Positions 1 to 64,000 of a stretch of DNA of 64,000 bases are shown piece by piece. Each line of letters opens with the position of its first letter. The first letter of the stretch is position 1. The stretch is taken from the NCBI GenBank assembly GCA_023410875.1, contig JAEYPH010000039.1, positions 9,919 through 73,918 on the forward strand, in the 5' to 3' direction. Below the pieces are notes generated by a model that made no database searches, had not been told where the DNA came from, and saw only the letters and a program-made list of their open reading frames with translations. Source of the stretch: Bacillota bacterium (GTDB lineage: Bacteria > Bacillota > Clostridia > Christensenellales > UMGS416). The position numbers and the translations under genes are program-made.

Positions 1-689
1 TATGCCCGCTGCGCCGGCACGATGACACGGACATCCTCGCGCTCGTCCACGGCGATGTTGCTCCACCAGTAGACGGCGGTATCCTCCATAGAAGAGTTGT
101 CAATACGCACACGGACGAAGAGGTGGTGTGAATCATCGGGCAACAGCATTTCTACTCGATAAATCAGGCGGCGTACGCGCTCATATTGGTACATGTGCAG
201 CACCGGCGTGCCGTCAGCAAGCGCCAGACGCTCGGCGAACAATGCGTCCAAGGTAAAGGGCGTGTGCCCGATGATGCCGATGTTCCACTCGACGCCGCCG
301 GATATCCACGCGTTGCGCAGCGCGAGGTTGCAAGGCTGGAACACGGGGTTGCGATGCAGCAGCTCCTGCCCGGTGGCTTTATCCACGAGCGACCAAAGCC
401 GCCCACCCAACTCTGGCAACACGACCGCGCGGATATGGTCGTTCTCTAGGACCGCGGCGTTCCAGGCGTGCTCCCGCTTGTCGCGGTCATAGCCGTCCTG
501 TATCAGGTAGGGCAGTATGCCATTGACCCGCCCCCAACCCATGTAGCGGGACTCTTCAGCTGTGATCGTTTGCTCATCCACCGGAATCGACGCGTGCAAG
601 TCCGCTGCCTCGCGGATATCGGGCAGCGGGTTGGGCTTTCCCAGCGACGCCGACGGCATGGAGTAAGGCTCGAAGGTCAGTCTTGTCAT
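1..689 (-). CDS. DUF5107-like protein, N-terminal part (gene runs off the left edge of the window)
   Basis: Absent from the ORF track because it has no stop inside the window. Manual reverse translation starts at ATG 687-689, with GGAGG 6 nt upstream. It gives MTRLTFEPYSMPSASLGKPNPLPDI...AVVLPELGGRLWSLVDKATGQELLHRNPVFQPCNLALRNAWISGGVEWNIGIIGH and stays open to position 1. The motif pattern matches my recollection of DUF5107 N-termini. It is co-directional with the upstream ABC genes. Confidence 0.55.
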   Translation of the reverse strand, partial: MTRLTFEPYSMPSASLGKPNPLPDIREAADLHASIPVDEQTITAEESRYMGWGRVNGILPYLIQDGYDRDKREHAWNAAVLENDHIRAVVLPELGGRLWSLVDKATGQELLHRNPVFQPCNLALRNAWISGGVEWNIGIIGHTPFTLDALFAERLALADGTPVLHMYQYERVRRLIYRVEMLLPDDSHHLFVRVRIDNSSMEDTAVYWWSNIAVDEREDVRVIVPAQRA

Positions 690-761
690 TGGGTACCTCC
701 ATAGGTACGGCCCACCCGGCGCAAACCGGGCGGGCCGCTTGAGTAAACTCCGGGTCGCGGC

Positions 762-2396
762 TTACTTGGCAGTCTTCCAAGCATCGAGCTGCTTCTGGAC
801 TTCGGTGATGATCTTCTCCGAACCGTTGTCCTTAAGCTTCTTGTTGAAGTCGTCGATGGCCTTGTTGACCTCGGCGGCGGAACCCAGCTGACCGAAGCGC
901 AGCGAATCGCGGTACTCAAGCACTACGTTCGTGCAGGCGGCCAGTTCGTTCGCGACAGGGGTTGTGTCGAACACGAAGCCCAGGTGAGCGGGTATTTTGG
1001 CTTCGCTGTTGTACTTGTTGATCAGGTTCATCATCTCGTTGTTGGGACCAACCATGTTTGTCGGGGCTTCCACGATGGTCAGGTTGCCAATGGGGGCGCC
1101 GTACCAGTAGTAATAAGCCCTGTTGGCGGTGTCCGCGTTGTTGGAGCCTTCGAACGTCATCTTGTCGTCGGCGCCGCGCCTATAGTTGACGCCTTCCACG
1201 CCGAAACGCATCATGGTGGCAAATTTGGTGTCCGTATTCACAAAGTTGAGAACCTTCATGGCCGCTTCAGGATTCTTGCAGTTGGCGGAGATGGCCGTGC
1301 CCGCGGAGAAATAGTTGTTTGTATCCGTCCAGACGCGGGCGGGTGGTACAACGGTGGCTTCAAAGTTCGGGCTCTGGAAGCTCGGGGACACATAAGTTAG
1401 GCCCCAGTTCGGGAACGCGAGCACCATTTTGCTCTGGCCATACTCGCCCATTTTGGCGGCGTCCTGATAGTCGTAGGGGATGATATTGGCTGCCGCCATA
1501 CGCTGCATGGCAAGGCAACCATCCCGGAATTCCTTGGTGTCGTACAGGTTGAAAACGGTATTGGAATCCTTGCCCGCGATGTCCATGATGCCGTCAATGT
1601 TGCAAACGGCCAGGTTATTGTCGTTGAGGAATGTCTCGACCGCGAACCAGCACGGAACTTCCATCGTCCAGTTCATCAGATAGATCGGCTCGTCCACCTT
1701 GCCGTACTTGGCTGTACGTTTTTCCATCGCGTCCGTGAAGAAAGCCTCGGCGCCGGCGATTCCTTTGAGCGATTCGGCCGCTTTGAGGTCTATCCCGAGC
1801 TCATCCGCCAGTGTTTTGTTGTAATAAAAGCCCATAATATAGCAGTTGTCTTTCAGCGACGGAATGCCATAAATATGATCGTTGATCTTCATGCCGTTCC
1901 AGACTTCGTCTTTGAAAAGCTTCTTTGTATCCGGATATTTATCCAGCAATGCTTCGATGGGATAGAAGGAACCGGCTTTGCTCTGGACCACATAGTCAAG
2001 TTTTGACTGCGAGCCAAAGCCGATGATACCAAGATCCTGACCCGATGACACCATAACCGTCATCTTGGATTCCCAGTCGGCGGACGTCCAGTAGATCAGG
2101 TTGACATTGGCGTTAATCTTCTCTTTCAGGTATTCATTGATAGCGTTGTTTACCGCCTTGTGGTCGGGCAGCGGCTCACCCAGCCCGATATACCAGTCCA
2201 GAGTTGCCAACTCGCCGGTATCCGCCGGCGGTTGCGGCGCGTCTGTGGCCTTGCCGGAATCGGTCGCTGGTTTCGCGGAGGCTGCTTGCGTGCCGGAGGG
2301 TGTGGTCGCATTGCCAGTACAGGCAACGAGGCCGACTACGAGAACCGCGATGACAAGTAGGAATAGAATTTTTTGAGGTTTTGCGCGGGTTTCCAT
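762..2396 (-). CDS. Extracellular solute-binding lipoprotein of a CUT1 sugar ABC importer (large LplA/YtcQ-like type)
   Basis: 544-aa ORF. Signal peptide with lipobox (LVVGLVACTGN) followed by a Ser/Thr/Pro/Ala linker. GGAGGAG RBS. Sits downstream of two permease genes. Confidence 0.85.
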   Translation of the reverse strand: METRAKPQKILFLLVIAVLVVGLVACTGNATTPSGTQAASAKPATDSGKATDAPQPPADTGELATLDWYIGLGEPLPDHKAVNNAINEYLKEKINANVNLIYWTSADWESKMTVMVSSGQDLGIIGFGSQSKLDYVVQSKAGSFYPIEALLDKYPDTKKLFKDEVWNGMKINDHIYGIPSLKDNCYIMGFYYNKTLADELGIDLKAAESLKGIAGAEAFFTDAMEKRTAKYGKVDEPIYLMNWTMEVPCWFAVETFLNDNNLAVCNIDGIMDIAGKDSNTVFNLYDTKEFRDGCLAMQRMAAANIIPYDYQDAAKMGEYGQSKMVLAFPNWGLTYVSPSFQSPNFEATVVPPARVWTDTNNYFSAGTAISANCKNPEAAMKVLNFVNTDTKFATMMRFGVEGVNYRRGADDKMTFEGSNNADTANRAYYYWYGAPIGNLTIVEAPTNMVGPNNEMMNLINKYNSEAKIPAHLGFVFDTTPVANELAACTNVVLEYRDSLRFGQLGSAAEVNKAIDDFNKKLKDNGSEKIITEVQKQLDAWKTAK

Positions 2397-2509
2397 GCGT
2401 GTGCTCCTCCTTACAGGACTGATGACAAGCTGGTTTCCACAGGTAAAGATTTATGGGAACCATGCCAAGGCCTTTGAGCCTAAACACCAATAAGAAGAAA
2501 TTACCTCGT

Positions 2510-3469
2510 TCACTCTTTAATGCTGCCCATTGTCAGTCCGCTGATGAAATACCTCTGGAAGAACGGATACGCGAGTAGGATGGGCAGGATTACGGCAATT
2601 GTGCAGCTCATGCGCAGGCTTTGGTTCGGCAAGTTCCTCAGCATCTCCATGCCGTCCGGCGTGGCGGCCGCCTGAGCGTTGCTTCTTAGGAAATCCAGCT
2701 GGTTCTGCAGGCGGATAAGCATGGTCTGCAACGGAACCAGATTGGGGTTGTTGGTTACATACAACATGCCGGTAAACCAGTCGTTCCAGCGTGCCACAAC
2801 GTTGAATAGCGCGATAGTGGCAATCCCCGCCATTGAGAGCGGCAATACCATCTGCAGAAATATCCGGAAGTGCCCGGCGCCTTCGATCCGTGCGGACTCA
2901 AATATCGACTCGGGAATGGTCGTGCGCATGAATGTGCGCAATATGATAACGTTGTATGCGCTTACCGTGCCGGAGAGCAAGAACACCCACACGGTATCAC
3001 CCATACCGAGATAATTCACCTGCAAGATATAGGAGGGCACAAGGCCGCCGGAAAACAGCATGGTGATGAACATATACCATGTAAGGCCTTTTCTGGCTTT
3101 GAAGTTTTTTTGGCAGATGACATACGCAAACATCGTGGAGACAGCCAAGCTCAGCGCGGTTCCCCCCACAGTGTAGAAAAATGTCATCACGTAGGAGATT
3201 CCCAGCTGGCGTCCGATTTTAAAAATGTAATCGTAGGCTTTGAGCGAAAATTCAGCCGGAAACAACGAATACCCGACTTTGGCGATGGACGCCTCGGAAG
3301 AGAAAGAGATCATCACGATCAGCGCGACGGGTAAAACAACCACCAACGCGACGCACCACAGAACCGCGTTAAAAGCGGCGTCCCAGCCCCTGGGAAGCAG
3401 TGCTAGTTTATTGAGAGCGGATTTTTCTTCGGACCGCAACGCTTTGTTTGCCGCAGATGCTGTCACCAA
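2510..3469 (-). CDS. Carbohydrate ABC transporter permease (LplC/YtcP-like)
   Basis: 319-aa multi-TM ORF with the EAA-type loop (ESIFESARIEGAGHFRIFLQMVLP). TTG start 9 nt after AAGGAGG. Confidence 0.9.
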   Translation of the reverse strand: MVTASAANKALRSEEKSALNKLALLPRGWDAAFNAVLWCVALVVVLPVALIVMISFSSEASIAKVGYSLFPAEFSLKAYDYIFKIGRQLGISYVMTFFYTVGGTALSLAVSTMFAYVICQKNFKARKGLTWYMFITMLFSGGLVPSYILQVNYLGMGDTVWVFLLSGTVSAYNVIILRTFMRTTIPESIFESARIEGAGHFRIFLQMVLPLSMAGIATIALFNVVARWNDWFTGMLYVTNNPNLVPLQTMLIRLQNQLDFLRSNAQAAATPDGMEMLRNLPNQSLRMSCTIAVILPILLAYPFFQRYFISGLTMGSIKE

Positions 3470-3488
3470 TTACAATCGCCTCCTTTCA

Positions 3489-4433
3489 TCAGAACATCGC
3501 GCTGTCCGGGTCAATCTTCGTAACAATCCAGTTGACCACCAGCACCAGTATTAAGCCAACTACAGACTGGTACATGCCGGCGGCGGCTGTCATGCCAACA
3601 TTGCTCATTTTGGTAAGGCCATTGTATATGTAAGAGTCTATCACCTGTGTCACAGGGTAAAGCGTGCCAGTGTTCCGTGTGACAACGTAGAATAAGCCAA
3701 AATCTGCCCGGAAGATATTGGCCATCGCCATGATGATGGAAATGCTCGCCACAAATCGAAGGTGTGGCAGTGTAACATACTGTGCCTGCTGGAACTTTGT
3801 GGCGCCGTCCAGCATGGCCGCTTCATAGAAGTCTCTGTTTATCCCTGAGATGACGGCAAGAAAAAGCACGGTCTGGAACCCGACGCCTCGCCAGGCGTTC
3901 AGCCCGATAAGCAGTCCCGGCCATAGAGCAACCTTTTGGTACCAGTTTGTGTTACCTGCAAGGCCGAGTGCTTCCATCACGGAGTTTGTCATGCCGTTAG
4001 ACCTGTCCAGAAAGGCGAAAACGACGATGTTTATAACGGCATATGAGAGGAAGTACGGCATCATAAAAACCGTTTGAAGGATTTTGGCCCCACGCTGACT
4101 CCTAAGCATGGAGAGCATCATAGCAATACATAGGGCAAGCAGCATGTTCACAATAATAAAAATTAGGTTGTAAAGCACAGTATTGCGTGTTATCAGCCAC
4201 GCATCCGACGTTGTAAAAAGAAACTTAAAATTATCGAATCCAACGAAATCGCTACCGAATATGCCCAAGGTGTTATTAAACTTCTGGAAGGCTATGACAA
4301 GGCCGCCCATCGGTATGTAGCAGAAGATAAAAAGCCATACGACCGCCGGTAATGCCATCACATACAGCGCGAGATCCTCCTTTCGGAAGATCTTGCCTCG
4401 CCGCTTGGTAGACGTACGCACTTCGGCCATCAT
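3489..4433 (-). CDS. Carbohydrate ABC transporter permease (LplB/YteP-like)
   Basis: 314-aa multi-TM ORF with an EAA loop (YEAAMLDGATKFQQAQYVTLP). First gene of the operon, with an AT-rich promoter region upstream (4434-4600). Confidence 0.9.
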   Translation of the reverse strand: MMAEVRTSTKRRGKIFRKEDLALYVMALPAVVWLFIFCYIPMGGLVIAFQKFNNTLGIFGSDFVGFDNFKFLFTTSDAWLITRNTVLYNLIFIIVNMLLALCIAMMLSMLRSQRGAKILQTVFMMPYFLSYAVINIVVFAFLDRSNGMTNSVMEALGLAGNTNWYQKVALWPGLLIGLNAWRGVGFQTVLFLAVISGINRDFYEAAMLDGATKFQQAQYVTLPHLRFVASISIIMAMANIFRADFGLFYVVTRNTGTLYPVTQVIDSYIYNGLTKMSNVGMTAAAGMYQSVVGLILVLVVNWIVTKIDPDSAMF

Positions 4434-5122
4434 TCCCTCCGGGTCCTATCATAATGCGATTAAAACAGGCAAACCGGTCTATACCACTTACAGTTATTGG
4501 CATTATATTAGCACCCATCATATGGAATGTCAACGTCTAATTGTTATATGTATACATATTTATTAATTACTCCTTTAAAGCTGTTTTTTGTATATCATAA
4601 GAGCATCTGAATTGACGCTGGGTGCCCACACCGCTCCAGGAATTACCCCAAGGGGGACCACCGCGCCTCATCCACGCTGTTCGCGCACACTTGGAGGATC
4701 AGCCCTTTGGGGACGCAATTCCCGCAACAGAACCAGAGTCTCCGCCACAGTATGTTCGCCCCACCGGTAAAAAGCCCCTTGCCGATGCCTGTATCTTGTG
4801 CATAACGGGCAGACATTGCAGGATGCTGCCGCTGCCCGCGCCGGGCTCCCACCGGGCAAGGCCGATATCCTTCGTACTCAGCAGCACGACATGATGGCCA
4901 GTGTGACGGGGTCACCTAGGTGATAGATTTCGTGGTCGGCATAGTGGGTACGCTCCACGAGCAACGGCAGGTAGCGCCGGAACAGCGTCAGTGATATCTG
5001 CGCATAGAAGTCGAACTCTACGAGCTCACCGCGGCCGGGATGCCAGGCCGGCCGCCGTCCGCAACTGCCCTGTATGTGCCGTTTGGTGAACAGTGCCATG
5101 CAGCGGGGTTATGGTACTGTTC

Positions 5123-7423
5123 TTAAAAGTCAATCTTTATTTCTCCACTGGGCGTCGGCACCCATCCAACAGCGCCGCCCACAACATGGCGAATGGGAGT
5201 CTCCGTATACTTCTTGAAACCGGGTTCCAGCGGCTTGACCCCCAGAATGTAGGCATAGAAGAAGTACACCGGGATGGCCGACCAGCCGTGACACAGGCTC
5301 CCGGCTTTGTCAAAGTCATCCGCACCTTTGATCGTCTCCCAGAAACTGGTGGCACCACTGTATAGCATATACCCCCAGTCGGTAGCAATGTCCTCGAATA
5401 CTATGGATGCATACCTGTCTGGCTCCTGCAGCAGCGCTTCATACTTATAAATCGCATAGCTGAGCGTTGTCCTCACAAGCCCATTGTCCTTGTGCGCCAG
5501 CCGTTCACGCACCGTTTCTGCCTGCGCAGCAGGCACCGCGCCGGCACACAGAGCAAGCGCCTGCGTCAACTCCGCAAAATGGTCGGCGCAACTCTTGCCT
5601 GCGAAGGTCTGATACACCTTGTTTGTTTCATCCCAAAACTGCTGATGGAACGCATGTTTTAGTTCTGTATGGCATTTGTTGTATCTAGCTTCATTGTCGT
5701 GGTCCCCCGCCCATTCGGCGATCTTGGCTCCTGCCTGCAGCGCCATGCAAAAAAATAAATTGAGCGGCGCATCCAGCCTGTCGGGGTTCCGTGCCGAGGG
5801 GTCTGTGAATACCAAAGAATCATCGAGCCCATCTGCCCATTCGTAGAAATTCCAATACCGGGCACCGGTAGGCGACTTCATCAAGCCCTTCTCCATCATG
5901 CCGATATAGGTATCCAGCATCCTGGTCACGGTAGGCAGCAGCCTTTGGGCTGTCTCTATCCTCCCGCTGTAAAGTACAAGGTCATGGATTGCCAGTATCC
6001 ATGCCATGCTGAAGGACGGAATCGTGATGCGATCCCGGGCAGGGGCACAGATCTCCATCATACCGTCTTCACCAAGATTCTCTGCGAATAAGGAAAAAGC
6101 ACTTTCAGCAAAGTCATATTCTCCAAAGCAATAATACCCGCACAGTGCCTGGTTCCTGGAGTCCATAGCATACAGCGCCTGCTCGCGCCAGGGTGTGTCC
6201 TCATAATGCTCATGCATGCATAGTTCAAGCGTCCTTACGGACACATCATAAATCTTATTGAACAAACGGTCGCCGCAGGCGAAGCTGCCCCTGCGCTCCA
6301 GCGGATACGAAACCGGCCTAATCCCGGCATGATACAGCGTGATGCCACGCTTTATGCCATGAATGTGGAGTTGGACATACCGCCCGGCGATCCGCTTGAA
6401 ATAATGGGTGAACACCTGCCGGCCCTCACGGCAGATATAAGTAAAGGCAAAGTTCCTGCCGCCGACACTGGCCCGCACCCTCAGGTCATCGAGCTGTTCA
6501 CCGTAGGCGACATCGATCGCCACGCCATCTTCGCTGTCAACATCCAGAGAGAACAACCCGGCCTCCTCCCTTTGCATATCAACAAGCAGATAGATGCCAT
6601 CGTTGCCCACTGGCACGGCGTTGATCTGCAATCCACCATGGGGCAGAACAAGGTTTTGCCCGCAGCCTTTGCCGAAAACCTCTTCAGCAAGCCGAGCAGA
6701 CAGGTAGTCGCTTTGCATCTTTTCTGCCGTGGTGGGCTTCGGGCCGCTGAGGCTGCCACCTGCCGGCTCCTTCCTGCAAAAAAAACCCTGTGCGGTAATC
6801 GCTCCATGCACGACATCACCCAGCAGCAGTTTTTTGATCGGCCGCTCATATAGCGCAACAGCATCGGCCATGCTTTCATGAACACAAGCTGCAGCCCAAG
6901 CATCCGTCATGGCAAAATCGTTGACACGCCAGCCGTCCTGATTGGTTCCATCGTAGCGGAACGCAAACGACAGCTGCGGAGATATCTTTTCAACAGCGCC
7001 GCTGGTGTACACCAGGGACTGCCTGCACATGGTGTCGCTTCCGCTGGCGATACCCGCCTTTCCGACTTTCAGGGCATAAATTAACCCTGCCCTGCCTTTC
7101 ATGTACTGGTAGCTGCCCTGCCCCTGATGATACCCCAGGATGCACAGTGCATTATTCCCGCACACCAGTAGCTTTCGAACATCCAGCACATCATAAGACT
7201 TGTGGTTGGGGTAATCATCATACTGGTTGAAGCCAACAAATACTCCATTAAGCCACACAGCGTACTCCGTGTCTATGGAGATGTGCAACATGCCATCGGT
7301 TTCTTTCAAATCCTCCAGGGTATCCAGCACAAACTCATGGCAAAAATCCACATATTGATTAAGAGGCTCAGTTTCCTGCCCCAGCCAAACCCACTGCGCT
7401 CCCACCGTTTTGAACATATCCAT
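5123..7423 (-). CDS. Six-hairpin glycoside hydrolase, GH78-like (putative alpha-L-rhamnosidase family)
   Basis: The track ORF is 5123..7456 (TTG). I prefer ATG 7423 (MDMFKTVGAQWVW), 9 nt after GGGAGGG. Motifs HYEDTPWREQALYAMDSRNQ and GSLCHGWSAIPVYFF resemble rhamnosidase-type (alpha/alpha)6 catalytic domains. Family assignment is from memory. Confidence 0.6.
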   Translation of the reverse strand: MDMFKTVGAQWVWLGQETEPLNQYVDFCHEFVLDTLEDLKETDGMLHISIDTEYAVWLNGVFVGFNQYDDYPNHKSYDVLDVRKLLVCGNNALCILGYHQGQGSYQYMKGRAGLIYALKVGKAGIASGSDTMCRQSLVYTSGAVEKISPQLSFAFRYDGTNQDGWRVNDFAMTDAWAAACVHESMADAVALYERPIKKLLLGDVVHGAITAQGFFCRKEPAGGSLSGPKPTTAEKMQSDYLSARLAEEVFGKGCGQNLVLPHGGLQINAVPVGNDGIYLLVDMQREEAGLFSLDVDSEDGVAIDVAYGEQLDDLRVRASVGGRNFAFTYICREGRQVFTHYFKRIAGRYVQLHIHGIKRGITLYHAGIRPVSYPLERRGSFACGDRLFNKIYDVSVRTLELCMHEHYEDTPWREQALYAMDSRNQALCGYYCFGEYDFAESAFSLFAENLGEDGMMEICAPARDRITIPSFSMAWILAIHDLVLYSGRIETAQRLLPTVTRMLDTYIGMMEKGLMKSPTGARYWNFYEWADGLDDSLVFTDPSARNPDRLDAPLNLFFCMALQAGAKIAEWAGDHDNEARYNKCHTELKHAFHQQFWDETNKVYQTFAGKSCADHFAELTQALALCAGAVPAAQAETVRERLAHKDNGLVRTTLSYAIYKYEALLQEPDRYASIVFEDIATDWGYMLYSGATSFWETIKGADDFDKAGSLCHGWSAIPVYFFYAYILGVKPLEPGFKKYTETPIRHVVGGAVGWVPTPSGEIKIDF

Positions 7424-7456
7424 ACTCAGGCACCCTCCCGGCTCCATATCTAGCAA

Positions 7457-8182
7457 TCAATCGAACAGCATCAGGTCAAACAGCGCAGCCGCAAACAGCT
7501 TGTGTAGCTGCCTGGAGGGGTGGTTAATGTGGTTGCTGAGCAACGCTGTCGTATCCACACCCGCCGCCTGAAGACGCTTCCACTTCATGTAGCAATCACA
7601 CAAGGGAACGCCGCAGGCCCGTGCGGCCACCCGTGCCCGTTCCATATAGGCGTCCATACTGCCGTCGTTTTGCATCCGTGCTGTAACTGCGGCATAGTCC
7701 ACCACCGACGGCGGCACGGTGCGGGGAGAAACATAGGTATTGAGCATGTTCGGCGTCATGAAGATGGTCTCAATGCCCCGCTCCATCAGCCTTTTGAAGA
7801 TGGTCTCCAACACCTGGCCGTACTCCTCCACCTTCTCCAGCCCACCGTTGACATCATTGAGCCCAAAGCAGACCACCGCAAGATCCGGGTTGTAGCGCAG
7901 CACGTCCCTATCCAGCCTGATAAGCCCGTCCGCCGCGCTGGAACCGCTGATCCCCGCATTGATGATGTGAATGGGCGCGTTTGGATAAACGCCGTTCAGC
8001 AACCTTCTCCACTGGGCATGATACACAGCATCAAAGTCCATCACAATACCAATACCGTCACCTGCCGCCGCATAAATCTCAAAAACACCGTGGGTCACGC
8101 TGTCTCCCAAGAACGCCGCACACAGCGGTTCAGCAACCGTATAGTTTTGGTTTTTTTGAGACAATTTTCGAATGAACTCCAT
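7457..8182 (-). CDS. SGNH/GDSL hydrolase (carbohydrate esterase-like)
   Basis: Block I is FLGDSVTHG, block III is VVCFGLNDV, and block V is the NHINHPS-type His. The track start is GTG 8200. ATG 8182 (MEFIRK) has the better RBS (GGGAGAA, 7 nt upstream). Confidence 0.75.
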   Translation of the reverse strand: MEFIRKLSQKNQNYTVAEPLCAAFLGDSVTHGVFEIYAAAGDGIGIVMDFDAVYHAQWRRLLNGVYPNAPIHIINAGISGSSAADGLIRLDRDVLRYNPDLAVVCFGLNDVNGGLEKVEEYGQVLETIFKRLMERGIETIFMTPNMLNTYVSPRTVPPSVVDYAAVTARMQNDGSMDAYMERARVAARACGVPLCDCYMKWKRLQAAGVDTTALLSNHINHPSRQLHKLFAAALFDLMLFD

Positions 8183-8214
8183 ATGCCAATTCTCCCGCAC
8201 TCATATCTTAGCAC

Positions 8215-9195
8215 TCAGCCGAAGATGTACTTCCGCAGCATCCTGCTGGACTCCACAGCGTTTCCGCCCCTGATGACTGCTTCCAACTCTGCCTCATCCA
8301 TGCGCTCCACGACCCTGCCCATGGCTATGAGCCACTGAACAGATTCATCTACAGCATCACGGCCGTCTTCGCGGTAAGGGTATTGATCCATCGAAATCCA
8401 GCCCTGGTAATCGGTGCGCTTCAGCCAATAGAGCAGTTCAATGATAGCAATGGTATTGACAGATCCGGCGATCATGTCGTCATCCCAAAACCCATAGTTA
8501 TCATTCATGTGCATATGCATCAGCTTGTCGCCGTATTTTTTAAGCACCGCCACAGATTCTGCAACGTTTTCATAAGCCACCAGCGCATGACCGTAGTCTA
8601 TCGTCACACCGCAGTTCGGCTCATTGATTGCATTCACCAGCAGCAATGTGCTCGATACATTGGATGGGTAGCTCCGTATCCGAGGCTCCTTAGCCTTATA
8701 TTCGATGGCGACCTTAACGTCTCGCCTGTGCCTGCAGCACTCCTTCACGCCCTGCTCAAACAAACTGCGTTCCAGCATATAGTCAGCCTGGAAGTGATAA
8801 TCATAACCATCCTGCCCGGGCCACAGGCTAACCACGCCGCATCCGAGCTCGCTTGCGATATCCATAATTTCCTTCGTGTGGCTCACAGCCTCCCGCCGTA
8901 TAGCAGCGTCTTTGCTGGTGAAGGCACCCCGGCCCCACTTCATCTGACCAAAATGGTCCGGGATAATGGAAACAAGCTGCAGGTTGGTACGATTCAGGTT
9001 TTCCTTAATCTGCGCGACGTTGTCTGGGCGGATGTGCCAGGTCGCAACGAGCTCCACACCTGACACATGCTCGATGGACGCGACCCTGTCAAACATCTGC
9101 TCAATGGTATACGGGTCTGAATATCCTGTGCTCAAGTACCGGTCGCAACAGGAGCCCACATTGGAGAGTATCACCGAATAACGAGGCTTCATCAT
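8215..9195 (-). CDS. Sugar phosphate isomerase/epimerase (xylose-isomerase-like TIM barrel)
   Basis: 326-aa ORF with a typical AP-endonuclease-2/TIM-barrel pattern (IEYKAKEP, DYGHALVA, MHMHMNDN). GGGAGG RBS. Confidence 0.75.
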   Translation of the reverse strand: MMKPRYSVILSNVGSCCDRYLSTGYSDPYTIEQMFDRVASIEHVSGVELVATWHIRPDNVAQIKENLNRTNLQLVSIIPDHFGQMKWGRGAFTSKDAAIRREAVSHTKEIMDIASELGCGVVSLWPGQDGYDYHFQADYMLERSLFEQGVKECCRHRRDVKVAIEYKAKEPRIRSYPSNVSSTLLLVNAINEPNCGVTIDYGHALVAYENVAESVAVLKKYGDKLMHMHMNDNYGFWDDDMIAGSVNTIAIIELLYWLKRTDYQGWISMDQYPYREDGRDAVDESVQWLIAMGRVVERMDEAELEAVIRGGNAVESSRMLRKYIFG

Positions 9196-9573
9196 GTCAG
9201 TCCTCCCAGTTCATTGATATCAACACGAATTTCAACTATCCGTTCACACCGCAAAGCTTAATGCCCATCATAAGATACCGCTGCAGGAACAGGTACACTG
9301 TGGGGAAAGGGACGGCACCGATGAACACTTGCGTGGCCTTGTTGTCTTATATCATTGGCATACTCAATCCGAACTGTCGCAAACCATATAACCTTTACTT
9401 TGCAAGTCTTTTTCTTGTGTATACTATTTGTATAAGCACCACACAAATTCCTGTTTTATTGCGCGTTATAGCCCTCAAATATTTAACCTATAATCTATCG
9501 TATCCATCGATTGAAGGATTTTGTCTTACGAGTCGGAATTATGATAGTTGGCTAGTAAACCCGATTATGTAGT

Positions 9574-9800
9574 GTGTTAATAACACGCTGCTCAATCTCC
9601 CTCTCCAGCCGGCACCAGGCATTAATAACACGCCGCTCGCGCTTCCTCTCCAGTCGGTATCAGGTTGTTAATAACACGAGACTCAATTCCCGCTCAAGGG
9701 AGCATGGATCCTCAATAATGCGAAATTGGGCTCCCCCTACCTACTGGTAGAGAGAGCCGATAAATTTGCGAGAAAATTGGTTGTTACGTTGAAAATCTTG
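9574..9800 (+). repeat. Array 1 of about 45-bp degenerate tandem repeats headed by the palindrome GTGTTA-A-TAACAC
   Basis: Unit heads lie at about 9576, 9621, 9667, 9712 and 9757 (period 45-46). Heads read gTTAATAACACG..CTCAAT and are followed by a pyrimidine-rich tail (ctccctctccagccgg / cttcctctccagtcgg). Conservation decays to the right. Confidence 0.7.
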
Positions 9801-9958
9801 GCTATTGAAGGAAACGCAACTTAACCTCGTCACAGAGGAATTCAGCAAAACCTATTGTACAGGTTCAAACAGGTCTCTATACTGATAGCCTTGCGACAGG
9901 CGCCGTGCCGGAAGGAAGGATTTCCATTGAGAAATCTCTTAGATGAATCTCCGCTCAT

Positions 9959-10225
9959 ATGGAACCGGAGATTGTAGTTCGCTACCACGAGATCGACAAA
10001 CCGCTACAGCGAGAAATTGCGGCGATCCGACTGACCAACGGCAAGCTGATCGGACGGCTGGATGCTACGTCCCATATCCTTGATGCCGGCGAGGTGTATT
10101 ACTTCGAGGCGGTGTACGCTAAGGTGTTTCTCTGCACCGAAAGGCAGGTATACAAAACGTCGCTACGGCTGTATGATTCAATCCCCATAGCCACTGTTTT
10201 ACCTTGCAGTTTCATTCAATGGTAG
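9959..10225 (+). pseudogene. Remnant of a LytTR-type DNA-binding domain
   Basis: 88-aa ORF in an AT-richer island. ILDAGEVYYFEAVYAKVFLCTERQVYKTSLRLYD matches the LytTR core pattern (I.yfe..d.kv.l.t....y..sL..le). It has no receiver domain and no C-terminal half. Confidence 0.45.
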
Positions 10226-10339
10226 CTATCAACGTGAGTTTACTTACCTAAAATTCTATATTATTACCACAGGATGGAACGGAAGTGCTCTCTAGGTGTC
10301 ATAAGTGATTCTACCCACTCACCCGGCGGGGCCTGGCGC

Positions 10340-11227
10340 TCAGCCTTTCACCGAACCCAGCACCAGTCCGGTCACAAAATACTTCTGTAGGAACGGGTAC
10401 ACAGCCAGAATCGGGATCATGGACACGAACACCTTGGCCGCGTTGAAGTTCTTGCTGGCCAGATCCCTCATGCGCTGCAGCTCCTCGGGGCTCATGGTGC
10501 TCGTGTTGCGGATCTCCACAACCAGCTGCTGCAGGTAGGATTGCAACGGCAGGTTCTCCGAGTGGTTCATGTATATTATACCATCAAAGAATGCGTTCCA
10601 GTGCCCCACGATGCTGAAAAGCGTGACCGTGGCGATGGAGGGCCCCGCCAGCGGTATGAAGATGCGCACCAGGATCGTCCACGGGCTGGCGCCGTCGATG
10701 CGGGCGGCTTCCTCCAGCTCGTCGGGCAGGCTCTTGAAGTAGTTCATCAGTATGATCACATTGAAGATGGGCACCGCGCCGGGCAGCACCAGCGCCCAGA
10801 TCGTGTCCAGCATCTTCAGGTTGTTGATGAGCAGATAGCTGGGGATCAGCCCGCCGCCGAACAGCATGGAGAATGCAAGGTACCACATGTACGCGTTGCG
10901 CTGGGGGAACACGCGGGTGCTCTTGGACAACGGATAGGCCATCAGAATGGTCAGCACCAGGTTGATGCCGCCACCCAGCAGCACGCGGTACACCGAGTTG
11001 GCAAAGGAGCGGAAGAACTGCTGATCCTCCAGAATCGCATGGTAGGCGGCCAGCGTGAAGTTGACCGGCCAAAAGGTGACCATACCCGCCATGGCTGCGG
11101 CCTTGTCGGAAAAGGAGATGGCGATGGTGTTCACGATGGGCAGCAGGCATACCGCCGTGAGCAAAACCAGTATGGCGATGATGACGACATGGATCGCCTT
11201 GGCCGACACGCTCTTGTTCTCGATCAT
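10340..11227 (-). CDS. Carbohydrate ABC transporter permease (LplC-like)
   Basis: The track ORF extends to 11458, but that part overlaps the upstream permease. The real start is ATG 11227 (MIENKSVSAK) after a GGAGAC RBS. EAA loop is LEEAARIDGASPWTILVRIFIP. Confidence 0.9.
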   Translation of the reverse strand: MIENKSVSAKAIHVVIIAILVLLTAVCLLPIVNTIAISFSDKAAAMAGMVTFWPVNFTLAAYHAILEDQQFFRSFANSVYRVLLGGGINLVLTILMAYPLSKSTRVFPQRNAYMWYLAFSMLFGGGLIPSYLLINNLKMLDTIWALVLPGAVPIFNVIILMNYFKSLPDELEEAARIDGASPWTILVRIFIPLAGPSIATVTLFSIVGHWNAFFDGIIYMNHSENLPLQSYLQQLVVEIRNTSTMSPEELQRMRDLASKNFNAAKVFVSMIPILAVYPFLQKYFVTGLVLGSVKG

Positions 11228-11237
11228 TTCGGTCTCC

Positions 11238-12176
11238 TTAAAAAATTCGGTATCCGGCAAAGCGGTTCGCCAGATAGTAGGACAGTACGATGAGCACGAT
11301 GCTGACCAGCGACTTGAGCAGGCCCACCGCCGTGCCCAGGCTGAACTGCATCTCCACCAGACCCATGCGGTACACATAGGTGTCGATGATGTCTCCGGTG
11401 CGGTAGACCAGCGGGTTGTACATGTTGAACACCTGGTCGAACCCGGCGTTGAGCACATGGCCCAGGCTCAGCGTGGTCATCAGCACAATCGTGGGCACAA
11501 GGCTTGGGAAAGTCACGTGCAGCAGCTGCTTCCAGCGCCCGGCGCCGTCGATGGACGCGGCCTCATAGAGGTTTGGGTCGATGGCGGTCAGCGCCGCCAG
11601 ATAGATGATGGCGCCATATCCGAATTCCTTCCAGAGCTCCGTGCCGATCAGAATGGGGCGGAACCACTTGTTGCTGGCCATGAACATGATCTTCTCCATG
11701 CCGAAACGCTCCAGCATGGTGTTGATGATGCCGTCCAGCGAGAACATGGAGACGAACATACCGCCCAGTATGACCCAGGACAAAAAGTGCGGCATATAGA
11801 CAACCGTTTGCACAATCCGCTTGAAGTGCTTGTTGACTGCTTCGTTGAGCAGCAGCGCGAAGATCACCGGGATGACGATGCCCAGCAGGATCTTGCTCAC
11901 GGCGATGATGACGGTGTTGGATAGCACCTGCATGCTGTCGGGGATCAGAAACATGTAGGCGAAGTTGGCCAGACCCACCCATTTGGAGCCCAGCATGCCC
12001 TTGGCGGGCACGTAGTTCTGGAATGCGATGACCAGGCCGAACAGCGGGATCGTCGCAAAGATGAACAGCAGCACCACGCCCGGCAGCATCATGATGTTGT
12101 AACTGAGAATATCGAGATTTTTACGCGAGGCGGGGCTTTTTTTCAGGGAGGGCTCTAGCTTGCTCTTGGCTAACAT
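11238..12176 (-). CDS. Carbohydrate ABC transporter permease (LplB-like)
   Basis: 312-aa multi-TM ORF with EAA loop YEAASIDGAGRWKQLLHVTFP. It ends in AGYRIF, the same C-terminus as the paralog at 41725..42633. Confidence 0.9.
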   Translation of the reverse strand: MLAKSKLEPSLKKSPASRKNLDILSYNIMMLPGVVLLFIFATIPLFGLVIAFQNYVPAKGMLGSKWVGLANFAYMFLIPDSMQVLSNTVIIAVSKILLGIVIPVIFALLLNEAVNKHFKRIVQTVVYMPHFLSWVILGGMFVSMFSLDGIINTMLERFGMEKIMFMASNKWFRPILIGTELWKEFGYGAIIYLAALTAIDPNLYEAASIDGAGRWKQLLHVTFPSLVPTIVLMTTLSLGHVLNAGFDQVFNMYNPLVYRTGDIIDTYVYRMGLVEMQFSLGTAVGLLKSLVSIVLIVLSYYLANRFAGYRIF

Positions 12177-12207
12177 GGGAAGTCCTTTCGGCAGCTTGGG
12201 TTGGAAA

Positions 12208-12241
12208 CATCAGATCTGCCGCCGAAGCGGCAGATCTGATG
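12208..12241 (-). terminator. Perfect 15-bp-stem hairpin between the SBP and permease genes (attenuator or mRNA stabiliser)
   Basis: The sequence is catcagatctgccgc-cgaa-gcggcagatctgatg. On the minus strand it is followed by TTTCC. Confidence 0.5.
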
Positions 12242-12264
12242 CATGCGTGAACAGAAAGTGTGAA

Positions 12265-13971
12265 TTACTTGCCAGCCGTAATTTCGTCCAGGATCTCCTG
12301 GCCGCCGGCGGCGTTCCACTGGGTCACGAAGGTGTCAAAGGCATCGATGGGCTTTTCCCCCATGATGATCTGCAGGATGGTCTCGGTCTCCATCTTCTTG
12401 AGGTTGGACCACTTGGTCTCCATGGCGGGCGTGGTGCCGAAGAATGCCGTGGTCACGAACTCCACATTGCTGTCACCGGCGGCCTTGGGGCCCATGGTGC
12501 GGGCGATATCCAGCATAAAGTTGTTGATGTCCTTCTTGGGATCCTTGCGGTTGGCCATGATCTGCGGAACTTCGCCGGCGAACATCTGGTACTTGAGCAC
12601 GCTGGTGTCGCCGGCGGCGGCGATGGCGTTCTCGATGTCGGCGACGCCGCGCACGACGATGTCAGGATAGTTGATTTCGATGGCGATGGGCATGTAGCCC
12701 CAGCCCAGACCGGCGTGGTTCTTCTGCCAGTCGGCATAGGCGGCTGCGCCGTCGCCGTTGCCGCGCAGCACGTCATAGCTGCCATTGAGGGCCTTGACGA
12801 TGGCTTCGGGGTGCTCATAGCCCTTGCGGACGATCAGGATGGCCTGCAGAGGGTCGTTGGTGGGCGTGGTCAGCTTGCCCTGGGCGTTCACGGGGGAGGA
12901 CAGCGCAATCCATTCGGCCTCGGGGTGGTTCGTGATCGAGTTGACCACGCCGCCGGCCGGCCACCACACGCTAAAGAACATGCCCAGCTTGCCTGCGGCC
13001 AGCAGAGCGTCGCGATCCTCGCCCTTGCGGATGGCGAATTCCTTATCCAGAATGCCCTGGCTGTAGGCGTCGCGCAGCTTGGTCAGCGCGTCCTTCATCT
13101 GGGGCTGCACCGAGCCATATGCGACCTTGCCGTCCACGGTGATCCAGGATCCGGGATAAGCGCCGAAGGCGTTGAACATCGTGTCCAGACCGCCCCAGGA
13201 GTTGTAGCCCAGGTAAACGGTGTCGGGGCCGGTCAGGCCCACGGTGGCACCCTTGCCGTTTTGGCCGGGGTCCTGCTCCATGAAGGCCTTGGCGACGTTC
13301 AGGATGTCGTCCACGGTCTTGGGCTCCTGCAGGCCCAGCTTGTCCAGCCAGTCCTTGCGGATCCACAGCACGTTGTGGCAGTGGGTCAGGCTGGGGGAGG
13401 GAATGCCCATCAGCATGCCGTCCACGGTCACTTCCTTGAACAGCGCCTCGCCGTTCACGTCCAGCTGTTCCTTGAGGAACGGGGAGATGCACTTGTCATA
13501 GGCTTCGGTCATGTCTGCCACGAGGTTGTTATCCAGCAACTGCTTGAACACCTTGCGGTTGACGACCATGATGTCGGGGATCTCACCGGCGGCGATGGAC
13601 AGGGAGACCTTCTGGTCATAGTTGGCGGAGTCCACTTCCCAGGCCACCTTGGTCTCGATGTTGAACTTTTCCTTGACGTAGTCCACAAAGGGGTTCTTTT
13701 CGTAGGTGATGTCGTTTTCACTGGTCACCTTGCTGACACCTTTGGTGAAGGTCACGGTTTCCGCATAAGGTGTGTAGGGATCCCACACCGCGTCGGCGGC
13801 AGCGGTCTGGGAAGGCGGCGCCACGCTCTCCTGCGGCGCGCTGGCTTCCGTGCTCGGGCTCGGGGTCGCTTGGGCAGAGGCCGGTGCGGATGCGGCGGGT
13901 GTGCCGGCGCAACCCGTCAGGGCTGCGATAGTCATCACCGCGATCAACAGGGCCAACCACTTGCTTTTCAT
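12265..13971 (-). CDS. Extracellular solute-binding lipoprotein (large LplA-like type)
   Basis: The track ORF runs to 14061. I prefer ATG 13971 (MKSKWLALLIAVMTIAALTGCAG, lipobox) after GGAGGATCTGTA. Confidence 0.85.
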   Translation of the reverse strand: MKSKWLALLIAVMTIAALTGCAGTPAASAPASAQATPSPSTEASAPQESVAPPSQTAAADAVWDPYTPYAETVTFTKGVSKVTSENDITYEKNPFVDYVKEKFNIETKVAWEVDSANYDQKVSLSIAAGEIPDIMVVNRKVFKQLLDNNLVADMTEAYDKCISPFLKEQLDVNGEALFKEVTVDGMLMGIPSPSLTHCHNVLWIRKDWLDKLGLQEPKTVDDILNVAKAFMEQDPGQNGKGATVGLTGPDTVYLGYNSWGGLDTMFNAFGAYPGSWITVDGKVAYGSVQPQMKDALTKLRDAYSQGILDKEFAIRKGEDRDALLAAGKLGMFFSVWWPAGGVVNSITNHPEAEWIALSSPVNAQGKLTTPTNDPLQAILIVRKGYEHPEAIVKALNGSYDVLRGNGDGAAAYADWQKNHAGLGWGYMPIAIEINYPDIVVRGVADIENAIAAAGDTSVLKYQMFAGEVPQIMANRKDPKKDINNFMLDIARTMGPKAAGDSNVEFVTTAFFGTTPAMETKWSNLKKMETETILQIIMGEKPIDAFDTFVTQWNAAGGQEILDEITAGK

Positions 13972-14117
13972 TACAGATCCTCCTTTTTTACCTTGCCTTT
14001 GCCATTTAAGCAAATTGCATAGTAAAAGCATATAATCTTGGGCTAATTGTGGAAATAACAAAAAACTCAGAATCGTGACAGTTATTTCATCACTCTAAAT
14101 CCATGCATTCCGTGCCG

Positions 14118-16049
14118 TCACACGGGCCGTATCACGAAGCGGAAGCGGGCGTCCTGATCATACCACAGCGGGAAGTTCGTGTTCCAAAAGTTGTTATACA
14201 GATTGAAGTTCACGCCGTTGGAAGCGTCGCCGTCGCCATCTCCAAAGGCCCACAGCGCCGGCTCGCCGATGTTCACCAGCGCCGTGTCCAGCGTCTCCAG
14301 CGTCATCTCATCATAGCGCAGGCCGAAGTCAGTCGCGTGCATCTTGAGGTTGCCGTGCCGGACCACCTGCTTGGGGTCGATCCACTCGCCCAGCTTGCTG
14401 ACGCGGCAACCGGCAGCCGGGGGGTTCATGCCCAGCCATAGCGCCTCGGACACGCGGCTGGCGGGCTTGCCCCACCACGCGAAATCCAGCAGCACGGCGT
14501 CGCCCTGGGGCCGCACCCGCAGCATCAGGCGCTGGGGGCAGCCATACAGCCGCGTGGCGTCGGCGTGCACCTCCAGCATGGCGATGGTCTCCTGCTCGTT
14601 GACGAATACGCCCTTAAGCGTGGCGGCACAGCTTTGATAGCGGTCGATGGCTTTCTCCGACCCCAGCTTGTTGAAATCGTCAAAGGCCAATTCCCGCAGC
14701 TCGGGGTAATGGCGTACGTCCATGTAGCGCCGGCAGAACTCGTCGGTCTGCTCGCGGGAATAGGCCTCATAGCGGAACACGCCCAGGCGATGGCCGGCGT
14801 CGGCGGCGTGGAGGGCGCCCCGGGAGAGCGTGGAGAGTGCGCCGTCGCCGTCAAAACCGACGCTCCAGCCGCCGATGTTCAGCACGGCCTGTGGGTCCTG
14901 CACGCGGCGATAGGCGCTGGTGTCCGGCACGGGCACGCTGCATTCGCCGATGGCGCGCTGCGCCTGGTCTCGCGGTTCGCCGTGCAGTGCGTCCACCGCC
15001 TGGGCGATGTAGCCGCGTTGCTCCCGCCAGGAGTCCTCCAGGCGCTGATAGCCCGGTGTGGGGCGCACCTTCTCGAATTCCGTGCGCACATAATGCTCGT
15101 GATCGCCCAACTGGGCCTTGAAATCCAGCCCCCAGGTGTGTTCTGCGATGCTGAGGAGAGGCAGATCCACCGCTTCTCTTTGGGATGCTTCCCACTGGCG
15201 GCGCAGGCGCAGCAGCGCGCGGTATTGGCTCACTTTGCCGGGATCCGTGGCCATGCCGTGTATCCAGGAATCGCCGATTTCGTCGGTGACCACGGGCAAG
15301 CTGTCGCGGATGCGCCGGATGGCCGTCACGATGTCGTTGAGGGTGCCGGCGCGCAACGTGGCCCCCGGGTGCTCCCGGCGCATCTGCTCGTACATCTGCA
15401 GGATGGGCTGCGCCGATTGCGGGCCATTGTTGTCGCCGGTATGGGCAAAGTAGATGGCGGTATCCGTGCCGGGGATCTCGGTGTAGCGGCCGTAGCCGAA
15501 GTTGTACATGACGACGATCTCCTCGCCGCCGGGCGCGCGCCATCGGAACAGCGGTGGGACGTCGGGGGAGACCGAAACCGGATTGACGCCGATGTGCAGA
15601 AATTCGATGCCCGCGCGGGCCAGCAGCGGCACCATGGCCCTGGTGTGGCCGGGCACATCGGTCAGCTTGGCGGCCACGGTGTGCTTGCCAAAGCGTTGGT
15701 CCAGCCTTTGGGAAATGCTCAGGCCATATTCGAAAAGCTCCCGGTCCATAAGCTCGGTGTGGGTCGTGAAGGGCAGCCCGTGCCAGGCGATGTCCCCGGC
15801 CTCGATGGCCCGCTCCATGTCCCGCCGGCCCTCGGGCCAGGCGCTGCGCAGGTATTCGTCCACGAGCCACGAGCCCGTGGTCCAGATAAAGCGGTCTTGC
15901 CCCCCGGCCTCCCGCAGTTCCCGCGCCAGCTTCATTGCCTGGGGAATATAAGTTTGAATATAACGCTCCCGCACGTTCTTCGCAAAGTCCGTATAGCCGA
16001 TGTCCAGATGGGTTTTGAACAGGAAAAGGATCTCTTTGATGGTACTCAC
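14118..16049 (-). CDS. GH38-N-terminal-like protein (DUF5054-type), function unknown
   Basis: The track ORF extends to 16493 through an AT-rich promoter. The likely start is GTG 16049 (VSTIKEILFLFKTHLDIGYTD) after AAAGGGGAA. KTHLDIGYTD and DVPGHTRAMVPLLARAGIEFLHIGVN resemble the GH38 N-domain/DUF5054 pattern as I recall it. Confidence 0.55.
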   Translation of the reverse strand: MSTIKEILFLFKTHLDIGYTDFAKNVRERYIQTYIPQAMKLARELREAGGQDRFIWTTGSWLVDEYLRSAWPEGRRDMERAIEAGDIAWHGLPFTTHTELMDRELFEYGLSISQRLDQRFGKHTVAAKLTDVPGHTRAMVPLLARAGIEFLHIGVNPVSVSPDVPPLFRWRAPGGEEIVVMYNFGYGRYTEIPGTDTAIYFAHTGDNNGPQSAQPILQMYEQMRREHPGATLRAGTLNDIVTAIRRIRDSLPVVTDEIGDSWIHGMATDPGKVSQYRALLRLRRQWEASQREAVDLPLLSIAEHTWGLDFKAQLGDHEHYVRTEFEKVRPTPGYQRLEDSWREQRGYIAQAVDALHGEPRDQAQRAIGECSVPVPDTSAYRRVQDPQAVLNIGGWSVGFDGDGALSTLSRGALHAADAGHRLGVFRYEAYSREQTDEFCRRYMDVRHYPELRELAFDDFNKLGSEKAIDRYQSCAATLKGVFVNEQETIAMLEVHADATRLYGCPQRLMLRVRPQGDAVLLDFAWWGKPASRVSEALWLGMNPPAAGCRVSKLGEWIDPKQVVRHGNLKMHATDFGLRYDEMTLETLDTALVNIGEPALWAFGDGDGDASNGVNFNLYNNFWNTNFPLWYDQDARFRFVIRPV

Positions 16050-16262
16050 GTTGTTCCCCTTTCGGTATATAATGGAGGGCGAATCCCAAGCGGTACCATT
16101 ATAATCAGGCGCGGGGCTTGCCCATATCATAAAAAATTCAGAAATATATAACATAAACATGAAATATATCAAATACCCGGCACGTGAAAAACTGTATATA
16201 ATAACCGAATGAACCCGCTGGGGCAGCGGCAAAGTGCCCGTGTGATCGCAAAGAGGTGGAGG

Positions 16263-17042
16263 ATGGTTCAGGTTGTCATCGTGGACGACGAGGAAATAGA
16301 GCGCAACGGGCTGGAATTCCTGCTGCAGCGCTGCGAGCACCCGATGCAGATCCATAAGATGTGCAACGGCAGCGAGGCGCTGGAATTTCTGCGGCGGCGG
16401 CAAGCAGATCTCGTCATCACCGATATCAAGATGCCCTTTATGGATGGTCTGGCGCTGTGCCGCGAGGCGAGAGCCCTCTATCCGGACATCCATCTGTTGA
16501 TTTCATCCGGCTACGGCGAGTTTGAGTTCGCTCAGCAGGCCATACAGGTCAAGGTGGACGATTACATCCTTAAGCCCGTGATCGTGGAACACTTCTATCG
16601 CACCGTCGAGGGCATCTTGCGTTCGCTGCAAGAGGACCGCACCAAACAGCGCAGGCGCACCCCCCGCCTGCAGGAGGCCGCACTGCCCGAGGACGAGCAG
16701 GACACCGCCCGCAAGAAGGCCATCCAACTGGCCATGCAGCTGATCCACGAAAACCATCACCGTGACATAAGCCTCGAGTGGATCGCCCAGCAGATTTATC
16801 TGTCTCCCGGTTATTTAAGCGGCTTGTTCCACAAGGAGACCGGCTACAGCGTGATACAGTACATCACGCTGTGCCGCATGGAGAAGGCCAGAGAGTATCT
16901 GACGCAGACCAACATGAAGATCGTGGACATCGCCCGGCGCGTGGGCTACAGCAACTCTTCCTACTTCTGCCTGCAGTTCCGCAAGTATTACGGGGTGACC
17001 GCCGTGCAGATGCGCGAAGGAAAGGACGCCGACGCCGGATGA
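16263..17042 (+). CDS. Response regulator, CheY receiver + AraC-type HTH (YesN-like)
   Basis: Starts at ATG 16263 (MVQVVIVDDEEIER) after GAGGTGGAGG. The phospho-acceptor context is DLVITDIKMPFMDG. The C-terminal AraC HTH is ISLEWIAQQIYLSPGYLSGLFHKETG. Confidence 0.9.
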   Translation: MVQVVIVDDEEIERNGLEFLLQRCEHPMQIHKMCNGSEALEFLRRRQADLVITDIKMPFMDGLALCREARALYPDIHLLISSGYGEFEFAQQAIQVKVDDYILKPVIVEHFYRTVEGILRSLQEDRTKQRRRTPRLQEAALPEDEQDTARKKAIQLAMQLIHENHHRDISLEWIAQQIYLSPGYLSGLFHKETGYSVIQYITLCRMEKAREYLTQTNMKIVDIARRVGYSNSSYFCLQFRKYYGVTAVQMREGKDADAG

Positions 17043-18742
17043 AAGGGTGGGTGCGCTTCTTCCACAATCTGCGCTTCAAGCAGAAGCTGCTGCTGTCCTA
17101 TTCCATCGTCGCGCTGATCCCGCTGATCACATGGAGCCTGTATTCCTACCAGCAGACCAACGCGTCGCTGCGGGAGCAGACCGGCATACGGTTTCAGGAG
17201 ATCCTCGGCAACGCCAGGGACAACCTGCAGAGCAGGGTGCGCAAGGTCGAGAACGCCTTCGCGCTGATCGCCCGGGACCCTTCCATCGGCCAGATCATCA
17301 ACAACCAATATCAGAGCAGCTATCGCAAGTATTACGACGTCACCCAGAAGTTCGACCCCATGGCCAACACGCTGCTGGGCTTGAACCCCGAGGTGGAATC
17401 CATCGACATCTACACGACCGGCAGCATCAAGACAGCGCGGTTGAACTTTCTGGACCTGGAGGAGGCGCTGCGAACCAAGGAGCGCCTGGCCCAGCTCAAC
17501 AGCACCGACATGACGTGGTTTCTGGACGGCGGCACGCTGACCGTGGCGCAGAAGGTGTTCAGCATCGACGACCCCCGCAAATATGCGATCCTCGCGCTGA
17601 AGGTAAAGTACGACGCCTTTTTCTCGGATGCCGTTCCGGACAATCTGGACAACTACGGCATCCTCATCGAGGACGCTTCCGGCCAGACCCTCTTCCGTGA
17701 GGACGGCATGCACAACCAGCCCGATCTGGCCCAAATGAGCCTGGAGGAGATACGCGCCCTGTGCCGGAACACCGAGGACATGCTGCTGGAGAGCCAGAGC
17801 ATCGCTCCGCCGGGCTGGACGATACATATGTACATGGATATCAACGCGATTCTAGTGTCGCCCCAGTCCGCCTTTTATTCCACGGCGATCATCATAGGGG
17901 TGTCGCTGCTGCTGATCCTGGTCGTCATCGTGCTGTTCTCCAAGACCTTCATCAAGCGCATCAACGCGCTCAACGCGTCGCTGGCCGGCGTGGTGAGCAG
18001 CCGGTTCACCGTGGACATCTCCTCGGATTACCGCGATGAGATTGGGGAGATCACCAACAGCGTGGGGGCCATGGTCCAGGAGACCCGCGAGCTGATCCAC
18101 GAGGTGTATGAAAGCCGCCTGCTGCTGCGCGAGGCAGAGATCAAGGCGCTGCAGTCCCAGATCAACCCGCATTTCCTGTACAACACGCTGTCGGCCATCA
18201 ACTGGCAGGCCATCAAGAGCGGGGACATGGGCATCTCCAACATCATCACGACGCTGTCCACGTTCTACCGCACGATCCTCAACAAGAACAACAACGTGAC
18301 GACGGTGCGCGCGGAGTTGGAGAACACGACCGCCTATCTGACGATCCAGCGCAACATCCACAGCAATTCCTTCGACTACTCCTTCGATGTGGATGAAGCC
18401 GTGCTGGATTACAACATGCCCAACATCATCCTGCAGCCGATCGTGGAGAACGCCATCGAGCACGGCATCGACTGCAAGAACGACGGCGAGCGCGGCGCGA
18501 TCACGATCCGCGTGCGCGCCAGCGGCAACGACATCGTGTTCGAAGTGATCGACAACGGCATGGGCATGAGCGAGGAGACCATCCGCGACGTGCTGGTGAA
18601 CAGCAAAAAGGGATATGGCGTCAAGAACGTCAACGACCGCCTGCAGCTGTTTTTCGATAAGGATTATGGTTTGACGCTGCAGCGGGTGCAGCCCCATGGC
18701 ACGCGGGCGACGATCCGCATCCCCAAATACATCCATGTATAA
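17039..18742 (+). CDS. Sensor histidine kinase, YesM-like (2 TM, HAMP, His_kinase, HATPase)
   Basis: ATG 17039 overlaps the regulator stop (ATGA). The N-terminus is MKGWVRFFHNLRFKQKLLLSYSIVALIPL. The H-box is QINPHFLYNTL and the ATPase motifs are VENAIEHG and DNGMGM. Confidence 0.9.
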   Translation: MKGWVRFFHNLRFKQKLLLSYSIVALIPLITWSLYSYQQTNASLREQTGIRFQEILGNARDNLQSRVRKVENAFALIARDPSIGQIINNQYQSSYRKYYDVTQKFDPMANTLLGLNPEVESIDIYTTGSIKTARLNFLDLEEALRTKERLAQLNSTDMTWFLDGGTLTVAQKVFSIDDPRKYAILALKVKYDAFFSDAVPDNLDNYGILIEDASGQTLFREDGMHNQPDLAQMSLEEIRALCRNTEDMLLESQSIAPPGWTIHMYMDINAILVSPQSAFYSTAIIIGVSLLLILVVIVLFSKTFIKRINALNASLAGVVSSRFTVDISSDYRDEIGEITNSVGAMVQETRELIHEVYESRLLLREAEIKALQSQINPHFLYNTLSAINWQAIKSGDMGISNIITTLSTFYRTILNKNNNVTTVRAELENTTAYLTIQRNIHSNSFDYSFDVDEAVLDYNMPNIILQPIVENAIEHGIDCKNDGERGAITIRVRASGNDIVFEVIDNGMGMSEETIRDVLVNSKKGYGVKNVNDRLQLFFDKDYGLTLQRVQPHGTRATIRIPKYIHV

Positions 18743-18833
18743 TGCAAAACATCACATGTTTCTGAGATTTTTATAATTGCCCCGCGCGGCGGTCTGGCCC
18801 AGAATGGTACCATCCACAACTGTGAGGTTTCCG

Positions 18834-19955
18834 ATGGACAAACTGCTGTATGGCAACGCTCTGGATACGCTGTTTCTGATGAAGGACTGCAAGAGCCGCC
18901 GGGTTTCCAGCTACGACCGCACCGGCGGCAACAAGGACTGGATCACCATAGAACCGGGAGAGGCCGCCTCCTTCGCCCAAATCGAGGGCTGTGCAGTCGT
19001 GCGTCACATCTGGTGCACCGTGGGCAGCGAGGACCCGCTGTACAAGCGCAAGGCCGTGCTGCGGGTGTTTTGGGACGGCGAACCCAAACCGAGCATTGAG
19101 GCGCCCATAGGCGATTTCTTCGGCATGGGCCACGGCGTCACGAAGAACTTCGTGTCCGAGCCGATGTGCATGAGCCCTCAGGGCGGCGGTGGCTTCACGT
19201 GCTATTTCCCGATGCCCTTTCGAAAGGCAGCGCGCTTTGAACTACTCAACGAATGTGCCTGCCCCATCAATTTTTACTTCTATGTGGACTATGAGACATA
19301 TGATTCGCTGGGCGATGACGTGGCGTACTTCCACAGCCAGTGGCGACGGGAGCAGGACACCCAGGGCTGGGCGGACCCGAACCGCAGCATCCTGCAGGAC
19401 AGGGCTGATGAGCCCGGCTATCCCGGCTGGTTCCCGAAGCTGTGGCTCACGCCCAACCGGGACGGCCAGGGCAACTATGTTATTCTGGAGGCCCAGGGCA
19501 GGGGCCACTATGTGGGCTGCAATCTGAACATCGACTGTGTGAGCCGGCAGGCCCATGACTGGTACGGCGAAGGCGATGACATGATCTTCATCGACGGCGA
19601 CTCGCTGCCCACGCTCCACGGCACGGGCACCGAGGATTACTTCAACACCGCATTCGGCCCAAGCGACGAATACTGCGCACCGTGGCACGGCATCACGCTG
19701 AACAGCGGCACCAAGGACTGGCACTGGAAGGGTAAGAACGCCATGTACCGCTTTCACATCCCCGATCCCATCCGCTTTGAGCGCTCCATCCGCGTGACCA
19801 TCGAGCACGGCCACGCCAATAAGCTGTCCAACGACTATTCCAGCACGGCCTATTGGTACCAGACCGAGCCCCATCTGCCCTTCTCGGCGCTGCCCGCCGT
19901 GGAGCAGCGCCTGCCGCAGCGCAGTGATGTGATCAACGTACAGCCAACAACCTGA
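18834..19955 (+). CDS. DUF2961 family protein (family I recall as GH172)
   Basis: Starts at ATG 18834 (MDKLLYGNALD) after GAGG. The hallmark is SSYDRTGGNKDWITIEPGEAASFAQIEGCAVVRHIWCTV, and WYGEGDDMIFIDGD..LHGTGTEDYF is also present. Confidence 0.75.
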   Translation: MDKLLYGNALDTLFLMKDCKSRRVSSYDRTGGNKDWITIEPGEAASFAQIEGCAVVRHIWCTVGSEDPLYKRKAVLRVFWDGEPKPSIEAPIGDFFGMGHGVTKNFVSEPMCMSPQGGGGFTCYFPMPFRKAARFELLNECACPINFYFYVDYETYDSLGDDVAYFHSQWRREQDTQGWADPNRSILQDRADEPGYPGWFPKLWLTPNRDGQGNYVILEAQGRGHYVGCNLNIDCVSRQAHDWYGEGDDMIFIDGDSLPTLHGTGTEDYFNTAFGPSDEYCAPWHGITLNSGTKDWHWKGKNAMYRFHIPDPIRFERSIRVTIEHGHANKLSNDYSSTAYWYQTEPHLPFSALPAVEQRLPQRSDVINVQPTT

Positions 19956-20106
19956 TGCTGAGGTAGTAAGGATAATTGGCAAAGGGAATAAAGAGAGAAA
20001 AATATTCCTTACGCCGACCTCCCAAGAGGCTCTTTCACGATGGTCCAATAAGAAGCAAGTTAACTGTGGACTCACCAGCGCTTTGCAACCCTATCAAAGT
20101 CAGGTG

Positions 20107-20345
20107 GTGTTAATAACATGCAACTCAGATTTCCATTCCAGTTGGCCACTGCGCTGATAACACGCAATTGAGGCCCCCGCCTCTACGGCAGGAGCCTCAA
20201 ACTAATACGATGCTGGCTCGCTCTCAGCGGGCATGTTATGCCAATAACACGCAACTCAATCCCCTATACTTAGAACTAGGGTTCATAGCATTACGAAGAT
20301 GTATTCACCCTCACCGGCTGGCAGAGATACCAATAATGCTGTTAT
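20107..20345 (+). repeat. Array 2 of the about 45-bp repeat family
   Basis: Unit heads lie at about 20109, 20153, 20199, 20240, 20287 and 20331 (period 42-46). The first unit is GTGTTAATAACAT and the fourth is gccAATAACACGCAACTCAAT. Orientation is the same as array 1. Confidence 0.65.
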
Positions 20346-20607
20346 CAGTATCAATCAGAAAGTCGCTGTGAATGGAGATGGTCAGATAGGGAGAATCTCA
20401 TCACAAAGCGGGATTACATGACAGATTTTAGTAGGCGTGCCGTTCTCCCACCGATTCACGCATAATAGTGAGAAAGCCCTAAAAGCCTGCCTCTCACATG
20501 CTCTTCAGGACGACGGTAGGCAAGGGTGCTTCTGATCTTTGTCTGTAGCTGTACAACGTTCGTCCTTTCCTGAGTGGCTGCAGGGCCGTCTACCAAAGTA
20601 TTGGTGG

Positions 20608-21545
20608 CTAGATAATATCGGAAAACTCCATTTCTACCTTTCGATTCAAAGCAATTCCGTCCTTCATTGTCAGTTTCCGCAGACCCTCACATGACATAAC
20701 GGGGAATTGCAGGTAAAAAGTTGTCCCTTCGCCGGGGTTGCTTTCGAACCAAATCTTGCCCTTCTGCATTTCCACCAGCGCTTTGGTCAATGCCAGTCCG
20801 ATGCCGCTTCCCTCGCTGGCCCTTGTCATGGAGGAATCCACCTGGCGGACTCTGTCAAAAAACAGGCTTTGCTTCTCTGCAGGGATCCCTTCACCGTCAT
20901 CCTCGACTGTGATCAATATCATATCCACAGTATCGGATAACGTAACCTGAATATGCCCACCTTTGCCTGTATGTTTGATGGCGTTGGATAGCAAGTTGAG
21001 CATGATCCTGTCCAGCTTTTCGCCATCCATTGCCAAGGTCTGTATTTCGCAGTCGTCATTCAGGTTTACCTTGATTCCTCTTTGCGCTGCATAGTCTTCA
21101 ACCGACTCGATTAGCCTTTCCATCCATCTGGAGATATCAACCTCATGGAGATAAACCTGCAGGAAGCCAGCGTCTATTTTTGTTATGTCCAGTAGGTTTG
21201 CGACCAGCCTAAGAAGCCTATGGGCGTTCTGCCTCATGACTGAAAGGTTCCTGAGAATCCTTCCCTTGTTTTGAATTTCAAGGCTCTTCAACTTCATTTC
21301 CGTCATTTCAATGGAATTCAATATGATGGTGAGGGGGGTCTTGAATTCGTGGGAAATATTCGTGAAGAACTCTGTCATCAGTGCAACGCGAGCTTCGGAG
21401 TCGGCACGTTTGCGTGATTCCTCTTCCATCATTTTCTGGCTAGTAATGTCGGTTGTAAACAGTGTCACACCGGTAACCATGACCGGTGGCACTAGCTACC
21501 AAGGGATGTGCGATGACTACAAACCGATCTTTCTTGCCCACTGAT
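20608..21545 (-). pseudogene. 5'-truncated, frameshifted sensor histidine kinase (PAS end + HisKA + HATPase only)
   Basis: The 294-aa ORF contains NISHEFKTPL (H-box), LLSNAIKHT, DDGEGI and GSGIGLAL. An in-frame TAG lies at 21493-21495. A second frame continues a PAS-like sequence (KKDRFVVIAHPLVASATG) up to about 21545, where array 3 begins. There is no TM or sensor region. GC content is lower than in neighbouring genes. Confidence 0.7.
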
Positions 21546-21550
21546 GGAGA

Positions 21551-21645
21551 GTGTTAATAACACGAGGTTCAAAAGAGCAGCATTGGGGCCGCATCTGCAG
21601 ATAATACGTAATTCAATGAGGTTAACCCGGGAGACAACCTTCCCA
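21551..21645 (+). repeat. Array 3 (short) of the about 45-bp repeat family
   Basis: GTGTTAATAACACG lies at 21551-21564 and a second head, cagATAATACGtaATTCAAT, at about 21599. Orientation matches arrays 1 and 2. Confidence 0.5.
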
Positions 21646-21693
21646 GACGGCCATTCAGCACTCATGTTGGTCTGTGCTCGTCTCCGACACATG

Positions 21694-22152
21694 GAGAGCT
21701 CTCGCTGGGGCACGGTTCCCTACTACGATGAGTCCTTATTGCTTAGCGGCGTGTCAACGCATAATTCATTTGAAGCACAATTGGCTGTTCTGGTTGCAGA
21801 GAGGCATAAGCTTGGTGACAAGGCTGACGAACTGGCCAATGCAAGCTACATGCTTTTTATGGATAGAGTCAAGGGGATTATATATGAGAGCAGCTATATT
21901 TCCCTCAACAAAAAACTAGCCGAAGAACTTGATTCAATAAAGAAGAGGATTGCTACTCTTGAAAAAGAGATAAAAATGATTGAAGACCGGTCTCAGCAAG
22001 CAGCGACAAAGATAGAGACAATCAAACAATACAAGCATTTCCATGCCTTAACTCGTGAGCTTGTTTTGCAGTTTATTTATAAAATTGAGATAGAAAGACG
22101 TAATCACGACACTAAAAAAAGTACCCGTGAAAATATTCATTGGAATATATGA
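21694..22152 (+). pseudogene. C-terminal remnant of a large serine recombinase
   Basis: The tail KQYKHFHALTRELVLQFIYKIEIERRNHDTKKSTRENIHWNI aligns by eye with the tail of the intact recombinase at 62048..63604 (RYRRFGALTRELALQFVQRVEVFHRDRAGSTPVRIHWSF). A coiled-coil-like segment precedes it. There is no catalytic N-domain. The left boundary is approximate. Confidence 0.6.
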
Positions 22153-22272
22153 TTAGTGTATGCCGATGTGCCTCAGATGCGGCACATCGGTGTACACAAC
22201 ATGGACCATTCGGATACACCGGTAAAAAATCAAGTTTTAAACTGCGGCAGCCATTGCCTTTGTGCTTCACGC

Positions 22273-23277
22273 CTACACGTACCACATGGCCAGATAAGAA
22301 CCGACGATTTGTTTCATCTCCCGATAGATGATTTCCTGCCGCGCCGTCGTCGTACAGTGGGACAGGGCAATCGATGCTCCCGTGGGCGCAGCCGGACCCA
22401 ACAGGCCTTCGGTCATAAGCCTTTGGGCAGTTCCCTGGCCCGCAGCCATATCCGCGCTGCGCACAAGGGTTTCAAAAAGCACCGGCGCCGAGTCCCGTTC
22501 CAGCGTCGTCCATATGTTTACCTTGCAAACACCATCGGCATACAGATTTCGCACCTGCTCGTTGGTTACCGAGGATGCGCCATGCAGCACGATTTTGCTG
22601 CCTATCGCATTGCGGATTGCCTTGGCCGCCGCCGATTGATACTCCAGATTCTTCGTGCCGGCCCGGTGCTCCGTGCCCAGGTTGGCGACGATCAAATCCA
22701 CGCCGGTGCCCCGCAGATAGCGCTCAGCCTTGTCCGGCGTCGTAAAGGCATTGTGGGCGGCGCCGGTGGCATCCACGATTTCGTCACAGGCGCCTTCGAT
22801 TAAAATACGGTCTCTTTGGCGCTCTGCGAACCGGGCCGTCAGCTCCATATTCCGCTCCAGCGGCAGCGCGGAAGCGTCATACATGATGGAGGAAAAGCCC
22901 GACAGGTCCCAATCCAGCAGTTCTCGGTCGTCATCATACTGCACATGGTCCAGATGGACGAGCACCCGCAGGTTTTCGTAGGGCCCGCCGGGGCCGGCCA
23001 ATACATTCAGATCTGCCAGAAACAGCCTCAGGCCGGTGTCCCACCGGCGGGAGTGGGTGTAATAGACGGCCTGAGGACGGTGACTGTATCGCACCGTGAT
23101 GGCGACGGTAACCGGAAGGTCGGCAACGCCGATGCTCCTGCCGTGCTCGGCTGTGGCGGCGAGAATCGCCTCCGTCGTCGTCAGATTCTCGGAGCAAAAA
23201 CAGGGAAGCACCCACCCGCGCTCGCCGGCTTGCGCATAAAGCTCCCGGACCTGCTTGGCGTCTGTACAGATTGCCAT
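22273..23277 (-). CDS. Class II (FBA_II family) ketose-bisphosphate aldolase-like protein
   Basis: Starts at ATG 23277 (MAICTDAKQVRELY) after GGAGG. Motifs are VHLDHVQ, IMYDAS, IEGACDEI, NLGTEHRA and VLHGASS. Confidence 0.75.
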   Translation of the reverse strand: MAICTDAKQVRELYAQAGERGWVLPCFCSENLTTTEAILAATAEHGRSIGVADLPVTVAITVRYSHRPQAVYYTHSRRWDTGLRLFLADLNVLAGPGGPYENLRVLVHLDHVQYDDDRELLDWDLSGFSSIMYDASALPLERNMELTARFAERQRDRILIEGACDEIVDATGAAHNAFTTPDKAERYLRGTGVDLIVANLGTEHRAGTKNLEYQSAAAKAIRNAIGSKIVLHGASSVTNEQVRNLYADGVCKVNIWTTLERDSAPVLFETLVRSADMAAGQGTAQRLMTEGLLGPAAPTGASIALSHCTTTARQEIIYREMKQIVGSYLAMWYV

Positions 23278-23314
23278 GGCTGCCTCCAAACAATTGCATA
23301 TTTGCATGCCGATT

Positions 23315-23352
23315 TGTGTATCGATCTGTTTGACTTTGTGTATCGATACATA
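23315..23352. promoter_or_regulatory. Candidate LacI-type operator pair in the divergent aldolase/kinase intergenic region
   Basis: TGTGTATCGATACATA lies at 23337-23352 and contains the perfect 12-bp palindrome TGTATCGATACA. A half-site copy, TGTGTATCGAT, lies at 23315-23325. Confidence 0.35.
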
Positions 23353-23412
23353 TTATTATTTTTACCAGGTGCTCCTGTCAATGCTGTGTGAGATTGGGAG
23401 AGGTGATGCGGA

Positions 23413-24906
23413 ATGAGCCTGCTGGGCCTGGACATAGGAACCACCGGCTGCAAGGCGCTGGCATTCAGTGAAGAAGGCAACCGGCTTGCGCAATCCTACC
23501 GGGAGTATCGATCCGCCGGCAGCATCCACGAAATCAACCCCGAGGAAGTATGGCAATGTGTGCAGGTTGTGCTGGGCAGCATTACCAGCCAGTGCGCCGG
23601 AGACCCGCCCAAGGCGCTGGCAGTGTCCTCCTTCGGCGAGTCGGTGATTCCGCTGGACGAGCGCGGCCGCGTGCTGCACGACAGCATACTCTACACCGAC
23701 CCCCGCGGCGCGTGTCAGTGCGAGCACCTGTCCCAAGCGCTGGGCAGCGCGCAGATCATGGGCAGCACGGGCCTCAAGCCTCACCCGATGTACTCCGTGT
23801 GCAAGATCGGCTGGTACCGGGACAGCCTGCCGGATGTGTTCCGCCGGGCGAAGCGGTACATGATGTTCGAGGACTTCATCCTATGGAAGTTGGGCGCCGA
23901 ACCGACGATCGACTACTCGCTGGCGTCCCGCACGATGGCGTTCAACGTGACCAAGCTGCAATGGGACGAACAGATATTGGAGGCATCCGGCATCGAGGCC
24001 GGCCAATTTTCACGGGCGGTACGTTCGGGCACGGCAGCCGGCACCATCGCGGGGGAGGTTGCCGACGCGCTCAGTTTGCCGCGGAACCTGCTGTTGGTGA
24101 CCGGCGGGCATGATCAGGTGTGCGCCGCAGTGGGCGCCGGTGTGCTGCGGGAAGGCATGGCCATCGACGGCACGGGCACCGTGGAGTGCATCGCCCCGAT
24201 CTTCTTCTCCCCGGTGCTGGAGGAAACCTTCCTGAACAACAACTTCGCGTGCGTTCCCCACGCCGTTCCCGGCGCCTATGCAACCTATGCATTCAACTTC
24301 ACCGGTGGATCGCTGCTCAAATGGTATCGGGACAACTTCGCCCGAGCAGAGGCAGCCCAAGCCGCGCTGTCAGACCGCAGCGCCTATGACCTGCTCAACG
24401 AGCAGGCGGCGAGCACACCGACGGACCTGCTGGTCATCCCCCACTTCGCCGGCTCCGGCACGCCGCAGATGGACCCCTTTGCCCGCGGCGCAATTCTGGG
24501 GATGCGCTTCGAAAACGACGCCGGCACGGTTTACCGCGCGCTAATGGAAGGCGTGACCTACGAGATGGCCTACAATCTGGAGGCGCTGGCCGGCAATGGC
24601 ATCCACGTCCGCGAACTGCGGGCCGTGGGCGGCGGCGCCAAATCCAACCTGTGGCTGCAGATCAAGGCCGATGTCACCGGCTGCCGCATCCTCTCGCTGG
24701 GCGTGGAAGAGGCCGGCGTGGCCGGCGCCGCCATGCTGGCCGGCGTGGCCGCGGGGGTTTACCGCACGCTGGACGAAGCCGCTCCGGCATTCGTGAGGGT
24801 GCGCCGGGAGATCGAGCCCGATCCCCGCAACCATGGAATCTACAGGCAGAATTTCGCCAGGTACAAGGAAGCCAGGACCAGAATTTCCGACCTTTACGGT
24901 CGCTGA
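23413..24906 (+). CDS. FGGY-family carbohydrate kinase
   Basis: 497 aa. The N-terminus MSLLGLDIGTTGCKALAF is followed by GGHDQVCAAVGAG and RAVGGGAKSNLWLQIKADV. Confidence 0.85.
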   Translation: MSLLGLDIGTTGCKALAFSEEGNRLAQSYREYRSAGSIHEINPEEVWQCVQVVLGSITSQCAGDPPKALAVSSFGESVIPLDERGRVLHDSILYTDPRGACQCEHLSQALGSAQIMGSTGLKPHPMYSVCKIGWYRDSLPDVFRRAKRYMMFEDFILWKLGAEPTIDYSLASRTMAFNVTKLQWDEQILEASGIEAGQFSRAVRSGTAAGTIAGEVADALSLPRNLLLVTGGHDQVCAAVGAGVLREGMAIDGTGTVECIAPIFFSPVLEETFLNNNFACVPHAVPGAYATYAFNFTGGSLLKWYRDNFARAEAAQAALSDRSAYDLLNEQAASTPTDLLVIPHFAGSGTPQMDPFARGAILGMRFENDAGTVYRALMEGVTYEMAYNLEALAGNGIHVRELRAVGGGAKSNLWLQIKADVTGCRILSLGVEEAGVAGAAMLAGVAAGVYRTLDEAAPAFVRVRREIEPDPRNHGIYRQNFARYKEARTRISDLYGR

Positions 24907-24909
24907 CAG

Positions 24910-26340
24910 ATGGAGGACGCCATGAACCCCATTACATTTGCGCTCTATTTCGGCAATCGCGGGTTCTTCCCGGAGACGCTGATCGAATCGGCAAGGGCGG
25001 AGCTGACAGTCGCCGTAAAGGCCCAGGGCTACGGCGTGCTGATCCCCGATGCGGCGATCACACGCTACGGCGCGGTGGAAACGGCAGAAGAGGGCCGGGC
25101 TTACGCCAAATTCCTGGCGGAGAACCGCGGCAGCTACCAAGGCGTCATACTGTGCCTGCCCAACTTCGGCGATGAGAACGGCGCCATCGCTGCTTTGCAG
25201 GATTGCGGCGTGCCCATATGGATCCTCGCGTATCCCGACGAGGCGGGCAAGATGGACTTCGCCCACCGGCGCGACGCCTTCTGCGGCAAGTTCTCGATCA
25301 TGGATGTTTTCTACCAGTACGGGTTGTCCTTCACCGCCTGGGCGCCCCATACGCTGCGCCCGGACACGCCGCAGTTTGCCGCGCAGCTTAAGGATTTCGC
25401 CGCCGTGTGCCGGGTGGTGCTGGGTATGAGACGGCTCACGGTTGGCGCTGTAGGCGCCCGCACGACGGCCTTCAAAACCGTGCGCTTCGACGAGCTGACA
25501 TTGCAAAAAAAGGGCATCACCGTGGAGGCGCTGGACCTCTCCGAGGTGCTGTACCGCGTGAGCAAGATGGACTCCGTCGCCGCGAACGTGCGTGCCAAGG
25601 CCGCCCAGTTGCAGGCCTTCGCGGACTTCAGCCGTGTTCCGGCGGAAAAGCTGGACACGATCTGCAAGGTGGGCGTGGTGCTGGACGACCTGGCCGCCGA
25701 ATACCGCATGGACTGCCTGTCGCTTCGGTGCTGGAACGAGCTGGAGCAGATGCTGGGCGTGGCCCCGTGCGTGCTGCTGGGCCTGCTCAACGACACCGGC
25801 ATGGCTGCCGCCTGCGAGCTGGACGTGACAAATGCCGTGGCCATGCACGCATTGAAACTGGCTTCCGGCGAGGCACCCGCTTGCCTGGACTGGAACAACA
25901 ACTACGGCGACGATCCCGACAAGTGCATACTGTTCCACTGCGGGCCGGTTGCCCGCAGCCTGATGGCCGGGGCCGGTTGCGTAACCGACCACAAGATGTT
26001 TGCCAAGAGCTACGGCGCCGGCTGCGGCTGGGGCAGCAACGAGGGGCGCATCGCCGCCTTCCCGATGACCTATGCCAGCGCCAAGACCGAGGACGGCAGG
26101 GTCGTCTTCTACCTGGGCGAAGGCGAATTCACGACAGACGCCATCGAGGAAGGCTTCTTTGGCTGCGGCGGCGTTGCGAGGATTCCAGACCTGCAGAGCA
26201 AGCTGCTGACGATCGGCAAGCGCGGCTTCCGCCACCACGTCAGCGTTACCCGCGGCACCGTGGCGACCGCCCTGCGGGAGGCATTTACAACCTATCTCAA
26301 GTACGACCTGATCGACTTTGATCAGCCGTGCAGAACCTGA
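24910..26340 (+). CDS. L-fucose/L-arabinose isomerase family protein
   Basis: 476 aa. The N-terminus NPITFALYFGNRGFFPETL and the overall pattern match FucI-like isomerases as I recall them. It lies 3 nt after the kinase stop. The start may instead be 24922. Confidence 0.7.
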   Translation: MEDAMNPITFALYFGNRGFFPETLIESARAELTVAVKAQGYGVLIPDAAITRYGAVETAEEGRAYAKFLAENRGSYQGVILCLPNFGDENGAIAALQDCGVPIWILAYPDEAGKMDFAHRRDAFCGKFSIMDVFYQYGLSFTAWAPHTLRPDTPQFAAQLKDFAAVCRVVLGMRRLTVGAVGARTTAFKTVRFDELTLQKKGITVEALDLSEVLYRVSKMDSVAANVRAKAAQLQAFADFSRVPAEKLDTICKVGVVLDDLAAEYRMDCLSLRCWNELEQMLGVAPCVLLGLLNDTGMAAACELDVTNAVAMHALKLASGEAPACLDWNNNYGDDPDKCILFHCGPVARSLMAGAGCVTDHKMFAKSYGAGCGWGSNEGRIAAFPMTYASAKTEDGRVVFYLGEGEFTTDAIEEGFFGCGGVARIPDLQSKLLTIGKRGFRHHVSVTRGTVATALREAFTTYLKYDLIDFDQPCRT

Positions 26341-26364
26341 CGGCGACCGCTCGCAGATGGGCCG

Positions 26365-27378
26365 TCAGGGCCGCTCCATGGCGTGCAGGCTCGACGACCG
26401 GCGCACCACGAGCATAGGACGGAACACAGCTTCGTCGCAGACACCGCCTCCTTCAATCATGGAGGTCAGGCTGTCCACCGCCGCAGCGCTGATGCGCTCG
26501 ATGGGCAGGCGCACCGTGGAGATGGTGGGCTCGTACATGGCACTGAGCGGGATATCGTCAAAGCCGGTGACCGCGACCTCACGGGGTACGGCAATCCCTT
26601 CCTGAAACAGGCGCTTGAGGCACCCCACAGCCAGCACATCATTCTCGGCAGCCACGGCGTCGGGCCTGCGCTCTTTCTGCAGCAGCTGCGTCGCGGCCAG
26701 ATAGCCGGACTCCAGCGTATAGCCGCCGTGGAGCACCAGCGACGGATCCACGGGCAGGCCTGCCCTTTCATGGGCGGCGCAGTAACCCGAGAATTTATTG
26801 CGGGAGATGCTGCTGCCTTCAGGGCCGCCAATGTATGCCACGCGCCGGCGGCCGGATTCCAGCAGATGGGTTACTGCCTGGCTCATGCCGTCGCCAATGT
26901 CCACGATGACCGCGCCGCAGCCCTCCATGATGTTATGCCAGCTCATAGCCAACAACGGCACCACGCCTACGGAGCTGCCGGCCAGCTCCGCCACCAATGC
27001 TTCATCATCCAGAAAGCACAACATGACGCCGTCTATCTGGCGGATAGACAGGCTGAACATCGCGCTGCGCAGCTCATCCATGTCGTTTGCCGTTTGCAGC
27101 AGCGCTGTGAACCCCTTCAACAATAGAATCCGCCTGAGCGCGTCGAACAGTTCCGCAAAGAATGGATTTGTGATGGAAGGCATCACGACCGCCACCATGC
27201 CCGTTTTTCGCGTGCGCAGTGACTGCGCCAATGGGCTGGGCCGGTAGTTCAGCTCCCGGATGGCTGCCTCGATCTGCCTGCGGGTGTCCTCCCGCATGGC
27301 TTCGGGTGTCCTGAGATATTTGGAGACAGCCGCTACCGATACGCCTGCCAGCCGTGCCACATCCTTGATAACCGCCAT
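26365..27378 (-). CDS. LacI-family transcriptional regulator
   Basis: 337 aa. The HTH is MAVIKDVARLAGVSVAAVSKYL and the C-terminus is a periplasmic-binding-fold domain. Confidence 0.9.
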   Translation of the reverse strand: MAVIKDVARLAGVSVAAVSKYLRTPEAMREDTRRQIEAAIRELNYRPSPLAQSLRTRKTGMVAVVMPSITNPFFAELFDALRRILLLKGFTALLQTANDMDELRSAMFSLSIRQIDGVMLCFLDDEALVAELAGSSVGVVPLLAMSWHNIMEGCGAVIVDIGDGMSQAVTHLLESGRRRVAYIGGPEGSSISRNKFSGYCAAHERAGLPVDPSLVLHGGYTLESGYLAATQLLQKERRPDAVAAENDVLAVGCLKRLFQEGIAVPREVAVTGFDDIPLSAMYEPTISTVRLPIERISAAAVDSLTSMIEGGGVCDEAVFRPMLVVRRSSSLHAMERP

Positions 27379-27514
27379 ACATGATACTCCTGGACGGACA
27401 ATGTTTTATACAGTATACCACTGCCATGATCTCTTTGTTGAAAATTGGCTGCGATGCCATTATGATGGAGGGCGTTGGCCCCATACCAACAAAACCCTTC
27501 GGGAGTCTGACAAA

Positions 27515-28438
27515 ATGTTCGAAAACGTCAAAGAGAAGAAGGTCCTTCTGCCGGCCATCCTGACGATGCTCACACCGGAGCAGGAATTCGACGAGCCGGC
27601 TCAGCGGGCGCTGGTGCGGTGGCTCATCGCCAAGGGCGTCCACGGCCTTTATGTGGGTGGGTCCACCGGCGAGGGGCCCATCCTTTCCCCGGACATCCGC
27701 CGCCGGCTCATCCAAACCGTCGTGGAGGAAGCCGCCGGTCGCGTGCCGGTGATCGCCTACATTGGCTTTGTCGACACAGCGCAGTCGGTGGAGATGGCCC
27801 GCTTCGCCCAGAGCGCCGGCGCCGACGGCGTGTCTGCGGTGCCGCCATATTATTACACCCACGACTACGAGTCTATCTACGAGTTTTATCGCGCCATATC
27901 CGAGAGCGTCACGATCCCCATGGTCGTGTACTACATCCAGACCGCCAGGGCCATGACGACCGACGAGCTGCGCAGGCTGCTGGGGCTGCCCAACGTGTGC
28001 GGGCTCAAGTTCACCGGGTCGGACCATTTCGCGATGCAGCAGGCCAAGCTGGCCGCGCCGGACAAGCTCATCTTCTCCGGGCGGGACGAGCAATGCCTGT
28101 CCGGCCTGCTGATGGGCGCGGACGGGCTCATCGGCAGCACCTACAACGTGATGCCGGAGATCTATCTGGGCATTCTGAACGCATATACCGACGGCGACCT
28201 GCGGGCCGCCGAGGCACGGATGCGGGCCGCCAACCTTGCCATAGGCGAGCTGTTACGGGACGGGCGATATCTGGGCAGCATCAAGGCGCTTCTGCGGCTG
28301 GTGGGCATCGACGCCCCCACGATGCGCGCCCCCATGCCGGCTGTCACCGAGGAGCAGTTGGCCGATCTGCGCGCCCGCCTGGTCGCCCTGCGGGCGCTGC
28401 CGGAGCTGGCGGGCGTGGAAATCATACAAAAAGCTTGA
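27515..28438 (+). CDS. DapA/NanA-family class I aldolase (dihydrodipicolinate synthase-like lyase)
   Basis: The track ORF starts at 27260 but overlaps the LacI gene. I prefer ATG 27515 (MFENVKEKKVLLPAILT) after GGGAG. Motifs are GLYVGGSTGEG and YYYTHDYES, and a GLKFTGSD-type Schiff-base Lys context is present. Confidence 0.8.
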   Translation: MFENVKEKKVLLPAILTMLTPEQEFDEPAQRALVRWLIAKGVHGLYVGGSTGEGPILSPDIRRRLIQTVVEEAAGRVPVIAYIGFVDTAQSVEMARFAQSAGADGVSAVPPYYYTHDYESIYEFYRAISESVTIPMVVYYIQTARAMTTDELRRLLGLPNVCGLKFTGSDHFAMQQAKLAAPDKLIFSGRDEQCLSGLLMGADGLIGSTYNVMPEIYLGILNAYTDGDLRAAEARMRAANLAIGELLRDGRYLGSIKALLRLVGIDAPTMRAPMPAVTEEQLADLRARLVALRALPELAGVEIIQKA

Positions 28439-28611
28439 TTCTCGGGGCTGTCGCGCTAAGCGCATAAAGGCATTATTACATTCAGAAGGTAAGGATTTCG
28501 CGCCTGCGGTCGCGACCAAAGGGCTTTCCGATCGCCCTTTGGAAACCTTCGGACCCTATCTGTTGAATAATTATGTCAATATGCGACTTACACGACAGCC
28601 CTGTGTTTTCA

Positions 28612-29502
28612 TTAAAGCAGCTTCTTCAGCAGAGTGATCGTCTTTTGAATGCCCTCGCTCTGATCGCCGGGCCCTTCAAACTCAATCGAGTAATACCCGT
28701 CATAGCCATGCTCCCTGGCGATGCCCACGCACCGGGCGAAGTCGAAGGGCACATGGTCGCCGTTCTCGTCGAACACATAGGTTTTGGCGTGGACAAGGAT
28801 CGGGTTGTTGAAGATCTTTTCCAGAGCCTTATAGCGGATGTCCGGCTCAAAATTGCCGAAGTCCGGGCAGATGCGGAAGTTGGGATGGTTCACCATCGCA
28901 AAGAGCTTCAGGATGTTCTCGGGGTCCGCCGACATGCCGCCATGGTTCTCCAGCACCAGGGCCACCCCTTTGGACTGGGCGTACTCGGCCAGCTCCCGGT
29001 AAGAGTTGGCCGTGACGGTGAGATCGAACACACCCTGGGGTTGGTGGCCGGTGTTGACCCGGGCGCCCGCGCTGCCCAGCTCTGCTGCTACGTCGATCCA
29101 AGTCTTGATCACGTCCAAATCGGCCTTGCGCTTTTGCTCATCCAAGCCGGAGATGTTGCCGTAGTCGATGGGCATGTTGAGCACTTTGACGCCGTATTTG
29201 CTGAGCGCATCCTTGACCTGGGTCAGGTCCGGCTTTGTCAGGCTCATCTCCTCCATGGCGGACATGAAACCGCCGATGGCCTTCTGGATCGCCTCCGGGT
29301 TCTTGTCCGGGCTGCTGAAGACGTCCAGCGCTGCTTTCAGCTTCACTGCGTTCTCGCTGCTCACGGTGCCCACCATCCAGTGCACCATCTCCACGGCGTC
29401 CAAACCAAACTTTTCCTTGGCCGTGCGGACGAAGTCCGCCATCGTCATGCCGTTGTCCACAAATTCCTTGTTCAGGCTCCAACTGGATACGCCGATCTTC
29501 AT
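28612..29502 (-). CDS. Sugar phosphate isomerase/epimerase (xylose-isomerase-like TIM barrel)
   Basis: Starts at ATG 29502 (MKIGVSSWSLNKEF) after GGAGG. Motifs are LVLENHGG and YSIEFEG. Confidence 0.75.
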   Translation of the reverse strand: MKIGVSSWSLNKEFVDNGMTMADFVRTAKEKFGLDAVEMVHWMVGTVSSENAVKLKAALDVFSSPDKNPEAIQKAIGGFMSAMEEMSLTKPDLTQVKDALSKYGVKVLNMPIDYGNISGLDEQKRKADLDVIKTWIDVAAELGSAGARVNTGHQPQGVFDLTVTANSYRELAEYAQSKGVALVLENHGGMSADPENILKLFAMVNHPNFRICPDFGNFEPDIRYKALEKIFNNPILVHAKTYVFDENGDHVPFDFARCVGIAREHGYDGYYSIEFEGPGDQSEGIQKTITLLKKLL

Positions 29503-29576
29503 TGCGCGCCTCCTTTGTGTATGTGTGTTGAGCGCCTGCCATAAGCGCGGCAAGCCCTTGATGATTTTACCATAGA

Positions 29577-29800
29577 TAGGGTTTGCTGAACAAACAGCAA
29601 ACCCTACTCAAAAGGCGAGTCCGCCCCTATAATCACCATAAATGGGTGATTATAGGGGGTGGATGAGCCTTTTTAAGGGGCTGCGGCGCTTGGCATCAGC
29701 AGTCATGTGCAAGGTATTTGAAGCTGAATGCAAAAAACCTTGCACATAGGCAATGTACTTGTGTGAAAAGTCGAGGAAATCCGCAGATTTCATCGACTTT
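29577..29800. other. Cluster of four strong hairpins in one intergenic region
   Basis: There are four stems:
- 29577-29606: tagggtttgctg/cagcaaacccta.
- 29624-29658: 14-bp perfect stem cccctataatcacc/ggtgattatagggg.
- 29706-29746: tgtgcaagg/ccttgcaca.
- 29767-29800: 15-bp stem with 1 mismatch, aaagtcgaggaaatc/gatttcatcgacttt. Confidence 0.5.
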
Positions 29801-29864
29801 CTGAGTTGCTGAGCAGCCCCATAGATCGGGGGCGCTTACACAATGCCTTTTCCGGTTGGCCGTC

Positions 29865-31439
29865 TTACTCCAGCGTCGCCGTGGGCTCCGGCTCCACCGG
29901 CCAGATGGGCGTGGGGCTGGGCGTGGGCGAGGCGGACGGGGTGGGCGTCGGTATGCCGTCGGCAGGGTTGAAGACGATCGTCAGGACCGAGGCCGGATAG
30001 TAGCTCGTGTGCTGCTCCACACGGCGGACTTCCTTCCCGTCCTTGAAGTATATCTTATATGTCGTGTAGTATTCACCGTTGCGCGGCTGGTTGGTCTCGG
30101 TGGTTCCGATTTTTACCGCTTCGCTGGCCACATAGCGGGGCTCGCCGCTGGGCGCCGGCACGGTCTTGGTCCTCACCGATTCCAGATCGATGGTCACGCC
30201 GGCCTCCAGCGGAACGCCATAAATCTCCGAATACAGGTAGTACTTGCCCTTTTCCTTGGCGATGTACAGGATCAGCAAGACCGGGTCAGGCTTGTTGTTC
30301 TGTATCTTCAAATCCTTGTGCCCAAAGTCCACGGTGGCGTCCTCGCCGGGCTTCATATACGAGGATTTCAACGTATGGTTCAGGCGCTCCACGATGGCCA
30401 TATCGGCGCGCACCACGGCGTTCCACAGTGTGCCGGACACCTGGCAGATGCCGCCGCCCAGGCCGTTGTCGGTCACGCCGCCATTGATTACGTGGGCGAC
30501 CTGATAACCCTTTTCTGCCGTGCGCTCGCCGGTCGTGTCGTTGAACGAGAGCTGCTCGCCCGGCTGCAGGATTCTGCCGCTGATCGCTTCGCTGGCCAGG
30601 CGGATGTTCGTGAGGCGGGGCGCGCTGTGGTCCCGTATCTGCGAGCGCCACCGCACCACCAACTGCGTCCTGGCTTTCAGTGCGTCCAGCTGAACGTTGG
30701 CCGGAATCGGCACGACCGCCATCTGCACGGTCCCGAAGGTCCGGTTCTCAAATTCTTTGCGCACCGATGCCCACAGCGCGTCGGCGTCCACCCGCTCACC
30801 GGGCACATCCGCAGCGAAGCTCAACCGTTCGTCCTGCGGTTTCTCCGCGTCGTATCCCTTGAACTTGGCGTCCACCGGTTCCCTGGTGTATGGCGCTGCC
30901 AGACCCCGGATTGTGCTCTCCAGGCCCGACGGGTCGATTGTGAGCGAGGTGGTCAGATGTACGGGATTCTCCCTCAGTTGCTGGATGGCGGCGTTGCGCT
31001 GCATCCAGGTCCCTTCGCGGCCCAATCTCCATGCCTGCTCCAGCACGGTATCGGTGTCATACCGATACTTCACATCGGCGATCTTGTATTGCCAGGACTT
31101 CTCCTCTTTTCGCACCGTTACGCCGTTGTTCAGCACATACTCCTGCTGCTGCGCCTCCACGGCCACCTTGGCCTCCTGGGGCGTCAGGCCGGCCAGGGAG
31201 ATGTCATCCACATAGACGCCTTCGTGATAGGTGCCGGTCTCGTCTCCACTTTCCCCGGAAAACGGAGAAGTGGGATCCGGCAAAAGCCCGAAAGGGTTTT
31301 CCATATTGAGCAACGCAAAGGCCCCCGCGCCCAGCGCTACGAGCACGACCACCGAAATAATCAGTATAACCCTGCCACGCTTTCTTTTCGTCGGGTTCTC
31401 ACTGCCTCCGCTTTCCATGTCATTCTTCTTCCGATTCAT
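29865..31439 (-). CDS. VanW-family protein (N-terminal TM anchor, VanW domain, G5-like C-terminal region, Pro/Thr/Ser tail)
   Basis: The VanW core is FSFNDTTGERTAEKGYQVAHVINGGVTDNGLGGGICQVSGTLWNAV. The TM segment is VILIISVVVLVALGAGAF. The start is ATG 31439 or 31496. Confidence 0.75.
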   Translation of the reverse strand: MNRKKNDMESGGSENPTKRKRGRVILIISVVVLVALGAGAFALLNMENPFGLLPDPTSPFSGESGDETGTYHEGVYVDDISLAGLTPQEAKVAVEAQQQEYVLNNGVTVRKEEKSWQYKIADVKYRYDTDTVLEQAWRLGREGTWMQRNAAIQQLRENPVHLTTSLTIDPSGLESTIRGLAAPYTREPVDAKFKGYDAEKPQDERLSFAADVPGERVDADALWASVRKEFENRTFGTVQMAVVPIPANVQLDALKARTQLVVRWRSQIRDHSAPRLTNIRLASEAISGRILQPGEQLSFNDTTGERTAEKGYQVAHVINGGVTDNGLGGGICQVSGTLWNAVVRADMAIVERLNHTLKSSYMKPGEDATVDFGHKDLKIQNNKPDPVLLILYIAKEKGKYYLYSEIYGVPLEAGVTIDLESVRTKTVPAPSGEPRYVASEAVKIGTTETNQPRNGEYYTTYKIYFKDGKEVRRVEQHTSYYPASVLTIVFNPADGIPTPTPSASPTPSPTPIWPVEPEPTATLE

Positions 31440-31680
31440 CCGCACGCACTCCCAGGCATCGTCGATATCGGTTCTAGTATTTGCGTTTATCAGCAAGACG
31501 CGTCTGCCGTTTTATGGGTCTCGCATCGTCATCAAAAGGCTAGTGAAAACTCAGCAAGGAGCACGAAAGGTGATACCGACCGCCGATTTATTCGGCGGGA
31601 GGAAACAAAAAACCATTTGGGAGTCGTTGACAAGCCCGCCCGCAGGCGATTCTTCGGCTCTAAAGAACAAGTGATGAGTG

Positions 31681-31723
31681 CAAAAAGTGAAAGATCGCTC
31701 GGTGACAGTTATCGCCGAGCGAT
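31681..31723 (-). terminator. Rho-independent-type terminator after the aldolase gene
   Basis: The stem is atcgctcgg(tga)/(tcg)ccgagcgat. On the minus strand it is followed by CTTTCACTTTTT. Confidence 0.5.
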
Positions 31724-31790
31724 ACCGAATAGTCAGGACAAGTCGTCCAAATCGCCGACGACGTAACAACGTCGGCGGCGAAAGGCAAGG

Positions 31791-32639
31791 CTATGCCTTG
31801 CCGTCACATCCACATACGAGGATGCGCTGCGCCACCTGCTCCTCCACGGCCTGCCGGACGGGTTTCAGGAACACCTTGGGGTCGAAATCGTCAGGGTGAT
31901 CGGCAAAGGTCTGCCGCAGCGTGCCGCTGAAGGCCTGGCGCAGCTCGGTGGCGAAGTTCACCTTGCTGATGCCTCGCGCCACGCATTCGCGCACGGCGTC
32001 GTCGGATAGGCCGCTGGAGCCGTGCAGCACCAGCGGCAGGCGGACCACGCGAGCCACGGCGCTCAGGCGCTCTACGTCCAGCCGCGGTTCGGCGCGGTAG
32101 ACGCCGTGGGCGGTGCCGATGGCCACGGCCAGCGCGTCGATGCCACTATGGGCGAAGCGCGCGGCCTCGTCGGGATCGGTGTATTGGGGTGCGCCGTGGG
32201 CCTCCACGTCGTCCTCCTTGCCGCCTACCTTGCCCAACTCCGCCTCTACCGGCACGCCATAGGGCGCCGCCGCGGCCACGGCGGCGCGGGCGGCGGCCAG
32301 GTTTTGCTCAAAGGGCAGCTTGGAGCTGTCTATCATAACCGAATTGAAGCCGCTGCGCAGCGCCCGCTCCACGGATTCCAGCTTGTCGCCGTGGTCCAGA
32401 TGCAATGCCACGGGCACCGTGGCCTGCTGGGCCAGCGTGCGCACGATGGCGCAGATCAGCTCATATCCGGTGAACTTGGCTGTGGACACCGACGTCTGCA
32501 GGATGACCGGCGCGCGCAGGCGCTCCGCCGCCCACACGACAGCCTGGGCCATCTCCATGTTCTCCACGTTGAACGCGCCCACGGCGTAGCGGCCTCGCTG
32601 CGCCTGCAGCAGCATGTCCTTGGTCGAGCAATATGGCAT
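31791..32639 (-). CDS. Class II fructose/tagatose-bisphosphate aldolase family protein
   Basis: The track ORF is extended to 33110 by an Arg/Pro-rich artefact. The real start is ATG 32639 (MPYCSTKDMLLQAQRGRYAVGAFNVENMEM) after GGAGG. Motifs are LHLDHG, MIDSS, EAELG and VLHGSSG. Confidence 0.85.
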   Translation of the reverse strand: MPYCSTKDMLLQAQRGRYAVGAFNVENMEMAQAVVWAAERLRAPVILQTSVSTAKFTGYELICAIVRTLAQQATVPVALHLDHGDKLESVERALRSGFNSVMIDSSKLPFEQNLAAARAAVAAAAPYGVPVEAELGKVGGKEDDVEAHGAPQYTDPDEAARFAHSGIDALAVAIGTAHGVYRAEPRLDVERLSAVARVVRLPLVLHGSSGLSDDAVRECVARGISKVNFATELRQAFSGTLRQTFADHPDDFDPKVFLKPVRQAVEEQVAQRILVCGCDGKA

Positions 32640-32794
32640 GATGTCCTCCGGTATCCAGCGTTTTCTCCGATTATACGCCTTCCGGGTGGAAATGGGAACG
32701 GTCGCGAGCAACAAAACCGTAACGTTTCGTCTTGATTTGGGATGTGTATGCGGTGTACACTTTCCCCATTGGCTGTACATCGCGGGAGAACGAC

Positions 32795-34303
32795 ATGAAG
32801 GATTTGTTCCTGGGCATCGACATCGGCACGTCGGCGTGCAAGGCCGCCGTGTTTGACCAAGCGGGCCGCGTGCACGCCGAGGCGGCCCGGGGCTATGCCG
32901 TGCACCAGCCCCAGCCGGGCTGGGCACAGCAGGACCCCGAGAATTGGTGGCAGGCTGCCGCCGCCGCCGTGGGCGAGCTGTGGCAGCGGGGCATCGCTGC
33001 GGCGGACATCGCCGGTGTGGCCGTGGATGGCCAGAGCTGGGCGGCCGTGGCCGTGGACGCCCAGGGGCGCTCGCTGTGCCCCACGCCCATCTGGTATGAC
33101 ACCCGCTCACAAACCCAGTGCGACGAGCTCAAGGCCCGCATCGGGGAGCAGCGCATCTTCGCGCTGTGCGGAAACCCGGTGCAGCCGGGCTATGAGCTGC
33201 CCAAAATCCTCTGGTACAAGCAGAACTGGCCGGGTGTGCTGGAGCGCGCCTCCAAGATTTTGTCCTCCAACGGCTATCTGACGCTGAAGCTGACCGGCCA
33301 ATGCACGCAGGACCTGGCCCAGGGGTACGGCATGTTCTGCTTTGACATGGCCCGCGGCGCGTGGGACACGGCCATGGCAGCAGAGATGGGCATCGACCCC
33401 GATTGGCTGTGCGAGCCGGTGGCCTGCCACCAGGTCGTGGGCGTGGTGACGGCGGAAGCCGCCGCGGCCACGGGGCTGCTGGCCGGCACCCCGGTGGTGG
33501 CCGGCGGGCTGGATTGCGCCTGCGGCACGCTGGGCGCCGGCGTGGTGGCCGAAGGCCAGACCCAGGAGCAGGGCGGCACCGCCGGCGGCATGAGCGTGTG
33601 CCAGAGCAGCAGCCGCGCCCACCCGGCGCTGATCCTGAGCTTCCACGTGACAGGCTCCGCATGGCTGCTGCAGGGCGGCACCGTGGGCGGGGGCGGCGTG
33701 CTGCGCTGGCTGGAGGGCCAACTGTGCGCCCAGGAGCGCGCTGCCGCCGCCCAACGCGGCGTGGGCGTGTTCGACGTCATCAATGAGGAATGCGCCGCCG
33801 TGCCCGCCGGGTGCGAGGGCCTCACGTTCCTGCCCTACATGGCCGGCGAGCGCTCGCCGATCTGGGACCCTCAGGCCAAGGGCGTATATTTCGGCCTGGA
33901 CTACACCAAGACTCGCGCCCACCTGCTGCGCGCCGGCATGGAGGGCGTGGCCTTCTCCCTGCGGCACAACCTGGACACCGCCGCCCAGGCCGGCGCCCGG
34001 GTCAAGGGCCTGACCGCCATGGGCGGCGCAGCCAATTCGCCGCTGTGGACGCAGATCAAGGCCGACGTGACCGGCCTGCCCATCGCTGTGCCGTCCAGCG
34101 ACACAGCCACGACGCTGGGCGCGGCTCTGCTGGCCGCCGTGGGCGTGGGGGCCTACGAAAGCTTCGAGCAGGCCGTGGGGCGGACTGTGCGCGTGACGCG
34201 CTCCCACCAACCCGACCCGGAGCGCCACGAAATCTATAATCGACAGTATGAAACCTACCGGGAGCTCTACGAACAACTCAAAGGCACGATGAGGAGGTCA
34301 TGA
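32795..34303 (+). CDS. FGGY-family carbohydrate kinase (xylulokinase-like)
   Basis: Starts at ATG 32795 (MKDLFLGIDIGTSACKAAVFD). Motifs are GGLDCACGTLGAG and AMGGAANSPLWTQIKADV. Confidence 0.85.
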   Translation: MKDLFLGIDIGTSACKAAVFDQAGRVHAEAARGYAVHQPQPGWAQQDPENWWQAAAAAVGELWQRGIAAADIAGVAVDGQSWAAVAVDAQGRSLCPTPIWYDTRSQTQCDELKARIGEQRIFALCGNPVQPGYELPKILWYKQNWPGVLERASKILSSNGYLTLKLTGQCTQDLAQGYGMFCFDMARGAWDTAMAAEMGIDPDWLCEPVACHQVVGVVTAEAAAATGLLAGTPVVAGGLDCACGTLGAGVVAEGQTQEQGGTAGGMSVCQSSSRAHPALILSFHVTGSAWLLQGGTVGGGGVLRWLEGQLCAQERAAAAQRGVGVFDVINEECAAVPAGCEGLTFLPYMAGERSPIWDPQAKGVYFGLDYTKTRAHLLRAGMEGVAFSLRHNLDTAAQAGARVKGLTAMGGAANSPLWTQIKADVTGLPIAVPSSDTATTLGAALLAAVGVGAYESFEQAVGRTVRVTRSHQPDPERHEIYNRQYETYRELYEQLKGTMRRS

Positions 34304-35346
34304 TGAAAGCGGCAGTGCTCTATGGCGACGGCGACATCCGCGTGGAGGAATACCCCACGCCCGAACCCGGACCAGGACAGGCGCTGGTGCGCGTGCGCGC
34401 TACCGGCATCTGCGGGTCAGACTTGCCCCGCGTGTTCCGCGGCGGCGCCCATCACTACCCCATCGTGCTGGGCCATGAATTCTCCGGCGAAGTCGTGGCG
34501 CTGGGCCCCGGCGCGCACACGCTGGCCGTGGGCGACCGCGTGGCCGGCGCGCCGCTGCTGCCCTGCATGGCCTGCGCCGACTGCCAGCAGGGCCATTTCT
34601 CGCTGTGCAAGCATTACAGCTTCATCGGCTCCCGCCAGCAGGGCAGCTTTGCCGAATATGTGGCGCTGCCCGAGCGCAACTGCGTCAGATTCGACCCTTC
34701 CGTGCCCTTTGACCGGGCCGCATTTTTTGAGCCCTCCACGGTGGCGCTGCACGGTCTGAAGTGCAACGACTTCCGCGGCGGCGCCGCCGTGGCGGTGTTG
34801 GGCTGCGGCACCATCGGCGCTTTTGCCGTGCAGTGGGCCCGCATACTGGGCGCGCGGCAGGTCGTGGCCTTTGATATCAGCGACGAGCGCCTGGACCTGG
34901 CCCGTCGCCTGGGCGCAAGCCACACTGTGAACACCGCCCGGCCGGACTTCCTGCAGCAGGCGATGGACGTAAGCGGCGGCGGCTTTGCCGACGTGTTCGA
35001 GACCGCCGGAGCCACGACCACCATGCGCATGGCCTTTGAGCTGGCGGCCAACAAGGCGCGGGTGTGCTTCATCGGCACGCCCCACAGCGATCTTACCTTC
35101 ACCCCGAAGCTGTGGGAAAACCTCAACCGCAAGGAGTTCCGCCTGACCGGCTCCTGGATGAGCTATTCCGCGCCCTTCCCCGGCCAGGAATGGACGCTGA
35201 CCGCCCACTATTTTGGCACGGGCGATTTGCGTTTTGACGACAGCCTGATTTTCCGGCGCTTCCCTCTGGAAGACGCGGCGGAGGCCTTTGCGCTGTTTCG
35301 CGAACCCGGCCTGGTGCAGGGCAAGGTGCTATTGGAAATGCTTTGA
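34300..35346 (+). CDS. Zn-dependent medium-chain polyol dehydrogenase (sorbitol / galactitol-1-P dehydrogenase-like)
   Basis: Motifs are GICGSDL, GHEFSG and CxxCxxGxxxxC (CMACADCQQGHFSLC), with Rossmann motif VLGCGTIG. The start overlaps the kinase stop (ATGATG/TGA). Confidence 0.85.
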   Translation: MMKAAVLYGDGDIRVEEYPTPEPGPGQALVRVRATGICGSDLPRVFRGGAHHYPIVLGHEFSGEVVALGPGAHTLAVGDRVAGAPLLPCMACADCQQGHFSLCKHYSFIGSRQQGSFAEYVALPERNCVRFDPSVPFDRAAFFEPSTVALHGLKCNDFRGGAAVAVLGCGTIGAFAVQWARILGARQVVAFDISDERLDLARRLGASHTVNTARPDFLQQAMDVSGGGFADVFETAGATTTMRMAFELAANKARVCFIGTPHSDLTFTPKLWENLNRKEFRLTGSWMSYSAPFPGQEWTLTAHYFGTGDLRFDDSLIFRRFPLEDAAEAFALFREPGLVQGKVLLEML

Positions 35347-35483
35347 TTTCGCCTGCGACGTTATGACGTCTCCGCCCCGGCGCGGACGAGCCGGTGTTCT
35401 GCCCCTCTTGTGTCGAAAAAAATCGCATCTTATAATGAGTAAATAAATTCACCCATACAGCACCATGGAAAGGAGGCCGGCGG

Positions 35484-36761
35484 ATGTACCAAGCCCTGGT
35501 TGTGGACGACGAGAAGGAGATACGCGAAGGCCTGGCCGCCTGGGATTGGGGCGCTCTGCCGGTCAAGGTCGTGGGCAGCTGCGCCCACGGCCTGGAGGCG
35601 CTGCGCTTCCTGGCCTCCACGCCGGTGGACTTCCTGCTGACCGACATCCGCATGCCCTTCATGGATGGCATCGAGCTCATGGAGGTCGTCAGCCATCGCT
35701 ATCCCTTCATACGCACGATCGTGCTCTCGGGCTACAGCGAGTTCGAGTACGCCCGCCGGGCCATGCAGCTGGGTGCGGCGGACTATCTGCTCAAGCCCGT
35801 GAGCTCCCAGGACATGGCGGCCACCGTGGGCCGGCTCATCGCCCGCATGGACGCGGAAAAGCAGCTGGAGCACCGCCGGGCCGTGCTGGAGCGCCGGGCC
35901 CGCCAATTGGCGCCGGAGCTGCGCCGCGCCTTTCTGGACGCGCTGTTTGGCGCTGCCATCCCGGCGGAGGAGCTGGAGCAGGGCGGCGTGGCCAGCGAGG
36001 TGCTGCTGGATGGAAACGCCTTCGCAGCGGCCATCGTGCGCATGGACGGCCCGGCGCCCCAGAGCCAGGATATGGACGCGCTGGCCTTTTCGCTGGACAG
36101 CATATTGGAACGCTCCTGGGATGAGCGGGGCCTGGGCTATCACCAGGCGCGCCGCGACGCCGTGCAGGCGGTGCTGCTGAGCAAGGATGGAGCCGATTCC
36201 GAGCGCTTCGAGCGCCTGCAGGCGCACCTGCTCAAGTATCGTTCGCTGTTCCGCGCCACCTTCTCCATCGTCGTGGGGCCTACGGTTCCCTCCCCCTCGT
36301 TGCTGCACCGGTCGCTTGCCGCGGCTCGCCAACGCGCCGACGCCGCGCCGGCCAGCGCCGTAACGCGCTGCCCCGCCGAAAGCCTGGATTCCGGCGCGCC
36401 CCGAGCGGCTGCCGGCGCTGCTCCCGCCCGGCTGGACAGCGCTCTGCTGCGCAAGGCCAAGCAGTTCATGCAGGAGAACTACACCCGCACCATCACGCTT
36501 AAGGACGTAGCCGACCATGTGTATGTCTCACCGGGCTATCTCTCTGCGCTGTTCAAGGCCAACGATGAAACCTTTTTAAAGGCGCTGACAGCTCTGCGGG
36601 TGGACCGCGCCCGGGAGTTGCTGGCAGACCCCAGCTTGAAGATCTATGAAATCGTGGGCATGGTCGGCTATTCCGACGCCGCCTATTTCACCGAAGTGTT
36701 CAAGCGCCAGACAGGCATCACGCCCATCGAATACCGCAACGGCAGCCGCGCCGGCGGCTGA
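35484..36761 (+). CDS. Response regulator, CheY receiver + long linker + AraC-type HTH (YesN-like)
   Basis: The N-terminus is MYQALVVDDEKEIREG, with DFLLTDIRMPFMDG. The C-terminal HTH is ITLKDVADHVYVSPGYLSALFK. Confidence 0.85.
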   Translation: MYQALVVDDEKEIREGLAAWDWGALPVKVVGSCAHGLEALRFLASTPVDFLLTDIRMPFMDGIELMEVVSHRYPFIRTIVLSGYSEFEYARRAMQLGAADYLLKPVSSQDMAATVGRLIARMDAEKQLEHRRAVLERRARQLAPELRRAFLDALFGAAIPAEELEQGGVASEVLLDGNAFAAAIVRMDGPAPQSQDMDALAFSLDSILERSWDERGLGYHQARRDAVQAVLLSKDGADSERFERLQAHLLKYRSLFRATFSIVVGPTVPSPSLLHRSLAAARQRADAAPASAVTRCPAESLDSGAPRAAAGAAPARLDSALLRKAKQFMQENYTRTITLKDVADHVYVSPGYLSALFKANDETFLKALTALRVDRARELLADPSLKIYEIVGMVGYSDAAYFTEVFKRQTGITPIEYRNGSRAGG

Positions 36762-36772
36762 GCGGAGGGCTC

Positions 36773-39592
36773 TTGAAAGGGAAGAGGCTGCACATACAAA
36801 AGGGAATGACGCCCGGGCGCATCATCGGCCTGGCGTTGGCGCTGCTGCTGTGCGCACAGCTGGCCATGATCTCCATCGGTCTGCAATATGCAGGCTCCAT
36901 CCGCAGCTCCATACAGGCCCAGCGTGCCGGCGCCATCTCCGAACAGCTGGAGCACAGCCTGAGTGCCGAACTGTGGGACCTCAACAACCTGCTGCAGCTG
37001 ATGCTGATGCCCGACACGACCCGCTACTTCGCCGCTTTCATGACCCTGCGAGACCGGGCCGAAGCTGACCTGGCCCGGGCGCAGCTGCAGCAGCGCTTCC
37101 GGGACCTGCAGATGGACAACGAACTCATAGACAGCGTCTATTTGATCGGCGGTAACATCAACCAGCAATCTCATTACATGGCCGGCGGCGATTTTCTACT
37201 GCAGGACATTCCCTTCATGCGCATAGACACCCTGCGCCATTCCGGGCTGGAGGTTTCGCTGCTGAGCGACCACGACCAGTTCGTGCGGGCCGATATGGAT
37301 AAAATGCGCACCCAGTACAGCACCGCCAGCGCGCTGCTGAGCGCCGGAGAGATTGCCGACATGGAGGCGCTGCTGCGCCACATCGACGGGCACGTCTTCA
37401 TCGCCAGCGGCAACGAGAACGTGCTGGCCATCATCGTGCTGCGCGATGAAGCCTTCCAGCGGCTGCTGCCCGAGGGTTCGGCGCAGGGCGCAGCCTATAC
37501 CCTCGTGCGCACAGACGGCGAGACGCTGTGGTCCACAACCGAGCAGCCGGAGCTGCTGCGCGCCGCCGCCGAAAGCGCCGCCACCGCCAACGCCCGCGAC
37601 GGCGCCTACACCAACATCATCCGGGAGCTCACGCCCTTCCGGCTGCGCCTGGTGTGCGCCCAACGCCAGGGGGACGGCCTCTTTCAGCCCGCGGAGCTGC
37701 TCAACCGCATGCTGGCCGTATCGGTGCTCACGCTGACGGTAGCCTTTCTATTCAGTTTTTTCTATTTGCAGATCGTATTCCGGCCTTTCCAGCGCATCTC
37801 GCGCCGCATGGACGCCCACTCGGGCGCCGCGCAGGATAGCGCCTTGTTCCGGCCCATCCCCGAGACGCAGCACAACGTCTTTCACACCTTTACGCTGCGC
37901 AACAAGCTGATCATGCTATTCTGCGTGGCGCTGATCATACTGATTTCCGCCGACGCGCTGCTGTTCTCCCGCCTGCTGGACGATGAAACCCAGCGCTGGA
38001 CCGACGACGCTGCCCAGGAAATGGGCGCCTTCGCGGCCATCGCCGTGAGCGACCAGGCGCAGTATTACGCCAACACCGCCAACCAGATCGCCACATCACA
38101 GCGGTTCCAGAACTACGTGCTGGAGAATATCAAATACTCCTCTGCCATCACCTCGCAGCCCATGGTGTTTCCGGGCATTGGCGGCATCTCCTATTTCGTG
38201 CTGCTCAACCCCACGGGCGAGAGCTTCTATTCCTCGATCTATTCCTACAACAGCCAGATGTTTAACATCGCCTCCAGTGATCTTCTCGATGTGGACCAGC
38301 CCTACTGGGTGCTCAATTACAGCAACCCCGTGGGCAAGGGTTCCACGGCGCTGCTGCGCCGTGTGCACTGGGAAGGCCTGGACAGGGTGGTTTGGCTGCT
38401 GATCGTGCCCAGGGAGGATGCCTTCGTCGTGGCGGAGACCGACCGCATTAAGGCAAACTATTCGCTGTCCAGCGCCACGCGCTATGCGTTCTACACCCAC
38501 CAGACCGCGCTGCCGGCGGGCGGCAGCCCTCTGCGCTATACGGCGGCGCTGGATCACCCCGGCTGGACGCTGTCGGTGGAATATGTGTTCTCCGACGTGG
38601 CCGCGCTCAAGCTGGCCTATCAGGAGCGCTTCCTGTTCAGCGTGCTTCTGGTGTTCCTGCTGTCCGCCGCCATCGTCATACGCGTCTCCACGGTGCTGAC
38701 GCGGCCCATCCTGCGTCTAAAGGACGCCATGGCCGAAACCTGGGCCGATGGGCGCACCCGCCTGCTGGAGTATGACAGCGCCGACGAAATCGGCGGCATC
38801 ATACACAGCTACAACCGCATGATCGTGCGGCTGGAGGAGGCCACTCAGGAGAACCTGCGCATCACCCGGGAGAATGCGCTTAACAAGATACGCGAAAATG
38901 AGCTGCTCAGCATGAAGGCCCGGGCCGAGTTCAGCATGCTGCAAGCCCAGATCAACCCCCACTTCCTGCATAACACGCTGGCCACCATCAACATGCTGTG
39001 CCTGCGCCACGGCGACGCCGACACCAGCGGCATGGTGACCGCCCTGGGTGATCTGCTGCGCTACAGCATCTCCGTGGGCGCCGATACCGCCACGCTGGAC
39101 CAGGAGATGCGCCACGCCGCCAACTACATCAAGATACAGCAGGCGCGCTTTGGCAACAGCTTCCATGCAGCCTTTGACATGCCGCAGGAGCTGAAGCGCT
39201 GCCTGGTGCTGCGCACGATCCTGCAGCCGCTCATCGAGAACGCCATCAAGCATGGCTTTGAAGGCTGGCAGAGCGGCGGCCTCATTGAGATCACCGTGCA
39301 GTTGCAGGGCACCCTGCTGCGGCTGACCGTGCGGGACAACGGCGTGGGCATGGATGAAGCCACGCTGCAGCGGCTGCGCACAGAGCTGGGCGGACAGTTG
39401 GACGACTGGCACAGCGGCGGCAGCTCCATCGGGCTTAAGAACGTCTATCACCGCCTGCAGCTGCGATATGGAGAGCGCATGTCTATGGAAGTCCACAGTG
39501 TGCTGATGGCCGGCACCACGGTGGAGCTGGTGTTCCCCGCCGAATTCGACGCTGAATATGAAGACGGCAACGCCAGCGCATCTGAAGAATGA
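36773..39592 (+). CDS. Sensor histidine kinase, YesM-like, with a duplicated N-terminal sensor module (4 predicted TM segments)
   Basis: 939 aa, TTG start just after GGAGGG (start uncertain). Hydrophobic segments lie near residues 15-38, 313-335, 378-398 and about 620-645. The HAMP is TRPILRLKDAM, the H-box QINPHFLHNTL, and the ATPase motifs IENAIKHG and DNGVGM. Confidence 0.85.
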   Translation: MKGKRLHIQKGMTPGRIIGLALALLLCAQLAMISIGLQYAGSIRSSIQAQRAGAISEQLEHSLSAELWDLNNLLQLMLMPDTTRYFAAFMTLRDRAEADLARAQLQQRFRDLQMDNELIDSVYLIGGNINQQSHYMAGGDFLLQDIPFMRIDTLRHSGLEVSLLSDHDQFVRADMDKMRTQYSTASALLSAGEIADMEALLRHIDGHVFIASGNENVLAIIVLRDEAFQRLLPEGSAQGAAYTLVRTDGETLWSTTEQPELLRAAAESAATANARDGAYTNIIRELTPFRLRLVCAQRQGDGLFQPAELLNRMLAVSVLTLTVAFLFSFFYLQIVFRPFQRISRRMDAHSGAAQDSALFRPIPETQHNVFHTFTLRNKLIMLFCVALIILISADALLFSRLLDDETQRWTDDAAQEMGAFAAIAVSDQAQYYANTANQIATSQRFQNYVLENIKYSSAITSQPMVFPGIGGISYFVLLNPTGESFYSSIYSYNSQMFNIASSDLLDVDQPYWVLNYSNPVGKGSTALLRRVHWEGLDRVVWLLIVPREDAFVVAETDRIKANYSLSSATRYAFYTHQTALPAGGSPLRYTAALDHPGWTLSVEYVFSDVAALKLAYQERFLFSVLLVFLLSAAIVIRVSTVLTRPILRLKDAMAETWADGRTRLLEYDSADEIGGIIHSYNRMIVRLEEATQENLRITRENALNKIRENELLSMKARAEFSMLQAQINPHFLHNTLATINMLCLRHGDADTSGMVTALGDLLRYSISVGADTATLDQEMRHAANYIKIQQARFGNSFHAAFDMPQELKRCLVLRTILQPLIENAIKHGFEGWQSGGLIEITVQLQGTLLRLTVRDNGVGMDEATLQRLRTELGGQLDDWHSGGSSIGLKNVYHRLQLRYGERMSMEVHSVLMAGTTVELVFPAEFDAEYEDGNASASEE

Positions 39593-39701
39593 CAGTGTAA
39601 ATATGAATTTCATCCCATACATGAGCATGTTGAACAGTGATATGATTTCCTCGTAGGGCAGATTCAACAAATGTGCGCGTTCAACCACGAAAAAGCTTGA
39701 G

Positions 39702-39880
39702 CCGTTCCGCTTCGGTTCTTTTTTTCTGCCCCGGCGGAGTTGCTCAGACCGGTCTTTTCGAGGTAGCAGGCGCGCACCCCATTCGAGGAAGGAGAGCGTC
39801 CATGAAGAAGACCATTGTATGGGCCGTCATCGCGCTGATGATGCTGAGCATGCTCAGTGCCTGCACCGGCACCCCGGCGA
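39702..39880 (+). repeat. Copy A of the duplicated 5' leader + RBS + signal-peptide segment
   Basis: About 90% identical by eye to 43621..43797. The shared string is ...cggttcttttt(tt)ctgccc.ggcggag.tgct..gaccggtc...gcgcgcaccccattcgag(g)aaggagagc.tccATGaagaagaccattgtatgggccgtcatcgcgctgatgatgctgagcatgctcag.gcctgc. Confidence 0.8.
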
Positions 39881-41631
39881 CCACTGCGCCCACGACCAGC
39901 CCCACGGCCAGCGAGGCCGCGAGTGTAGCTCCCACGACCAGCGAGGCTCCGAGCGTAGCTCCCACGACCGAGGCTACCCCCCAAGCCGCAGCTTACCCTG
40001 CGCCTTTCACAAAATACGCTGAACCGGTGACGATATCTGTTGGCCGCATGAGCAACGCCGGCGGTCAGTACGCCCCGGGCGACAGCGCCGAGAACAACGC
40101 ATGGACCCGCCTGGTCAAGGAAGTCCTCAATGTGGAAATCGACGTCGTCTATGACGTCGACGCCTCCAACTATGACAGCACGATGCTGCTGGCAGCGGCC
40201 AGTGGCACTCTGCCGGACACCTTCCAAATCACCGGCACCCCCGCCGCCTACGCGCTCTTCCTTAGCCTGGCGAAGCAAGGCAAGCTTGCCGACATCACCG
40301 ATGCCTACAAGGCCGTCATCGGCGGCAAGACCAAGGATTACCTGGACAAAAACGTGGACACCGCCCTGCTGAATCAATACTTTACGATCGACGGCAAGCA
40401 GTATGGCTTCTCCGCCGGTTCCGAGGGCTATAACACAGGCGCTCTGTGGATTCGTCAGGATTGGCTCGACGAGCTGGGCCTGCAGCCCCCGAAGACAATC
40501 CAGGATATCGAAAGTATCGCTCTGGCCTTCATAAAAGCCGGTAAATGCAAGAGCGGTATCGCTTTTAACTCCGGCGCCGGCGGCATATTCGGCCAGTGGC
40601 TGGGTATCCTCCCGCTCTTCAACGCCTATGGCTCCTTCCCCGACATCTGGATCGACGACGGCAACGGCGGCGCGGTTTACGGCGCCATACAGCCCGCAAC
40701 CAAGGAAGCCCTCACCACGCTGGCTGACTGGACCCAGAAGGGCATCTTCGACAAAGGCATGATCGCCCTTGCCAACGGCGACCAGGTACGCGACACCTAC
40801 ATCGCGCCAAGCGAGGTAGGCATGTACTTCGACGCTTGGTGGGACCCGTGGCCGCAGTGGGATTATAAGGGAACTGCTGCCGCCAACGATAACAAGGGCG
40901 TCAATTGGGTTCCCTACGCGGCTCCGGTCAGCAACAAAGACGGCATCTTCTACGCCAAGGAAGAAACCTACAACCTGGGCGGTCAGGTCGTCATGGCTAC
41001 TTGCGCGCACCCCGAGGCTGTCATCATGGTTTCCAATTTCCTCGAGGAACTCAACATGAAGAGCGACCTGTACACCGCGCAGTACAATCAGTACATCCAG
41101 CCGATCATCGGCGGCACTGACGCCCGCACCAACGCTCCTGTTTCCAGCATCGTCACCATCCAGGAGCGCCCGGCTATCTATGCCGCTATTCAGAACTACC
41201 TCTCCACGGGCAAGCTGGAATACGATAAGTCCCTGATTAGCGATGGCAACGCCCCCTACATTCAGGGCGCCTACGACTATGTCAACGACAAGGGCCTCGA
41301 AAAGTGGTTTGCCAGCGACAAGGGCGACACCGCCAAGGCCGATGCCATGTTCCGCTATGTCGGCTACAAAGGCTTCAACCTGTTTGGCAAGATATTCATT
41401 GGCGGCGAGAAAGACGGCACATACAAGACCGTGAAGCAAGCCTTCATCGGCTCCACCACCTCCTCGCCGAAATATGCCGCCACCTTGGATGAACTGCGCA
41501 ACACGACCTTCATGCAGATTATCTCCGGCGAGAAACCTGTCAGCGAATTTGATACCTTCGTAACGCAGTGGAAATCCCTCGGCGGCGATACCTTCACCCA
41601 GGAAGTCAACGACCAGCTCAAGCAGAAATAA
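39802..41631 (+). CDS. Extracellular solute-binding lipoprotein (large LplA-like type)
   Basis: Starts at ATG 39802 (MKKTIVWAVIALMMLSMLSACTG, lipobox) after AAGGAGAG. The track start at 39673 is an upstream extension. Confidence 0.85.
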   Translation: MKKTIVWAVIALMMLSMLSACTGTPATTAPTTSPTASEAASVAPTTSEAPSVAPTTEATPQAAAYPAPFTKYAEPVTISVGRMSNAGGQYAPGDSAENNAWTRLVKEVLNVEIDVVYDVDASNYDSTMLLAAASGTLPDTFQITGTPAAYALFLSLAKQGKLADITDAYKAVIGGKTKDYLDKNVDTALLNQYFTIDGKQYGFSAGSEGYNTGALWIRQDWLDELGLQPPKTIQDIESIALAFIKAGKCKSGIAFNSGAGGIFGQWLGILPLFNAYGSFPDIWIDDGNGGAVYGAIQPATKEALTTLADWTQKGIFDKGMIALANGDQVRDTYIAPSEVGMYFDAWWDPWPQWDYKGTAAANDNKGVNWVPYAAPVSNKDGIFYAKEETYNLGGQVVMATCAHPEAVIMVSNFLEELNMKSDLYTAQYNQYIQPIIGGTDARTNAPVSSIVTIQERPAIYAAIQNYLSTGKLEYDKSLISDGNAPYIQGAYDYVNDKGLEKWFASDKGDTAKADAMFRYVGYKGFNLFGKIFIGGEKDGTYKTVKQAFIGSTTSSPKYAATLDELRNTTFMQIISGEKPVSEFDTFVTQWKSLGGDTFTQEVNDQLKQK

Positions 41632-41724
41632 TCGAACTTAGGTTCGGCATGTCGTCAGCGTGCCGCATGGGTGGGGCTTAGCCTCACCCGTGCGGCGCTG
41701 ATTCTGTTTCCGAAGGAGAAGCAT

Positions 41725-42633
41725 ATGAAGCGTAACGGACACCAATTGGCTTACCATTCCATGATGATACCGGGGATGATTGTCCTTCTGATATTCAGCG
41801 TGCTTCCGATGGTAGGCCTGCTGATGTCTTTCGAATACTACGAGCCGGCCGCTCCGTGGTTCGGCCTTAAGTCGGAGTGGGTCGGGTTTGCGAATTTCGT
41901 CACGATGTTCATCAAGCATCCGGGCTCCAAGCAAGCGATTATCAACACAGTCATCATCGCCGTTTCGAAGATCGTCCTCAATCTTATCGTGCCGGTCATC
42001 TTTGCCCTCCTCTTGAACGAGCTCACATCCAAGAAGATGCGACGGCTCATCCAGACGGTCGTGGTTCTGCCGAACTTCCTCTCCTGGGTGGTCGTGGGAG
42101 CCATGTTCAAGCAGGGTATTTTCGGCGGCGTAGGCATCATCAACAACGCTCTGCAGACTCTGGGCTTTATCAGCCAGCCGATCGACTTCATCTCGTCCAA
42201 CATCTGGATGCGGCCCATCGTCATACTGACCGACGTATGGAAAGGCTTCGGATACAGCGCAATCATATATACATCGGCGATTACGTCCATCGACGTCGGG
42301 CTCTACGAAGCCGCCGACATCGACGGCGCAAACCGCTGGCAAAAGATGATACACATTACGCTCGCAGGGATCATGCCCACGGTCATACTGATGGCAACAC
42401 TCTCCCTGGGCAGCATACTGAACGCCGGTCAGGACCAGATTCTGAACCTGTACAACACGACCACGTACCAGTCCATCGACGTCATCGACACGTTCGTCTA
42501 CCGCATCGCGCTCAGGGAGGGGCAGTTCCACATGGGAACCGCTCTGGGCTTGGCGAAATCCGTTATCAGCATGGCGCTGATCCTTATTTCCTATAAACTG
42601 GCCGACAGGTTTGCCGGATACCGAATCTTTTAG
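41725..42633 (+). CDS. Carbohydrate ABC transporter permease (LplB-like)
   Basis: Starts at ATG 41725 (MKRNGHQLAYHSMMIPG) after AAGGAGAAG. The EAA loop is YEAADIDGANRWQKMIHITL. The protein ends in AGYRIF. Confidence 0.9.
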   Translation: MKRNGHQLAYHSMMIPGMIVLLIFSVLPMVGLLMSFEYYEPAAPWFGLKSEWVGFANFVTMFIKHPGSKQAIINTVIIAVSKIVLNLIVPVIFALLLNELTSKKMRRLIQTVVVLPNFLSWVVVGAMFKQGIFGGVGIINNALQTLGFISQPIDFISSNIWMRPIVILTDVWKGFGYSAIIYTSAITSIDVGLYEAADIDGANRWQKMIHITLAGIMPTVILMATLSLGSILNAGQDQILNLYNTTTYQSIDVIDTFVYRIALREGQFHMGTALGLAKSVISMALILISYKLADRFAGYRIF

Positions 42634-42648
42634 GGGGAAGCGACGACG

Positions 42649-43554
42649 ATGGTTAAGAGAAAAATTGGAATTGGGGACATTGTCATCGTTCTCTGCCTGA
42701 TTTTTGCAGTGGTGATGTGCCTGATACCCCTACTCAACACGCTGGCAATTTCTTTCAGCGACTCCACCAGCGCGGGCGGCGGCAAGGTACTCGTATGGCC
42801 TGTCGTTTACGGGGAGCCCTGGTACCATTTCAATCTGGGCGCGTACAAAGAGCTGTTGAAAGACGCGAAGTTCATCACCGCGCTTTGGATTTCCATCCAG
42901 CGCACCGTCATCGGGGTCGGCCTCAACGTTTTGCTGTGCATCCTCTGCGCCTATCCCTTATCCAAGCCCACCACACAGTTCCGGCGGAAGAACTTCTATA
43001 TGTGGTTCTTTGTCTTCCTGATGCTATTCAACGGCGGCTTGGTTCCGACCTACGTCGTCGTGTCCCGCCTGGGGCTCATCAATAAGATAGCTGCGCTGGT
43101 GCTCCCCGGCGCGCTTCCCATTTTCAGCTGCATCATACTCATGAATTTCTACAAGACCGTACCGCGCTCGCTTGAGGAGGCCGCTCTTATTGACGGCGCC
43201 GGGCCGTGGCGTGTCCTGACGCAGATTTACATCCCTTTGTCCATGGCGTCAATCGCCGTGGTTGCCCTGCTCTCCCTGGTGGGGCACTGGAACGATTTCT
43301 TCGGCGGGCTTGTCTACATGAGCCAGACGAAGTACTATCCTCTGCAAACGTACATCTACACGCTCTCCACGAGCGTGGACGCCCAACGCCTGAGCAGCAT
43401 GACGCCAAAACAGATACAAGAGATGTTCGCGGCGATGGGCCTGCCGTTTTCCAGCGCGAAGGTGGTCGTCTCCACAATCCCCATCATGATCATCTACCCA
43501 TTCCTCCAGCGCTACTTCGTCACCGGCCTTGTGATGGGAGCGGTGAAGGAGTAG
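42649..43554 (+). CDS. Carbohydrate ABC transporter permease (LplC-like)
   Basis: 301-aa multi-TM ORF with EAA loop LEEAALIDGAGPWRVLTQIYIP. Confidence 0.9.
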   Translation: MVKRKIGIGDIVIVLCLIFAVVMCLIPLLNTLAISFSDSTSAGGGKVLVWPVVYGEPWYHFNLGAYKELLKDAKFITALWISIQRTVIGVGLNVLLCILCAYPLSKPTTQFRRKNFYMWFFVFLMLFNGGLVPTYVVVSRLGLINKIAALVLPGALPIFSCIILMNFYKTVPRSLEEAALIDGAGPWRVLTQIYIPLSMASIAVVALLSLVGHWNDFFGGLVYMSQTKYYPLQTYIYTLSTSVDAQRLSSMTPKQIQEMFAAMGLPFSSAKVVVSTIPIMIIYPFLQRYFVTGLVMGAVKE

Positions 43555-43620
43555 AAAAAACAATCATTTCTCTAGCTTTGCTAGGGTTTTGAGCTTAAAC
43601 TTAATAACATTGAACATTGG

Positions 43621-43797
43621 CGGTTCTGTTTCGGTTCTTTTTCTGCCCTGGCGGAGCTGCTTGGACCGGTCCTTGCGAGGTCAAAAGGCGCGCACCCCAT
43701 TCGAGAAGGAGAGCATCCATGAAGAAGACCATTGTATGGGCCGTCATCGCGCTGATGATGCTGAGCATGCTCAGCGCCTGCTCCGGCGCCCCGGCGA
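43621..43797 (+). repeat. Copy B of the duplicated 5' leader + RBS + signal-peptide segment
   Basis: See copy A. The encoded signal peptide MKKTIVWAVIALMMLSMLSAC is identical in both binding proteins. Confidence 0.8.
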
Positions 43798-45101
43798 TCT
43801 CCGCTCCCGCCACCAGCGCCCCCGAGGCTCCGGCCACCAAGACCCACGCGCCCTCGGAGCCCGTGGCCATTCGCATCAGCATCACCGAAGGCGAAATCAG
43901 CAAGGATCAGATCGCCGCGTTTGAGACTGCCAACCCCGGCATCAAGATCGAGCTGGCCGCCCTGGACGCCACCAAGCTGGCCGCTGAACTGGCCACCAAC
44001 AGCGCCCCCGACATCATCCGCATCAACGGCGCCTTCGATCTGCCCGGCTATGTCATCCGCGGCATCGCTTCGGACATCACATCCCGCATGGAGACCAGCT
44101 CGGTCATCCAGATGAACGACCTGCTGCCCATCTGCGATGTATACCGCTTCGACGGTTTCGCCATCGGCAAGGGCCCCTATTACGGCCTGCCCAAGGACTG
44201 GTCCAACGACTACGCGATTTTCTACAACAAAAAGTGCTTTGACGCCGCAGGCGTGGCCGTGCCCGACCCCACCAAGGTTCTCACCTGGCAAGAGGTCATG
44301 GAGCTGGCCAAGAAGCTGACGATCACCCAGGACAAGAAGATCGTGCAATATGGCTTGTCCGCCAACGAGTGGGGACAGACCGTGCCCTACTTCAATGCCA
44401 TGATGCAGTACGTGCTGAGCGCCGGCGCCAAGATCAGCAATGATGACAACACGACCATGGATTTCAATCAGACCGCCGTCAAGGATTTCATCACCCTGTG
44501 GGTGGATGCCGTGAAGGCCAACGTAGGCCCCAACCCCATCAACAACGACCAGACCTCCGGCGGTGACCTGTTCCTGGCAGACAAGTCCGCCATGATCATC
44601 GACGGCTACTGGTACAGCGGCGTCATCCGCGGCAACGCCAACACCCAGACCCATCTGGATGACTTCGGCATGCTGCCCACGCCCATGGCCGAGAACGGCG
44701 CCCGCGTGGCCCCCACCGGCGGCGCCACCGGCGCCATCATCTACAGCGGCTCCAAGAACCCCGACCAAGCCTGGACGTTCTTCGAGTGGTTCTTCGGTGG
44801 CCAGCCTGCTGATGACCGCGCCAAGACCGGCTGGGGCATGCCCATCTTCAAGAGTAAGCTGGCTCTGCTGCCCCAGGAGACCAACTTCGACAAGCAGGTG
44901 CTGGCCGTCCTCAACGACGAGACCAACTACCAGAAGTCCTTCCTGCCTGTGAACTCCTATCTGGCGGGCAGCGGCTGGGGCATCTTCGACAAGTATGTCG
45001 CCCCGCTGTATTTTGACAAATCCACCCTCGACGAAGCCATCACCGGCATGACCAAGGACGCCAACGTCGTTGTGACCGAGGCGCGCAACGCGGTCCAGTA
45101 A
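43719..45101 (+). CDS. Extracellular solute-binding lipoprotein (about 460 aa, MalE/family-1 type)
   Basis: Starts at ATG 43719 (MKKTIVWAVIALMMLSMLSACSG) after AAGGAGAG. Two MalF/MalG-type permease genes follow. Confidence 0.85.
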   Translation: MKKTIVWAVIALMMLSMLSACSGAPAISAPATSAPEAPATKTHAPSEPVAIRISITEGEISKDQIAAFETANPGIKIELAALDATKLAAELATNSAPDIIRINGAFDLPGYVIRGIASDITSRMETSSVIQMNDLLPICDVYRFDGFAIGKGPYYGLPKDWSNDYAIFYNKKCFDAAGVAVPDPTKVLTWQEVMELAKKLTITQDKKIVQYGLSANEWGQTVPYFNAMMQYVLSAGAKISNDDNTTMDFNQTAVKDFITLWVDAVKANVGPNPINNDQTSGGDLFLADKSAMIIDGYWYSGVIRGNANTQTHLDDFGMLPTPMAENGARVAPTGGATGAIIYSGSKNPDQAWTFFEWFFGGQPADDRAKTGWGMPIFKSKLALLPQETNFDKQVLAVLNDETNYQKSFLPVNSYLAGSGWGIFDKYVAPLYFDKSTLDEAITGMTKDANVVVTEARNAVQ

Positions 45102-45131
45102 AAGGCGTAACGCCTCCTTTTTGAAAGGCAC

Positions 45132-45163
45132 GGGAGAGGTCAACGCGAAAGCGGACCTCTCCC
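45132..45163 (+). terminator. Intercistronic hairpin after the SBP gene (attenuator or stabiliser)
   Basis: The sequence is gggagaggtc-(12 nt)-gacctctccc. A weaker aggcg/cgcct + TTTTT element precedes it at 45102-45122. Confidence 0.45.
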
Positions 45164-45192
45164 GGCGCGCTTTCGCTTATGAGAGAGAGGAT

Positions 45193-46098
45193 ATGAAGGA
45201 GAAAACGCGCAAGACCGTCGCCTTTTACGCGATGATATCGCCTTGGTTCATCGTGTTTCTGTTCATGGGGCTGTTTCCTCTGTTGTATGGCCTGTATCTG
45301 AGCTTCACCAATTACTACGGCTTCAACATGAACGCGCTCAAGTTCACCGGCCTGCACAACTACGAGCTGGTGTTCACCGATACCGACGCCATGAAGGCAT
45401 TGGGCCGCACGATGCTGTTCTCGCTGATCAATGTGCCGCTGGGCACGTCCGTGGCGCTGTTTCTGGCGCTGCTGCTCAACAGCCGCACCCGTGGCAGCGG
45501 CTTTTTCCGCACAGTGTTCTATCTGCCATCGATCATACCGGTCATCACAACCGTGATGCTGTGGAAGCAGCTGCTGTTCTCCAGCAATGGAGGCGTGCTC
45601 AACACGATATTCTCAGCACTGGGTGTCGGCGAGATCAACTGGTTGGGCTATGACTTTGCCACGGTGTCGCTGGTCATGATGTCCACATGGGGCGCCGGCG
45701 GCGGCGTGCTGATCTATCTGGCCGGCCTCAAGGGCATTCCGCTGGAGCTCTACGAGTCGGCGTCCATCGACGGCGCCAACATGTTCCAGATGTTCTTCAA
45801 GATCACCGTGCCGCTGATGACGCCGGTTATCTTCTTCAACGTCATCATGGGCATTATAGGCTCTCTGCAGGTGTATCTGCAGCCCATCCTGCTCACGGGA
45901 ACGGAGCTGCTCAGCCGCCCCATCGAGCCCAACTACATGTATGTCGTGCACGCGTTCCAGCAGATCTTCAGTTCCCAGCGCTTCGCCTATGGCATGTCGC
46001 TGCTGTGGGTTTTGTTCATCGTGATCCTGGTGCTGTCCGTCGTCGTGTTCCGCACCAGCAAGTACTGGGTGTATTCCGAGAGCGATCAGGAGGGTTGA
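45193..46098 (+). CDS. Carbohydrate ABC transporter permease (MalF-type)
   Basis: Starts at ATG 45193 (MKEKTRKTVAFYAMISPWFIVFLF) after GAGAGAGAGG. The EAA loop is YESASIDGANMFQMFFKITVP. Confidence 0.9.
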   Translation: MKEKTRKTVAFYAMISPWFIVFLFMGLFPLLYGLYLSFTNYYGFNMNALKFTGLHNYELVFTDTDAMKALGRTMLFSLINVPLGTSVALFLALLLNSRTRGSGFFRTVFYLPSIIPVITTVMLWKQLLFSSNGGVLNTIFSALGVGEINWLGYDFATVSLVMMSTWGAGGGVLIYLAGLKGIPLELYESASIDGANMFQMFFKITVPLMTPVIFFNVIMGIIGSLQVYLQPILLTGTELLSRPIEPNYMYVVHAFQQIFSSQRFAYGMSLLWVLFIVILVLSVVVFRTSKYWVYSESDQEG

Positions 46099-46099
46099 C

Positions 46100-46939
46100 A
46101 TTAAAAAGAAAGCAAGAGAGAAACCGACCCCCGGTTCCGCCGTCGTCTACACCTTCCTGATCATACTATCGGCGGTCTTCATCTTCCCGTTGTATCTGGC
46201 CTTCGTCAATTCGGTCAACGAATGGTATTCCCCGCCGACGATCACGCTGCAGGCCTTTCGGCTGGACAACTACTACTATGTGACGACGCTGATCGACTTC
46301 TGGCTGTACACCCGCAATTCACTGATCCTGAGCGCCATCACCGTGACCACGACGGCGCTGAGCAGCGGCCTGGCCGGCTACGCCTTCGCGCGGCTCAAGG
46401 CGCCGGGCAGGAACGTTCTGTTCATGGTCGTGCTTTCCACAATGATGCTACCGGGCATCGTCACGCAGATTCCCACCTACATCCTGTTCTATAAGTTCAA
46501 GCTCATCAACTCCTACCTGCCGTGGCTGCTGTGGGGCTTGGGCGGCAGCGCCTTCAACATCTTCCTTTACCGTCAGTTCTTCGCCACGGTGCCCACAGAG
46601 CTGGAAGACGCCGCCCGCATCGACGGCTGCTCGATCTTCCGCACCTACTGGAACATCTTCCTGCCCATCTCGCTGCCGGTGGTGGCCACGGTAACGATAC
46701 TGGCCTTCCACAGCTCGTGGAACGACGTCATCGGCCCGTTCATGTATCTTAAGCAGGACATGTATCCTCTGGCCACGGCGCTGAGCATGATCGGCTATAC
46801 GGCCAACGGCAGCAGGCAGGTCATCACACAGGTCACCACCGGCGCAGGCTTGCTGCTGGCGGTGCCCGTCATCGTCACGTTCTTCCTGGGCCAGCGCTAC
46901 ATCGTGCAGGGCATTGTAACAACCGGCATCAAAGGGTAG
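46100..46939 (+). CDS. Carbohydrate ABC transporter permease (MalG-type), probable non-canonical ATT start
   Basis: The track starts at TTG 46190, which would delete TM1 (VVYTFLIILSAVFIFPLYLAF, encoded by 46142-46204). The frame is open from 46025 with no ATG, GTG or TTG. ATT at 46100 sits 5 nt after AGGAGGG (46088-46094). The EAA loop is LEDAARIDGCSIFRTYWNIFLP. Confidence 0.7.
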   Translation: MKKKAREKPTPGSAVVYTFLIILSAVFIFPLYLAFVNSVNEWYSPPTITLQAFRLDNYYYVTTLIDFWLYTRNSLILSAITVTTTALSSGLAGYAFARLKAPGRNVLFMVVLSTMMLPGIVTQIPTYILFYKFKLINSYLPWLLWGLGGSAFNIFLYRQFFATVPTELEDAARIDGCSIFRTYWNIFLPISLPVVATVTILAFHSSWNDVIGPFMYLKQDMYPLATALSMIGYTANGSRQVITQVTTGAGLLLAVPVIVTFFLGQRYIVQGIVTTGIKG

Positions 46940-46989
46940 CGGCAAGACCTCCCTTGCCACTGCCGGAGTGGCTGGCCTAACCAAAGACT

Positions 46990-47027
46990 AAAAAAGGAAC
47001 CGCCTCGAGTGAAGCGGTTCCTTTTTT
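46990..47027. terminator. Bidirectional rho-independent terminator between convergent operons
   Basis: The sequence is AAAAAA-ggaaccgc-(10 nt)-gcggttcc-TTTTTT. Confidence 0.8.
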
Positions 47028-47049
47028 GCCGTAACGGCGGTATACAGGA

Positions 47050-48771
47050 TTAGTTGAGGATCTTGGGATCGGCCTTGGCCTGTTCGTTGACGTAGGCGGC
47101 CATGTCTTCATAGCCAGCGGCCTTCATCTTGTTACGGATGTTCTCGATGACAGCCTTGCACTCGTCGTCGGTCTTGGTCAGGAAGGCCTTCTTGAGCTCG
47201 TCGCCGATGTTCAGCGTGGACATCTTCTCATCATAGGTGGGCTTGCCGGTCCAGCTGTCCACAACGTCGTCAACGGTCTTGTATTCGATGAACTTCAGGG
47301 GGTTGATCTCACGGGCCTTCACATAGCCGGCCTCGTTGTAGTCAGCGTCCCAGCCCTTGCTGAAGCTCGGGTCGGCGCCGATGAACTGGCCGCCAACGCC
47401 GAAGCCCATCAGGTTCCACGCGGTGGAGTCACCCTTGCGGGTCTTGTCGGCTTCTTCGGTGTACTTGGGCACGCCGTTGTCCATGGTGTAGGTCTGGCCT
47501 TCGATACCAAACTTGGACAGGATCAGGCCTTCGTCGGAGTTCAGGTAATCGATGAAAGCCAACGCCTTCTCGGGGGTCTTGATCTGCTTGGAGAAGAAGA
47601 CGACCGGGGTGCCGGTGCGGCCAATGCGCTCAACCTGAGAGGGGACGCCGCCCTGCATGTCCAGGATGGGGCCCAGGGGCACAAAGGTCATCTCGGGATT
47701 GGTGGTCATCAGAGTGCTCTGGAAAAAGCCATACTGGTTGGGATAGTGGCAGCCGAACACCGCGACGCGGCCGGTGACCATCTTTTCCTTGCCCTGCGTG
47801 TCGGTCTGAGTGAAGCACTCGGCGTCCATCAGGCCTTCGGCAACCAGCTTGCGCATGTAGAGGGCCCTATCAACATAAGCCTGGGTGAACACGTCATTGA
47901 CGAGGGTGCCGTCGGCCTGCTTGGCCCAGCCGGTCACGCCGCCGTTGTTGAAGCCCTTGAGGAACTGGCCATAGTCCCAGCCGTTGTGCCAGGTGCCGCC
48001 GGGGATGACGGGCTTGCCGTTGATGTCGGTGAAGCTGCCTTCCTTGATCTTCTTGAGCAGGTCATAGACTGCATCCTGCGTCGTCACGGATTCGGGGGTG
48101 ATGCCCAGCTTCTCCAGGATGTCCTTGCGGGCGAATAGGTTGTAGGCCCAGTCACGGACGTCTTCCTTGCCGCGGCCGGTCTGGGTGGGAATGACATAGA
48201 TCTCGCCGTTGTAATCTTTGTGGTTGACGTCCTTGTCCAGATACTTCTGGGAGATGACGCCCACTTCATACAGGCGGTTGATGTTGGGATACTTGCCGCT
48301 GTCCAGATAGGACTTCAGGGGCAGAAGCAGGCCCTGCACGCCGGCGTTCTTGATCAGTTCGCCTTCGCCGCCGGGATCGGTGCTCCAGTGAGGGCCGTTG
48401 GTCATGTCGGGCAGATCGCCGGAGGCGAACACGGTGGCGAGCTTTTCACGCTCGGAGCTGGTGATCGTCTCGACCTTCAGAGCGACGCCGGTCTTGGCCG
48501 TTATAGCCTGGGCAACGACGCCCTTGTCCCAACCGTCCGGGAAAGCGGCGGCACCGCCGTTCCAGTCCATCAGGAAGGAGTAGGTGGTGACTTCGGCTGC
48601 GGGTGCGGTAGAGGGTTCAACCGCGGTGGTGGGAGCCTCAGCAGAGGGGGTGGCTTCGGGGGCGGCGGTGGTGGCCGCAGCGGACGAGGCCGGGTTGGCA
48701 GGGGTTCCGCAGGCGGTCAATGATGCAATCATCATGCCGACCACCAGCAGAACGAGCAACTTGCTCTTCAT
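47050..48771 (-). CDS. Extracellular solute-binding lipoprotein (large LplA-like type)
   Basis: 573 aa. The signal peptide MKSKLLVLLVVGMMIASLTACGT carries a lipobox and is followed by an Ala/Thr/Pro linker. Confidence 0.85.
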   Translation of the reverse strand: MKSKLLVLLVVGMMIASLTACGTPANPASSAAATTAAPEATPSAEAPTTAVEPSTAPAAEVTTYSFLMDWNGGAAAFPDGWDKGVVAQAITAKTGVALKVETITSSEREKLATVFASGDLPDMTNGPHWSTDPGGEGELIKNAGVQGLLLPLKSYLDSGKYPNINRLYEVGVISQKYLDKDVNHKDYNGEIYVIPTQTGRGKEDVRDWAYNLFARKDILEKLGITPESVTTQDAVYDLLKKIKEGSFTDINGKPVIPGGTWHNGWDYGQFLKGFNNGGVTGWAKQADGTLVNDVFTQAYVDRALYMRKLVAEGLMDAECFTQTDTQGKEKMVTGRVAVFGCHYPNQYGFFQSTLMTTNPEMTFVPLGPILDMQGGVPSQVERIGRTGTPVVFFSKQIKTPEKALAFIDYLNSDEGLILSKFGIEGQTYTMDNGVPKYTEEADKTRKGDSTAWNLMGFGVGGQFIGADPSFSKGWDADYNEAGYVKAREINPLKFIEYKTVDDVVDSWTGKPTYDEKMSTLNIGDELKKAFLTKTDDECKAVIENIRNKMKAAGYEDMAAYVNEQAKADPKILN

Positions 48772-48818
48772 GGGGGGTCCTCCTTTTTATTGATCTCCTT
48801 TTGTATCTCGACCAAGGA

Positions 48819-49778
48819 TCATTCCTTGATGGAGCCGATCATGACACCCTTAACGAAGTATTTCTGCAGGAACGGATAAATGCAGATAATCGGAAGGGTC
48901 AGTATGATGAGGAAGGCCATCTTCAGCGATTCCGGCGTCGTGTTGCGGGCGTTTGCGCCCATCAGCACCTCGTTAATTTGTCCCTTGCCGCCGGTGGAGG
49001 TCGTGGAGTTCTCGAACACGGCCTGGCTCAGCAGGTCGTTGAGCAACGTGGCGGCGGGGAAGAGCTCGCGCTTGCGGGGCACGAAGTAGGCGCCGGTAAA
49101 CCAATCGTTCCAGTTGCCCACGCCGACGAACAGTGCGATGGTGGCCATGGCCGGTATCGACAGCGGGAAGATGATTCTGAAGAAAATCCCTAACTCGCTG
49201 CAACCATCCAGTCGTGCGGACTCATTAAGGCTTTCCGGTATCGTGTAGAAGAATGTGCGCAGTATGATCGCGTTGAAGAAGCTGTAGACGCCGGGCACCA
49301 CGTAGACCCAGAAGTTGTTGAGCAGGCCCAGCTGGCGGAACATGATGTACGTGGGGATCAGACCGCCGGAAAACAGCGTGGTGAAGTAAAAGTAGAAGAT
49401 CAACGCCGAGCGGCCGGGCAGGTCGCGCTTGGTCAGCGCGTAGGCCATCAACGCTGTGAAGAAACAAGACAGCACGATGGACAGCACCGTTCGCCCGACG
49501 GAAATTGAAAAGGCCGAGAAGATCAGCGGGTTCGTGAAGGCCTTGGTGTAGTTCTCCAAGGAGAACACGCGAGGTAGGAAGTAGATGCCGCCTTTCAGGG
49601 CGTCTAGGCCGGAGTTGAAGGACAGGATCAGGCAGTACCAGAAGGGGTACAGCGTCACGATAGCCAACGAGATCAGCAGCAAATGATTGACTGATTGCCC
49701 GACCTTGTATGCTGTGGACGTTCTGACCTTAAAGGGCTTGTTCTTTGATATATGCAACGGTGCACGATCGGTCGTCAT
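48819..49778 (-). CDS. Carbohydrate ABC transporter permease (LplC-like)
   Basis: 319-aa multi-TM ORF with EAA loop LNESARLDGCSELGIFFRIIFP. Confidence 0.9.
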   Translation of the reverse strand: MTTDRAPLHISKNKPFKVRTSTAYKVGQSVNHLLLISLAIVTLYPFWYCLILSFNSGLDALKGGIYFLPRVFSLENYTKAFTNPLIFSAFSISVGRTVLSIVLSCFFTALMAYALTKRDLPGRSALIFYFYFTTLFSGGLIPTYIMFRQLGLLNNFWVYVVPGVYSFFNAIILRTFFYTIPESLNESARLDGCSELGIFFRIIFPLSIPAMATIALFVGVGNWNDWFTGAYFVPRKRELFPAATLLNDLLSQAVFENSTTSTGGKGQINEVLMGANARNTTPESLKMAFLIILTLPIICIYPFLQKYFVKGVMIGSIKE

Positions 49779-49849
49779 TTTTTTCGCATTCCTTTCCTAG
49801 CAGCCAGCAAGTGTTTAAAAAACCACCGGCTTTTTAAACGATCGCTCCT

Positions 49850-50800
49850 TTACCACAGAGAGATCTCGGTCACCTTTTTGGATGTGTAGTTGGCGCCTAT
49901 GACCAGAGCCAAGCTGAGCACGCTGCGGAAAAGGCCCATGGCTGTGGCGTAGTCGAACTGGTTCATATTCAGACCGCGCTTGAGCACGTAGGTGTCGATA
50001 ACCTCGGAAACGTCAAAGGTCGGCGGCGTTTGCAACAGCAGGATCTGCTCCATGTTGGAGCCGAACAGGCCGCCAACGCTCAGCAGGAACATGATGCCGA
50101 TGGTGGGCGTAATGCCAGGCAGCGTGATGTGCTGCAGCTTCTGGGCGCCGTTGGCGCCGTCGATCTCGGCGGCTTCATATAGCGTGGGGTCGATGCCGGT
50201 TAACGCCGCCAGATAGATGATGGAACCGTAGCCGATGCCCTTCCACATGTCCGAGAGGACGATGAAAGGCAGGAACAGGTTCTTTTCGCCCAGATAGTAG
50301 ATGGGGTCCAGCCCCATCTGCAGGCGGATATCGTTGAACATGCCGGTGGTGGGAGAGAAGAGCTTATGGATCAGCGCGGCCACGACGACCCAGGACACGA
50401 AGTAGGGCAGGTAGGAGATCGTCTGTATCGTGCGCTTGAAACCGTTGCCGCGCAGGGCGTTGAGCATCAGGGCCAATATGATGGGAGCGGGGAAGTTGAT
50501 GATCAACTTGGTCAAGCTGATGACGACGGTGTTCTTAAGCACCTTGTAGAAGTACGGGTCACTCAGGAAGTCCTGGAAATACCGCAGGCCTACCCAGGGG
50601 CTGAAATACAAGCCCAGGTTGTACTGGAACTTCTTGAACGCAATGACGACGCCGGTCATCGGGTAGTAGCAAAACACCGCATACCATATCACCGCAGGCA
50701 GCAGGAACAGATAGAACGCGGCGTACTTCTGCAGGTTCTTCTGCAGGCTCAACCGGCGCTTGCTTTGGCCGGAGGCGCCTCCCAGGGTCTTTACACTCAT
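49850..50800 (-). CDS. Carbohydrate ABC transporter permease (LplB-like)
   Basis: 316-aa multi-TM ORF with EAA loop YEAAEIDGANGAQKLQHITLP. Confidence 0.9.
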   Translation of the reverse strand: MSVKTLGGASGQSKRRLSLQKNLQKYAAFYLFLLPAVIWYAVFCYYPMTGVVIAFKKFQYNLGLYFSPWVGLRYFQDFLSDPYFYKVLKNTVVISLTKLIINFPAPIILALMLNALRGNGFKRTIQTISYLPYFVSWVVVAALIHKLFSPTTGMFNDIRLQMGLDPIYYLGEKNLFLPFIVLSDMWKGIGYGSIIYLAALTGIDPTLYEAAEIDGANGAQKLQHITLPGITPTIGIMFLLSVGGLFGSNMEQILLLQTPPTFDVSEVIDTYVLKRGLNMNQFDYATAMGLFRSVLSLALVIGANYTSKKVTEISLW

Positions 50801-50928
50801 CTTGTGCCCACCTTATAAATTTGTTGATGCCACCGGCCAAATTGGCCGAAGGAGGGGCTTCACCCACGCGGACGAAGCCAATTAGAGATTAACCACGAAA
50901 TTGGGGCAATCAATTTGTATCTATTCAC

Positions 50929-50957
50929 AGTATAGAAATGCGCGCATGATTTGTCAA
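50929..50957 (-). promoter_or_regulatory. SigA-type promoter of the ABC importer operon
   Basis: On the minus strand: TTGACA (50952-50957), 17-nt spacer, TATACT (50929-50934). It lies about 125 nt upstream of the ATG at 50800. Confidence 0.6.
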
Positions 50958-50965
50958 GAAGAATC

Positions 50966-50976
50966 TTTACATGTAA
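50966..50976. promoter_or_regulatory. Candidate operator TTTACATGTAA (palindromic core TTACATGTAA)
   Basis: It lies just upstream of the -35 of the ABC promoter. The same motif recurs at 52444-52455 in the GH38 promoter. Confidence 0.4.
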
Positions 50977-51185
50977 CTTAAAAGTATATGTATGAACAAA
51001 AAAGGGCAATAGACGCGGATATCGGCGCAGAAAAGATGCCTCTGAGGGCGAAAGACCCACGAAAAAACCCAGAGCGACAGAAAAGCTGCAACCCTGGGCG
51101 TCTATAAAAACATGCACTTCCACCCTTTCATTGGGGTAGAGCTGAAACGTTTTATAGGAAAAAGATGGTATCCATTTCCACCGGG

Positions 51186-52256
51186 TTAGACCGGGGGCAG
51201 CGTTTTGACGGTGTGGCGCTTTTCCAGCCAGACTTCGTGGTCGATGCTTCGCAGCGGGCGCTTCTCCAGCAGAGCAGCGCTGATCTCATCAACTGCGCTC
51301 TTGCCCATCTGTGCGCTGGGCACATCGATGGCCGTGAAGGGAACGCCGTATACCGGCGAATAGGGATAATCGCCGTACCCCATGATGGACACGTCCTCAT
51401 AGATGCGCAGGCCGTTTTGGAACAGCCATTTGCTCACAGCCATGATGGCCAGACTGGTGTGGCTGCAAATGGCGGTGATGCGGCCGGACAGGATATCCTG
51501 CACGGTGAACCGCTGTAAAAACCCTGAAAGATAGTCATCGCTGCGGGTGAGCATCGTGGTGTCGTACTCGATGCCGGCATCCTTAAGGGCCTGCAAAAAG
51601 CCCTTTTCTCGCCGCTCAATGGTCAACACCGGGCGGGCACTGGAGACATTGGCGATGTATCTGTGGCCCTTTTTGGCCAAATAGGAGCCCATTTGGTAGC
51701 CGCCATCATAGTCGTCGCAGGTGATGCACGGCAAACCCATCTTTTTGGCGGGGTTGTCTATGAGGAGGATGGGCAGGCCGGCATCCTGCAGGCAGGCCAT
51801 CGCGCGGTAATCCTCGTCGGTTTCGTATCCGCAGGTGATGGCAGCGATGTAATCGCTGAGCTTCTCTCGGGCAATCTGCTCGTAGCGCTGCTGCGAGGCG
51901 GTGGTGTTGAGTATTTTATAGTCGAAGCCCAGCAGGTTGGCCTGCTCCACGCAGCCCATGGTGACGCGGAACAGAAAGCCGTCGCCCATCTCGTGGGGCA
52001 GAGCGATGAGCAGCTTGCCCCGGTAGGGCGTCTCATCCTGGGTGGCCATAACCAAGCCCTTGCCCGCCACGCGGCGGATCAGGCCTATACGAATCAGGTC
52101 TTCCACAGCCTTGCGGGCGGTGGGGCGGCTGACGCCAAAACGGCGGGCATAGCCCACCTCGGTGTCCAGCGCCTCGCCGGGCTTCTTGTCGCGGGCGTCG
52201 GCCTCGATGAGTTCCCGCACCTGCTCGTAAATCTTCTTCGTGTATCCATTATCCAT
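51186..52256 (-). CDS. AraR-like regulator (GntR-type winged HTH + LacI/PBP-type sugar-binding domain)
   Basis: 356 aa. The N-terminal GntR HTH is EVGYARRFGVSRPTARKAVEDLIRIGLIRRVAGKGLVMA. The C-terminal two-thirds has the periplasmic-binding-fold pattern. Confidence 0.8.
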   Translation of the reverse strand: MDNGYTKKIYEQVRELIEADARDKKPGEALDTEVGYARRFGVSRPTARKAVEDLIRIGLIRRVAGKGLVMATQDETPYRGKLLIALPHEMGDGFLFRVTMGCVEQANLLGFDYKILNTTASQQRYEQIAREKLSDYIAAITCGYETDEDYRAMACLQDAGLPILLIDNPAKKMGLPCITCDDYDGGYQMGSYLAKKGHRYIANVSSARPVLTIERREKGFLQALKDAGIEYDTTMLTRSDDYLSGFLQRFTVQDILSGRITAICSHTSLAIMAVSKWLFQNGLRIYEDVSIMGYGDYPYSPVYGVPFTAIDVPSAQMGKSAVDEISAALLEKRPLRSIDHEVWLEKRHTVKTLPPV

Positions 52257-52369
52257 GCGAAGACCAACTTCTCTTCATAAAATCGTTCATATCGAAACAG
52301 GCGGTTCGTCCCGAAACCCGTCGAAATTTTTTATGGAAACCTTACCCCACTCTTATGAATTTATTGAAT

Positions 52370-52398
52370 ATTATATATGCTGTAAGGCGAAATGACAA
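52370..52398 (-). promoter_or_regulatory. SigA-type promoter of the regulator gene
   Basis: On the minus strand: TTGTCA (52393-52398), 17-nt spacer, TATAAT (52370-52375). Confidence 0.6.
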
Positions 52399-52443
52399 CA
52401 ATTGTGAAATAAAAACATGTAATATTATTTGCAAGTCGGACTG

Positions 52444-52470
52444 TTTACATGTAAAAAAATATGGTATGAT
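52444..52470 (+). promoter_or_regulatory. Extended -10 promoter of the GH38 operon, overlapped by the palindrome TTTACATGTAAA
   Basis: TTTACA lies at 52444-52449, followed by a 15-nt spacer containing TG at 52462-52463, then TATGAT at 52465-52470. The perfect 12-bp palindrome at 52444-52455 covers the -35. A related half-site, AAACATGTAAT, lies at about 52413-52423. Confidence 0.5.
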
Positions 52471-52537
52471 GGTGCCGATGTGCGAGCCTTGGCGGCAACC
52501 AGCCGCCGCATGGCCGCGTAAAAAGGATGGAGAGCCT

Positions 52538-55435
52538 ATGCAAAGCCTTGTGCAGAAATTCACCGCCGTGAAGACCAGCGTCGGTGGGAACCGCGAAAAG
52601 CGGCATTATGAAGATACGTTCGGAATGCCCCGGGAAGAAGCCAACCGCATCACGATGCCCAACCGCTGGCAGCGCCGGCTGCTGGGCCAATTGGAGTTCG
52701 CCCTGAAGCTTTCCGAATCACTGAATGGTCGGTTTGACGACTGTCTGCATGAAACATTGGACTGCTTGCTGGAGCAGGTCGCCGATCAAGGCGCGCTGAC
52801 CCGCGACGACGTGGAACGCGCCGAGGCGAAGCTTTCGCCGTTGCAAGCCGCCGCAAAGGAATACCGGCTGATACTGGCAGGCCATGCCCACATCGACATG
52901 AACTGGATGTGGTCTTATCACGAGACCGTGGCCGCCACGCTGGAAACCTTCCGCACGATGCTGACGATCATGGACGAATACCAGGATTTCCACTTCTCCC
53001 AGTCTCAGGCGGCGGTTTATAAAATCGTCGAGGAATACGACCCGGCGCTGATGGAGCGCATCAAGGCCCGTATCGCCGAAGGCCGTTGGGAAGTCACCGC
53101 ATCGGCTTGGGTGGAGACGGACAAGAACATGCCGTCCACGGAGTCCCTGGTGCGCCATATTCTCTATACCAAAAAATACCTTCAGGAGACCTGGGGCGTA
53201 CCCGCCGACAGCCTGGAAGTGGATTTCTCCCCGGACACCTTTGGCCACAGCGCCCATTTGAGCGAGCTGAACGGGCATGGCGGCGTGAAATACTACTACC
53301 ATTGCCGCGGTCTGGACGGCGACAACGTGCTGTATCGCTGGCGCGCGCCCAGCGGCGCGGAGGTGCTTGCCTACCGTGAGCCCTATTGGTACAACAGCGC
53401 CATCACGCCGGTGATTGGCGCGGGCCTCATCGACGTGGCCCGCCGCAGCGGGGGGCTTAAGACCGGGCTGGTGGTATATGGCGTGGGTGACCACGGCGGC
53501 GGCCCCACCCGCCGCGACATCGAGCGCGCCCGAGAAATGCAGTCCTGGCCCATCTTCCCGGTCGTGGAGTTCGGCACCTTCCGCAAATACTTCCAGGCCG
53601 CCGAGAGCGTGCGCGAGAACCTGGAAGTCGTGGACCGCGAACTGAACTTCACCTTCCCCGGCTGTTACACGACCCAGAGCCGCATCAAGATGGGCAACCG
53701 CCGCAGCGAGGCCGCTTTGGCCGACGCCGAAGCCATCAATGCTCTGGCGGCGTCGTTGACCGGCGCCCCCTATCGCCACCGCGCCTATGAGCAGGCCTGG
53801 CAGAAGGTGCTCTTCACCCACTTCCATGACATTCTGACCGGCTCCTGTGTGCAGGACAGCCGCGAGCACGCCATGGGCCTGTTCAGCGAAGCGCAAGCCG
53901 CTGCTCAGTCCTCCCGTCTGATCACCCTGCGCGCCATCACGGCCCGCATCGATTCCTCGTCGCTGCTCAGCGATGAGGACGTGTCGGCCAGCCAATCCGA
54001 AGGGGCCGGCGTCGGGTACGGTATAGGCTATCCCACCCCTGGCGGCTATGGCACCGCTGGCCTTTGCGGCGCGGGGCTGCTGGCCGCTGAGCGCGGCGCC
54101 GGCCTTAAGCGAATCCTGCACATCTTCAACCCCAGCGCCCACCGCCGTGACGCCGTCGTCGAGGTCACCATTTGGGACTGGGTGGGCGACATGTCCCGCA
54201 TCCGCCTGCAAGACGGGCAGGGCAAACAAGCTGATTTCCAGTTGCTAGATAACGATCTGCGTACCTATTGGGATCACAAGTATTTCCGGCTGCTGCTGCG
54301 GGTAGATTTGCCGGCCATGGGTTATGCGACCTATGTGCTGGATGAGGCGGAAATGACCAGCTATCCCGTCTACTATCAGCCGCCGATCCGCACCACCGGC
54401 GCTTTCGACCCCTATGTGCTGGAAAACGAATTCCTGCGGGTGCAGTTGGACGCCGCCACCGCCGAGGTTGTATCCATGGTGGATAAGAAAACCGGCCGTG
54501 AGCTGATCCGCACCGGCGACACCGCCGGCCTGCGCCTGGTGGACACCGAGGCCAAAACGTCCAGCGCCTGGCTCATTGGCCGCTACATCCACACCGAGAA
54601 GGTCAATCGCAACATCAAGATCAACACCCTACCCGCCGGCCCCGTGCGCCGGGGCGTGGAAGTAGAAATCCCCTTCCGCAGCTCCACGGCCAAGCTCAGC
54701 CTGTGGCTGGACCAGGGCTGCCCGGCCTTGCAGGCCGACCTCAAGGTGGACTGGCACGAGATCGCCAAGGGTGATTCCCCCGTGCCGGTGCTGACCTATG
54801 CGGTGCCGCTGCAGGGGGCGCCGGAGCAATATCTTTTCGATGTGCCCGCGGGCGTACAGAGCCGCGGCCCCTATAGCCAGGACGTGCCCGGCTTGCAATA
54901 CGGCGCCGCCGTGGCCGCCGGCCGGGCGCTGGCGCTGGTTTGCGACAGCAAGTACGGCTACCGTGCCGATGGCCAGTCGCTGATCCTGACGCTGATCAAT
55001 GCAGCCAACAGCCCCGACCCGTATCCGGAACGCGGCATTCACACTGTGCGTTTTGCTGTGGCGGTGGCCGACGCATGCCCCAAGGCGTTGGAGGAGCTGG
55101 CTTTTGACCTGAACCGCCTGCCGGCGGCGGTCTCCGAGCGGCCGCACAGCGGCGATTTGCCGCTGGCTGCCTCTTTGCTGGAGTTGGAAGAGGGCGGCTC
55201 CGCGGTGATCAGCGGCATCAAAGCAGCCGAGGACGGCAAGGGCGTCATCGTGCGCCTGTATAACCCCATCGGTACATCCACAACGGCGCGGCTGGCGCTG
55301 ATGAAGGCTCCCCGCGCCGCCCACACGGTGGACGCGATGGAACAGCCCGCAGCGGGCAGCGCAGCCGTGGTCGGCAACACTGTAACCCTGCAACTGGGAC
55401 CCAACCGCCTGCAGGCGGTCCGGATAGAGTTCTAA
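52538..55435 (+). CDS. GH38 alpha-mannosidase (cytoplasmic type)
   Basis: Starts at ATG 52538 (MQSLVQKF) after GGATGGAGAG. The track start at 52355 lies in the AT-rich promoter. Motifs are GHAHIDMNWMW, FSPDTFGHS and GVGDHGGGPT. About 965 aa. Confidence 0.85.
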   Translation: MQSLVQKFTAVKTSVGGNREKRHYEDTFGMPREEANRITMPNRWQRRLLGQLEFALKLSESLNGRFDDCLHETLDCLLEQVADQGALTRDDVERAEAKLSPLQAAAKEYRLILAGHAHIDMNWMWSYHETVAATLETFRTMLTIMDEYQDFHFSQSQAAVYKIVEEYDPALMERIKARIAEGRWEVTASAWVETDKNMPSTESLVRHILYTKKYLQETWGVPADSLEVDFSPDTFGHSAHLSELNGHGGVKYYYHCRGLDGDNVLYRWRAPSGAEVLAYREPYWYNSAITPVIGAGLIDVARRSGGLKTGLVVYGVGDHGGGPTRRDIERAREMQSWPIFPVVEFGTFRKYFQAAESVRENLEVVDRELNFTFPGCYTTQSRIKMGNRRSEAALADAEAINALAASLTGAPYRHRAYEQAWQKVLFTHFHDILTGSCVQDSREHAMGLFSEAQAAAQSSRLITLRAITARIDSSSLLSDEDVSASQSEGAGVGYGIGYPTPGGYGTAGLCGAGLLAAERGAGLKRILHIFNPSAHRRDAVVEVTIWDWVGDMSRIRLQDGQGKQADFQLLDNDLRTYWDHKYFRLLLRVDLPAMGYATYVLDEAEMTSYPVYYQPPIRTTGAFDPYVLENEFLRVQLDAATAEVVSMVDKKTGRELIRTGDTAGLRLVDTEAKTSSAWLIGRYIHTEKVNRNIKINTLPAGPVRRGVEVEIPFRSSTAKLSLWLDQGCPALQADLKVDWHEIAKGDSPVPVLTYAVPLQGAPEQYLFDVPAGVQSRGPYSQDVPGLQYGAAVAAGRALALVCDSKYGYRADGQSLILTLINAANSPDPYPERGIHTVRFAVAVADACPKALEELAFDLNRLPAAVSERPHSGDLPLAASLLELEEGGSAVISGIKAAEDGKGVIVRLYNPIGTSTTARLALMKAPRAAHTVDAMEQPAAGSAAVVGNTVTLQLGPNRLQAVRIEF

Positions 55436-55468
55436 CCGGAAACAGGAAAGAGGAAAAGGAGACTACCC

Positions 55469-56563
55469 ATGGACAGAAAGCTGCGCATTGGTTTCATCGG
55501 CACCGGTGGAATCGCCCATGCCCACATGGCCGCTTACTCCAAGTTCGACGATGTGGAGATCGTCGGTGGCGCCGACATCGTGCCCGGCAAGGCTCGGGCT
55601 TTCCTGGACAAGTGGAACCTCCCCAATGCCCAGGCCTTCGAGAGCGCCAAAGAGCTCATCGAAAACGTCGAGATGGACGGCGTCACCGTTTGCACCTACA
55701 ACAAGACTCACGCCGAGTGCGTCGTCGCCGCTTTCGAGGCCGGCCTGCACGTGCAGTGTGAGAAACCCATGAGCTTTACGCTGCAGGAAGCAGTCGATAT
55801 GGTGCGCGCCTCCCGCAAGGCCAACAAAATGTTGACCATCGGCTTCCAGCCCCGCTATGACCGCATGCGCCAGAAGGTTGACGATATCATCAATTCCGGC
55901 GCACTGGGCAAGGTGTATTACATCCAGAGCGGCGGCGGCCGCCGCCGGGGTATCCCGGGCAGCACCTTTGTGCAGGAAGAAAAGGCGGGCTTCGGCTGCC
56001 TGGGCGACATCGGCTGCTATTCCATCGACGAGTGCCTGCATGCCGTGCACTATCCCAAGCCGCTGACGGTCTCCGCTGTGGCGACGGATTACTTTGGCAC
56101 CAACCCCAAATATTGGGCCGACGCCGAGAACTTTCATGTGGACGACTTCTCCGTGGCTTTTGTGCGCTGCGAGGGTGACTTGACCTTCGTATTCAAGCAG
56201 AGTTGGGCCATGCACGCCGACAGCCTGGGCGACACGCTGTGGCTGGGCACCGAGGGCGCCATCAAGGTCTGCAACGGCTTTGACTATGCCAACAAGCCCT
56301 CCCGCGTCATGTATTTCACCGACGTCAACGGCATGCAGGTGGACAGCTTCGTATTGCCCAGCCACGCCTTTGACGCTTACTCCGGCCCCGGCGGCATCGA
56401 CATCTTTGCCGCCAAGGTGCGCGCCTACTGCGATGCCATCATCAATGGCGATCCCGCACCGATCCCCGGCGAGGAGATCCTGATGAACCAGGCCATCTGC
56501 GATGGCATCTATCGTTCCGCCAAGCTCAAGAAGGAAGTTGAGATCATCATCCCGAAGATTTAA
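55469..56563 (+). CDS. Gfo/Idh/MocA-family NAD(P)-dependent oxidoreductase
   Basis: 364 aa. The N-terminal Rossmann motif is LRIGFIGTGGIAHAH, with the EKP motif (VQCEKPMS). Confidence 0.85.
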   Translation: MDRKLRIGFIGTGGIAHAHMAAYSKFDDVEIVGGADIVPGKARAFLDKWNLPNAQAFESAKELIENVEMDGVTVCTYNKTHAECVVAAFEAGLHVQCEKPMSFTLQEAVDMVRASRKANKMLTIGFQPRYDRMRQKVDDIINSGALGKVYYIQSGGGRRRGIPGSTFVQEEKAGFGCLGDIGCYSIDECLHAVHYPKPLTVSAVATDYFGTNPKYWADAENFHVDDFSVAFVRCEGDLTFVFKQSWAMHADSLGDTLWLGTEGAIKVCNGFDYANKPSRVMYFTDVNGMQVDSFVLPSHAFDAYSGPGGIDIFAAKVRAYCDAIINGDPAPIPGEEILMNQAICDGIYRSAKLKKEVEIIIPKI

Positions 56564-56602
56564 TGCAACATACAACTGTCAATCTTAAAGGAGGCCTTCC
56601 CC

Positions 56603-57583
56603 ATGATCCAAGTAGCGATGCTCTCCAAGTGGCATGTGCATGCCGGCGACTACGCCCGCGGCGTACAGAACTCCGGCGTGGCCAAGATCACCTGCGTGTG
56701 GGATGAGGACGCCCAGCGCGGCCAGACCTGGGCCGACGAGCTGGGTGTGCCCTTTGTGGCTGATCTGGACACGCTGCTGGCCCGCAAGGATGTGGACGCC
56801 GTCGTCGTGGACACGCCCACCAGCGACCACTGCCGCGTGATGGTGGCCGCCGCCAACGCCGGCAAGCACATCTTCACCGAGAAGGCCCTGGCCCCCACGG
56901 TGGCCGAGTGCAAGCAGATCGCCGAAGCCGTGGCCAAAAACGGCGTCAAGTTCGTGATCTCCCACCCCTTCCTGACCACCGGCCTTGCGCAGTATGCCAA
57001 GCAGCTGATCGAAGACGGCACGCTGGGCGACATCCACTATATGCGCTTCCGCAACGCCCATAACGGCTCGCTGGCCGGCTGGCTGCCCCCTCACTGGTAT
57101 GATATGGAGAAGACCGGCGGCGGCGCCATGATGGACCTGGGCTGCCACCCGATGTACACCGCTGCCTATCTGCTGGGCAAGCCCAGCCGCATCACGTCCA
57201 TGTTCAACCGCACCCATGCCCCCGCCGGCGACGACAACGCCGTAAGCGTCGTGGAGTTCGAGAACAAGGCCATCGCCGTGCTGGAGACGTCCTTTGTGTC
57301 CCCCGCTGATGCCGGCTGCTTCGAGCTGCTGGGCTCCAAGGGCGCACTGGTCAGCGTTGGCGGCCAGGTCAAGGTGCGCAGCACCGACTTCGGCGTGGAT
57401 GGCTGGGTGCTGATCGACAAGCTGCCAGCGGCCTTGCCCATGGCCATGCAGCAGTGGTTCGACGGCATCCTCAACGGCACCCCGATCCCCTATGACACCG
57501 AACGCGGCATCGCTCTGACCGAGCTGCTGGAGAACGCTTACAAGGCCGATCGCGAGCAGCGCATCGTGAAGATCGAGGGATAA
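56603..57583 (+). CDS. Gfo/Idh/MocA-family NAD(P)-dependent oxidoreductase (second paralog)
   Basis: 326 aa. The N-terminus is MIQVAMLSKWHVHAGDYA, with an EKA-type motif (IFTEKALA). It has the typical family length and pattern. Confidence 0.8.
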   Translation: MIQVAMLSKWHVHAGDYARGVQNSGVAKITCVWDEDAQRGQTWADELGVPFVADLDTLLARKDVDAVVVDTPTSDHCRVMVAAANAGKHIFTEKALAPTVAECKQIAEAVAKNGVKFVISHPFLTTGLAQYAKQLIEDGTLGDIHYMRFRNAHNGSLAGWLPPHWYDMEKTGGGAMMDLGCHPMYTAAYLLGKPSRITSMFNRTHAPAGDDNAVSVVEFENKAIAVLETSFVSPADAGCFELLGSKGALVSVGGQVKVRSTDFGVDGWVLIDKLPAALPMAMQQWFDGILNGTPIPYDTERGIALTELLENAYKADREQRIVKIEG

Positions 57584-57590
57584 CGCGTCC

Positions 57591-58481
57591 ATGACCGGGA
57601 CTATCTATAACATCCAGCGCTTCTCCATCCACGACGGACCGGGCATTCGCACCACGGTGTTCTTCAAGGGTTGCAACCTGCGATGCCTGTGGTGCCACAA
57701 CCCCGAATCCATCTCCCGGCGGCCGGAAGTGGAATTCTACCCGGAGCGCTGCATCGGGTGTGGGCGGTGCTTTGACGCCTGCCCCACCCATGCTCATATT
57801 CTGGACGAGACCGGCGCACACCGCATCGACCGCAGCCTCTGCGAGGGATGCCTGGCGTGCGCCGGCGTCTGCTATGCCGAAGCGCTGGTGGGCGTGGGCC
57901 GCCAGGTGAGCGCGGAAGAGCTGCTGGCCTCCATCCTGACCGACCGGCCCTACTATGAGCAATCCGGCGGCGGCGTCACGTTCTCCGGTGGCGAGTGCAT
58001 GGCGCAGGCGAATTTCCTAAGCGAGATACTGGCCGCCTGCCGGCGCGAGGGCATCCACACCGCCGTGGACACCGCGGGCAACGTGCCCTGGGAGAGCTTC
58101 GAGAAGGTGTTGGAGCACACGGATCTCTTCCTCTATGACCTGAAGGCCGCCGACAGCGAAACCCACCGGCGTCTGACCGGCGCGGGAAACGAACGCATCC
58201 TGAGCAACCTGAAAAACTTGAGCGTGGCAAGAAAACGCATCATCGTACGCATACCCTATATACCGGGGTGCAACGACGGTGAGATTGAGGCCATGGCGAA
58301 TATTCTGAAGGCTTTAGCCGTGGAGCGCGTGGAAGTGATGCCCTATCACCGCCTGGGGGAGGGCAAATACGCCGCGCTGGGCATCACTGCCCAAACCGCC
58401 ATCACCATCCCCACGCCTCAGGAAACCCAGGCCGCCGTGGAACTGCTGCGCAGCCACGGCATCAACGCCCATCCGGCATGA
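57591..58481 (+). CDS. Glycyl-radical enzyme activating enzyme (radical SAM, with two auxiliary 4Fe-4S motifs)
   Basis: The N-terminus is IQRFSIHDGPGIRTTVFFKGCNLRCLWCHNPES (CX3CX2C). Auxiliary cluster motifs are CIGCGRCFDACP and CEGCLACAGVC. GGVTFSGGE is also present. Confidence 0.9.
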   Translation: MTGTIYNIQRFSIHDGPGIRTTVFFKGCNLRCLWCHNPESISRRPEVEFYPERCIGCGRCFDACPTHAHILDETGAHRIDRSLCEGCLACAGVCYAEALVGVGRQVSAEELLASILTDRPYYEQSGGGVTFSGGECMAQANFLSEILAACRREGIHTAVDTAGNVPWESFEKVLEHTDLFLYDLKAADSETHRRLTGAGNERILSNLKNLSVARKRIIVRIPYIPGCNDGEIEAMANILKALAVERVEVMPYHRLGEGKYAALGITAQTAITIPTPQETQAAVELLRSHGINAHPA

Positions 58482-58507
58482 CCGAGCATCCAAGGGGGAG
58501 ACGCCTA

Positions 58508-60685
58508 ATGCTGAATACCGAGAGAGCGGCGATGTCGCCGCTGTACGCCGGGCGCATCCAGCGCCTGCATGAAGACAAGATGGCCATCAACGAGGTCAAG
58601 ATCCGTCTGATCGGCCGCGGAAAGATGGACTTCGACGACTGGGGATTCGTCTATTACCCGGATTTCAAATTCACCGCGCCCAGCGACCGAGAAGATGGCA
58701 TCATCTGCGGATATGTACCCATCGGGCGCACGCTGCGCAAGTTTTTCCAGGAGATTCCCAAGTATGTGAACCCCAACAGCGCGCTGGCCGGCGCGTGGAT
58801 AAGCCCCATCGGCAACTATGTGACCATCCGCATGCCGCCGGAACTGATTCCGCAGGATCTGGTGCCCATCTGGAAGGAATATGACACGCGTCCGGGCTTT
58901 GGGGCCATGAACCACTGCGCGCCGGACATGAACATCGGCCTGCAGCTGGGTTGGGGCGGCCTCCTCCGGAAGATTCGCTACCATCGCGACTTCAACGCGC
59001 CGGCGGACACCGCCTTCTACGACGGCGAGGAGCAGGTCGTGCTGGGCATGCAGGAATGGATCGCCGCGCTGGCGGCCCAGTGCCGGGCCATGGCCGCGGA
59101 CGAGGCCGACGCCGACACCCGCGCCAACCTGTTGGAAATGGCTGAAATGAACGAGTGGCTCGTGGACAACCCGCCGCGCACGCTGCGGGAGGCTTGCCAG
59201 TTCCTGGCCCACTTCCAGACGCTGGACCGCACCTATTTCGTGGGCGGCGCGCTGCAGCAGTTGGACGAATTGCTGCGGCCCTGGTATGAGCGCGATATCG
59301 CCGAAGGCCGCGTGACCGACGAGCAGGCCGTATGGCACCTGGCCAGCCTGTTCTTCAACGACACCCACTATTCGCAGATCGCGGGCCTGACCGCCGACGG
59401 CTCCCGGGACATGACCAGCCGGTTAAGCTTCCTAATTCTGGATGCGCTGCACCTGCTGAAGATCCCTGTGAACATGGCCGTGCGCGTGCACGACGGCGTG
59501 AACCCGGAGCTGCTGCGCCGCAGCCTGGAATACATCCTGGAGGATGGCTCCGGCGTGGACTACTCATGCAATGTAGGCTGTGAGCAGGGCTATGCCGCCA
59601 ACGGCTATCCGCTGGAGCTGGCCCGGCAGCGGGCCAAGGTGGGCTGCAACTGGACCGCCCTGCCCGGCCGCGAATACCCGCTGCAGGACGTGACCCGTGC
59701 CAACCTGGCCTTTGCGCTGACCCACGCGCTGGAGGACGTGCGCGCCAACCCTTCGCTGGAGGCGCTGTTTGAGCGCTTCGCCCATCACACCGGCGTCATC
59801 GTGGACAGCATCAAGGCGGGTTACGACCGCCACTATGAGCTCGTGGGCGTCAACACGCCGGAAATGGTGTACAACCTCTTCATGCACGGCCCGGTGGAGC
59901 GGGGCATCAACTGCTCCCAGGGCGGCGTGGACATCCTGAATTTCAACATCGACGGCGTGGCGCTGGCCACGGTGGCCGATTCCTTGGCCGCCATCCAGCA
60001 GCGCGTTGTGGACGAAGGCCGCCTGAGCTGGGCGCAGCTCTACGAGGCGCTGGACCGCAACTACGAGGGCATGGAGGACGTGCGGCTGATGCTTCGGAAC
60101 ATCCCGCGCTTTGGCAGCCCCAATTCCCTGGCGGAAAGCTGGGCGCTGCGGGTGCGCGATTGCTTCGTGCACGCGTGCAAGCGCAGTGGCACGCCCAAGT
60201 ACAATCTGCCCATCCTGCCGGGGATGTTCTCCCATGGCACGATAATGGAGCTGGGCTCCAACCTTGGCGCCACGCCCAACGGCCGGCGCTCCGGCGAGGC
60301 CATCAGCCACTCCAACGAGCCCGACCCGGGCTTTGCCCGGGGGCTGGATACGTTCTCGCCGTCGCTCAAGGCCACGGCTGTGGCCAAGGCGCAGCCGGGG
60401 TACGGCAACTCGGCGCCGCTGCACCTGGACATCGACACCGAGATGCTGGCCCACGCCGGCGGCATTGAGGCGCTGATCGCGCTGATACACGCCCACAACC
60501 ACATGGGCGGCACGCTGATCAACCTGAACTGCCTGACCAAGGAGCGCTTGCTCAAGGCCCACGAGAACCCCGACCGCTACCCGGACCTGCTGGTCCGCGT
60601 AACAGGGTATTCGGCGTTTTTCGCGTCGCTGTCCAAGGAGTATAGGCAGCAGATTATAGACAGATTCTTGTCCAAAGCGGGCTGA
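58508..60685 (+). CDS. Glycyl-radical enzyme (PFL-fold), divergent clade of unknown specificity
   Basis: The C-terminal radical motif is LLVRVTGYSAFFASL (Gly codon 60605-60607). Other landmarks are PRTLREACQF and ATPNGRRSGEAISHS. The Cys loop is VGCNWTALPG (Cys codon 59645-59647). ATG 58508 follows AAGGGGGAG by 7 nt. An upstream in-frame ATG at 58478 overlaps the activase stop. Confidence 0.85.
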   Translation: MLNTERAAMSPLYAGRIQRLHEDKMAINEVKIRLIGRGKMDFDDWGFVYYPDFKFTAPSDREDGIICGYVPIGRTLRKFFQEIPKYVNPNSALAGAWISPIGNYVTIRMPPELIPQDLVPIWKEYDTRPGFGAMNHCAPDMNIGLQLGWGGLLRKIRYHRDFNAPADTAFYDGEEQVVLGMQEWIAALAAQCRAMAADEADADTRANLLEMAEMNEWLVDNPPRTLREACQFLAHFQTLDRTYFVGGALQQLDELLRPWYERDIAEGRVTDEQAVWHLASLFFNDTHYSQIAGLTADGSRDMTSRLSFLILDALHLLKIPVNMAVRVHDGVNPELLRRSLEYILEDGSGVDYSCNVGCEQGYAANGYPLELARQRAKVGCNWTALPGREYPLQDVTRANLAFALTHALEDVRANPSLEALFERFAHHTGVIVDSIKAGYDRHYELVGVNTPEMVYNLFMHGPVERGINCSQGGVDILNFNIDGVALATVADSLAAIQQRVVDEGRLSWAQLYEALDRNYEGMEDVRLMLRNIPRFGSPNSLAESWALRVRDCFVHACKRSGTPKYNLPILPGMFSHGTIMELGSNLGATPNGRRSGEAISHSNEPDPGFARGLDTFSPSLKATAVAKAQPGYGNSAPLHLDIDTEMLAHAGGIEALIALIHAHNHMGGTLINLNCLTKERLLKAHENPDRYPDLLVRVTGYSAFFASLSKEYRQQIIDRFLSKAG

Positions 60686-60699
60686 GCAATCATCAAATG

Positions 60700-60733
60700 A
60701 AGACAGCCGGGGCATTTGCTCCGGCTGTTTCTT
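60700..60733. terminator. Hairpin terminator between the convergent GRE and DUF2961 genes
   Basis: The sequence is acagccgg-(10 nt)-ccggctgt followed by TTCTT. Confidence 0.6.
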
Positions 60734-60738
60734 GCACT

Positions 60739-61764
60739 CTATCTCATAGTAAGCTCCGCATCGCCGGGCAAGGGTTTCAGCGGTGCGAAGGGCAGCGTCT
60801 GATACCAGTAGGCCACGGAGGTGTAATCGTCGTATCGCGGCCCGGTCCAGCCCAGATTGTCGATGGTCATGCGGAACCCGGTATTGAAGTGGATGGGGTC
60901 CTGCACGTGCCAACGGTACAGCAGGAAGCGCTGCTGGCCGTTGTATACCTCCCGGTTGCTGCCAAGTATGGCGTACATGCCCACATAATGCCCGCTGTAG
61001 GTCTGGTATTTGTTGAGTATGATGTCGTTGCCGAAACCGTAGGAGCCGCAAAAATAGTCCTCCGTGCCGGTGTAATGGATGGAAGGATACTCGTCGTCAT
61101 CCAGGTACATCCTGGCCTCTCCCTCCACCCAGCAGGTGTTGTTGCCGTTCATGCCCGCAGCCAGGCTGACGCCGACGAACTGCCCCTTGCCGCGGATGCC
61201 GTCTATGATCGTATAGGAGCGTCCCCTGGAGACCGGGTGTTCCTGTCGGTAAGAGGCGTGGAAGTACCCGATGTTGTGCGGCAGGTCGCATTTGCAGCCG
61301 GTAATGATGTAGTAAAGGTCGTGGGCTTCCTGGCCGCGGTTTTCCACGGTGATGCGGCAGTGCCGCAGGAAAGGCATCTCCCAGTAGCAGTTGAGACCCC
61401 GGCCGGGGGCCACCAGCACCATGGCGGAATTCAGAGAAGGATAGTTGCCGTTGACGTCTTTAAAGTTTTCATCATAAGCGCAGCCGAAGAAAGCCGACAG
61501 GGGAGATTCCACCGAAGGGTACTCATTGTCCTCCCAATAAAACCGCAGTATGAAGTTGTGGCCGGTATAGCCGGTAAACCAGATGCTCTGTATCATGCCC
61601 GGTCCGTCGGTATCCACCAAGGTGACCGTTTCTCCCGGATGGATGGTGACCGTGGGGCGTAACTTGGTGCAATCACCGCCGCGGGAACCGCCCGCCCGTT
61701 GGCCCGTGGGGTTCTCCGCGGAAAATGCAAAGGTCTGCGCGTCGGAAATGAGATAGTTCTTCAT
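60739..61764 (-). CDS. DUF2961 family protein (GH172-like), second paralog
   Basis: 341 aa. Motifs are FSAENPTGQRAGGSRGG..TIHPGETVTLVDTDGPGMIQSIWFT, WVEGEARMYLDDDEYPSIHYTGTEDYF and VAYWYQ. Confidence 0.75.
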   Translation of the reverse strand: MKNYLISDAQTFAFSAENPTGQRAGGSRGGDCTKLRPTVTIHPGETVTLVDTDGPGMIQSIWFTGYTGHNFILRFYWEDNEYPSVESPLSAFFGCAYDENFKDVNGNYPSLNSAMVLVAPGRGLNCYWEMPFLRHCRITVENRGQEAHDLYYIITGCKCDLPHNIGYFHASYRQEHPVSRGRSYTIIDGIRGKGQFVGVSLAAGMNGNNTCWVEGEARMYLDDDEYPSIHYTGTEDYFCGSYGFGNDIILNKYQTYSGHYVGMYAILGSNREVYNGQQRFLLYRWHVQDPIHFNTGFRMTIDNLGWTGPRYDDYTSVAYWYQTLPFAPLKPLPGDAELTMR

Positions 61765-62047
61765 TGTCGGTATCCTGACTCCCCGTAAAAGTGTACTACC
61801 AATTATAGTCTGTTTTGGCGTGCTATGCCACAGTCTCCCACAGTACTATCAGACATGCCGGAGGGTTTTGGTTTTCCACGGTCGTCCGCTGTCATATGCT
61901 AACAACGAAAGGATGTGTCTTTCGTTGGCGGTATGCAAAGTGATCGTGACCAACCTCTACAAGAGCGACGACGAGGCACTCAGGAAGAAGAACTTCACCC
62001 TGCTGCTGGCAAAATACATCACAGCCCAGAGCCAAAAAGCCTGAGGC

Positions 62048-63604
62048 ATGGCCATGCGGGTGGGGATCTACTGCCGATTAAGCGACGAGGACCACGACAA
62101 GCTGAACCCCGCCGCCGACAGCGAGAGCATACAGAACCAGAAGAGCATGCTGGCGCGCCACGCCGTGGAGCAGGGGTGGGACATCTGTGATATCTATTGC
62201 GACGAAGACTATGCCGGCAGCGACCGGGAGCGCCCGGCCTTCAACCGCCTGCTCTGCGACGCCCAGCGGGGCCGGCTGGACATTGTGCTGTGCAAAACCC
62301 AGTCGCGCTTCTCCCGCGAGCTGGAGATCGTGGAGAAATATGTCCACGGTCTGTTCCCCGAATGGGGCGTGCGCTTCATCGGCCTGGTGGACAACGCCGA
62401 CACGGCGGTAAAGGGCAACAAAAAGAGCCGCCAGATCAACGGCCTGATCAACGAGTGGTATCTGGAAGACCTTTCGGACAACATCCGCGCCGTGCTGGAC
62501 AACAAGCGCTTGAAAGGCCAGTACATCGGCGCCTTCGCGCCTTACGGATACCGCAAGGCCGACGACGACCGCAACCGTCTGGTCATCGACCCGCCGGCGG
62601 CGCAGGTCGTGCGGCGCATATACCAGATGTATTTGCAGGGCACGGGGCTGTGCCGGATCGCGCAGACATTGACACAGGACGGCGTACCCAACCCCACTGC
62701 TTACAAGCGCCGGCTGGGGTTCAATGTGGGCGGCGGCCAACTCTGCCAACGCGGCGACGCGTGGACCACGGCCACGGTGCTGCGCATGCTGCGCAACCCG
62801 GTGTATTTGGGTACGCTGGCCCAGGGCAAGCAACGCAAGGTCAGCTACAAGAGCAAACGCCGCAAGACCGTGGCCAAAGAGCACTGGTTCGTCGTGGAGA
62901 ACGCCCACGAGGCCATCATCGAACGGGACACCTGGCAGGCCGTGGAGGCGGCGCTGGACCGCAATCACCGGCCTCAGAAGAGCGGAGAGGTGCACCCTCT
63001 GGCGGGCAAGGTGTTCTGCGGCGGGTGCGGCCGGGCGCTGCACGCCTACACCGTGCGGGGCAGGCGCTATTGCCGCTGCCCCGGCGCGCTGAAGGGCGGG
63101 CCGTGCGCCGGCGCCAGCATCCCCTTGCATGCGCTGGAGGAACGGCTGCTGGGCGAGCTCAACGCTGTGGCCGGGGAACTCTTCGACGAAGCCATGCTGT
63201 CGGACACCGTGACGCCGGGCGACACACAGGAGCGTCAACGCCAGGCGCTGGCCGGTGAGCTGGCCCAGCTGGACGCCAAGCTTTCGCAGTTGGAGCGGGC
63301 ACAGTATTCCCTCTATCTGGACAAGGCCAAGGGTATCCTCGCCGAAGAACTCTTCCTGCAGCTAAGCCAGAGGATGGGCAATGAGCGGCAGGCTCTGCTG
63401 GAACACCGGGGAGCCGTGGGGCGCAGCCTGAAAGCCTTGGATGAACAGATGCGCCAGGGTTCCGGCAAAGCGGATCTTATTGGGCGATACCGGCGGTTCG
63501 GCGCGCTGACCCGGGAGCTGGCGCTGCAGTTCGTACAGCGTGTGGAGGTGTTCCACCGCGACCGGGCGGGGAGCACGCCGGTACGTATCCATTGGTCATT
63601 TTGA
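62048..63604 (+). CDS. Large serine recombinase (resolvase domain + recombinase domain + zinc ribbon + coiled coil)
   Basis: 518 aa. The N-terminus VGIYCRLSDED contains the catalytic Ser context. Other landmarks are INEWYLEDLSDNIR and Zn-ribbon CGGCGRALHAY...YCRCPG. The tail is conserved with the remnant at 21694..22152. Confidence 0.9.
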   Translation: MAMRVGIYCRLSDEDHDKLNPAADSESIQNQKSMLARHAVEQGWDICDIYCDEDYAGSDRERPAFNRLLCDAQRGRLDIVLCKTQSRFSRELEIVEKYVHGLFPEWGVRFIGLVDNADTAVKGNKKSRQINGLINEWYLEDLSDNIRAVLDNKRLKGQYIGAFAPYGYRKADDDRNRLVIDPPAAQVVRRIYQMYLQGTGLCRIAQTLTQDGVPNPTAYKRRLGFNVGGGQLCQRGDAWTTATVLRMLRNPVYLGTLAQGKQRKVSYKSKRRKTVAKEHWFVVENAHEAIIERDTWQAVEAALDRNHRPQKSGEVHPLAGKVFCGGCGRALHAYTVRGRRYCRCPGALKGGPCAGASIPLHALEERLLGELNAVAGELFDEAMLSDTVTPGDTQERQRQALAGELAQLDAKLSQLERAQYSLYLDKAKGILAEELFLQLSQRMGNERQALLEHRGAVGRSLKALDEQMRQGSGKADLIGRYRRFGALTRELALQFVQRVEVFHRDRAGSTPVRIHWSF

Positions 63605-63765
63605 TTCGTGTTTGCGGCACTGCAGCGGATGCGGCAACGACAACAACGATTGCTGATACATCCCGTCCGACCGCAAGGAAGCCGGCCACGGCTTCCTTGC
63701 ACTATCGCCGACGAGGCCGCGGCATAGCGTCGGCGAACTCGGACGATTTCCCCGGCTCATGGTTC

Positions 63766-63795
63766 ATCGCCCGGCGACCACTGTCGCCGGGCGAT
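63766..63795 (+). terminator. 13-bp-stem hairpin downstream of the recombinase gene
   Basis: The sequence is atcgcccggcgac-cact-gtcgccgggcgat. No clean T-tract follows. Confidence 0.4.
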
Positions 63796-63835
63796 GCCCT
63801 TTCGTCATATTCACAATGTATGCCGGAAAGCTAGA

Positions 63836-63992
63836 GGGGAGATTCTTCGCTGCGCTCAGAATGACAGCGCAAAGTGCAGAGCGCTCCACATTCTGTCATT
63901 CTGAGGGAACGCAGTGACCGAAGAATCCCCCGAGAGCACCGTCGTTCCTGGGATATCCCTCGCGGAGTTTATCCTGAGCGAAGCCGAGAAAC
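63836..63992. repeat. REP-like inverted-repeat units (motif GTCATTCTGAG.G.A.GC..CGAAGAATC)
   Basis: The 63841-63867 unit (reverse complement ctgtcattctgagcgcagcgaagaatc) faces 63893-63927 (ctgtcattctgagggaacgcagtgaccgaagaatc). A third, weaker unit lies at about 63966-63992 (tcctgagcgaagccgagaaa). Confidence 0.5.
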
Positions 63993-64000
63993 TGGCAATG

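Follow-up and report, generated by a model that had tools for sequence, protein, structure and literature searches.

A predicted sugar-responsive regulon containing a glycyl-radical enzyme with a Cys-Asn-Trp loop in a Bacillota genome

Results

A Predicted Regulon with a Putative Carbohydrate-Acting Radical Enzyme

The best explanation as a whole for positions 46990-60734 of the window (the 64,000-nucleotide stretch of contig JAEYPH010000039.1 analysed here), and one in which we place about even confidence, is that they form one sugar-responsive regulon with a carbohydrate-acting glycyl-radical enzyme (GRE). One promoter would drive a lipoprotein-dependent ABC importer and the other an operon encoding a GH38 α-mannosidase, two Gfo/Idh/MocA oxidoreductases (GfoA and GfoB), a GRE activase and the GRE itself. 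Such a cluster for mannoside import and trimming, containing an oxygen-sensitive GRE from an unstudied branch of the superfamily, points to an undescribed anaerobic step in sugar breakdown.

Gene Map

All ten genes of a preliminary description were present, with the families first given (open reading frames, Pfam and NCBIfam), and its positions held with three corrections (Table 1). In the GH38 gene, M62 of the open reading frame, which has AAGGATGGAGAG in front of it, corresponds to M1 of the Eisenbergiella tayi orthologue in an alignment; the start is most likely 52538, not 52355. For the GRE, AAGGGGGAG lies 8 nt upstream of 58508, and members of the family have 721-730 residues; the start is most likely 58508, so that a gap of 26 nt follows the activase gene in place of the overlap originally reported. 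The other gaps in the plus-strand operon (33, 39 and 7 nt) stood, and a search for terminators inside it yielded no convincing one. The DUF2961 gene, originally counted as part of the locus, does not belong to it: this segment is strain-variable, synteny with the closest relative ending at 60681 and unrelated DNA taking its place there, and the gene was absent from all 80 related loci in which it was sought.

Table 1. Features of the predicted regulon and its right-hand flank (window coordinates)
Feature	Position	Strand	Basis or remark
Intrinsic-terminator-like hairpin ending the ABC importer operon	46990-47027	-	17-bp stem; T-run directly after the binding-protein gene
Solute-binding protein, extracellular lipoprotein, 573 aa	47050-48771	-	ORF; lipobox signal peptide LTAC
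ABC sugar permease, second membrane subunit	48819-49778	-	BPD_transp_1
ABC sugar permease, first membrane subunit	49850-50800	-	BPD_transp_1
ABC promoter, TTGACA-17-TATACT	50957-50929	-	Promoter scan
Operator-like palindrome TTTACATGTAAC	50966-50977		Adjoins ABC-importer promoter; one of two window sites
AraR-like regulator, GntR winged helix and LacI-type sugar-binding domain	51186-52256	-	Pfam GntR, Peripla_BP_1, Peripla_BP_3
Perfect palindrome TTTACATGTAAA	52444-52455		83 nt upstream of GH38 start
GH38 α-mannosidase, cytoplasmic, Ams1-like, 965 aa	52538-55435	+	Four GH38 Pfam domains
GfoA, DgpA-like Gfo/Idh/MocA oxidoreductase (sugar or glycoside 3-oxidoreductase type)	55469-56563	+	Pfam
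GfoB, second Gfo/Idh/MocA oxidoreductase	56603-57583	+	Pfam
GRE activase, radical SAM	57591-58481	+	TIGR02494
GRE of "CxW" clade, 725 aa	58508-60685	+	PFL-like and Gly_radical domains
Hairpin, 7-bp stem and 10-nt loop (60704-60727), then TTTCTT	60704-60734		Between convergent GRE and DUF2961 genes; read from sequence
DUF2961 gene, convergent to GRE	60739-61764

A Shared Palindrome

Two divergent promoters flank the AraR-like repressor gene and, as read from the sequence, share the palindrome TTTACATGTAA. In the form TTTACATGTAA(A) it is found just twice in the window, against 0.22 matches expected by chance. The site upstream of the GH38 gene, TTTACATGTAAA, overlaps a -35-like TTTACA, with TATGAT 15 nt further on; a scan for consensus promoters detected none for the plus-strand operon, because of this 15-nt spacer. 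Since the palindrome occurs only at the importer promoter and upstream of the five-gene operon, it suggests that both form a single regulon of the AraR-like regulator, with the two sites as putative operators. The core TTACATGTAA also precedes the activase start by about 55 nt in two other genomes (loci L003 and L067), its only further occurrences among 167 loci.

The GRE Lies outside the Known Classes

The activase scored 350 bits with TIGR02494 (cutoff 174) and carries the motif CNLRCLWC (CX3CX2C) at C28 and two ferredoxin-like CX2CX2CX3C motifs. In the GRE the hallmarks are intact, i.e., the glycine motif RVTGYSAFF and the cysteine loop VGCNWT, in which C380, N381 and W382 do not vary across the family. 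The best solved structures were CutC (E 4e-48) and then PflD (E 1.6e-42). No NCBIfam equivalog cutoff was reached, the closest model being TIGR01774 (PFL2/glycerol-dehydratase subfamily; 199 bits versus a cutoff of 678). All GRE eliminases and isomerases keep a CXE motif, and only PFL and TdcE have Cys-Cys (2026 review, PMC13450708). Its G-C-N-W loop, in place of C-C or C-x-E, sets the GRE apart from formate-lyases and from the known eliminases and isomerases alike. The loop GC[NH]W persists in sister subfamilies that are as little as about 25% identical; it occurs in 56 of the top 150 representatives of 50%-identity clusters, including all 41 nearest that cover the loop. The GRE is a member of a large "CxW" clade without a solved structure or curated family. 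Precisely in the Cys and Gly loops the AlphaFold model is of poor quality (pLDDT below 50), so that the roles proposed below for Trp382 and Asp285 are guesses from the alignment.

We give next to no credence to the idea that the GRE is a pyruvate or 2-ketobutyrate formate-lyase, although most database names say so ("pyruvate-formate lyase" or "formate C-acetyltransferase" in the source annotations) and a Pfam PFL-like domain is present. The cysteine loop has a single Cys, where PFL and TdcE have two; scores were far below cutoff with TIGR01255 (50 versus 994 bits) and PRK09983 (166 versus 1109); E. coli PFL matched only the C-terminal part (residues 540-731, E 5e-14); and the two extra cluster motifs of the activase are as in non-PFL activases. 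On these grounds that identity was rejected, in agreement with the preliminary description.

GH38, the Gfo Pair and the Importer

The best solved relatives of the GH38 enzyme were Ams1 (E 3e-55) and bacterial α-mannosidases. It is 53% identical to the product of an E. tayi gene downstream of the GRE of that species; its closest homologues are found in conventional mannoside loci, which have GH125, GH130 or GH2 genes but no GRE. GfoA matched DgpA (7xr9) over its full length (E 2.8e-46; next unrelated match, E 5e-22), an enzyme that oxidizes C3 of C- and O-glycosides (PMC9939296, PMC11239390). For GfoB the best solved relatives were RgNanOx (6z3b) and YjhC (6o15; both E about 1e-21), and it was weakly similar to 1,5-anhydrofructose reductase (E 7e-18). 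Of the 12 GRE loci that carry a GfoA orthologue, 10 have one that is 74-81% identical, and GfoB adjoins GfoA wherever the latter accompanies a GRE; GfoA orthologues also often stand alone among housekeeping genes.

The binding protein carries the lipoprotein signal MKSKLLVLLVVGMMIASLTAC and matched no Pfam model. Its homologues (32-44% identity) come after the two permeases in 12 GRE loci. Related GRE loci hold copies of the first permease (50-56% identical) and, in E. tayi, Gallintestinimicrobium and Scatolibacter, of the second (46-57%). E. tayi, Ruminiclostridium cellobioparum and other genomes also have a regulator gene of the AraR-like architecture, oriented divergently to activase-GRE.

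Gene Neighborhoods in Other Genomes

We compared 66 species-level GRE loci. The activase was beside the GRE in 62; a GH38 gene (of two subfamilies) was nearby in 14, the GfoB-GfoA pair in 13, and orthologous importer components in 12-26. X758, GtaA-like, GxGYxYP, GH2 and GH36 proteins also recurred, and the remaining neighbors were mostly glycosidases, sugar ABC transporters and sugar regulators. More than 40 loci lacked every recurring partner searched for, and their immediate neighbors were heterogeneous.

The preliminary description had proposed a conserved five-gene cassette, but GH38 and two Gfo genes were both present within 10 kb in only 4 of the 66 loci (with two further examples from other sources). 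What did hold up was the operonic arrangement of the GRE with GH38 and both oxidoreductases, an association that recurs, rearranged, in other genomes: GH38, an orthologous Gfo pair, and an importer and AraR-like regulator of the same type accompany GREs there in at least eight orders that vary by lineage, and L081 and L082 have the full gene set as activase-GRE-GfoB-GfoA-GH38. Sister CxW GREs (38-48% identical) are likewise flanked by GfoA (66-82% identical) and GfoB. The E. tayi locus has GH38, importer and GRE and no Gfo genes; the oxidoreductases are therefore dispensable in cis. Neither for GfoA nor for this GH38 subfamily is company of a GRE obligatory. A link of the GRE to carbohydrate metabolism is therefore supported, whereas a fixed five-gene cassette and the substrate put forward in the preliminary description are not.

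Discussion

In the explanation that we prefer, the importer would bring in a mannose-containing oligosaccharide or glycoside, from which GH38 would strip α-mannose. As its substrate the GRE would take a neutral, non-phosphorylated compound derived from a carbohydrate; the importer is an ABC system and not a PTS, and the operon contains no kinase. The GRE keeps the radical glycine and the catalytic cysteine, with Asn-Trp in place of the x-Glu found in every known eliminase and isomerase. On the most conservative view of the chemistry, it would abstract a hydrogen atom from a ring carbon that carries a hydroxyl group, and a neighboring oxygen substituent (hydroxyl, ring oxygen, glycosyl-oxy or alkoxy) would then leave to give a deoxy-keto sugar. 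The invariant Trp may stack on the pyranose ring, and the base replacing the missing Glu could be another residue, possibly the clade-conserved Asp285, His287 or Tyr288. The two oxidoreductases would either generate a keto-sugar for the GRE to act on or reduce the keto compound that it forms, making the sequence redox-neutral.

It seems rather unlikely that activase and GRE are instead an independent two-gene module, often beside sugar loci, for a shared non-sugar aglycone or an unrelated metabolite, its place in the operon having no meaning for the pathway. This would suit the many loci (most of them) without GH38 and Gfo genes, the iron-transport and housekeeping neighbors in some genomes, the PLP-dependent Cys/Met lyase that flanks the pair in two, and the pair's own promoter in L003 and L067. 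In the window, however, spacers of 7 and 26 nt and the absence of a terminator bind the pair to the Gfo genes, and importer and operon share a palindrome. Directly after the GRE, GH38 stands in 10 loci and GfoB in 8 (133 flanking genes), in varied orders and two phyla; in a rough control with about 25 long metagenome loci, just 1 had GH38 close to GfoA.

Two more specific proposals concern the chemistry. We think it unlikely that GfoA, GfoB and the GRE are a non-hydrolytic glycoside-cleavage module replacing GH125, GH130 or a GH2 β-mannosidase, in which GfoA would oxidize the glycoside at C3 as DgpA does, the GRE, standing in for a DgpB/C-type lyase, would break the activated bond in linkages that GH38 cannot cut, and GfoB would reduce the keto-sugar. 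The full-length match to DgpA is only of moderate identity, and many GfoA orthologues stand alone; the three hydrolases that accompany the closest GH38 homologues are all missing here, as is any DgpB/C- or AP_endonuc_2-type lyase. ThuA and AP_endonuc_2 genes flank the GRE in other genomes, another hint of 3-keto-sugar chemistry, but E. tayi-type loci have a GRE without Gfo genes and, on chemical grounds, 3-keto-glycosides eliminate so readily by acid-base chemistry that a radical enzyme is not obviously needed. It is more doubtful still that the GRE is a counterpart of YbiW and PflD for non-phosphorylated substrates, opening the ring of 1,5-anhydromannitol or 1,5-anhydroglucitol to give 1-deoxyfructose after the Gfo enzymes had made the anhydro-hexitol from anhydrofructose. 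No GREs other than YbiW and PflD are known to act on sugars, PflD ranks second among the solved relatives and GfoB weakly resembles 1,5-anhydrofructose reductase; yet Trp replaces the CXE glutamate that deprotonates the C2 hydroxyl in both enzymes, the TIGR01774 score is far below cutoff, the locus has no PTS, kinase or aldolase, and the link to GH38 is left unexplained.

Comparison with Known Systems

Firmicute loci for high-mannose or N-glycans share with the predicted regulon the same GH38 subfamily (60-73% identity) and the same kinds of regulator and ABC importer; they have GH125, GH130 or a GH2 β-mannosidase, all lacking here, and no GRE, activase or Gfo pair. A pair of Gfo/Idh/MocA enzymes around a bond-breaking enzyme is typical of 3-keto-glycoside pathways (PMC9939296, PMC11239390), among them C-glycoside deglycosylation by DgpA/B/C, with whose DgpA GfoA aligns end to end. 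The window locus has a GRE where those have DgpB/C or another xylose-isomerase-like lyase, and an α-mannoside rather than a flavonoid glucoside context.

The 1,2-eliminases (CutC, glycerol and propanediol dehydratases, HypD, IslA and HpsG) are the best overall sequence matches of the GRE. Like it, they have a single catalytic Cys, the glycine motif RVxG and an activase that carries auxiliary clusters. All keep the CXE Glu, which hydrogen-bonds a substrate hydroxyl, whereas the GRE and its whole clade have Trp there; it is also about 60-120 residues shorter.

In the "anhydroglycolysis" of E. coli, YbiW and PflD convert 1,5-anhydroglucitol-6-phosphate or 1,5-anhydromannitol-6-phosphate to 1-deoxyfructose-6-phosphate, and GREs can thus cleave C-O bonds of pyranose-type rings (PMC13450708). 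With GREs acting on anhydro-sugar phosphates already described, a radical route for sugars is not new in itself. A literature search for a GRE linked with GH38 or DgpA-type enzymes found no paper. Both systems have a GRE with its own activase in a sugar-utilization context. YbiW and PflD have a C-x-E loop, PTS-phosphorylated substrates and aldolases downstream, whereas the window locus combines a C-N-W loop with an ABC importer, no kinase or aldolase, and GH38 and two Gfo/Idh/MocA enzymes as partners.

A Clade of Glycyl Radical Enzymes with Tryptophan in Place of the Catalytic Glutamate

The chief point to emerge, which was absent from the preliminary description, is a large clade of glycyl radical enzymes (GREs) in which the catalytic glutamate is replaced by tryptophan, and for which no characterised member was found in the PDB, NCBIfam, a GRE review or preprints. 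The GRE in the window has the domains that define the superfamily, i.e., PF02901 (E = 1e-69) and PF01228 (E = 3e-12), as well as the glycine motif RVTGYSAFF, with G700 invariant. Its Cys loop (VGCNWT) contains a single cysteine, C380, which was invariant in the family alignment together with N381 and W382, and also across 35 diverse GREs in a second alignment. The radical-SAM activase encoded next to it has a CX3CX2C motif and scored 350 bits with TIGR02494 (cutoff 174); activase and GRE together are apparently functional, and belong to a clade that is unclassified. The closest solved structure matched the GRE with an E value of only 4e-48. The pLDDT of an AlphaFold2 model, for which 17 members of the family were used, was only 73 and dropped to less than 50 in the Cys and Gly loops, too low for the active site to be mapped on it.

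The GRE 1,2-eliminases and three isomerases (HplG, YbiW and PflD) all keep a C-x-E motif, the glutamate of which binds a substrate hydroxyl, either hydrogen-bonding or deprotonating it (2026 review, PMC13450708). In HMMER alignments, GCNW of the window enzyme stands over GCVE of CutC and PflD. Thus, whereas the eliminases and isomerases (CutC, GD, PD, HypD, IslA, HpsG, HplG, YbiW and PflD) have C-x-E, the window GRE has C-N-W. Assignment to a known eliminase was rejected on this motif and on scores below every cutoff: no NCBIfam equivalog cutoff was approached (CutC, 149 versus 1050; HypD, 154 versus 1100; HpsG, 173 versus 1000), and the subfamily model TIGR01774 gave 199 versus 678.

Grouped at 90% identity, close relatives of the window GRE (62-97% identity) form more than 120 clusters; the names given to them, where there are any, are 'pyruvate formate lyase' and 'formate C-acetyltransferase' alone. 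When 1.84 billion representatives were searched exhaustively with HMMER, 483 had E ≤ 1e-30. When the best 150 of these 483 were aligned, 56 had C-x-W and 49 had C-x-E; among the same 150, the loop GC[N/H/Q/F]W, or one closely resembling it, was present in all 41 of the nearest representatives covering the loop. The C-x-W enzymes also have a conserved acidic residue in a FNDTHYSQ segment, where the C-x-E enzymes have an insertion instead. The alignment of the best 150 therefore reveals a broad, deep clade, marked by tryptophan at Cys+2 and by the acidic residue in FNDTHYSQ. This CxW clade is a variant within a known enzyme superfamily, having neither a solved structure nor a curated family, and lacking the glutamate that its nearest relatives use in catalysis.

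At least 149 GRE matches were found in species-representative genomes (one per species). Cultured hosts are Anaerocolumna species, Ruminiclostridium cellobioparum, Eisenbergiella tayi (with two copies), Gallintestinimicrobium, Robinsoniella and Scatolibacter; there are also many metagenome-assembled genomes (MAGs) from rumen, termite and sediment, and the hosts beyond Bacillota belong to Chloroflexota, Latescibacterota, Hydrogenedentota and Spirochaetes. The habitats of the clade are human gut, rumen, termite gut and sediment. One Latescibacterota MAG (L069) has two distinct GRE-activase pairs within 10 kb (1292-4390 and 8032-11100), one GRE being CxW with 53% identity to the window enzyme and the other only 25% identical.

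Organization and Borders of the Locus

The gene list of the preliminary description was borne out by an ORF listing and profile searches, although the start codons of GH38 and the GRE had to be moved, most likely to 52538 and 58508, respectively. The alignment of GH38 with its E. tayi orthologue (53% identity) begins at the former position, with a ribosome-binding site upstream; the latter is preceded by AAGGGGGAG and yields a protein of 725 residues, typical of the family. The AraR-like regulator has the domains expected of its class (PF00392 at residues 7-68; PF00532 and PF13377 at residues 92-335).

Features of the locus and its surroundings (positions in the window)
Feature	Position	Strand	Remarks
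Regions of low G+C	8001-10000 and 20001-22000		G+C 0.47-0.49, markedly below the window average of ~0.59
Region upstream of locus	34300-46939		dense in further sugar-uptake systems
Binding protein, 573 aa	47050-48771	minus	no Pfam match; N-terminal lipoprotein signal MKSKLLVLLVVGMMIASLTAC
ABC permeases (two)	49850-50800 and 48819-49778	minus	ORF listing, profile search
Palindrome, copy 1	50966-50977		beside -35 element of importer promoter
AraR-like regulator	51186-52256	minus	GntR helix-turn-helix joined to LacI-type sugar-binding fold
Palindrome, copy 2	52444-52455		83 nt upstream of GH38
GH38	52538 (start)	plus	profile search
GfoA (Gfo/Idh/MocA oxidoreductase)	55469-56563	plus	profile search
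GfoB (Gfo/Idh/MocA oxidoreductase)	56603-57583	plus	profile search
GRE activase		plus	profile search
GRE	58508-60685	plus	profile search
Variable segment, 1.2 kb	60682-61885		contains DUF2961 gene
Large serine recombinase	62048-63604		Resolvase, Recombinase and Zn-ribbon domains; adjoins variable segment

The intergenic gaps in the plus-strand operon are, in order, 33, 39, 7 and 26 nt, and a terminator scan within it gave merely weak terminator-like matches, located inside genes. A hairpin with a T-rich tail lies 3' of the GRE gene, and a strong terminator 3' of the binding-protein gene. Two copies of the palindrome TTTACATGTAA(A), an operator-like site (TTTACATGTAAA), occur in the 64 kb, where 0.22 matches would be expected by chance. 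Of the 167 loci retrieved, just two contained its core, TTACATGTAA, both times ~55 nt upstream of the start of a related GRE's activase. The palindrome at both promoters and the core upstream of related activases make a case, at the level of sequence, for one regulon, in which a single DNA-binding protein would govern both the importer and the operon running from GH38 to the GRE. This protein is presumably the AraR-like regulator encoded between them.

The preliminary description had also counted the convergent DUF2961 gene as part of the locus. Its product is a good GH172 relative (8ic8, E = 3e-55), but we rejected it as a member, because none of 80 related loci has one and the closest relative of the locus (L001, 94% nucleotide identity) carries unrelated DNA in its place. 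L001 is colinear with the window up to the GRE stop codon, and again from the serine recombinase gene onward; between these it has 2.8 kb of other sequence (L001:3878-6702), including a 511-aa ORF without a Pfam match. The region upstream of the locus contains genes for a zinc-type alcohol dehydrogenase, for a response regulator whose output is of the AraC type and for a histidine kinase of 939 aa. Two pairs of permeases are also encoded there, one pair following a protein of 652 aa that has no Pfam match and the other accompanying a second binding protein.

Genomic Neighbourhoods of the CxW GREs

For the 149 matches in species representatives, 80 loci were examined, together with flanks of as much as 10 kb; partners within 10 kb were counted in the 66 loci having at least 8 kb of flank. 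The activase was present in 62/66. ABC permeases were found in 26 loci, GH38 in 14, two Gfo genes in 13, a large binding protein in 12, X758 (an unannotatable protein of ~760 aa) in 11 and a GtaA-like six-hairpin protein in 6. GH38 and two Gfo genes occurred together in only 4/66. In more than 40/66 loci, not one of the recurring partners searched for was present, and the remaining neighbours were heterogeneous. The five-gene cassette of the preliminary description was therefore overstated; what stood up to comparative genomics was the pairing of activase and GRE.

Partner gene order also varies among lineages. The order in the window, GH38-GfoA-GfoB-activase-GRE, becomes activase-GRE-GfoB-GfoA-GH38 in two other loci (L081 and L082). 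In E. tayi it is importer-X758-activase-GRE-GH38-GH38, and an AraR-like regulator is encoded divergently. Anaerocolumna has activase-GRE-GfoB-GfoA between AraC regulators, with GH38 6.5 kb upstream, and an Anaerolineae MAG has GfoA-GfoB...X758-GxGYxYP-GRE-GH38. The 133 genes directly flanking the activase-GRE pair include GH38 (11), GfoB (9), X758 (7), AraC (7), AraR-like regulators (6), GtaA-like proteins (5), AP_endonuc_2 (3), URO-D (3) and ThuA (2), as well as single glycosidases of GH2, GH3, GH36, GH59 and GH78.

X758 had no match in Pfam (E up to 0.1) or among solved structures (E up to 1). It occurs in at least 12 genomes (L047:6825-9101, L020, L032, L043, L048-L050, L052, L056, L060, L066, L078 and L090), where its gene either has that of the binding protein and the activase-GRE pair on its two sides or lies beside GH38, and may represent an undescribed glycosidase family. 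URO-D family genes lie directly beside clade pairs at L085:6964-8034, L087:12204-13274, L130:12054-14131 and L067:14673 onward; L130 has two in tandem, with GfoB on one side and the activase on the other. A paralogous GRE locus, found as the second E. tayi copy (L054:7880-14505) and in Robinsoniella peoriensis (L059), lies downstream of ABC permeases, the pair being flanked by a PLP-dependent lyase of Cys/Met metabolism and by a protein of 768 aa without a Pfam match. Although these GREs share 57-58% identity with that of the window, their context is unlike that of the GH38 loci. DHDPS and DAP-epimerase genes near Lachnospiraceae loci were considered as an aldolase step, an idea dropped because they are most simply dapA and dapF of lysine biosynthesis.

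The Mannosidase and the Oxidoreductases

GH38 has four domains above cutoff (PF01074, PF09261, PF07748 and PF17677), and its top structure matches are Ams1 and bacterial alpha-mannosidases, identifying it by homology as a cytoplasmic Ams1-like alpha-mannosidase. It is not a mannosylglycerate hydrolase equivalog, since it scored 111 with NF007331 (cutoff 1138). Its nearest homologues (73%, 60% and 54% identity) are found with GH130, with GH125 and a GH2 beta-mannosidase, or alone, and no GRE was found near any of the three. The window GH38 therefore belongs to an ordinary pathway of the high-mannose or N-glycan type, the GRE being an add-on in a subset of such loci.

GfoA aligned end-to-end with DgpA (E = 2.8e-46, residues 4-353, moderate identity), the next unrelated structure having an E value of 5e-22. 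GfoB is less informative in this respect: its best structure matches were RgNanOx and YjhC (E ~1e-21) and 1,5-anhydrofructose reductase (E = 7e-18). The GfoB N-terminus, MIQVAMLSKWHVHAGDYARG (window 56603-56660), is without the canonical GxGxxG dinucleotide-binding motif, where GfoA has GFIGTGGIA, and its Pfam match begins at residue 18. GfoA orthologues in metagenomes (66-83% identity) often have GfoB after them. On several contigs (L090, L096, L130 and L159) an activase comes next, along with a CxW GRE that is a sister of the window enzyme (identity only 38-48%), and the Gfo-GRE link therefore spans subfamilies. Many orthologues sit among housekeeping genes (proline, cell-wall and rRNA-modification), and obligate coupling of GfoA to the GRE was not borne out by this reverse test.

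Possible Functions and Comparison with Known Systems

The observation in the preliminary description was real, and the gene combination does appear to be new: searches for literature on a GRE with GH38, a mannosidase or DgpA, and of bioRxiv GRE preprints from 2023-2026, returned nothing relevant. In our general model, the imported solute would be a mannose-containing oligosaccharide or glycoside, and the GRE would act on a neutral sugar-derived ring, abstracting hydrogen from a carbinol carbon and expelling an oxygen substituent adjacent to it. Before or after this step, a keto-sugar would be processed by the Gfo enzymes. We regard the chances of this model as evenly balanced. The radical-SAM diol-dehydratase AprD4, with the reductase AprD3, offers a chemical precedent for radical dehydration plus a dehydrogenase acting on a pyranose. 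GREs catalyse reactions beyond ordinary acid-base enzymes, and to our knowledge every newly characterised branch so far has brought new anaerobic chemistry (choline, hydroxyproline, sulfonates and anhydro-sugars). A bolder proposal, tentative and on balance doubtful, is that the CxW GREs would represent a new class in terms of mechanism, with neutral sugars or glycosides as their direct substrates and with radical pyranose C-O cleavage that needs no catalytic glutamate such as all known GRE eliminases and isomerases use, and that with DgpA-like oxidoreductases they would provide a previously unknown anaerobic mannose-glycan route in gut, rumen, termite and sediment bacteria. If so, their target might be a glycosidic or ether bond beyond the reach of hydrolases. 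These ideas are relevant to radical enzymology and to gut glycan metabolism, and are testable in cultured strains carrying the locus, i.e., Eisenbergiella tayi DSM 26961, Anaerocolumna species and Ruminiclostridium cellobioparum.

Might the GRE instead be a formate-lyase? Only PFL and TdcE carry two cysteines on the loop (PMC13450708), whereas the window GRE has one, and formate-lyase models scored far below cutoff (TIGR01255, 49.8 versus 994.2; PRK09983, 166 versus 1109). The assignment was rejected on both counts and is essentially excluded, in agreement with the earlier placement of the GRE outside formate metabolism. The activase-GRE pair, with its changing neighbours, might also be a free-standing module with an unrelated substrate, which we consider improbable. 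Because the GRE recurs beside alpha-mannosidases, other glycosidases and 3-keto-sugar-type oxidoreductases, the neighbourhoods suggest that part of anaerobic glycan breakdown relies on undescribed radical chemistry.

Two specific variants, i.e., that the Gfo pair and the GRE form a glycoside-cleaving module, or that the GRE is an unphosphorylated anhydro-hexitol isomerase, are each much less probable than the general model. The substrates of DgpA, an enzyme of gut bacteria, are C- and O-glycosides, which it oxidises at C3 (PMC9939296, PMC11239390). DgpA-type systems have as partner a xylose-isomerase-like DgpB/C lyase, acting on C-C or C-O bonds, whereas in the window locus no DgpB/C-like or AP_endonuc_2 lyase gene was found, such genes being present only in some other GRE loci. 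In anhydroglycolysis by YbiW/PflD, a PTS takes up and phosphorylates the substrate, and an aldolase for a later step is encoded nearby. The ten genes of the window locus and their flanks were found to include no PTS, kinase or aldolase; its importer is instead, as its component genes show, of the ABC type predicted to take up an unphosphorylated solute.

Follow-up and report, generated by a model that had tools for sequence, protein, structure and literature searches.

The last gene of an operon in the 64,000-nucleotide stretch of Bacillota DNA analysed here (the window) very probably encodes an active glycyl-radical enzyme (GRE) whose clade is uncharacterised and whose Cys loop is non-canonical. 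Judged from its sequence and those of its relatives, it belongs to a large, deep, widespread and so far unstudied "C-x-W" branch of the PFL-like GREs, in which a Trp stands in place of the canonical loop Glu. Our best reading, to which we give about an even chance, is that it is a new variant performing a radical step on a neutral sugar derived from mannosides.

Family assignment and gene structure

The domain assignment is far beyond chance, given the E-values of the Pfam matches to PFL-like (PF02901; 236 bits, 1e-69) and Gly_radical (PF01228; 47.6 bits, 3e-12), both above their cut-offs. The AlphaFold model (pLDDT 93.9, pTM 0.93) places Cys380 and Gly700 each between short paired strands at the tips of beta-hairpins, and Foldseek matched it to about 50 GRE chains with TMq values of 0.75-0.85, in agreement with the ten-stranded barrel and the finger loops of the superfamily. 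The initial annotation had recognised the protein by its glycyl-radical signature and by landmarks of the PFL fold, all of which were found: in the numbering of the longer ORF of 735 aa (58478-60685, plus strand), PRTLREACQF lies at residue 233, ATPNGRRSGEAISHS at 598, GGTLINLNCL at 677 and RVTGYSAFF at 707 (Gly codon GGG, 60605-60607). The thiyl-radical loop also lies where it had been placed, as NGYPLELARQRAKV-GCNWTALPG (Cys codon TGC, 59645-59647), 320 residues before the radical Gly. In comparison with the fingerprint RVxG[FWY]x6-8[FL]x4Qx2[IV]x2R of GREs (PMC13450708), RVTGYSAFFASLSKEYRQQIIDR shows a sole mismatch, Q to R, which is common to all 120 close homologues; it keeps the RVxG[Y] core as well as the final R.

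Among 16 homologues with at least 65% identity, 15 have N-termini at, or within three residues of, the Met encoded at 58508 (14 with ML, MI or MM, one with MN); the N-termini that did not match this Met belong to P0121 (52% identity) and P0056 (three residues longer). Together with the Shine-Dalgarno-like AAGGGGGAG in front of it, this makes ATG 58508 almost certainly the true start and gives a predicted protein of 725 aa. The ATGA overlap of activase and GRE noted at 58478-58481 is thus present in the sequence but probably does not hold the real start, and the two genes would be close-packed rather than overlapping. As had been remarked, the protein is shorter than characterised GREs, albeit modestly (725 aa, with PFL at 759 and the remaining ones compared at 765-900).

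The upstream activase contains the motifs proposed for it, CNLRCLWC (CX3CX2C) and the two ferredoxin-like CIGCGRC and CEGCLAC, and scores 350 bits against NCBIfam TIGR02494 (cut-off 174). An activase gene adjoins the GRE on its upstream side in 49 of the 84 loci left after dereplication, a set in which 60 have upstream sequence of 2 kb or more, and in one case the two occur as a natural fusion.

Table 1. Features of the GRE operon and its surroundings, with positions in the window.
Feature	Position	Strand	Basis
Probable sugar ABC importer	47050..50800	-	Two permeases and putative binding protein
Putative binding protein, 573 aa	47050-48771	-	Position; 34-43% homologues in L010, L011
Permease	48819-49778	-	Pfam BPD_transp_1
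Permease	49850-50800	-	53-54% tblastn identity to permease genes of L010 and L011; no Pfam scan
GntR-HTH/periplasmic-binding-protein-fold sugar-responsive regulator	51186..52256	-	Pfam; divergent from GH38-GRE operon
GH38 alpha-mannosidase, Ams1-like	52538..55435	+	Four GH38 Pfam domains; PDB matches Ams1 and bacterial GH38
Gfo1, DgpA-like Gfo/Idh/MocA oxidoreductase, 364 aa	55469..56563	+	DgpA 7xr9, 161 bits, full length
Gfo2, Gfo/Idh/MocA oxidoreductase, 326 aa	56603..57583	+	Pfam; PDB search, 80 bits
GRE-activating radical-SAM enzyme, 296 aa	57591..58481	+	TIGR02494; Pfam Radical_SAM and Fer4
Shine-Dalgarno-like AAGGGGGAG	58492..58500	+	Read from sequence; 7 nt 5' of ATG 58508
GRE, 725 aa, C-x-W clade	58508..60685	+	Pfam PFL-like and Gly_radical; AlphaFold; 120 homologues; RBS and homologue N-termini
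His136, equivalent of glycerol dehydratase His164	58913..58915	+	Profile alignment to 1r8w
Cys380-Asn381-Trp382, Cys loop core	59645..59653	+	Aligned to GCVE of PflD, GDH, CutC
Glu389-Tyr390, just past Cys loop	59672..59677	+	Clade-specific conservation
Asp394, equivalent of GDH Asp447 and PflD Asp445 (Cys+14)	59687..59689	+	Alignments
Gly700, glycyl-radical site in RVTGY	60605..60607	+	Sequence; beta-hairpin tip in AlphaFold model

None of the NCBIfam equivalog models run on the GRE passed: it scored 173 against a cut-off of 1000 for HpsG, 154 against 1100 for HypD and 149 against 1050 for CutC, and it also fell below the cut-off of the PFL2-3 subfamily TIGR01774 (198.8 versus 678.2). Sequence identity to every characterised GRE is about 30%, and 17-21% in structure alignments, so that the clustering at high identity with a characterised clade raised by the initial annotation was not seen. 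Assignment as a formate lyase of the PFL/TdcE kind was rejected on the loop G-C-N-W, which has no second conserved Cys, and on TIGR01255 (49.8 versus a cut-off of 994). X-succinate synthases, whose PDB entries are among the weakest matches in the profile search, were likewise rejected, as the GRE neighbours are carbohydrate genes and no small ORF is conserved beside the GRE in the Bacillota loci.

The Cys loop and the predicted active site

HMMER alignments put GCNW exactly on the GCVE loops of PflD (vvGCVElsiPGRtygl), glycerol dehydratase (GDH) and CutC, by which Cys380 is the predicted thiyl-radical Cys and Trp382 the replacement of the canonical Glu. That the true Cys loop lies elsewhere is ruled out, Cys380 being aligned with the catalytic Cys of all three. 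All 41 diverse relatives have both residues, and Cys380 is the only Cys that is invariant among them; the nearby VGC358EQ is kept in 20 of the 41 sequences only and lies in a predicted helix.

The rule given in the initial annotation, C-x-E in eliminases and C-C in PFL, agrees with a 2026 review, according to which eliminases and isomerases keep C-x-E while PFL and TdcE have C-C (PMC13450708). The same source reports the Glu to be hydrogen-bonded to the substrate in GDH, PD, HypD, CutC, IslA, HpsG, PflD, YbiW and HplG, and to be used by all characterised GREs that cleave C-O, C-N or C-S bonds (PMC13450708). The absence of this Glu here speaks against a simple transfer of the mechanism, and assignment as a canonical C-x-E eliminase or isomerase was rejected on the loop C380-N-W382 and on the NCBIfam scores. 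Lack of a loop Glu is not unique among GREs, as phenylacetate decarboxylase (PAD) apparently has a Gln there.

The partners of the Glu in glycerol dehydratase, a His and an Asp, are retained although the Glu itself has become Trp382: His136 is kept in 38 and Asp394 in all of the 41 diverse relatives. His164 has been proposed to protonate the leaving group in glycerol dehydratase (PMC13450708). Glu389 and Tyr390 are kept in 39 of the 41 members of the clade but seldom occur in the 32 classical GCxE GREs compared, which makes them candidates for a relocated acid/base or hydrogen-bond partner at a presumed active-site position; Glu452 is, like Glu389, a clade-specific conserved acidic residue. 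The loop geometry of homologues suggests that Trp382, Glu389, Tyr390 and Glu452 would face the substrate.

The same residues bear on a more conservative explanation, namely that the enzyme performs known 1,2-elimination as a diol or polyol dehydratase (of glycerol, 1,2-propanediol or a sugar alcohol) with its base moved to Asp394, Glu389 or Glu452, in which case only the substrate or the placement of residues would be new. The retained equivalents of GDH His164 and Asp447 and the clade-specific Glu389 and Glu452 speak for it, as do the best structure and profile matches (propanediol dehydratase, glycerol dehydratase, PflD and CutC). Yet His281 and Ser282 of the GDH pocket are replaced by Gly and Ala, suggesting a larger substrate, and the genes that consistently accompany the clade encode glycosidases, sugar importers and Gfo sugar dehydrogenases. 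Small-diol GREs typically come with microcompartment shell and aldehyde dehydrogenase or reductase partners, no genes for which appear among the Pfam-annotated neighbours (an inspection rather than a systematic search). We therefore consider a diol dehydratase improbable.

The missing Glu would also suit C-C rather than C-O chemistry, be it, as in PFL, the addition of the thiyl to a keto-sugar supplied by the Gfo enzymes or the beta-scission of such a sugar, or else a radical epimerisation or isomerisation, for which the loop Glu would be unneeded and the coupled dehydrogenases would install the carbonyl. Among GREs, X-succinate synthases function without C-x-E. PFL and TdcE do so as well (PMC13450708). 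Such chemistry is nonetheless hardly probable here, considering the lack of a second conserved Cys, the low score of the PFL model, the retention of the eliminase His and Asp equivalents and the fact that neither CoA-handling genes nor small accessory subunits are conserved beside the GRE.

The C-x-W clade

All of the 120 closest homologues (62-97% identity) have GCNW and RVTGYSAFF, and the motif is GC[N/H/Q/F/S/G]W in relatives that share as little as about 25% identity, with Trp382 invariant. Among 107 loci, 101 have C-x-W (GCNW in 65, GCHW in 35 and GCSW in one) and the other six are truncated. The clade was defined by G-C-[NHQFSG]-W, RVTG[YF], a Cys-Gly distance of about 317-325 residues, a length of about 700-760 aa and conserved W149, R241, E389, Y390 and E452, all of which are found in the GRE of the window.

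This conservation effectively refutes the view that the protein is a decayed or non-catalytic paralogue, whether a pseudo-enzyme or a spare radical carrier, as the missing catalytic Glu and the single failure of the strict glycyl fingerprint, Q to R (PMC13450708), might suggest. The ORF is full length, hundreds of sequences are under strong purifying selection with Cys, Gly and Trp invariant, a dedicated activase adjoins in most loci, and the Q-to-R change is shared by every close homologue.

No solved structure, NCBIfam equivalog or paper covering the clade was found, the 2026 GRE review included (PMC13450708). The initial description as an uncharacterised clade with new chemistry thus holds for the clade, while a new type of reaction is so far a proposal: a new substrate is very likely, and what is new is probably the substrate and perhaps the reaction too.

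Operon and gene context

The operon runs from the GH38 alpha-mannosidase through the DgpA-like and the NanOx-like dehydrogenase to the activase and the GRE, and is divergent from the genes of a sugar-sensing regulator and an ABC importer. The GH38 ORF opens at 52355, with a likely start at ATG 52538, preceded by AGGATGGAG. Beside the regulator gene, the minus strand carries a promoter-like site (52398-52370). The regulator type recurs in L004, L011, L014, L025, L042, L044 and L056, and importer homologues with 48-54% identity adjoin the GRE in L010 and L011; a Pfam scan of the 573-aa putative binding protein gave no match. Orthologues of Gfo1 (74-81% identical, with 79-81% across families, and more conserved than the GRE) occur in L007, L011, L023 and L026, in which orthologues of Gfo2 (50-69% identity) adjoin the GRE. 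The nearest solved relatives of Gfo2 are 6z3b/6z3c and YjhC (6o15); we take 6z3b to be RgNanOx, and 6z3b and YjhC to be NanOx-type anhydro-sialic acid oxidoreductases.

Across the clade, alpha-mannosidases recur beside the GRE, GH38 doing so in Bacillota. Nine dereplicated loci have a GH38 gene no more than 6 kb from the GRE, and in L037, L057, L042 and L056 it follows 36-155 bp downstream in the same direction; in the L037/L057 group there are contigs that carry the label human gut metagenome (L035). Two cultured Bacteroidota, Flammeovirga kamogawensis and Persicobacter psychrovividus, have the activase-GRE pair next to GH47 instead, with GH130, and SusC/D and a Na+:solute symporter stand further off within the 14-kb flanks. 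GH47 is an alpha-1,2-mannosidase family unrelated to GH38, so that GH47 in place of GH38 is a non-homologous replacement of alpha-mannosidase activity. Pairs of Gfo/Idh/MocA dehydrogenases and sugar importers also recur near the GRE, Gfo/Idh/MocA genes being found within 6 kb in 13 dereplicated loci, drawn from both the GCNW and the GCHW subclade, as well as in L110. No PTS or microcompartment shell genes were seen among the inspected Pfam-annotated neighbours, which were not searched systematically; importers of the ABC, SusCD and SSS types in such neighbourhoods point to a free neutral sugar.

Of the loci whose flanks are long enough, only about 15-22% show linkage to mannosidase or Gfo genes, and many activase-GRE pairs stand alone or beside GH2 with ThuA, GH78, GH106, GH32, GH4 or URO-D. 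As GH38 loci are often without Gfo and Gfo loci often without GH38, a single fixed pathway is not demonstrated. This variety of partner glycosidases fits the idea that the mannosidase merely frees the actual substrate from the imported glycoside. This would be the other product or a decoration, for instance an aglycone (myo-inositol, glycerate) or a sugar that is O-methylated or modified in some other way. Both Gfo proteins have myo-inositol 2-dehydrogenase as their best, though far sub-threshold, NCBIfam match, URO-D family genes (some members of which are methyltransferases) flank the GRE in six dereplicated loci, and AP_endonuc_2 (IolE/IolI fold), PfkB and class II aldolase genes lie near some copies. 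However, Gfo1 matches inositol dehydrogenases at about 50 bits only, as against 161 bits for DgpA, no single aglycone-specific gene is kept across loci, and the alpha-mannosidase, whose only constant product is mannose, recurs in two phyla; we regard a substrate of this kind as unlikely. A neutral sugar derived from the mannoside itself is somewhat favoured as the substrate, even though an ordinary kinase/isomerase route for mannose leaves the radical step unexplained.

Proposed function

On the reading that the GRE acts on a mannoside-derived sugar, homology and gene context suggest that alpha-mannosides enter the cell unphosphorylated, to be cleaved by GH38 in the cytoplasm. DgpA-type and NanOx-type enzymes are transient oxidisers of sugars, and the two NAD-dependent Gfo enzymes may convert the mannose into a keto, anhydro or reduced derivative, unless mannose itself is used. 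By the mechanism of the family, the activase would generate the radical at Gly700, which would pass to Cys380, and the resulting thiyl radical would take a hydrogen atom from the neutral mannose-derived sugar, presumably packed against the invariant Trp382. What follows is more tentative, and a specific mechanism of C-O cleavage is rather doubtful: the step might be a dehydration or a ring-opening isomerisation of the PflD/YbiW kind, in which His136 could protonate the leaving oxygen and the task of the missing loop Glu might fall to Asp394, to Glu389/Tyr390 or to a carbonyl already installed in the substrate. Return of the hydrogen atom would then yield a deoxy-keto product, to be led into central metabolism perhaps by the second Gfo enzyme or by a kinase.

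Comparison with known systems

PflD/YbiW (8yjo, 8id0, 8id7) provide the top profile match (413 bits, TM about 0.81), with PflD aligned residue by residue over the Cys loop and sharing the Asp at Cys+14, although identity is only about 30%, or 18-21% in structural alignment. They are GRE isomerases of 'anhydroglycolysis' that cleave a C-O bond in a hexose-derived ring, and their C-x-E residues, Glu433 in PflD and Glu443 in YbiW, deprotonate the C2-OH (PMC13450708). The GRE of the window has Trp in place of this Glu, is 40-100 residues shorter and has a Cys-Gly distance of 320 rather than about 333 residues. Moreover, PflD/YbiW act on 6-phosphates, whereas the context here, with ABC, SSS and SusCD import and no PTS among annotated neighbours, suggests unphosphorylated sugars.

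Glycerol dehydratase and 1,2-propanediol dehydratase (1r8w, 5i2g) are the best Foldseek matches (TMq 0.82-0.85; 18-20% identity in structural alignment), and their activase, with its ferredoxin-like inserts, belongs to the PFLE_PFLC type as does the one here. They differ from the present system in Glu435 of glycerol dehydratase, which corresponds to Trp382, in the pocket residues named above and in the microcompartment and aldehyde-processing genes, which are missing among the annotated neighbours here. CutC, HypD, IslA and HpsG share the PFL2-type fold and an activase and give comparable HMMER scores, but they retain a C-x-E hydrogen-bonded to the substrate (PMC13450708) where Trp is found here, and the NCBIfam equivalog scores for C-N/C-S eliminases are 5-10 times under the cut-offs.

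Precedents for GREs without C-x-E are PAD and the X-succinate synthases, which differ in acting on aromatic or hydrocarbon substrates in other gene contexts; X-succinate synthases in addition need small accessory subunits, none of which was seen beside the GRE here. We take Gln484 of PAD to be its Cys+2 residue. Gln484 is essential (PMC13450708). The PAD and X-succinate synthases that we know of, including those in the review (PMC13450708), have no Trp at Cys+2.

As for the dehydrogenases, the similarity to known enzymes is remote: Gfo1 aligns with DgpA over its full length, and Gfo2 reaches only about 80 bits with its best matches, 6z3b/6z3c and YjhC. Enzymes of the DgpA/NanOx/YjhC type oxidise a sugar hydroxyl to a ketone and thereby enable the cleavage of C-glycosidic or anhydro bonds. 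In those systems the keto-sugar is handed to TIM-barrel lyases or hydratases, whereas the operon here has a GRE as the adjacent processing enzyme.

The catalytic loop of the glycyl radical enzyme

The protein annotated as a glycyl radical enzyme (GRE) carries the motifs on which that assignment had been based, namely RVTGYSAFF (Gly codon 60605-60607), PRTLREACQF, ATPNGRRSGEAISHS and GGTLINLNCL, in a reading frame ending at 60685, and it matches the Pfam families PFL-like (1e-69) and Gly_radical. Its proposed Cys loop is present as ...ARQRAKV-G-C-N-W-TALPG (Cys codon 59645-59647), and both single-sequence and profile HMMER alignments place G379-C380-N-W382...P386-G387 on the G-C-V-E...P-G of solved GREs, matching the loops of Escherichia coli PflD (Cys431/Glu433), glycerol dehydratase (GDH; Cys433/Glu435) and CutC. 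In the HMMER alignments, His136 corresponds to GDH His164 and Asp394 to GDH Asp447 and PflD Asp445. Cys380 is the sole invariant Cys among 41 aligned relatives (23-86% identity), and in an AlphaFold2 model (pLDDT 93.9, pTM 0.93) Cys380 and Gly700 are each flanked by short paired strands, in keeping with the two finger loops. Compared with about 50 GRE chains, the model gives TMq values of 0.75-0.85 at 17-21% identity, with no family standing out. Alignment, conservation and model thus agree on GCNW as the loop, and a check of the rest of the protein found no other, canonical Cys loop. Two candidates were rejected: VGC358EQGY, in a predicted helix 22 residues upstream, has its Cys in only 20 of the 41 sequences, and the "GCVERG" variants seen at position 462 in some homologues have their Cys in only 6/41, the query having Pro.

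The C-x-E motif, whose Glu forms a hydrogen bond with the substrate, is kept by all C-O, C-N and C-S eliminases and by the three isomerases, and two Cys occur on the loop in PFL and TdcE only (Imrich et al., 2026; PMC13450708). Since GCNW occupies the loop, these motif rules uphold the initial annotation in that the usual base or second Cys is missing. The glycyl fingerprint given in the same review (PMC13450708) is mismatched at one position, Q to R, in the query and in all 120 close homologues.

The activase placed 5' of the GRE was borne out as a 296-aa open reading frame with CNLRCLWC, CIGCGRC and CEGCLAC, matching Pfam Radical_SAM and Fer4 and scoring 350 bits against a cut-off of 174 with the NCBIfam GRE-activase model TIGR02494. 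The ATGA overlap between the two genes exists in the sequence, but the translational coupling drawn from it, with a GRE start at ATG 58478, was dropped in favour of ATG 58508. The RBS-like AAGGGGGAG lies 7 nt before ATG 58508, and 15 of 16 homologue N-termini checked start at, or within 3 residues of, its Met; these observations, including the agreement of the closest homologues, make ATG 58508 almost certainly the true start and the predicted protein 725 aa long.

A widespread C-x-W clade

Searching a collection of 5.8 billion proteins yielded 120 close relatives (62-97% identity; 695-764 aa, mostly 719-738), every one of which has both GCNW and RVTGYSAFF, from hosts in Clostridia, Oscillospiraceae, Lachnospiraceae, Christensenellales, Anaerocolumna and Herbinix. 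Deeper full-length relatives, at 25-52% identity, came from 1.84 billion cluster representatives searched without a filter; they have GC[N/H/Q/F/G]W, rarely V-C-N-W or A-C-P-W, together with RVTG[YF] and a Cys-Gly spacing of about 309-325. Ordinary GCxE enzymes follow below these, their spacing being about 333 and their identity no more than about 30%. Among 107 homologous loci, the C-x-W loop was read in 101 (GCNW in 65, GCHW in 35, GCSW in 1), the remaining 6 being truncated and unreadable. The clade is large: in a metagenome scan, relatives of the query are encoded by at least 531 stretches (tblastn E <= 1e-3), among the 600 matched stretches listed, with Cys loops read in part of the 531; the contigs kept include some with the label human gut metagenome. 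The clade spans at least Bacillota and Bacteroidota.

Positions W149, R241, W382, E389, Y390, E452, L457, P637 and T699 are conserved in the clade and not so in 32 classical GCxE enzymes, while H136, C380, R593 and G700 are among those common to both. The conservation pattern across the clade excludes a decayed or dead paralogue. One relative (P0129; 1052 aa) has an activase (Radical_SAM and Fer4, residues ~16-230) N-terminal to a GCNW-type GRE; the fusion may be natural or may come from a gene call that read through.

No NCBIfam equivalog accommodates the query, all scoring 5-10x under their cut-offs, and the generic PFL2-3 subfamily model also failed (198.8 against 678.2). Publicly, the relatives are annotated merely as "pyruvate formate lyase family protein", the PDB holds no entry nearer than about 30% identity and none identical to the GRE, and clustering with a characterised GRE clade was found neither in NCBIfam and the PDB nor by structure comparison. 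Nor is the clade described in the literature found by full-text search, GRE papers of 2024-2026 included. As far as these resources show, it was previously uncharacterised.

The operon in the window

The GRE and its activase close a run of genes on the plus strand that opens with a GH38 alpha-mannosidase and includes two Gfo/Idh/MocA oxidoreductases, Gfo1 and Gfo2.

Features of the GRE operon and its flanks (window coordinates)
Feature	Position	Strand	Remark
Sensor histidine kinase	36773-39592		upstream of the operon
Two ABC permeases and large putative binding protein	47050-50800	minus	
GntR-HTH/PBP-fold regulator	51186-52256	minus	
Codons 1 to ~61 of the GH38 ORF	52355-52540	plus	AT-rich; non-coding in look
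Promoter-like site	52398-52370	minus	11/12 match, sigma-70-like
GH38 alpha-mannosidase	likely start 52538	plus	first of the run
Gfo1 (DgpA-like)	55469-56563	plus	after GH38
Gfo2 (NanOx-like)	56603-57583	plus	after Gfo1
Activase	57591-58481	plus	after Gfo2
GRE	58508-60685	plus	after activase; start almost certain
DUF2961/GH172	60739-61764	minus	convergent on GRE; best PDB match exo-alpha-D-arabinofuranosidase 8ic8
Large serine recombinase	62048-63604	plus	beyond GH172 gene

The first 61 or so codons of the GH38 frame are rich in Asn, Ile, Cys and Lys, and the gene likely starts at its tabulated ATG, which has the RBS AGGATGGAG. This 5' stretch contains the sigma-70-like promoter, upstream of the divergent regulator; promoter and terminator scans over 52-62 kb found nothing above shuffled background save this one minus-strand site.

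The nearest solved relative of Gfo1 is DgpA (7xr9; 161 bits over the full length), and those of Gfo2, with scores of about 80 bits, are 6z3b/6z3c and YjhC of E. coli (6o15). The entries 6z3b/6z3c, deposited merely as "Gfo/Idh/MocA family oxidoreductase", are presumably RgNanOx. DgpA acts on C-glucosides, which it oxidises at C3, and the oxidation of 2,7-anhydro-sialic acid by NanOx and YjhC is transient; in each case oxidation of the sugar is what enables bond cleavage.

Neither the GH172 gene nor the recombinase was retained as part of the system. The former has no counterpart in the 97%-identical locus L006 or in any other locus. Since L006 keeps the recombinase (89% identity), with genes for an MFS transporter and an HTH protein where the window has GH172, the junction right after the operon appears to be variable or mobile. 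Upstream, the histidine kinase and three separate sugar ABC-transporter gene sets make 36773-50800 a dense carbohydrate-uptake region.

Gene neighbourhoods in other genomes

Neighbours were counted as dereplicated loci with a given gene family within 6 kb of the GRE, in the 84 loci left after dereplication at 90% GRE identity, 60 of them with 2 kb or more upstream and 55 with 2 kb or more downstream. The activase was found in 49, ABC permeases in 18 and 15, Gfo/Idh/MocA in 13 (26 ORFs, at least two per locus in 7/13, in GCNW and GCHW subclades alike), GH38 in 9, AraC regulators in 7, URO-D in 6, GntR-PBP regulators in 5 and FGGY kinases in 4. At L037, L057, L042 and L056, GH38 follows only 36-155 bp 3' of the GRE, and the L037/L057 group takes in contigs labelled human gut metagenome (L035). 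By a rough estimate that was reasoned rather than computed, GH38 would occur by chance in <1% of 14-kb windows, against about 15% observed. The chemistry proposed below is weakened in that GH38 loci frequently have no Gfo genes, Gfo loci frequently have no GH38, and many activase-GRE pairs stand alone.

Four Lachnospiraceae loci (L007, L023, L024, L026) share the order AraC, activase, GRE, Gfo2, Gfo1. Between the window and L007, L023 and L026, Gfo1 is 79-81% identical, the GRE 71-73% and Gfo2 50-51%, and this excess of Gfo1 identity over that of its partners suggests unusually strong constraint or recent transfer of the gene. The Gfo1 similarity holds between a high-GC Bacillota window and Lachnospiraceae loci.

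Two cultured Bacteroidota, Flammeovirga kamogawensis YS10 and Persicobacter psychrovividus, found by tblastn of plasmid and chromid records, carry a GCNW GRE (37% identity, 98% coverage) with its activase. In both, GH47 (Pfam 392-395 bits) adjoins the GRE, and the same 14-kb flanks hold GH130 and SusC/D or a Na+:solute symporter. GH47 is an alpha-1,2-mannosidase family unrelated to GH38, so the same activity is supplied by non-homologous genes in another phylum, and this recurrence is a much stronger sign of functional linkage than synteny alone.

Some loci have other neighbours (ThuA with GH2, AP_endonuc_2, GH78, GH106, GH32 with PfkB, GH4, URO-D), which hint at alternative or broader substrates; a rival explanation to be listed here is that the GRE acts on an aglycone or a decoration of the sugar. 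URO-D (PF01208) lies beside GCNW and GCHW enzymes alike (L001 14760-16848, L002 6964-8034, L054, L066, L075, L079 and the context of P0123), and any connection with methylated sugars or with corrinoid methyl transfer would be a guess. At the Anaerocolumna-type loci L007 and L024, a 1119-aa DUF5107/TPR protein and a GH4 enzyme lie just 5' of AraC-activase-GRE-Gfo-Gfo (~543-5388 in L024); as GH4 enzymes use an NAD-dependent, oxidise-then-eliminate mechanism, this would be another neighbour with keto-sugar chemistry.

Two conserved proteins of other kinds were also seen. One, of 760-806 aa (L033-L039 and L057, ~4825-7116; L010, 3722-6142; L049, 2911-5325), matches nothing by sequence in Pfam, NCBIfam or the PDB and may be an undescribed glycoside-active family; it lies directly 5' of activase-GRE-GH38 in L033-L039/L057, a group that takes in human gut metagenome-labelled contigs, and 5' of GH38-activase-GRE in L010, with 62% identity between the two. 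The other, of 136-145 aa, adjoins the activase-GRE pair in the GCNW-M subclade (L107 16137-16547, L108 16145-16564, L110 6730-7167); it is cupin-like by eye only, has no Pfam match, and is 36% identical between the Bacteroidota copies and the copy on a 2.27-Mb metagenome contig. In L110, two Gfo genes lie directly 5' of the small protein, activase and GRE. The window has no homologue of either partner. Apparent neighbour families of 203, 115, 204 and 257 aa without Pfam matches proved to be shadow ORFs antisense to the genes for the activase, Gfo and GH38, and the contexts of the most distant C-x-W relatives, P0158 and P0123, were uninformative.

Proposed chemistry and significance

The sequence shows an intact catalytic Cys and Gly and a dedicated activase. 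In the loop, an invariant Trp stands in place of Glu, and the His and Asp with which that Glu pairs in GDH are kept. Because the pocket residues His281 and Ser282 of GDH align with Gly and Ala in the query, the substrate pocket is probably larger than in GDH. Trp382 should line it, by analogy with C-x-E enzymes, whose i+2 side chain faces the substrate; an aromatic platform is a classic means of binding a pyranose ring. Trp382, the importers of unphosphorylated sugars, the alpha-mannosidases and the sugar-oxidising Gfo partners together are the grounds on which a neutral mannose-derived substrate is proposed.

In the proposed reaction, the Cys380 thiyl would take a hydrogen atom from this sugar and a C-O bond would then be cleaved, by dehydration or ring opening, speculatively with His136 as acid. 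Equally speculatively, deprotonation could fall to Asp394, to Glu389/Tyr390 or to a carbonyl pre-installed by a Gfo enzyme. Listed as rivals to this scheme are a diol dehydratase with a relocated base, for which the retained His and Asp also speak, and C-C chemistry or epimerisation.

The initial annotation had put forward a plausible uncharacterised GRE clade with new chemistry; the finding is real and its interpretation holds, with a new reaction type as a hypothesis. Being a GRE, the enzyme is no categorical novelty; it is a distinct variant that branches deeply, occurs widely, has a non-canonical catalytic loop and lies among genes that form a coherent carbohydrate (alpha-mannoside) context. 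Very probably, its substrate is one not seen before in GRE biochemistry. GREs are the main means by which strict anaerobes carry out chemically hard O2-free steps. To our knowledge, each GRE clade to be newly assigned has brought to light a new pathway of the gut or the environment, as for choline to TMA, hydroxyproline, isethionate and anhydro-sugars. The C-x-W clade is of interest as a large group, in at least two phyla and on human-gut contigs, that systematically lacks the residue considered central to the mechanism of all GREs cleaving C-O, C-N and C-S bonds. The clade is repeatedly paired with two unrelated alpha-mannosidase families and DgpA-like dehydrogenases, which makes for a short, testable list of substrates, and cultured carriers open to genetics exist in Anaerocolumna sp. 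AGMB13025 and the two Bacteroidota.

Tentatively, then, and as a reading that we consider possible but somewhat short of probable, C-x-W enzymes may form a new functional class providing a hitherto unknown, non-phosphorylative radical route for catabolism of mannose, or keto- or anhydro-mannose, from alpha-mannans and high-mannose glycans, with no loop Glu and the sugar stacked on the invariant Trp. Anaerobes from the gut (that of humans included), termites, digesters, sediments and marine settings would widely share this route. If true, this would add both a GRE class and a branch of anaerobic mannan and N-glycan catabolism, the latter a counterpart to the "anhydroglycolysis" of PflD and YbiW, a recently found pathway.
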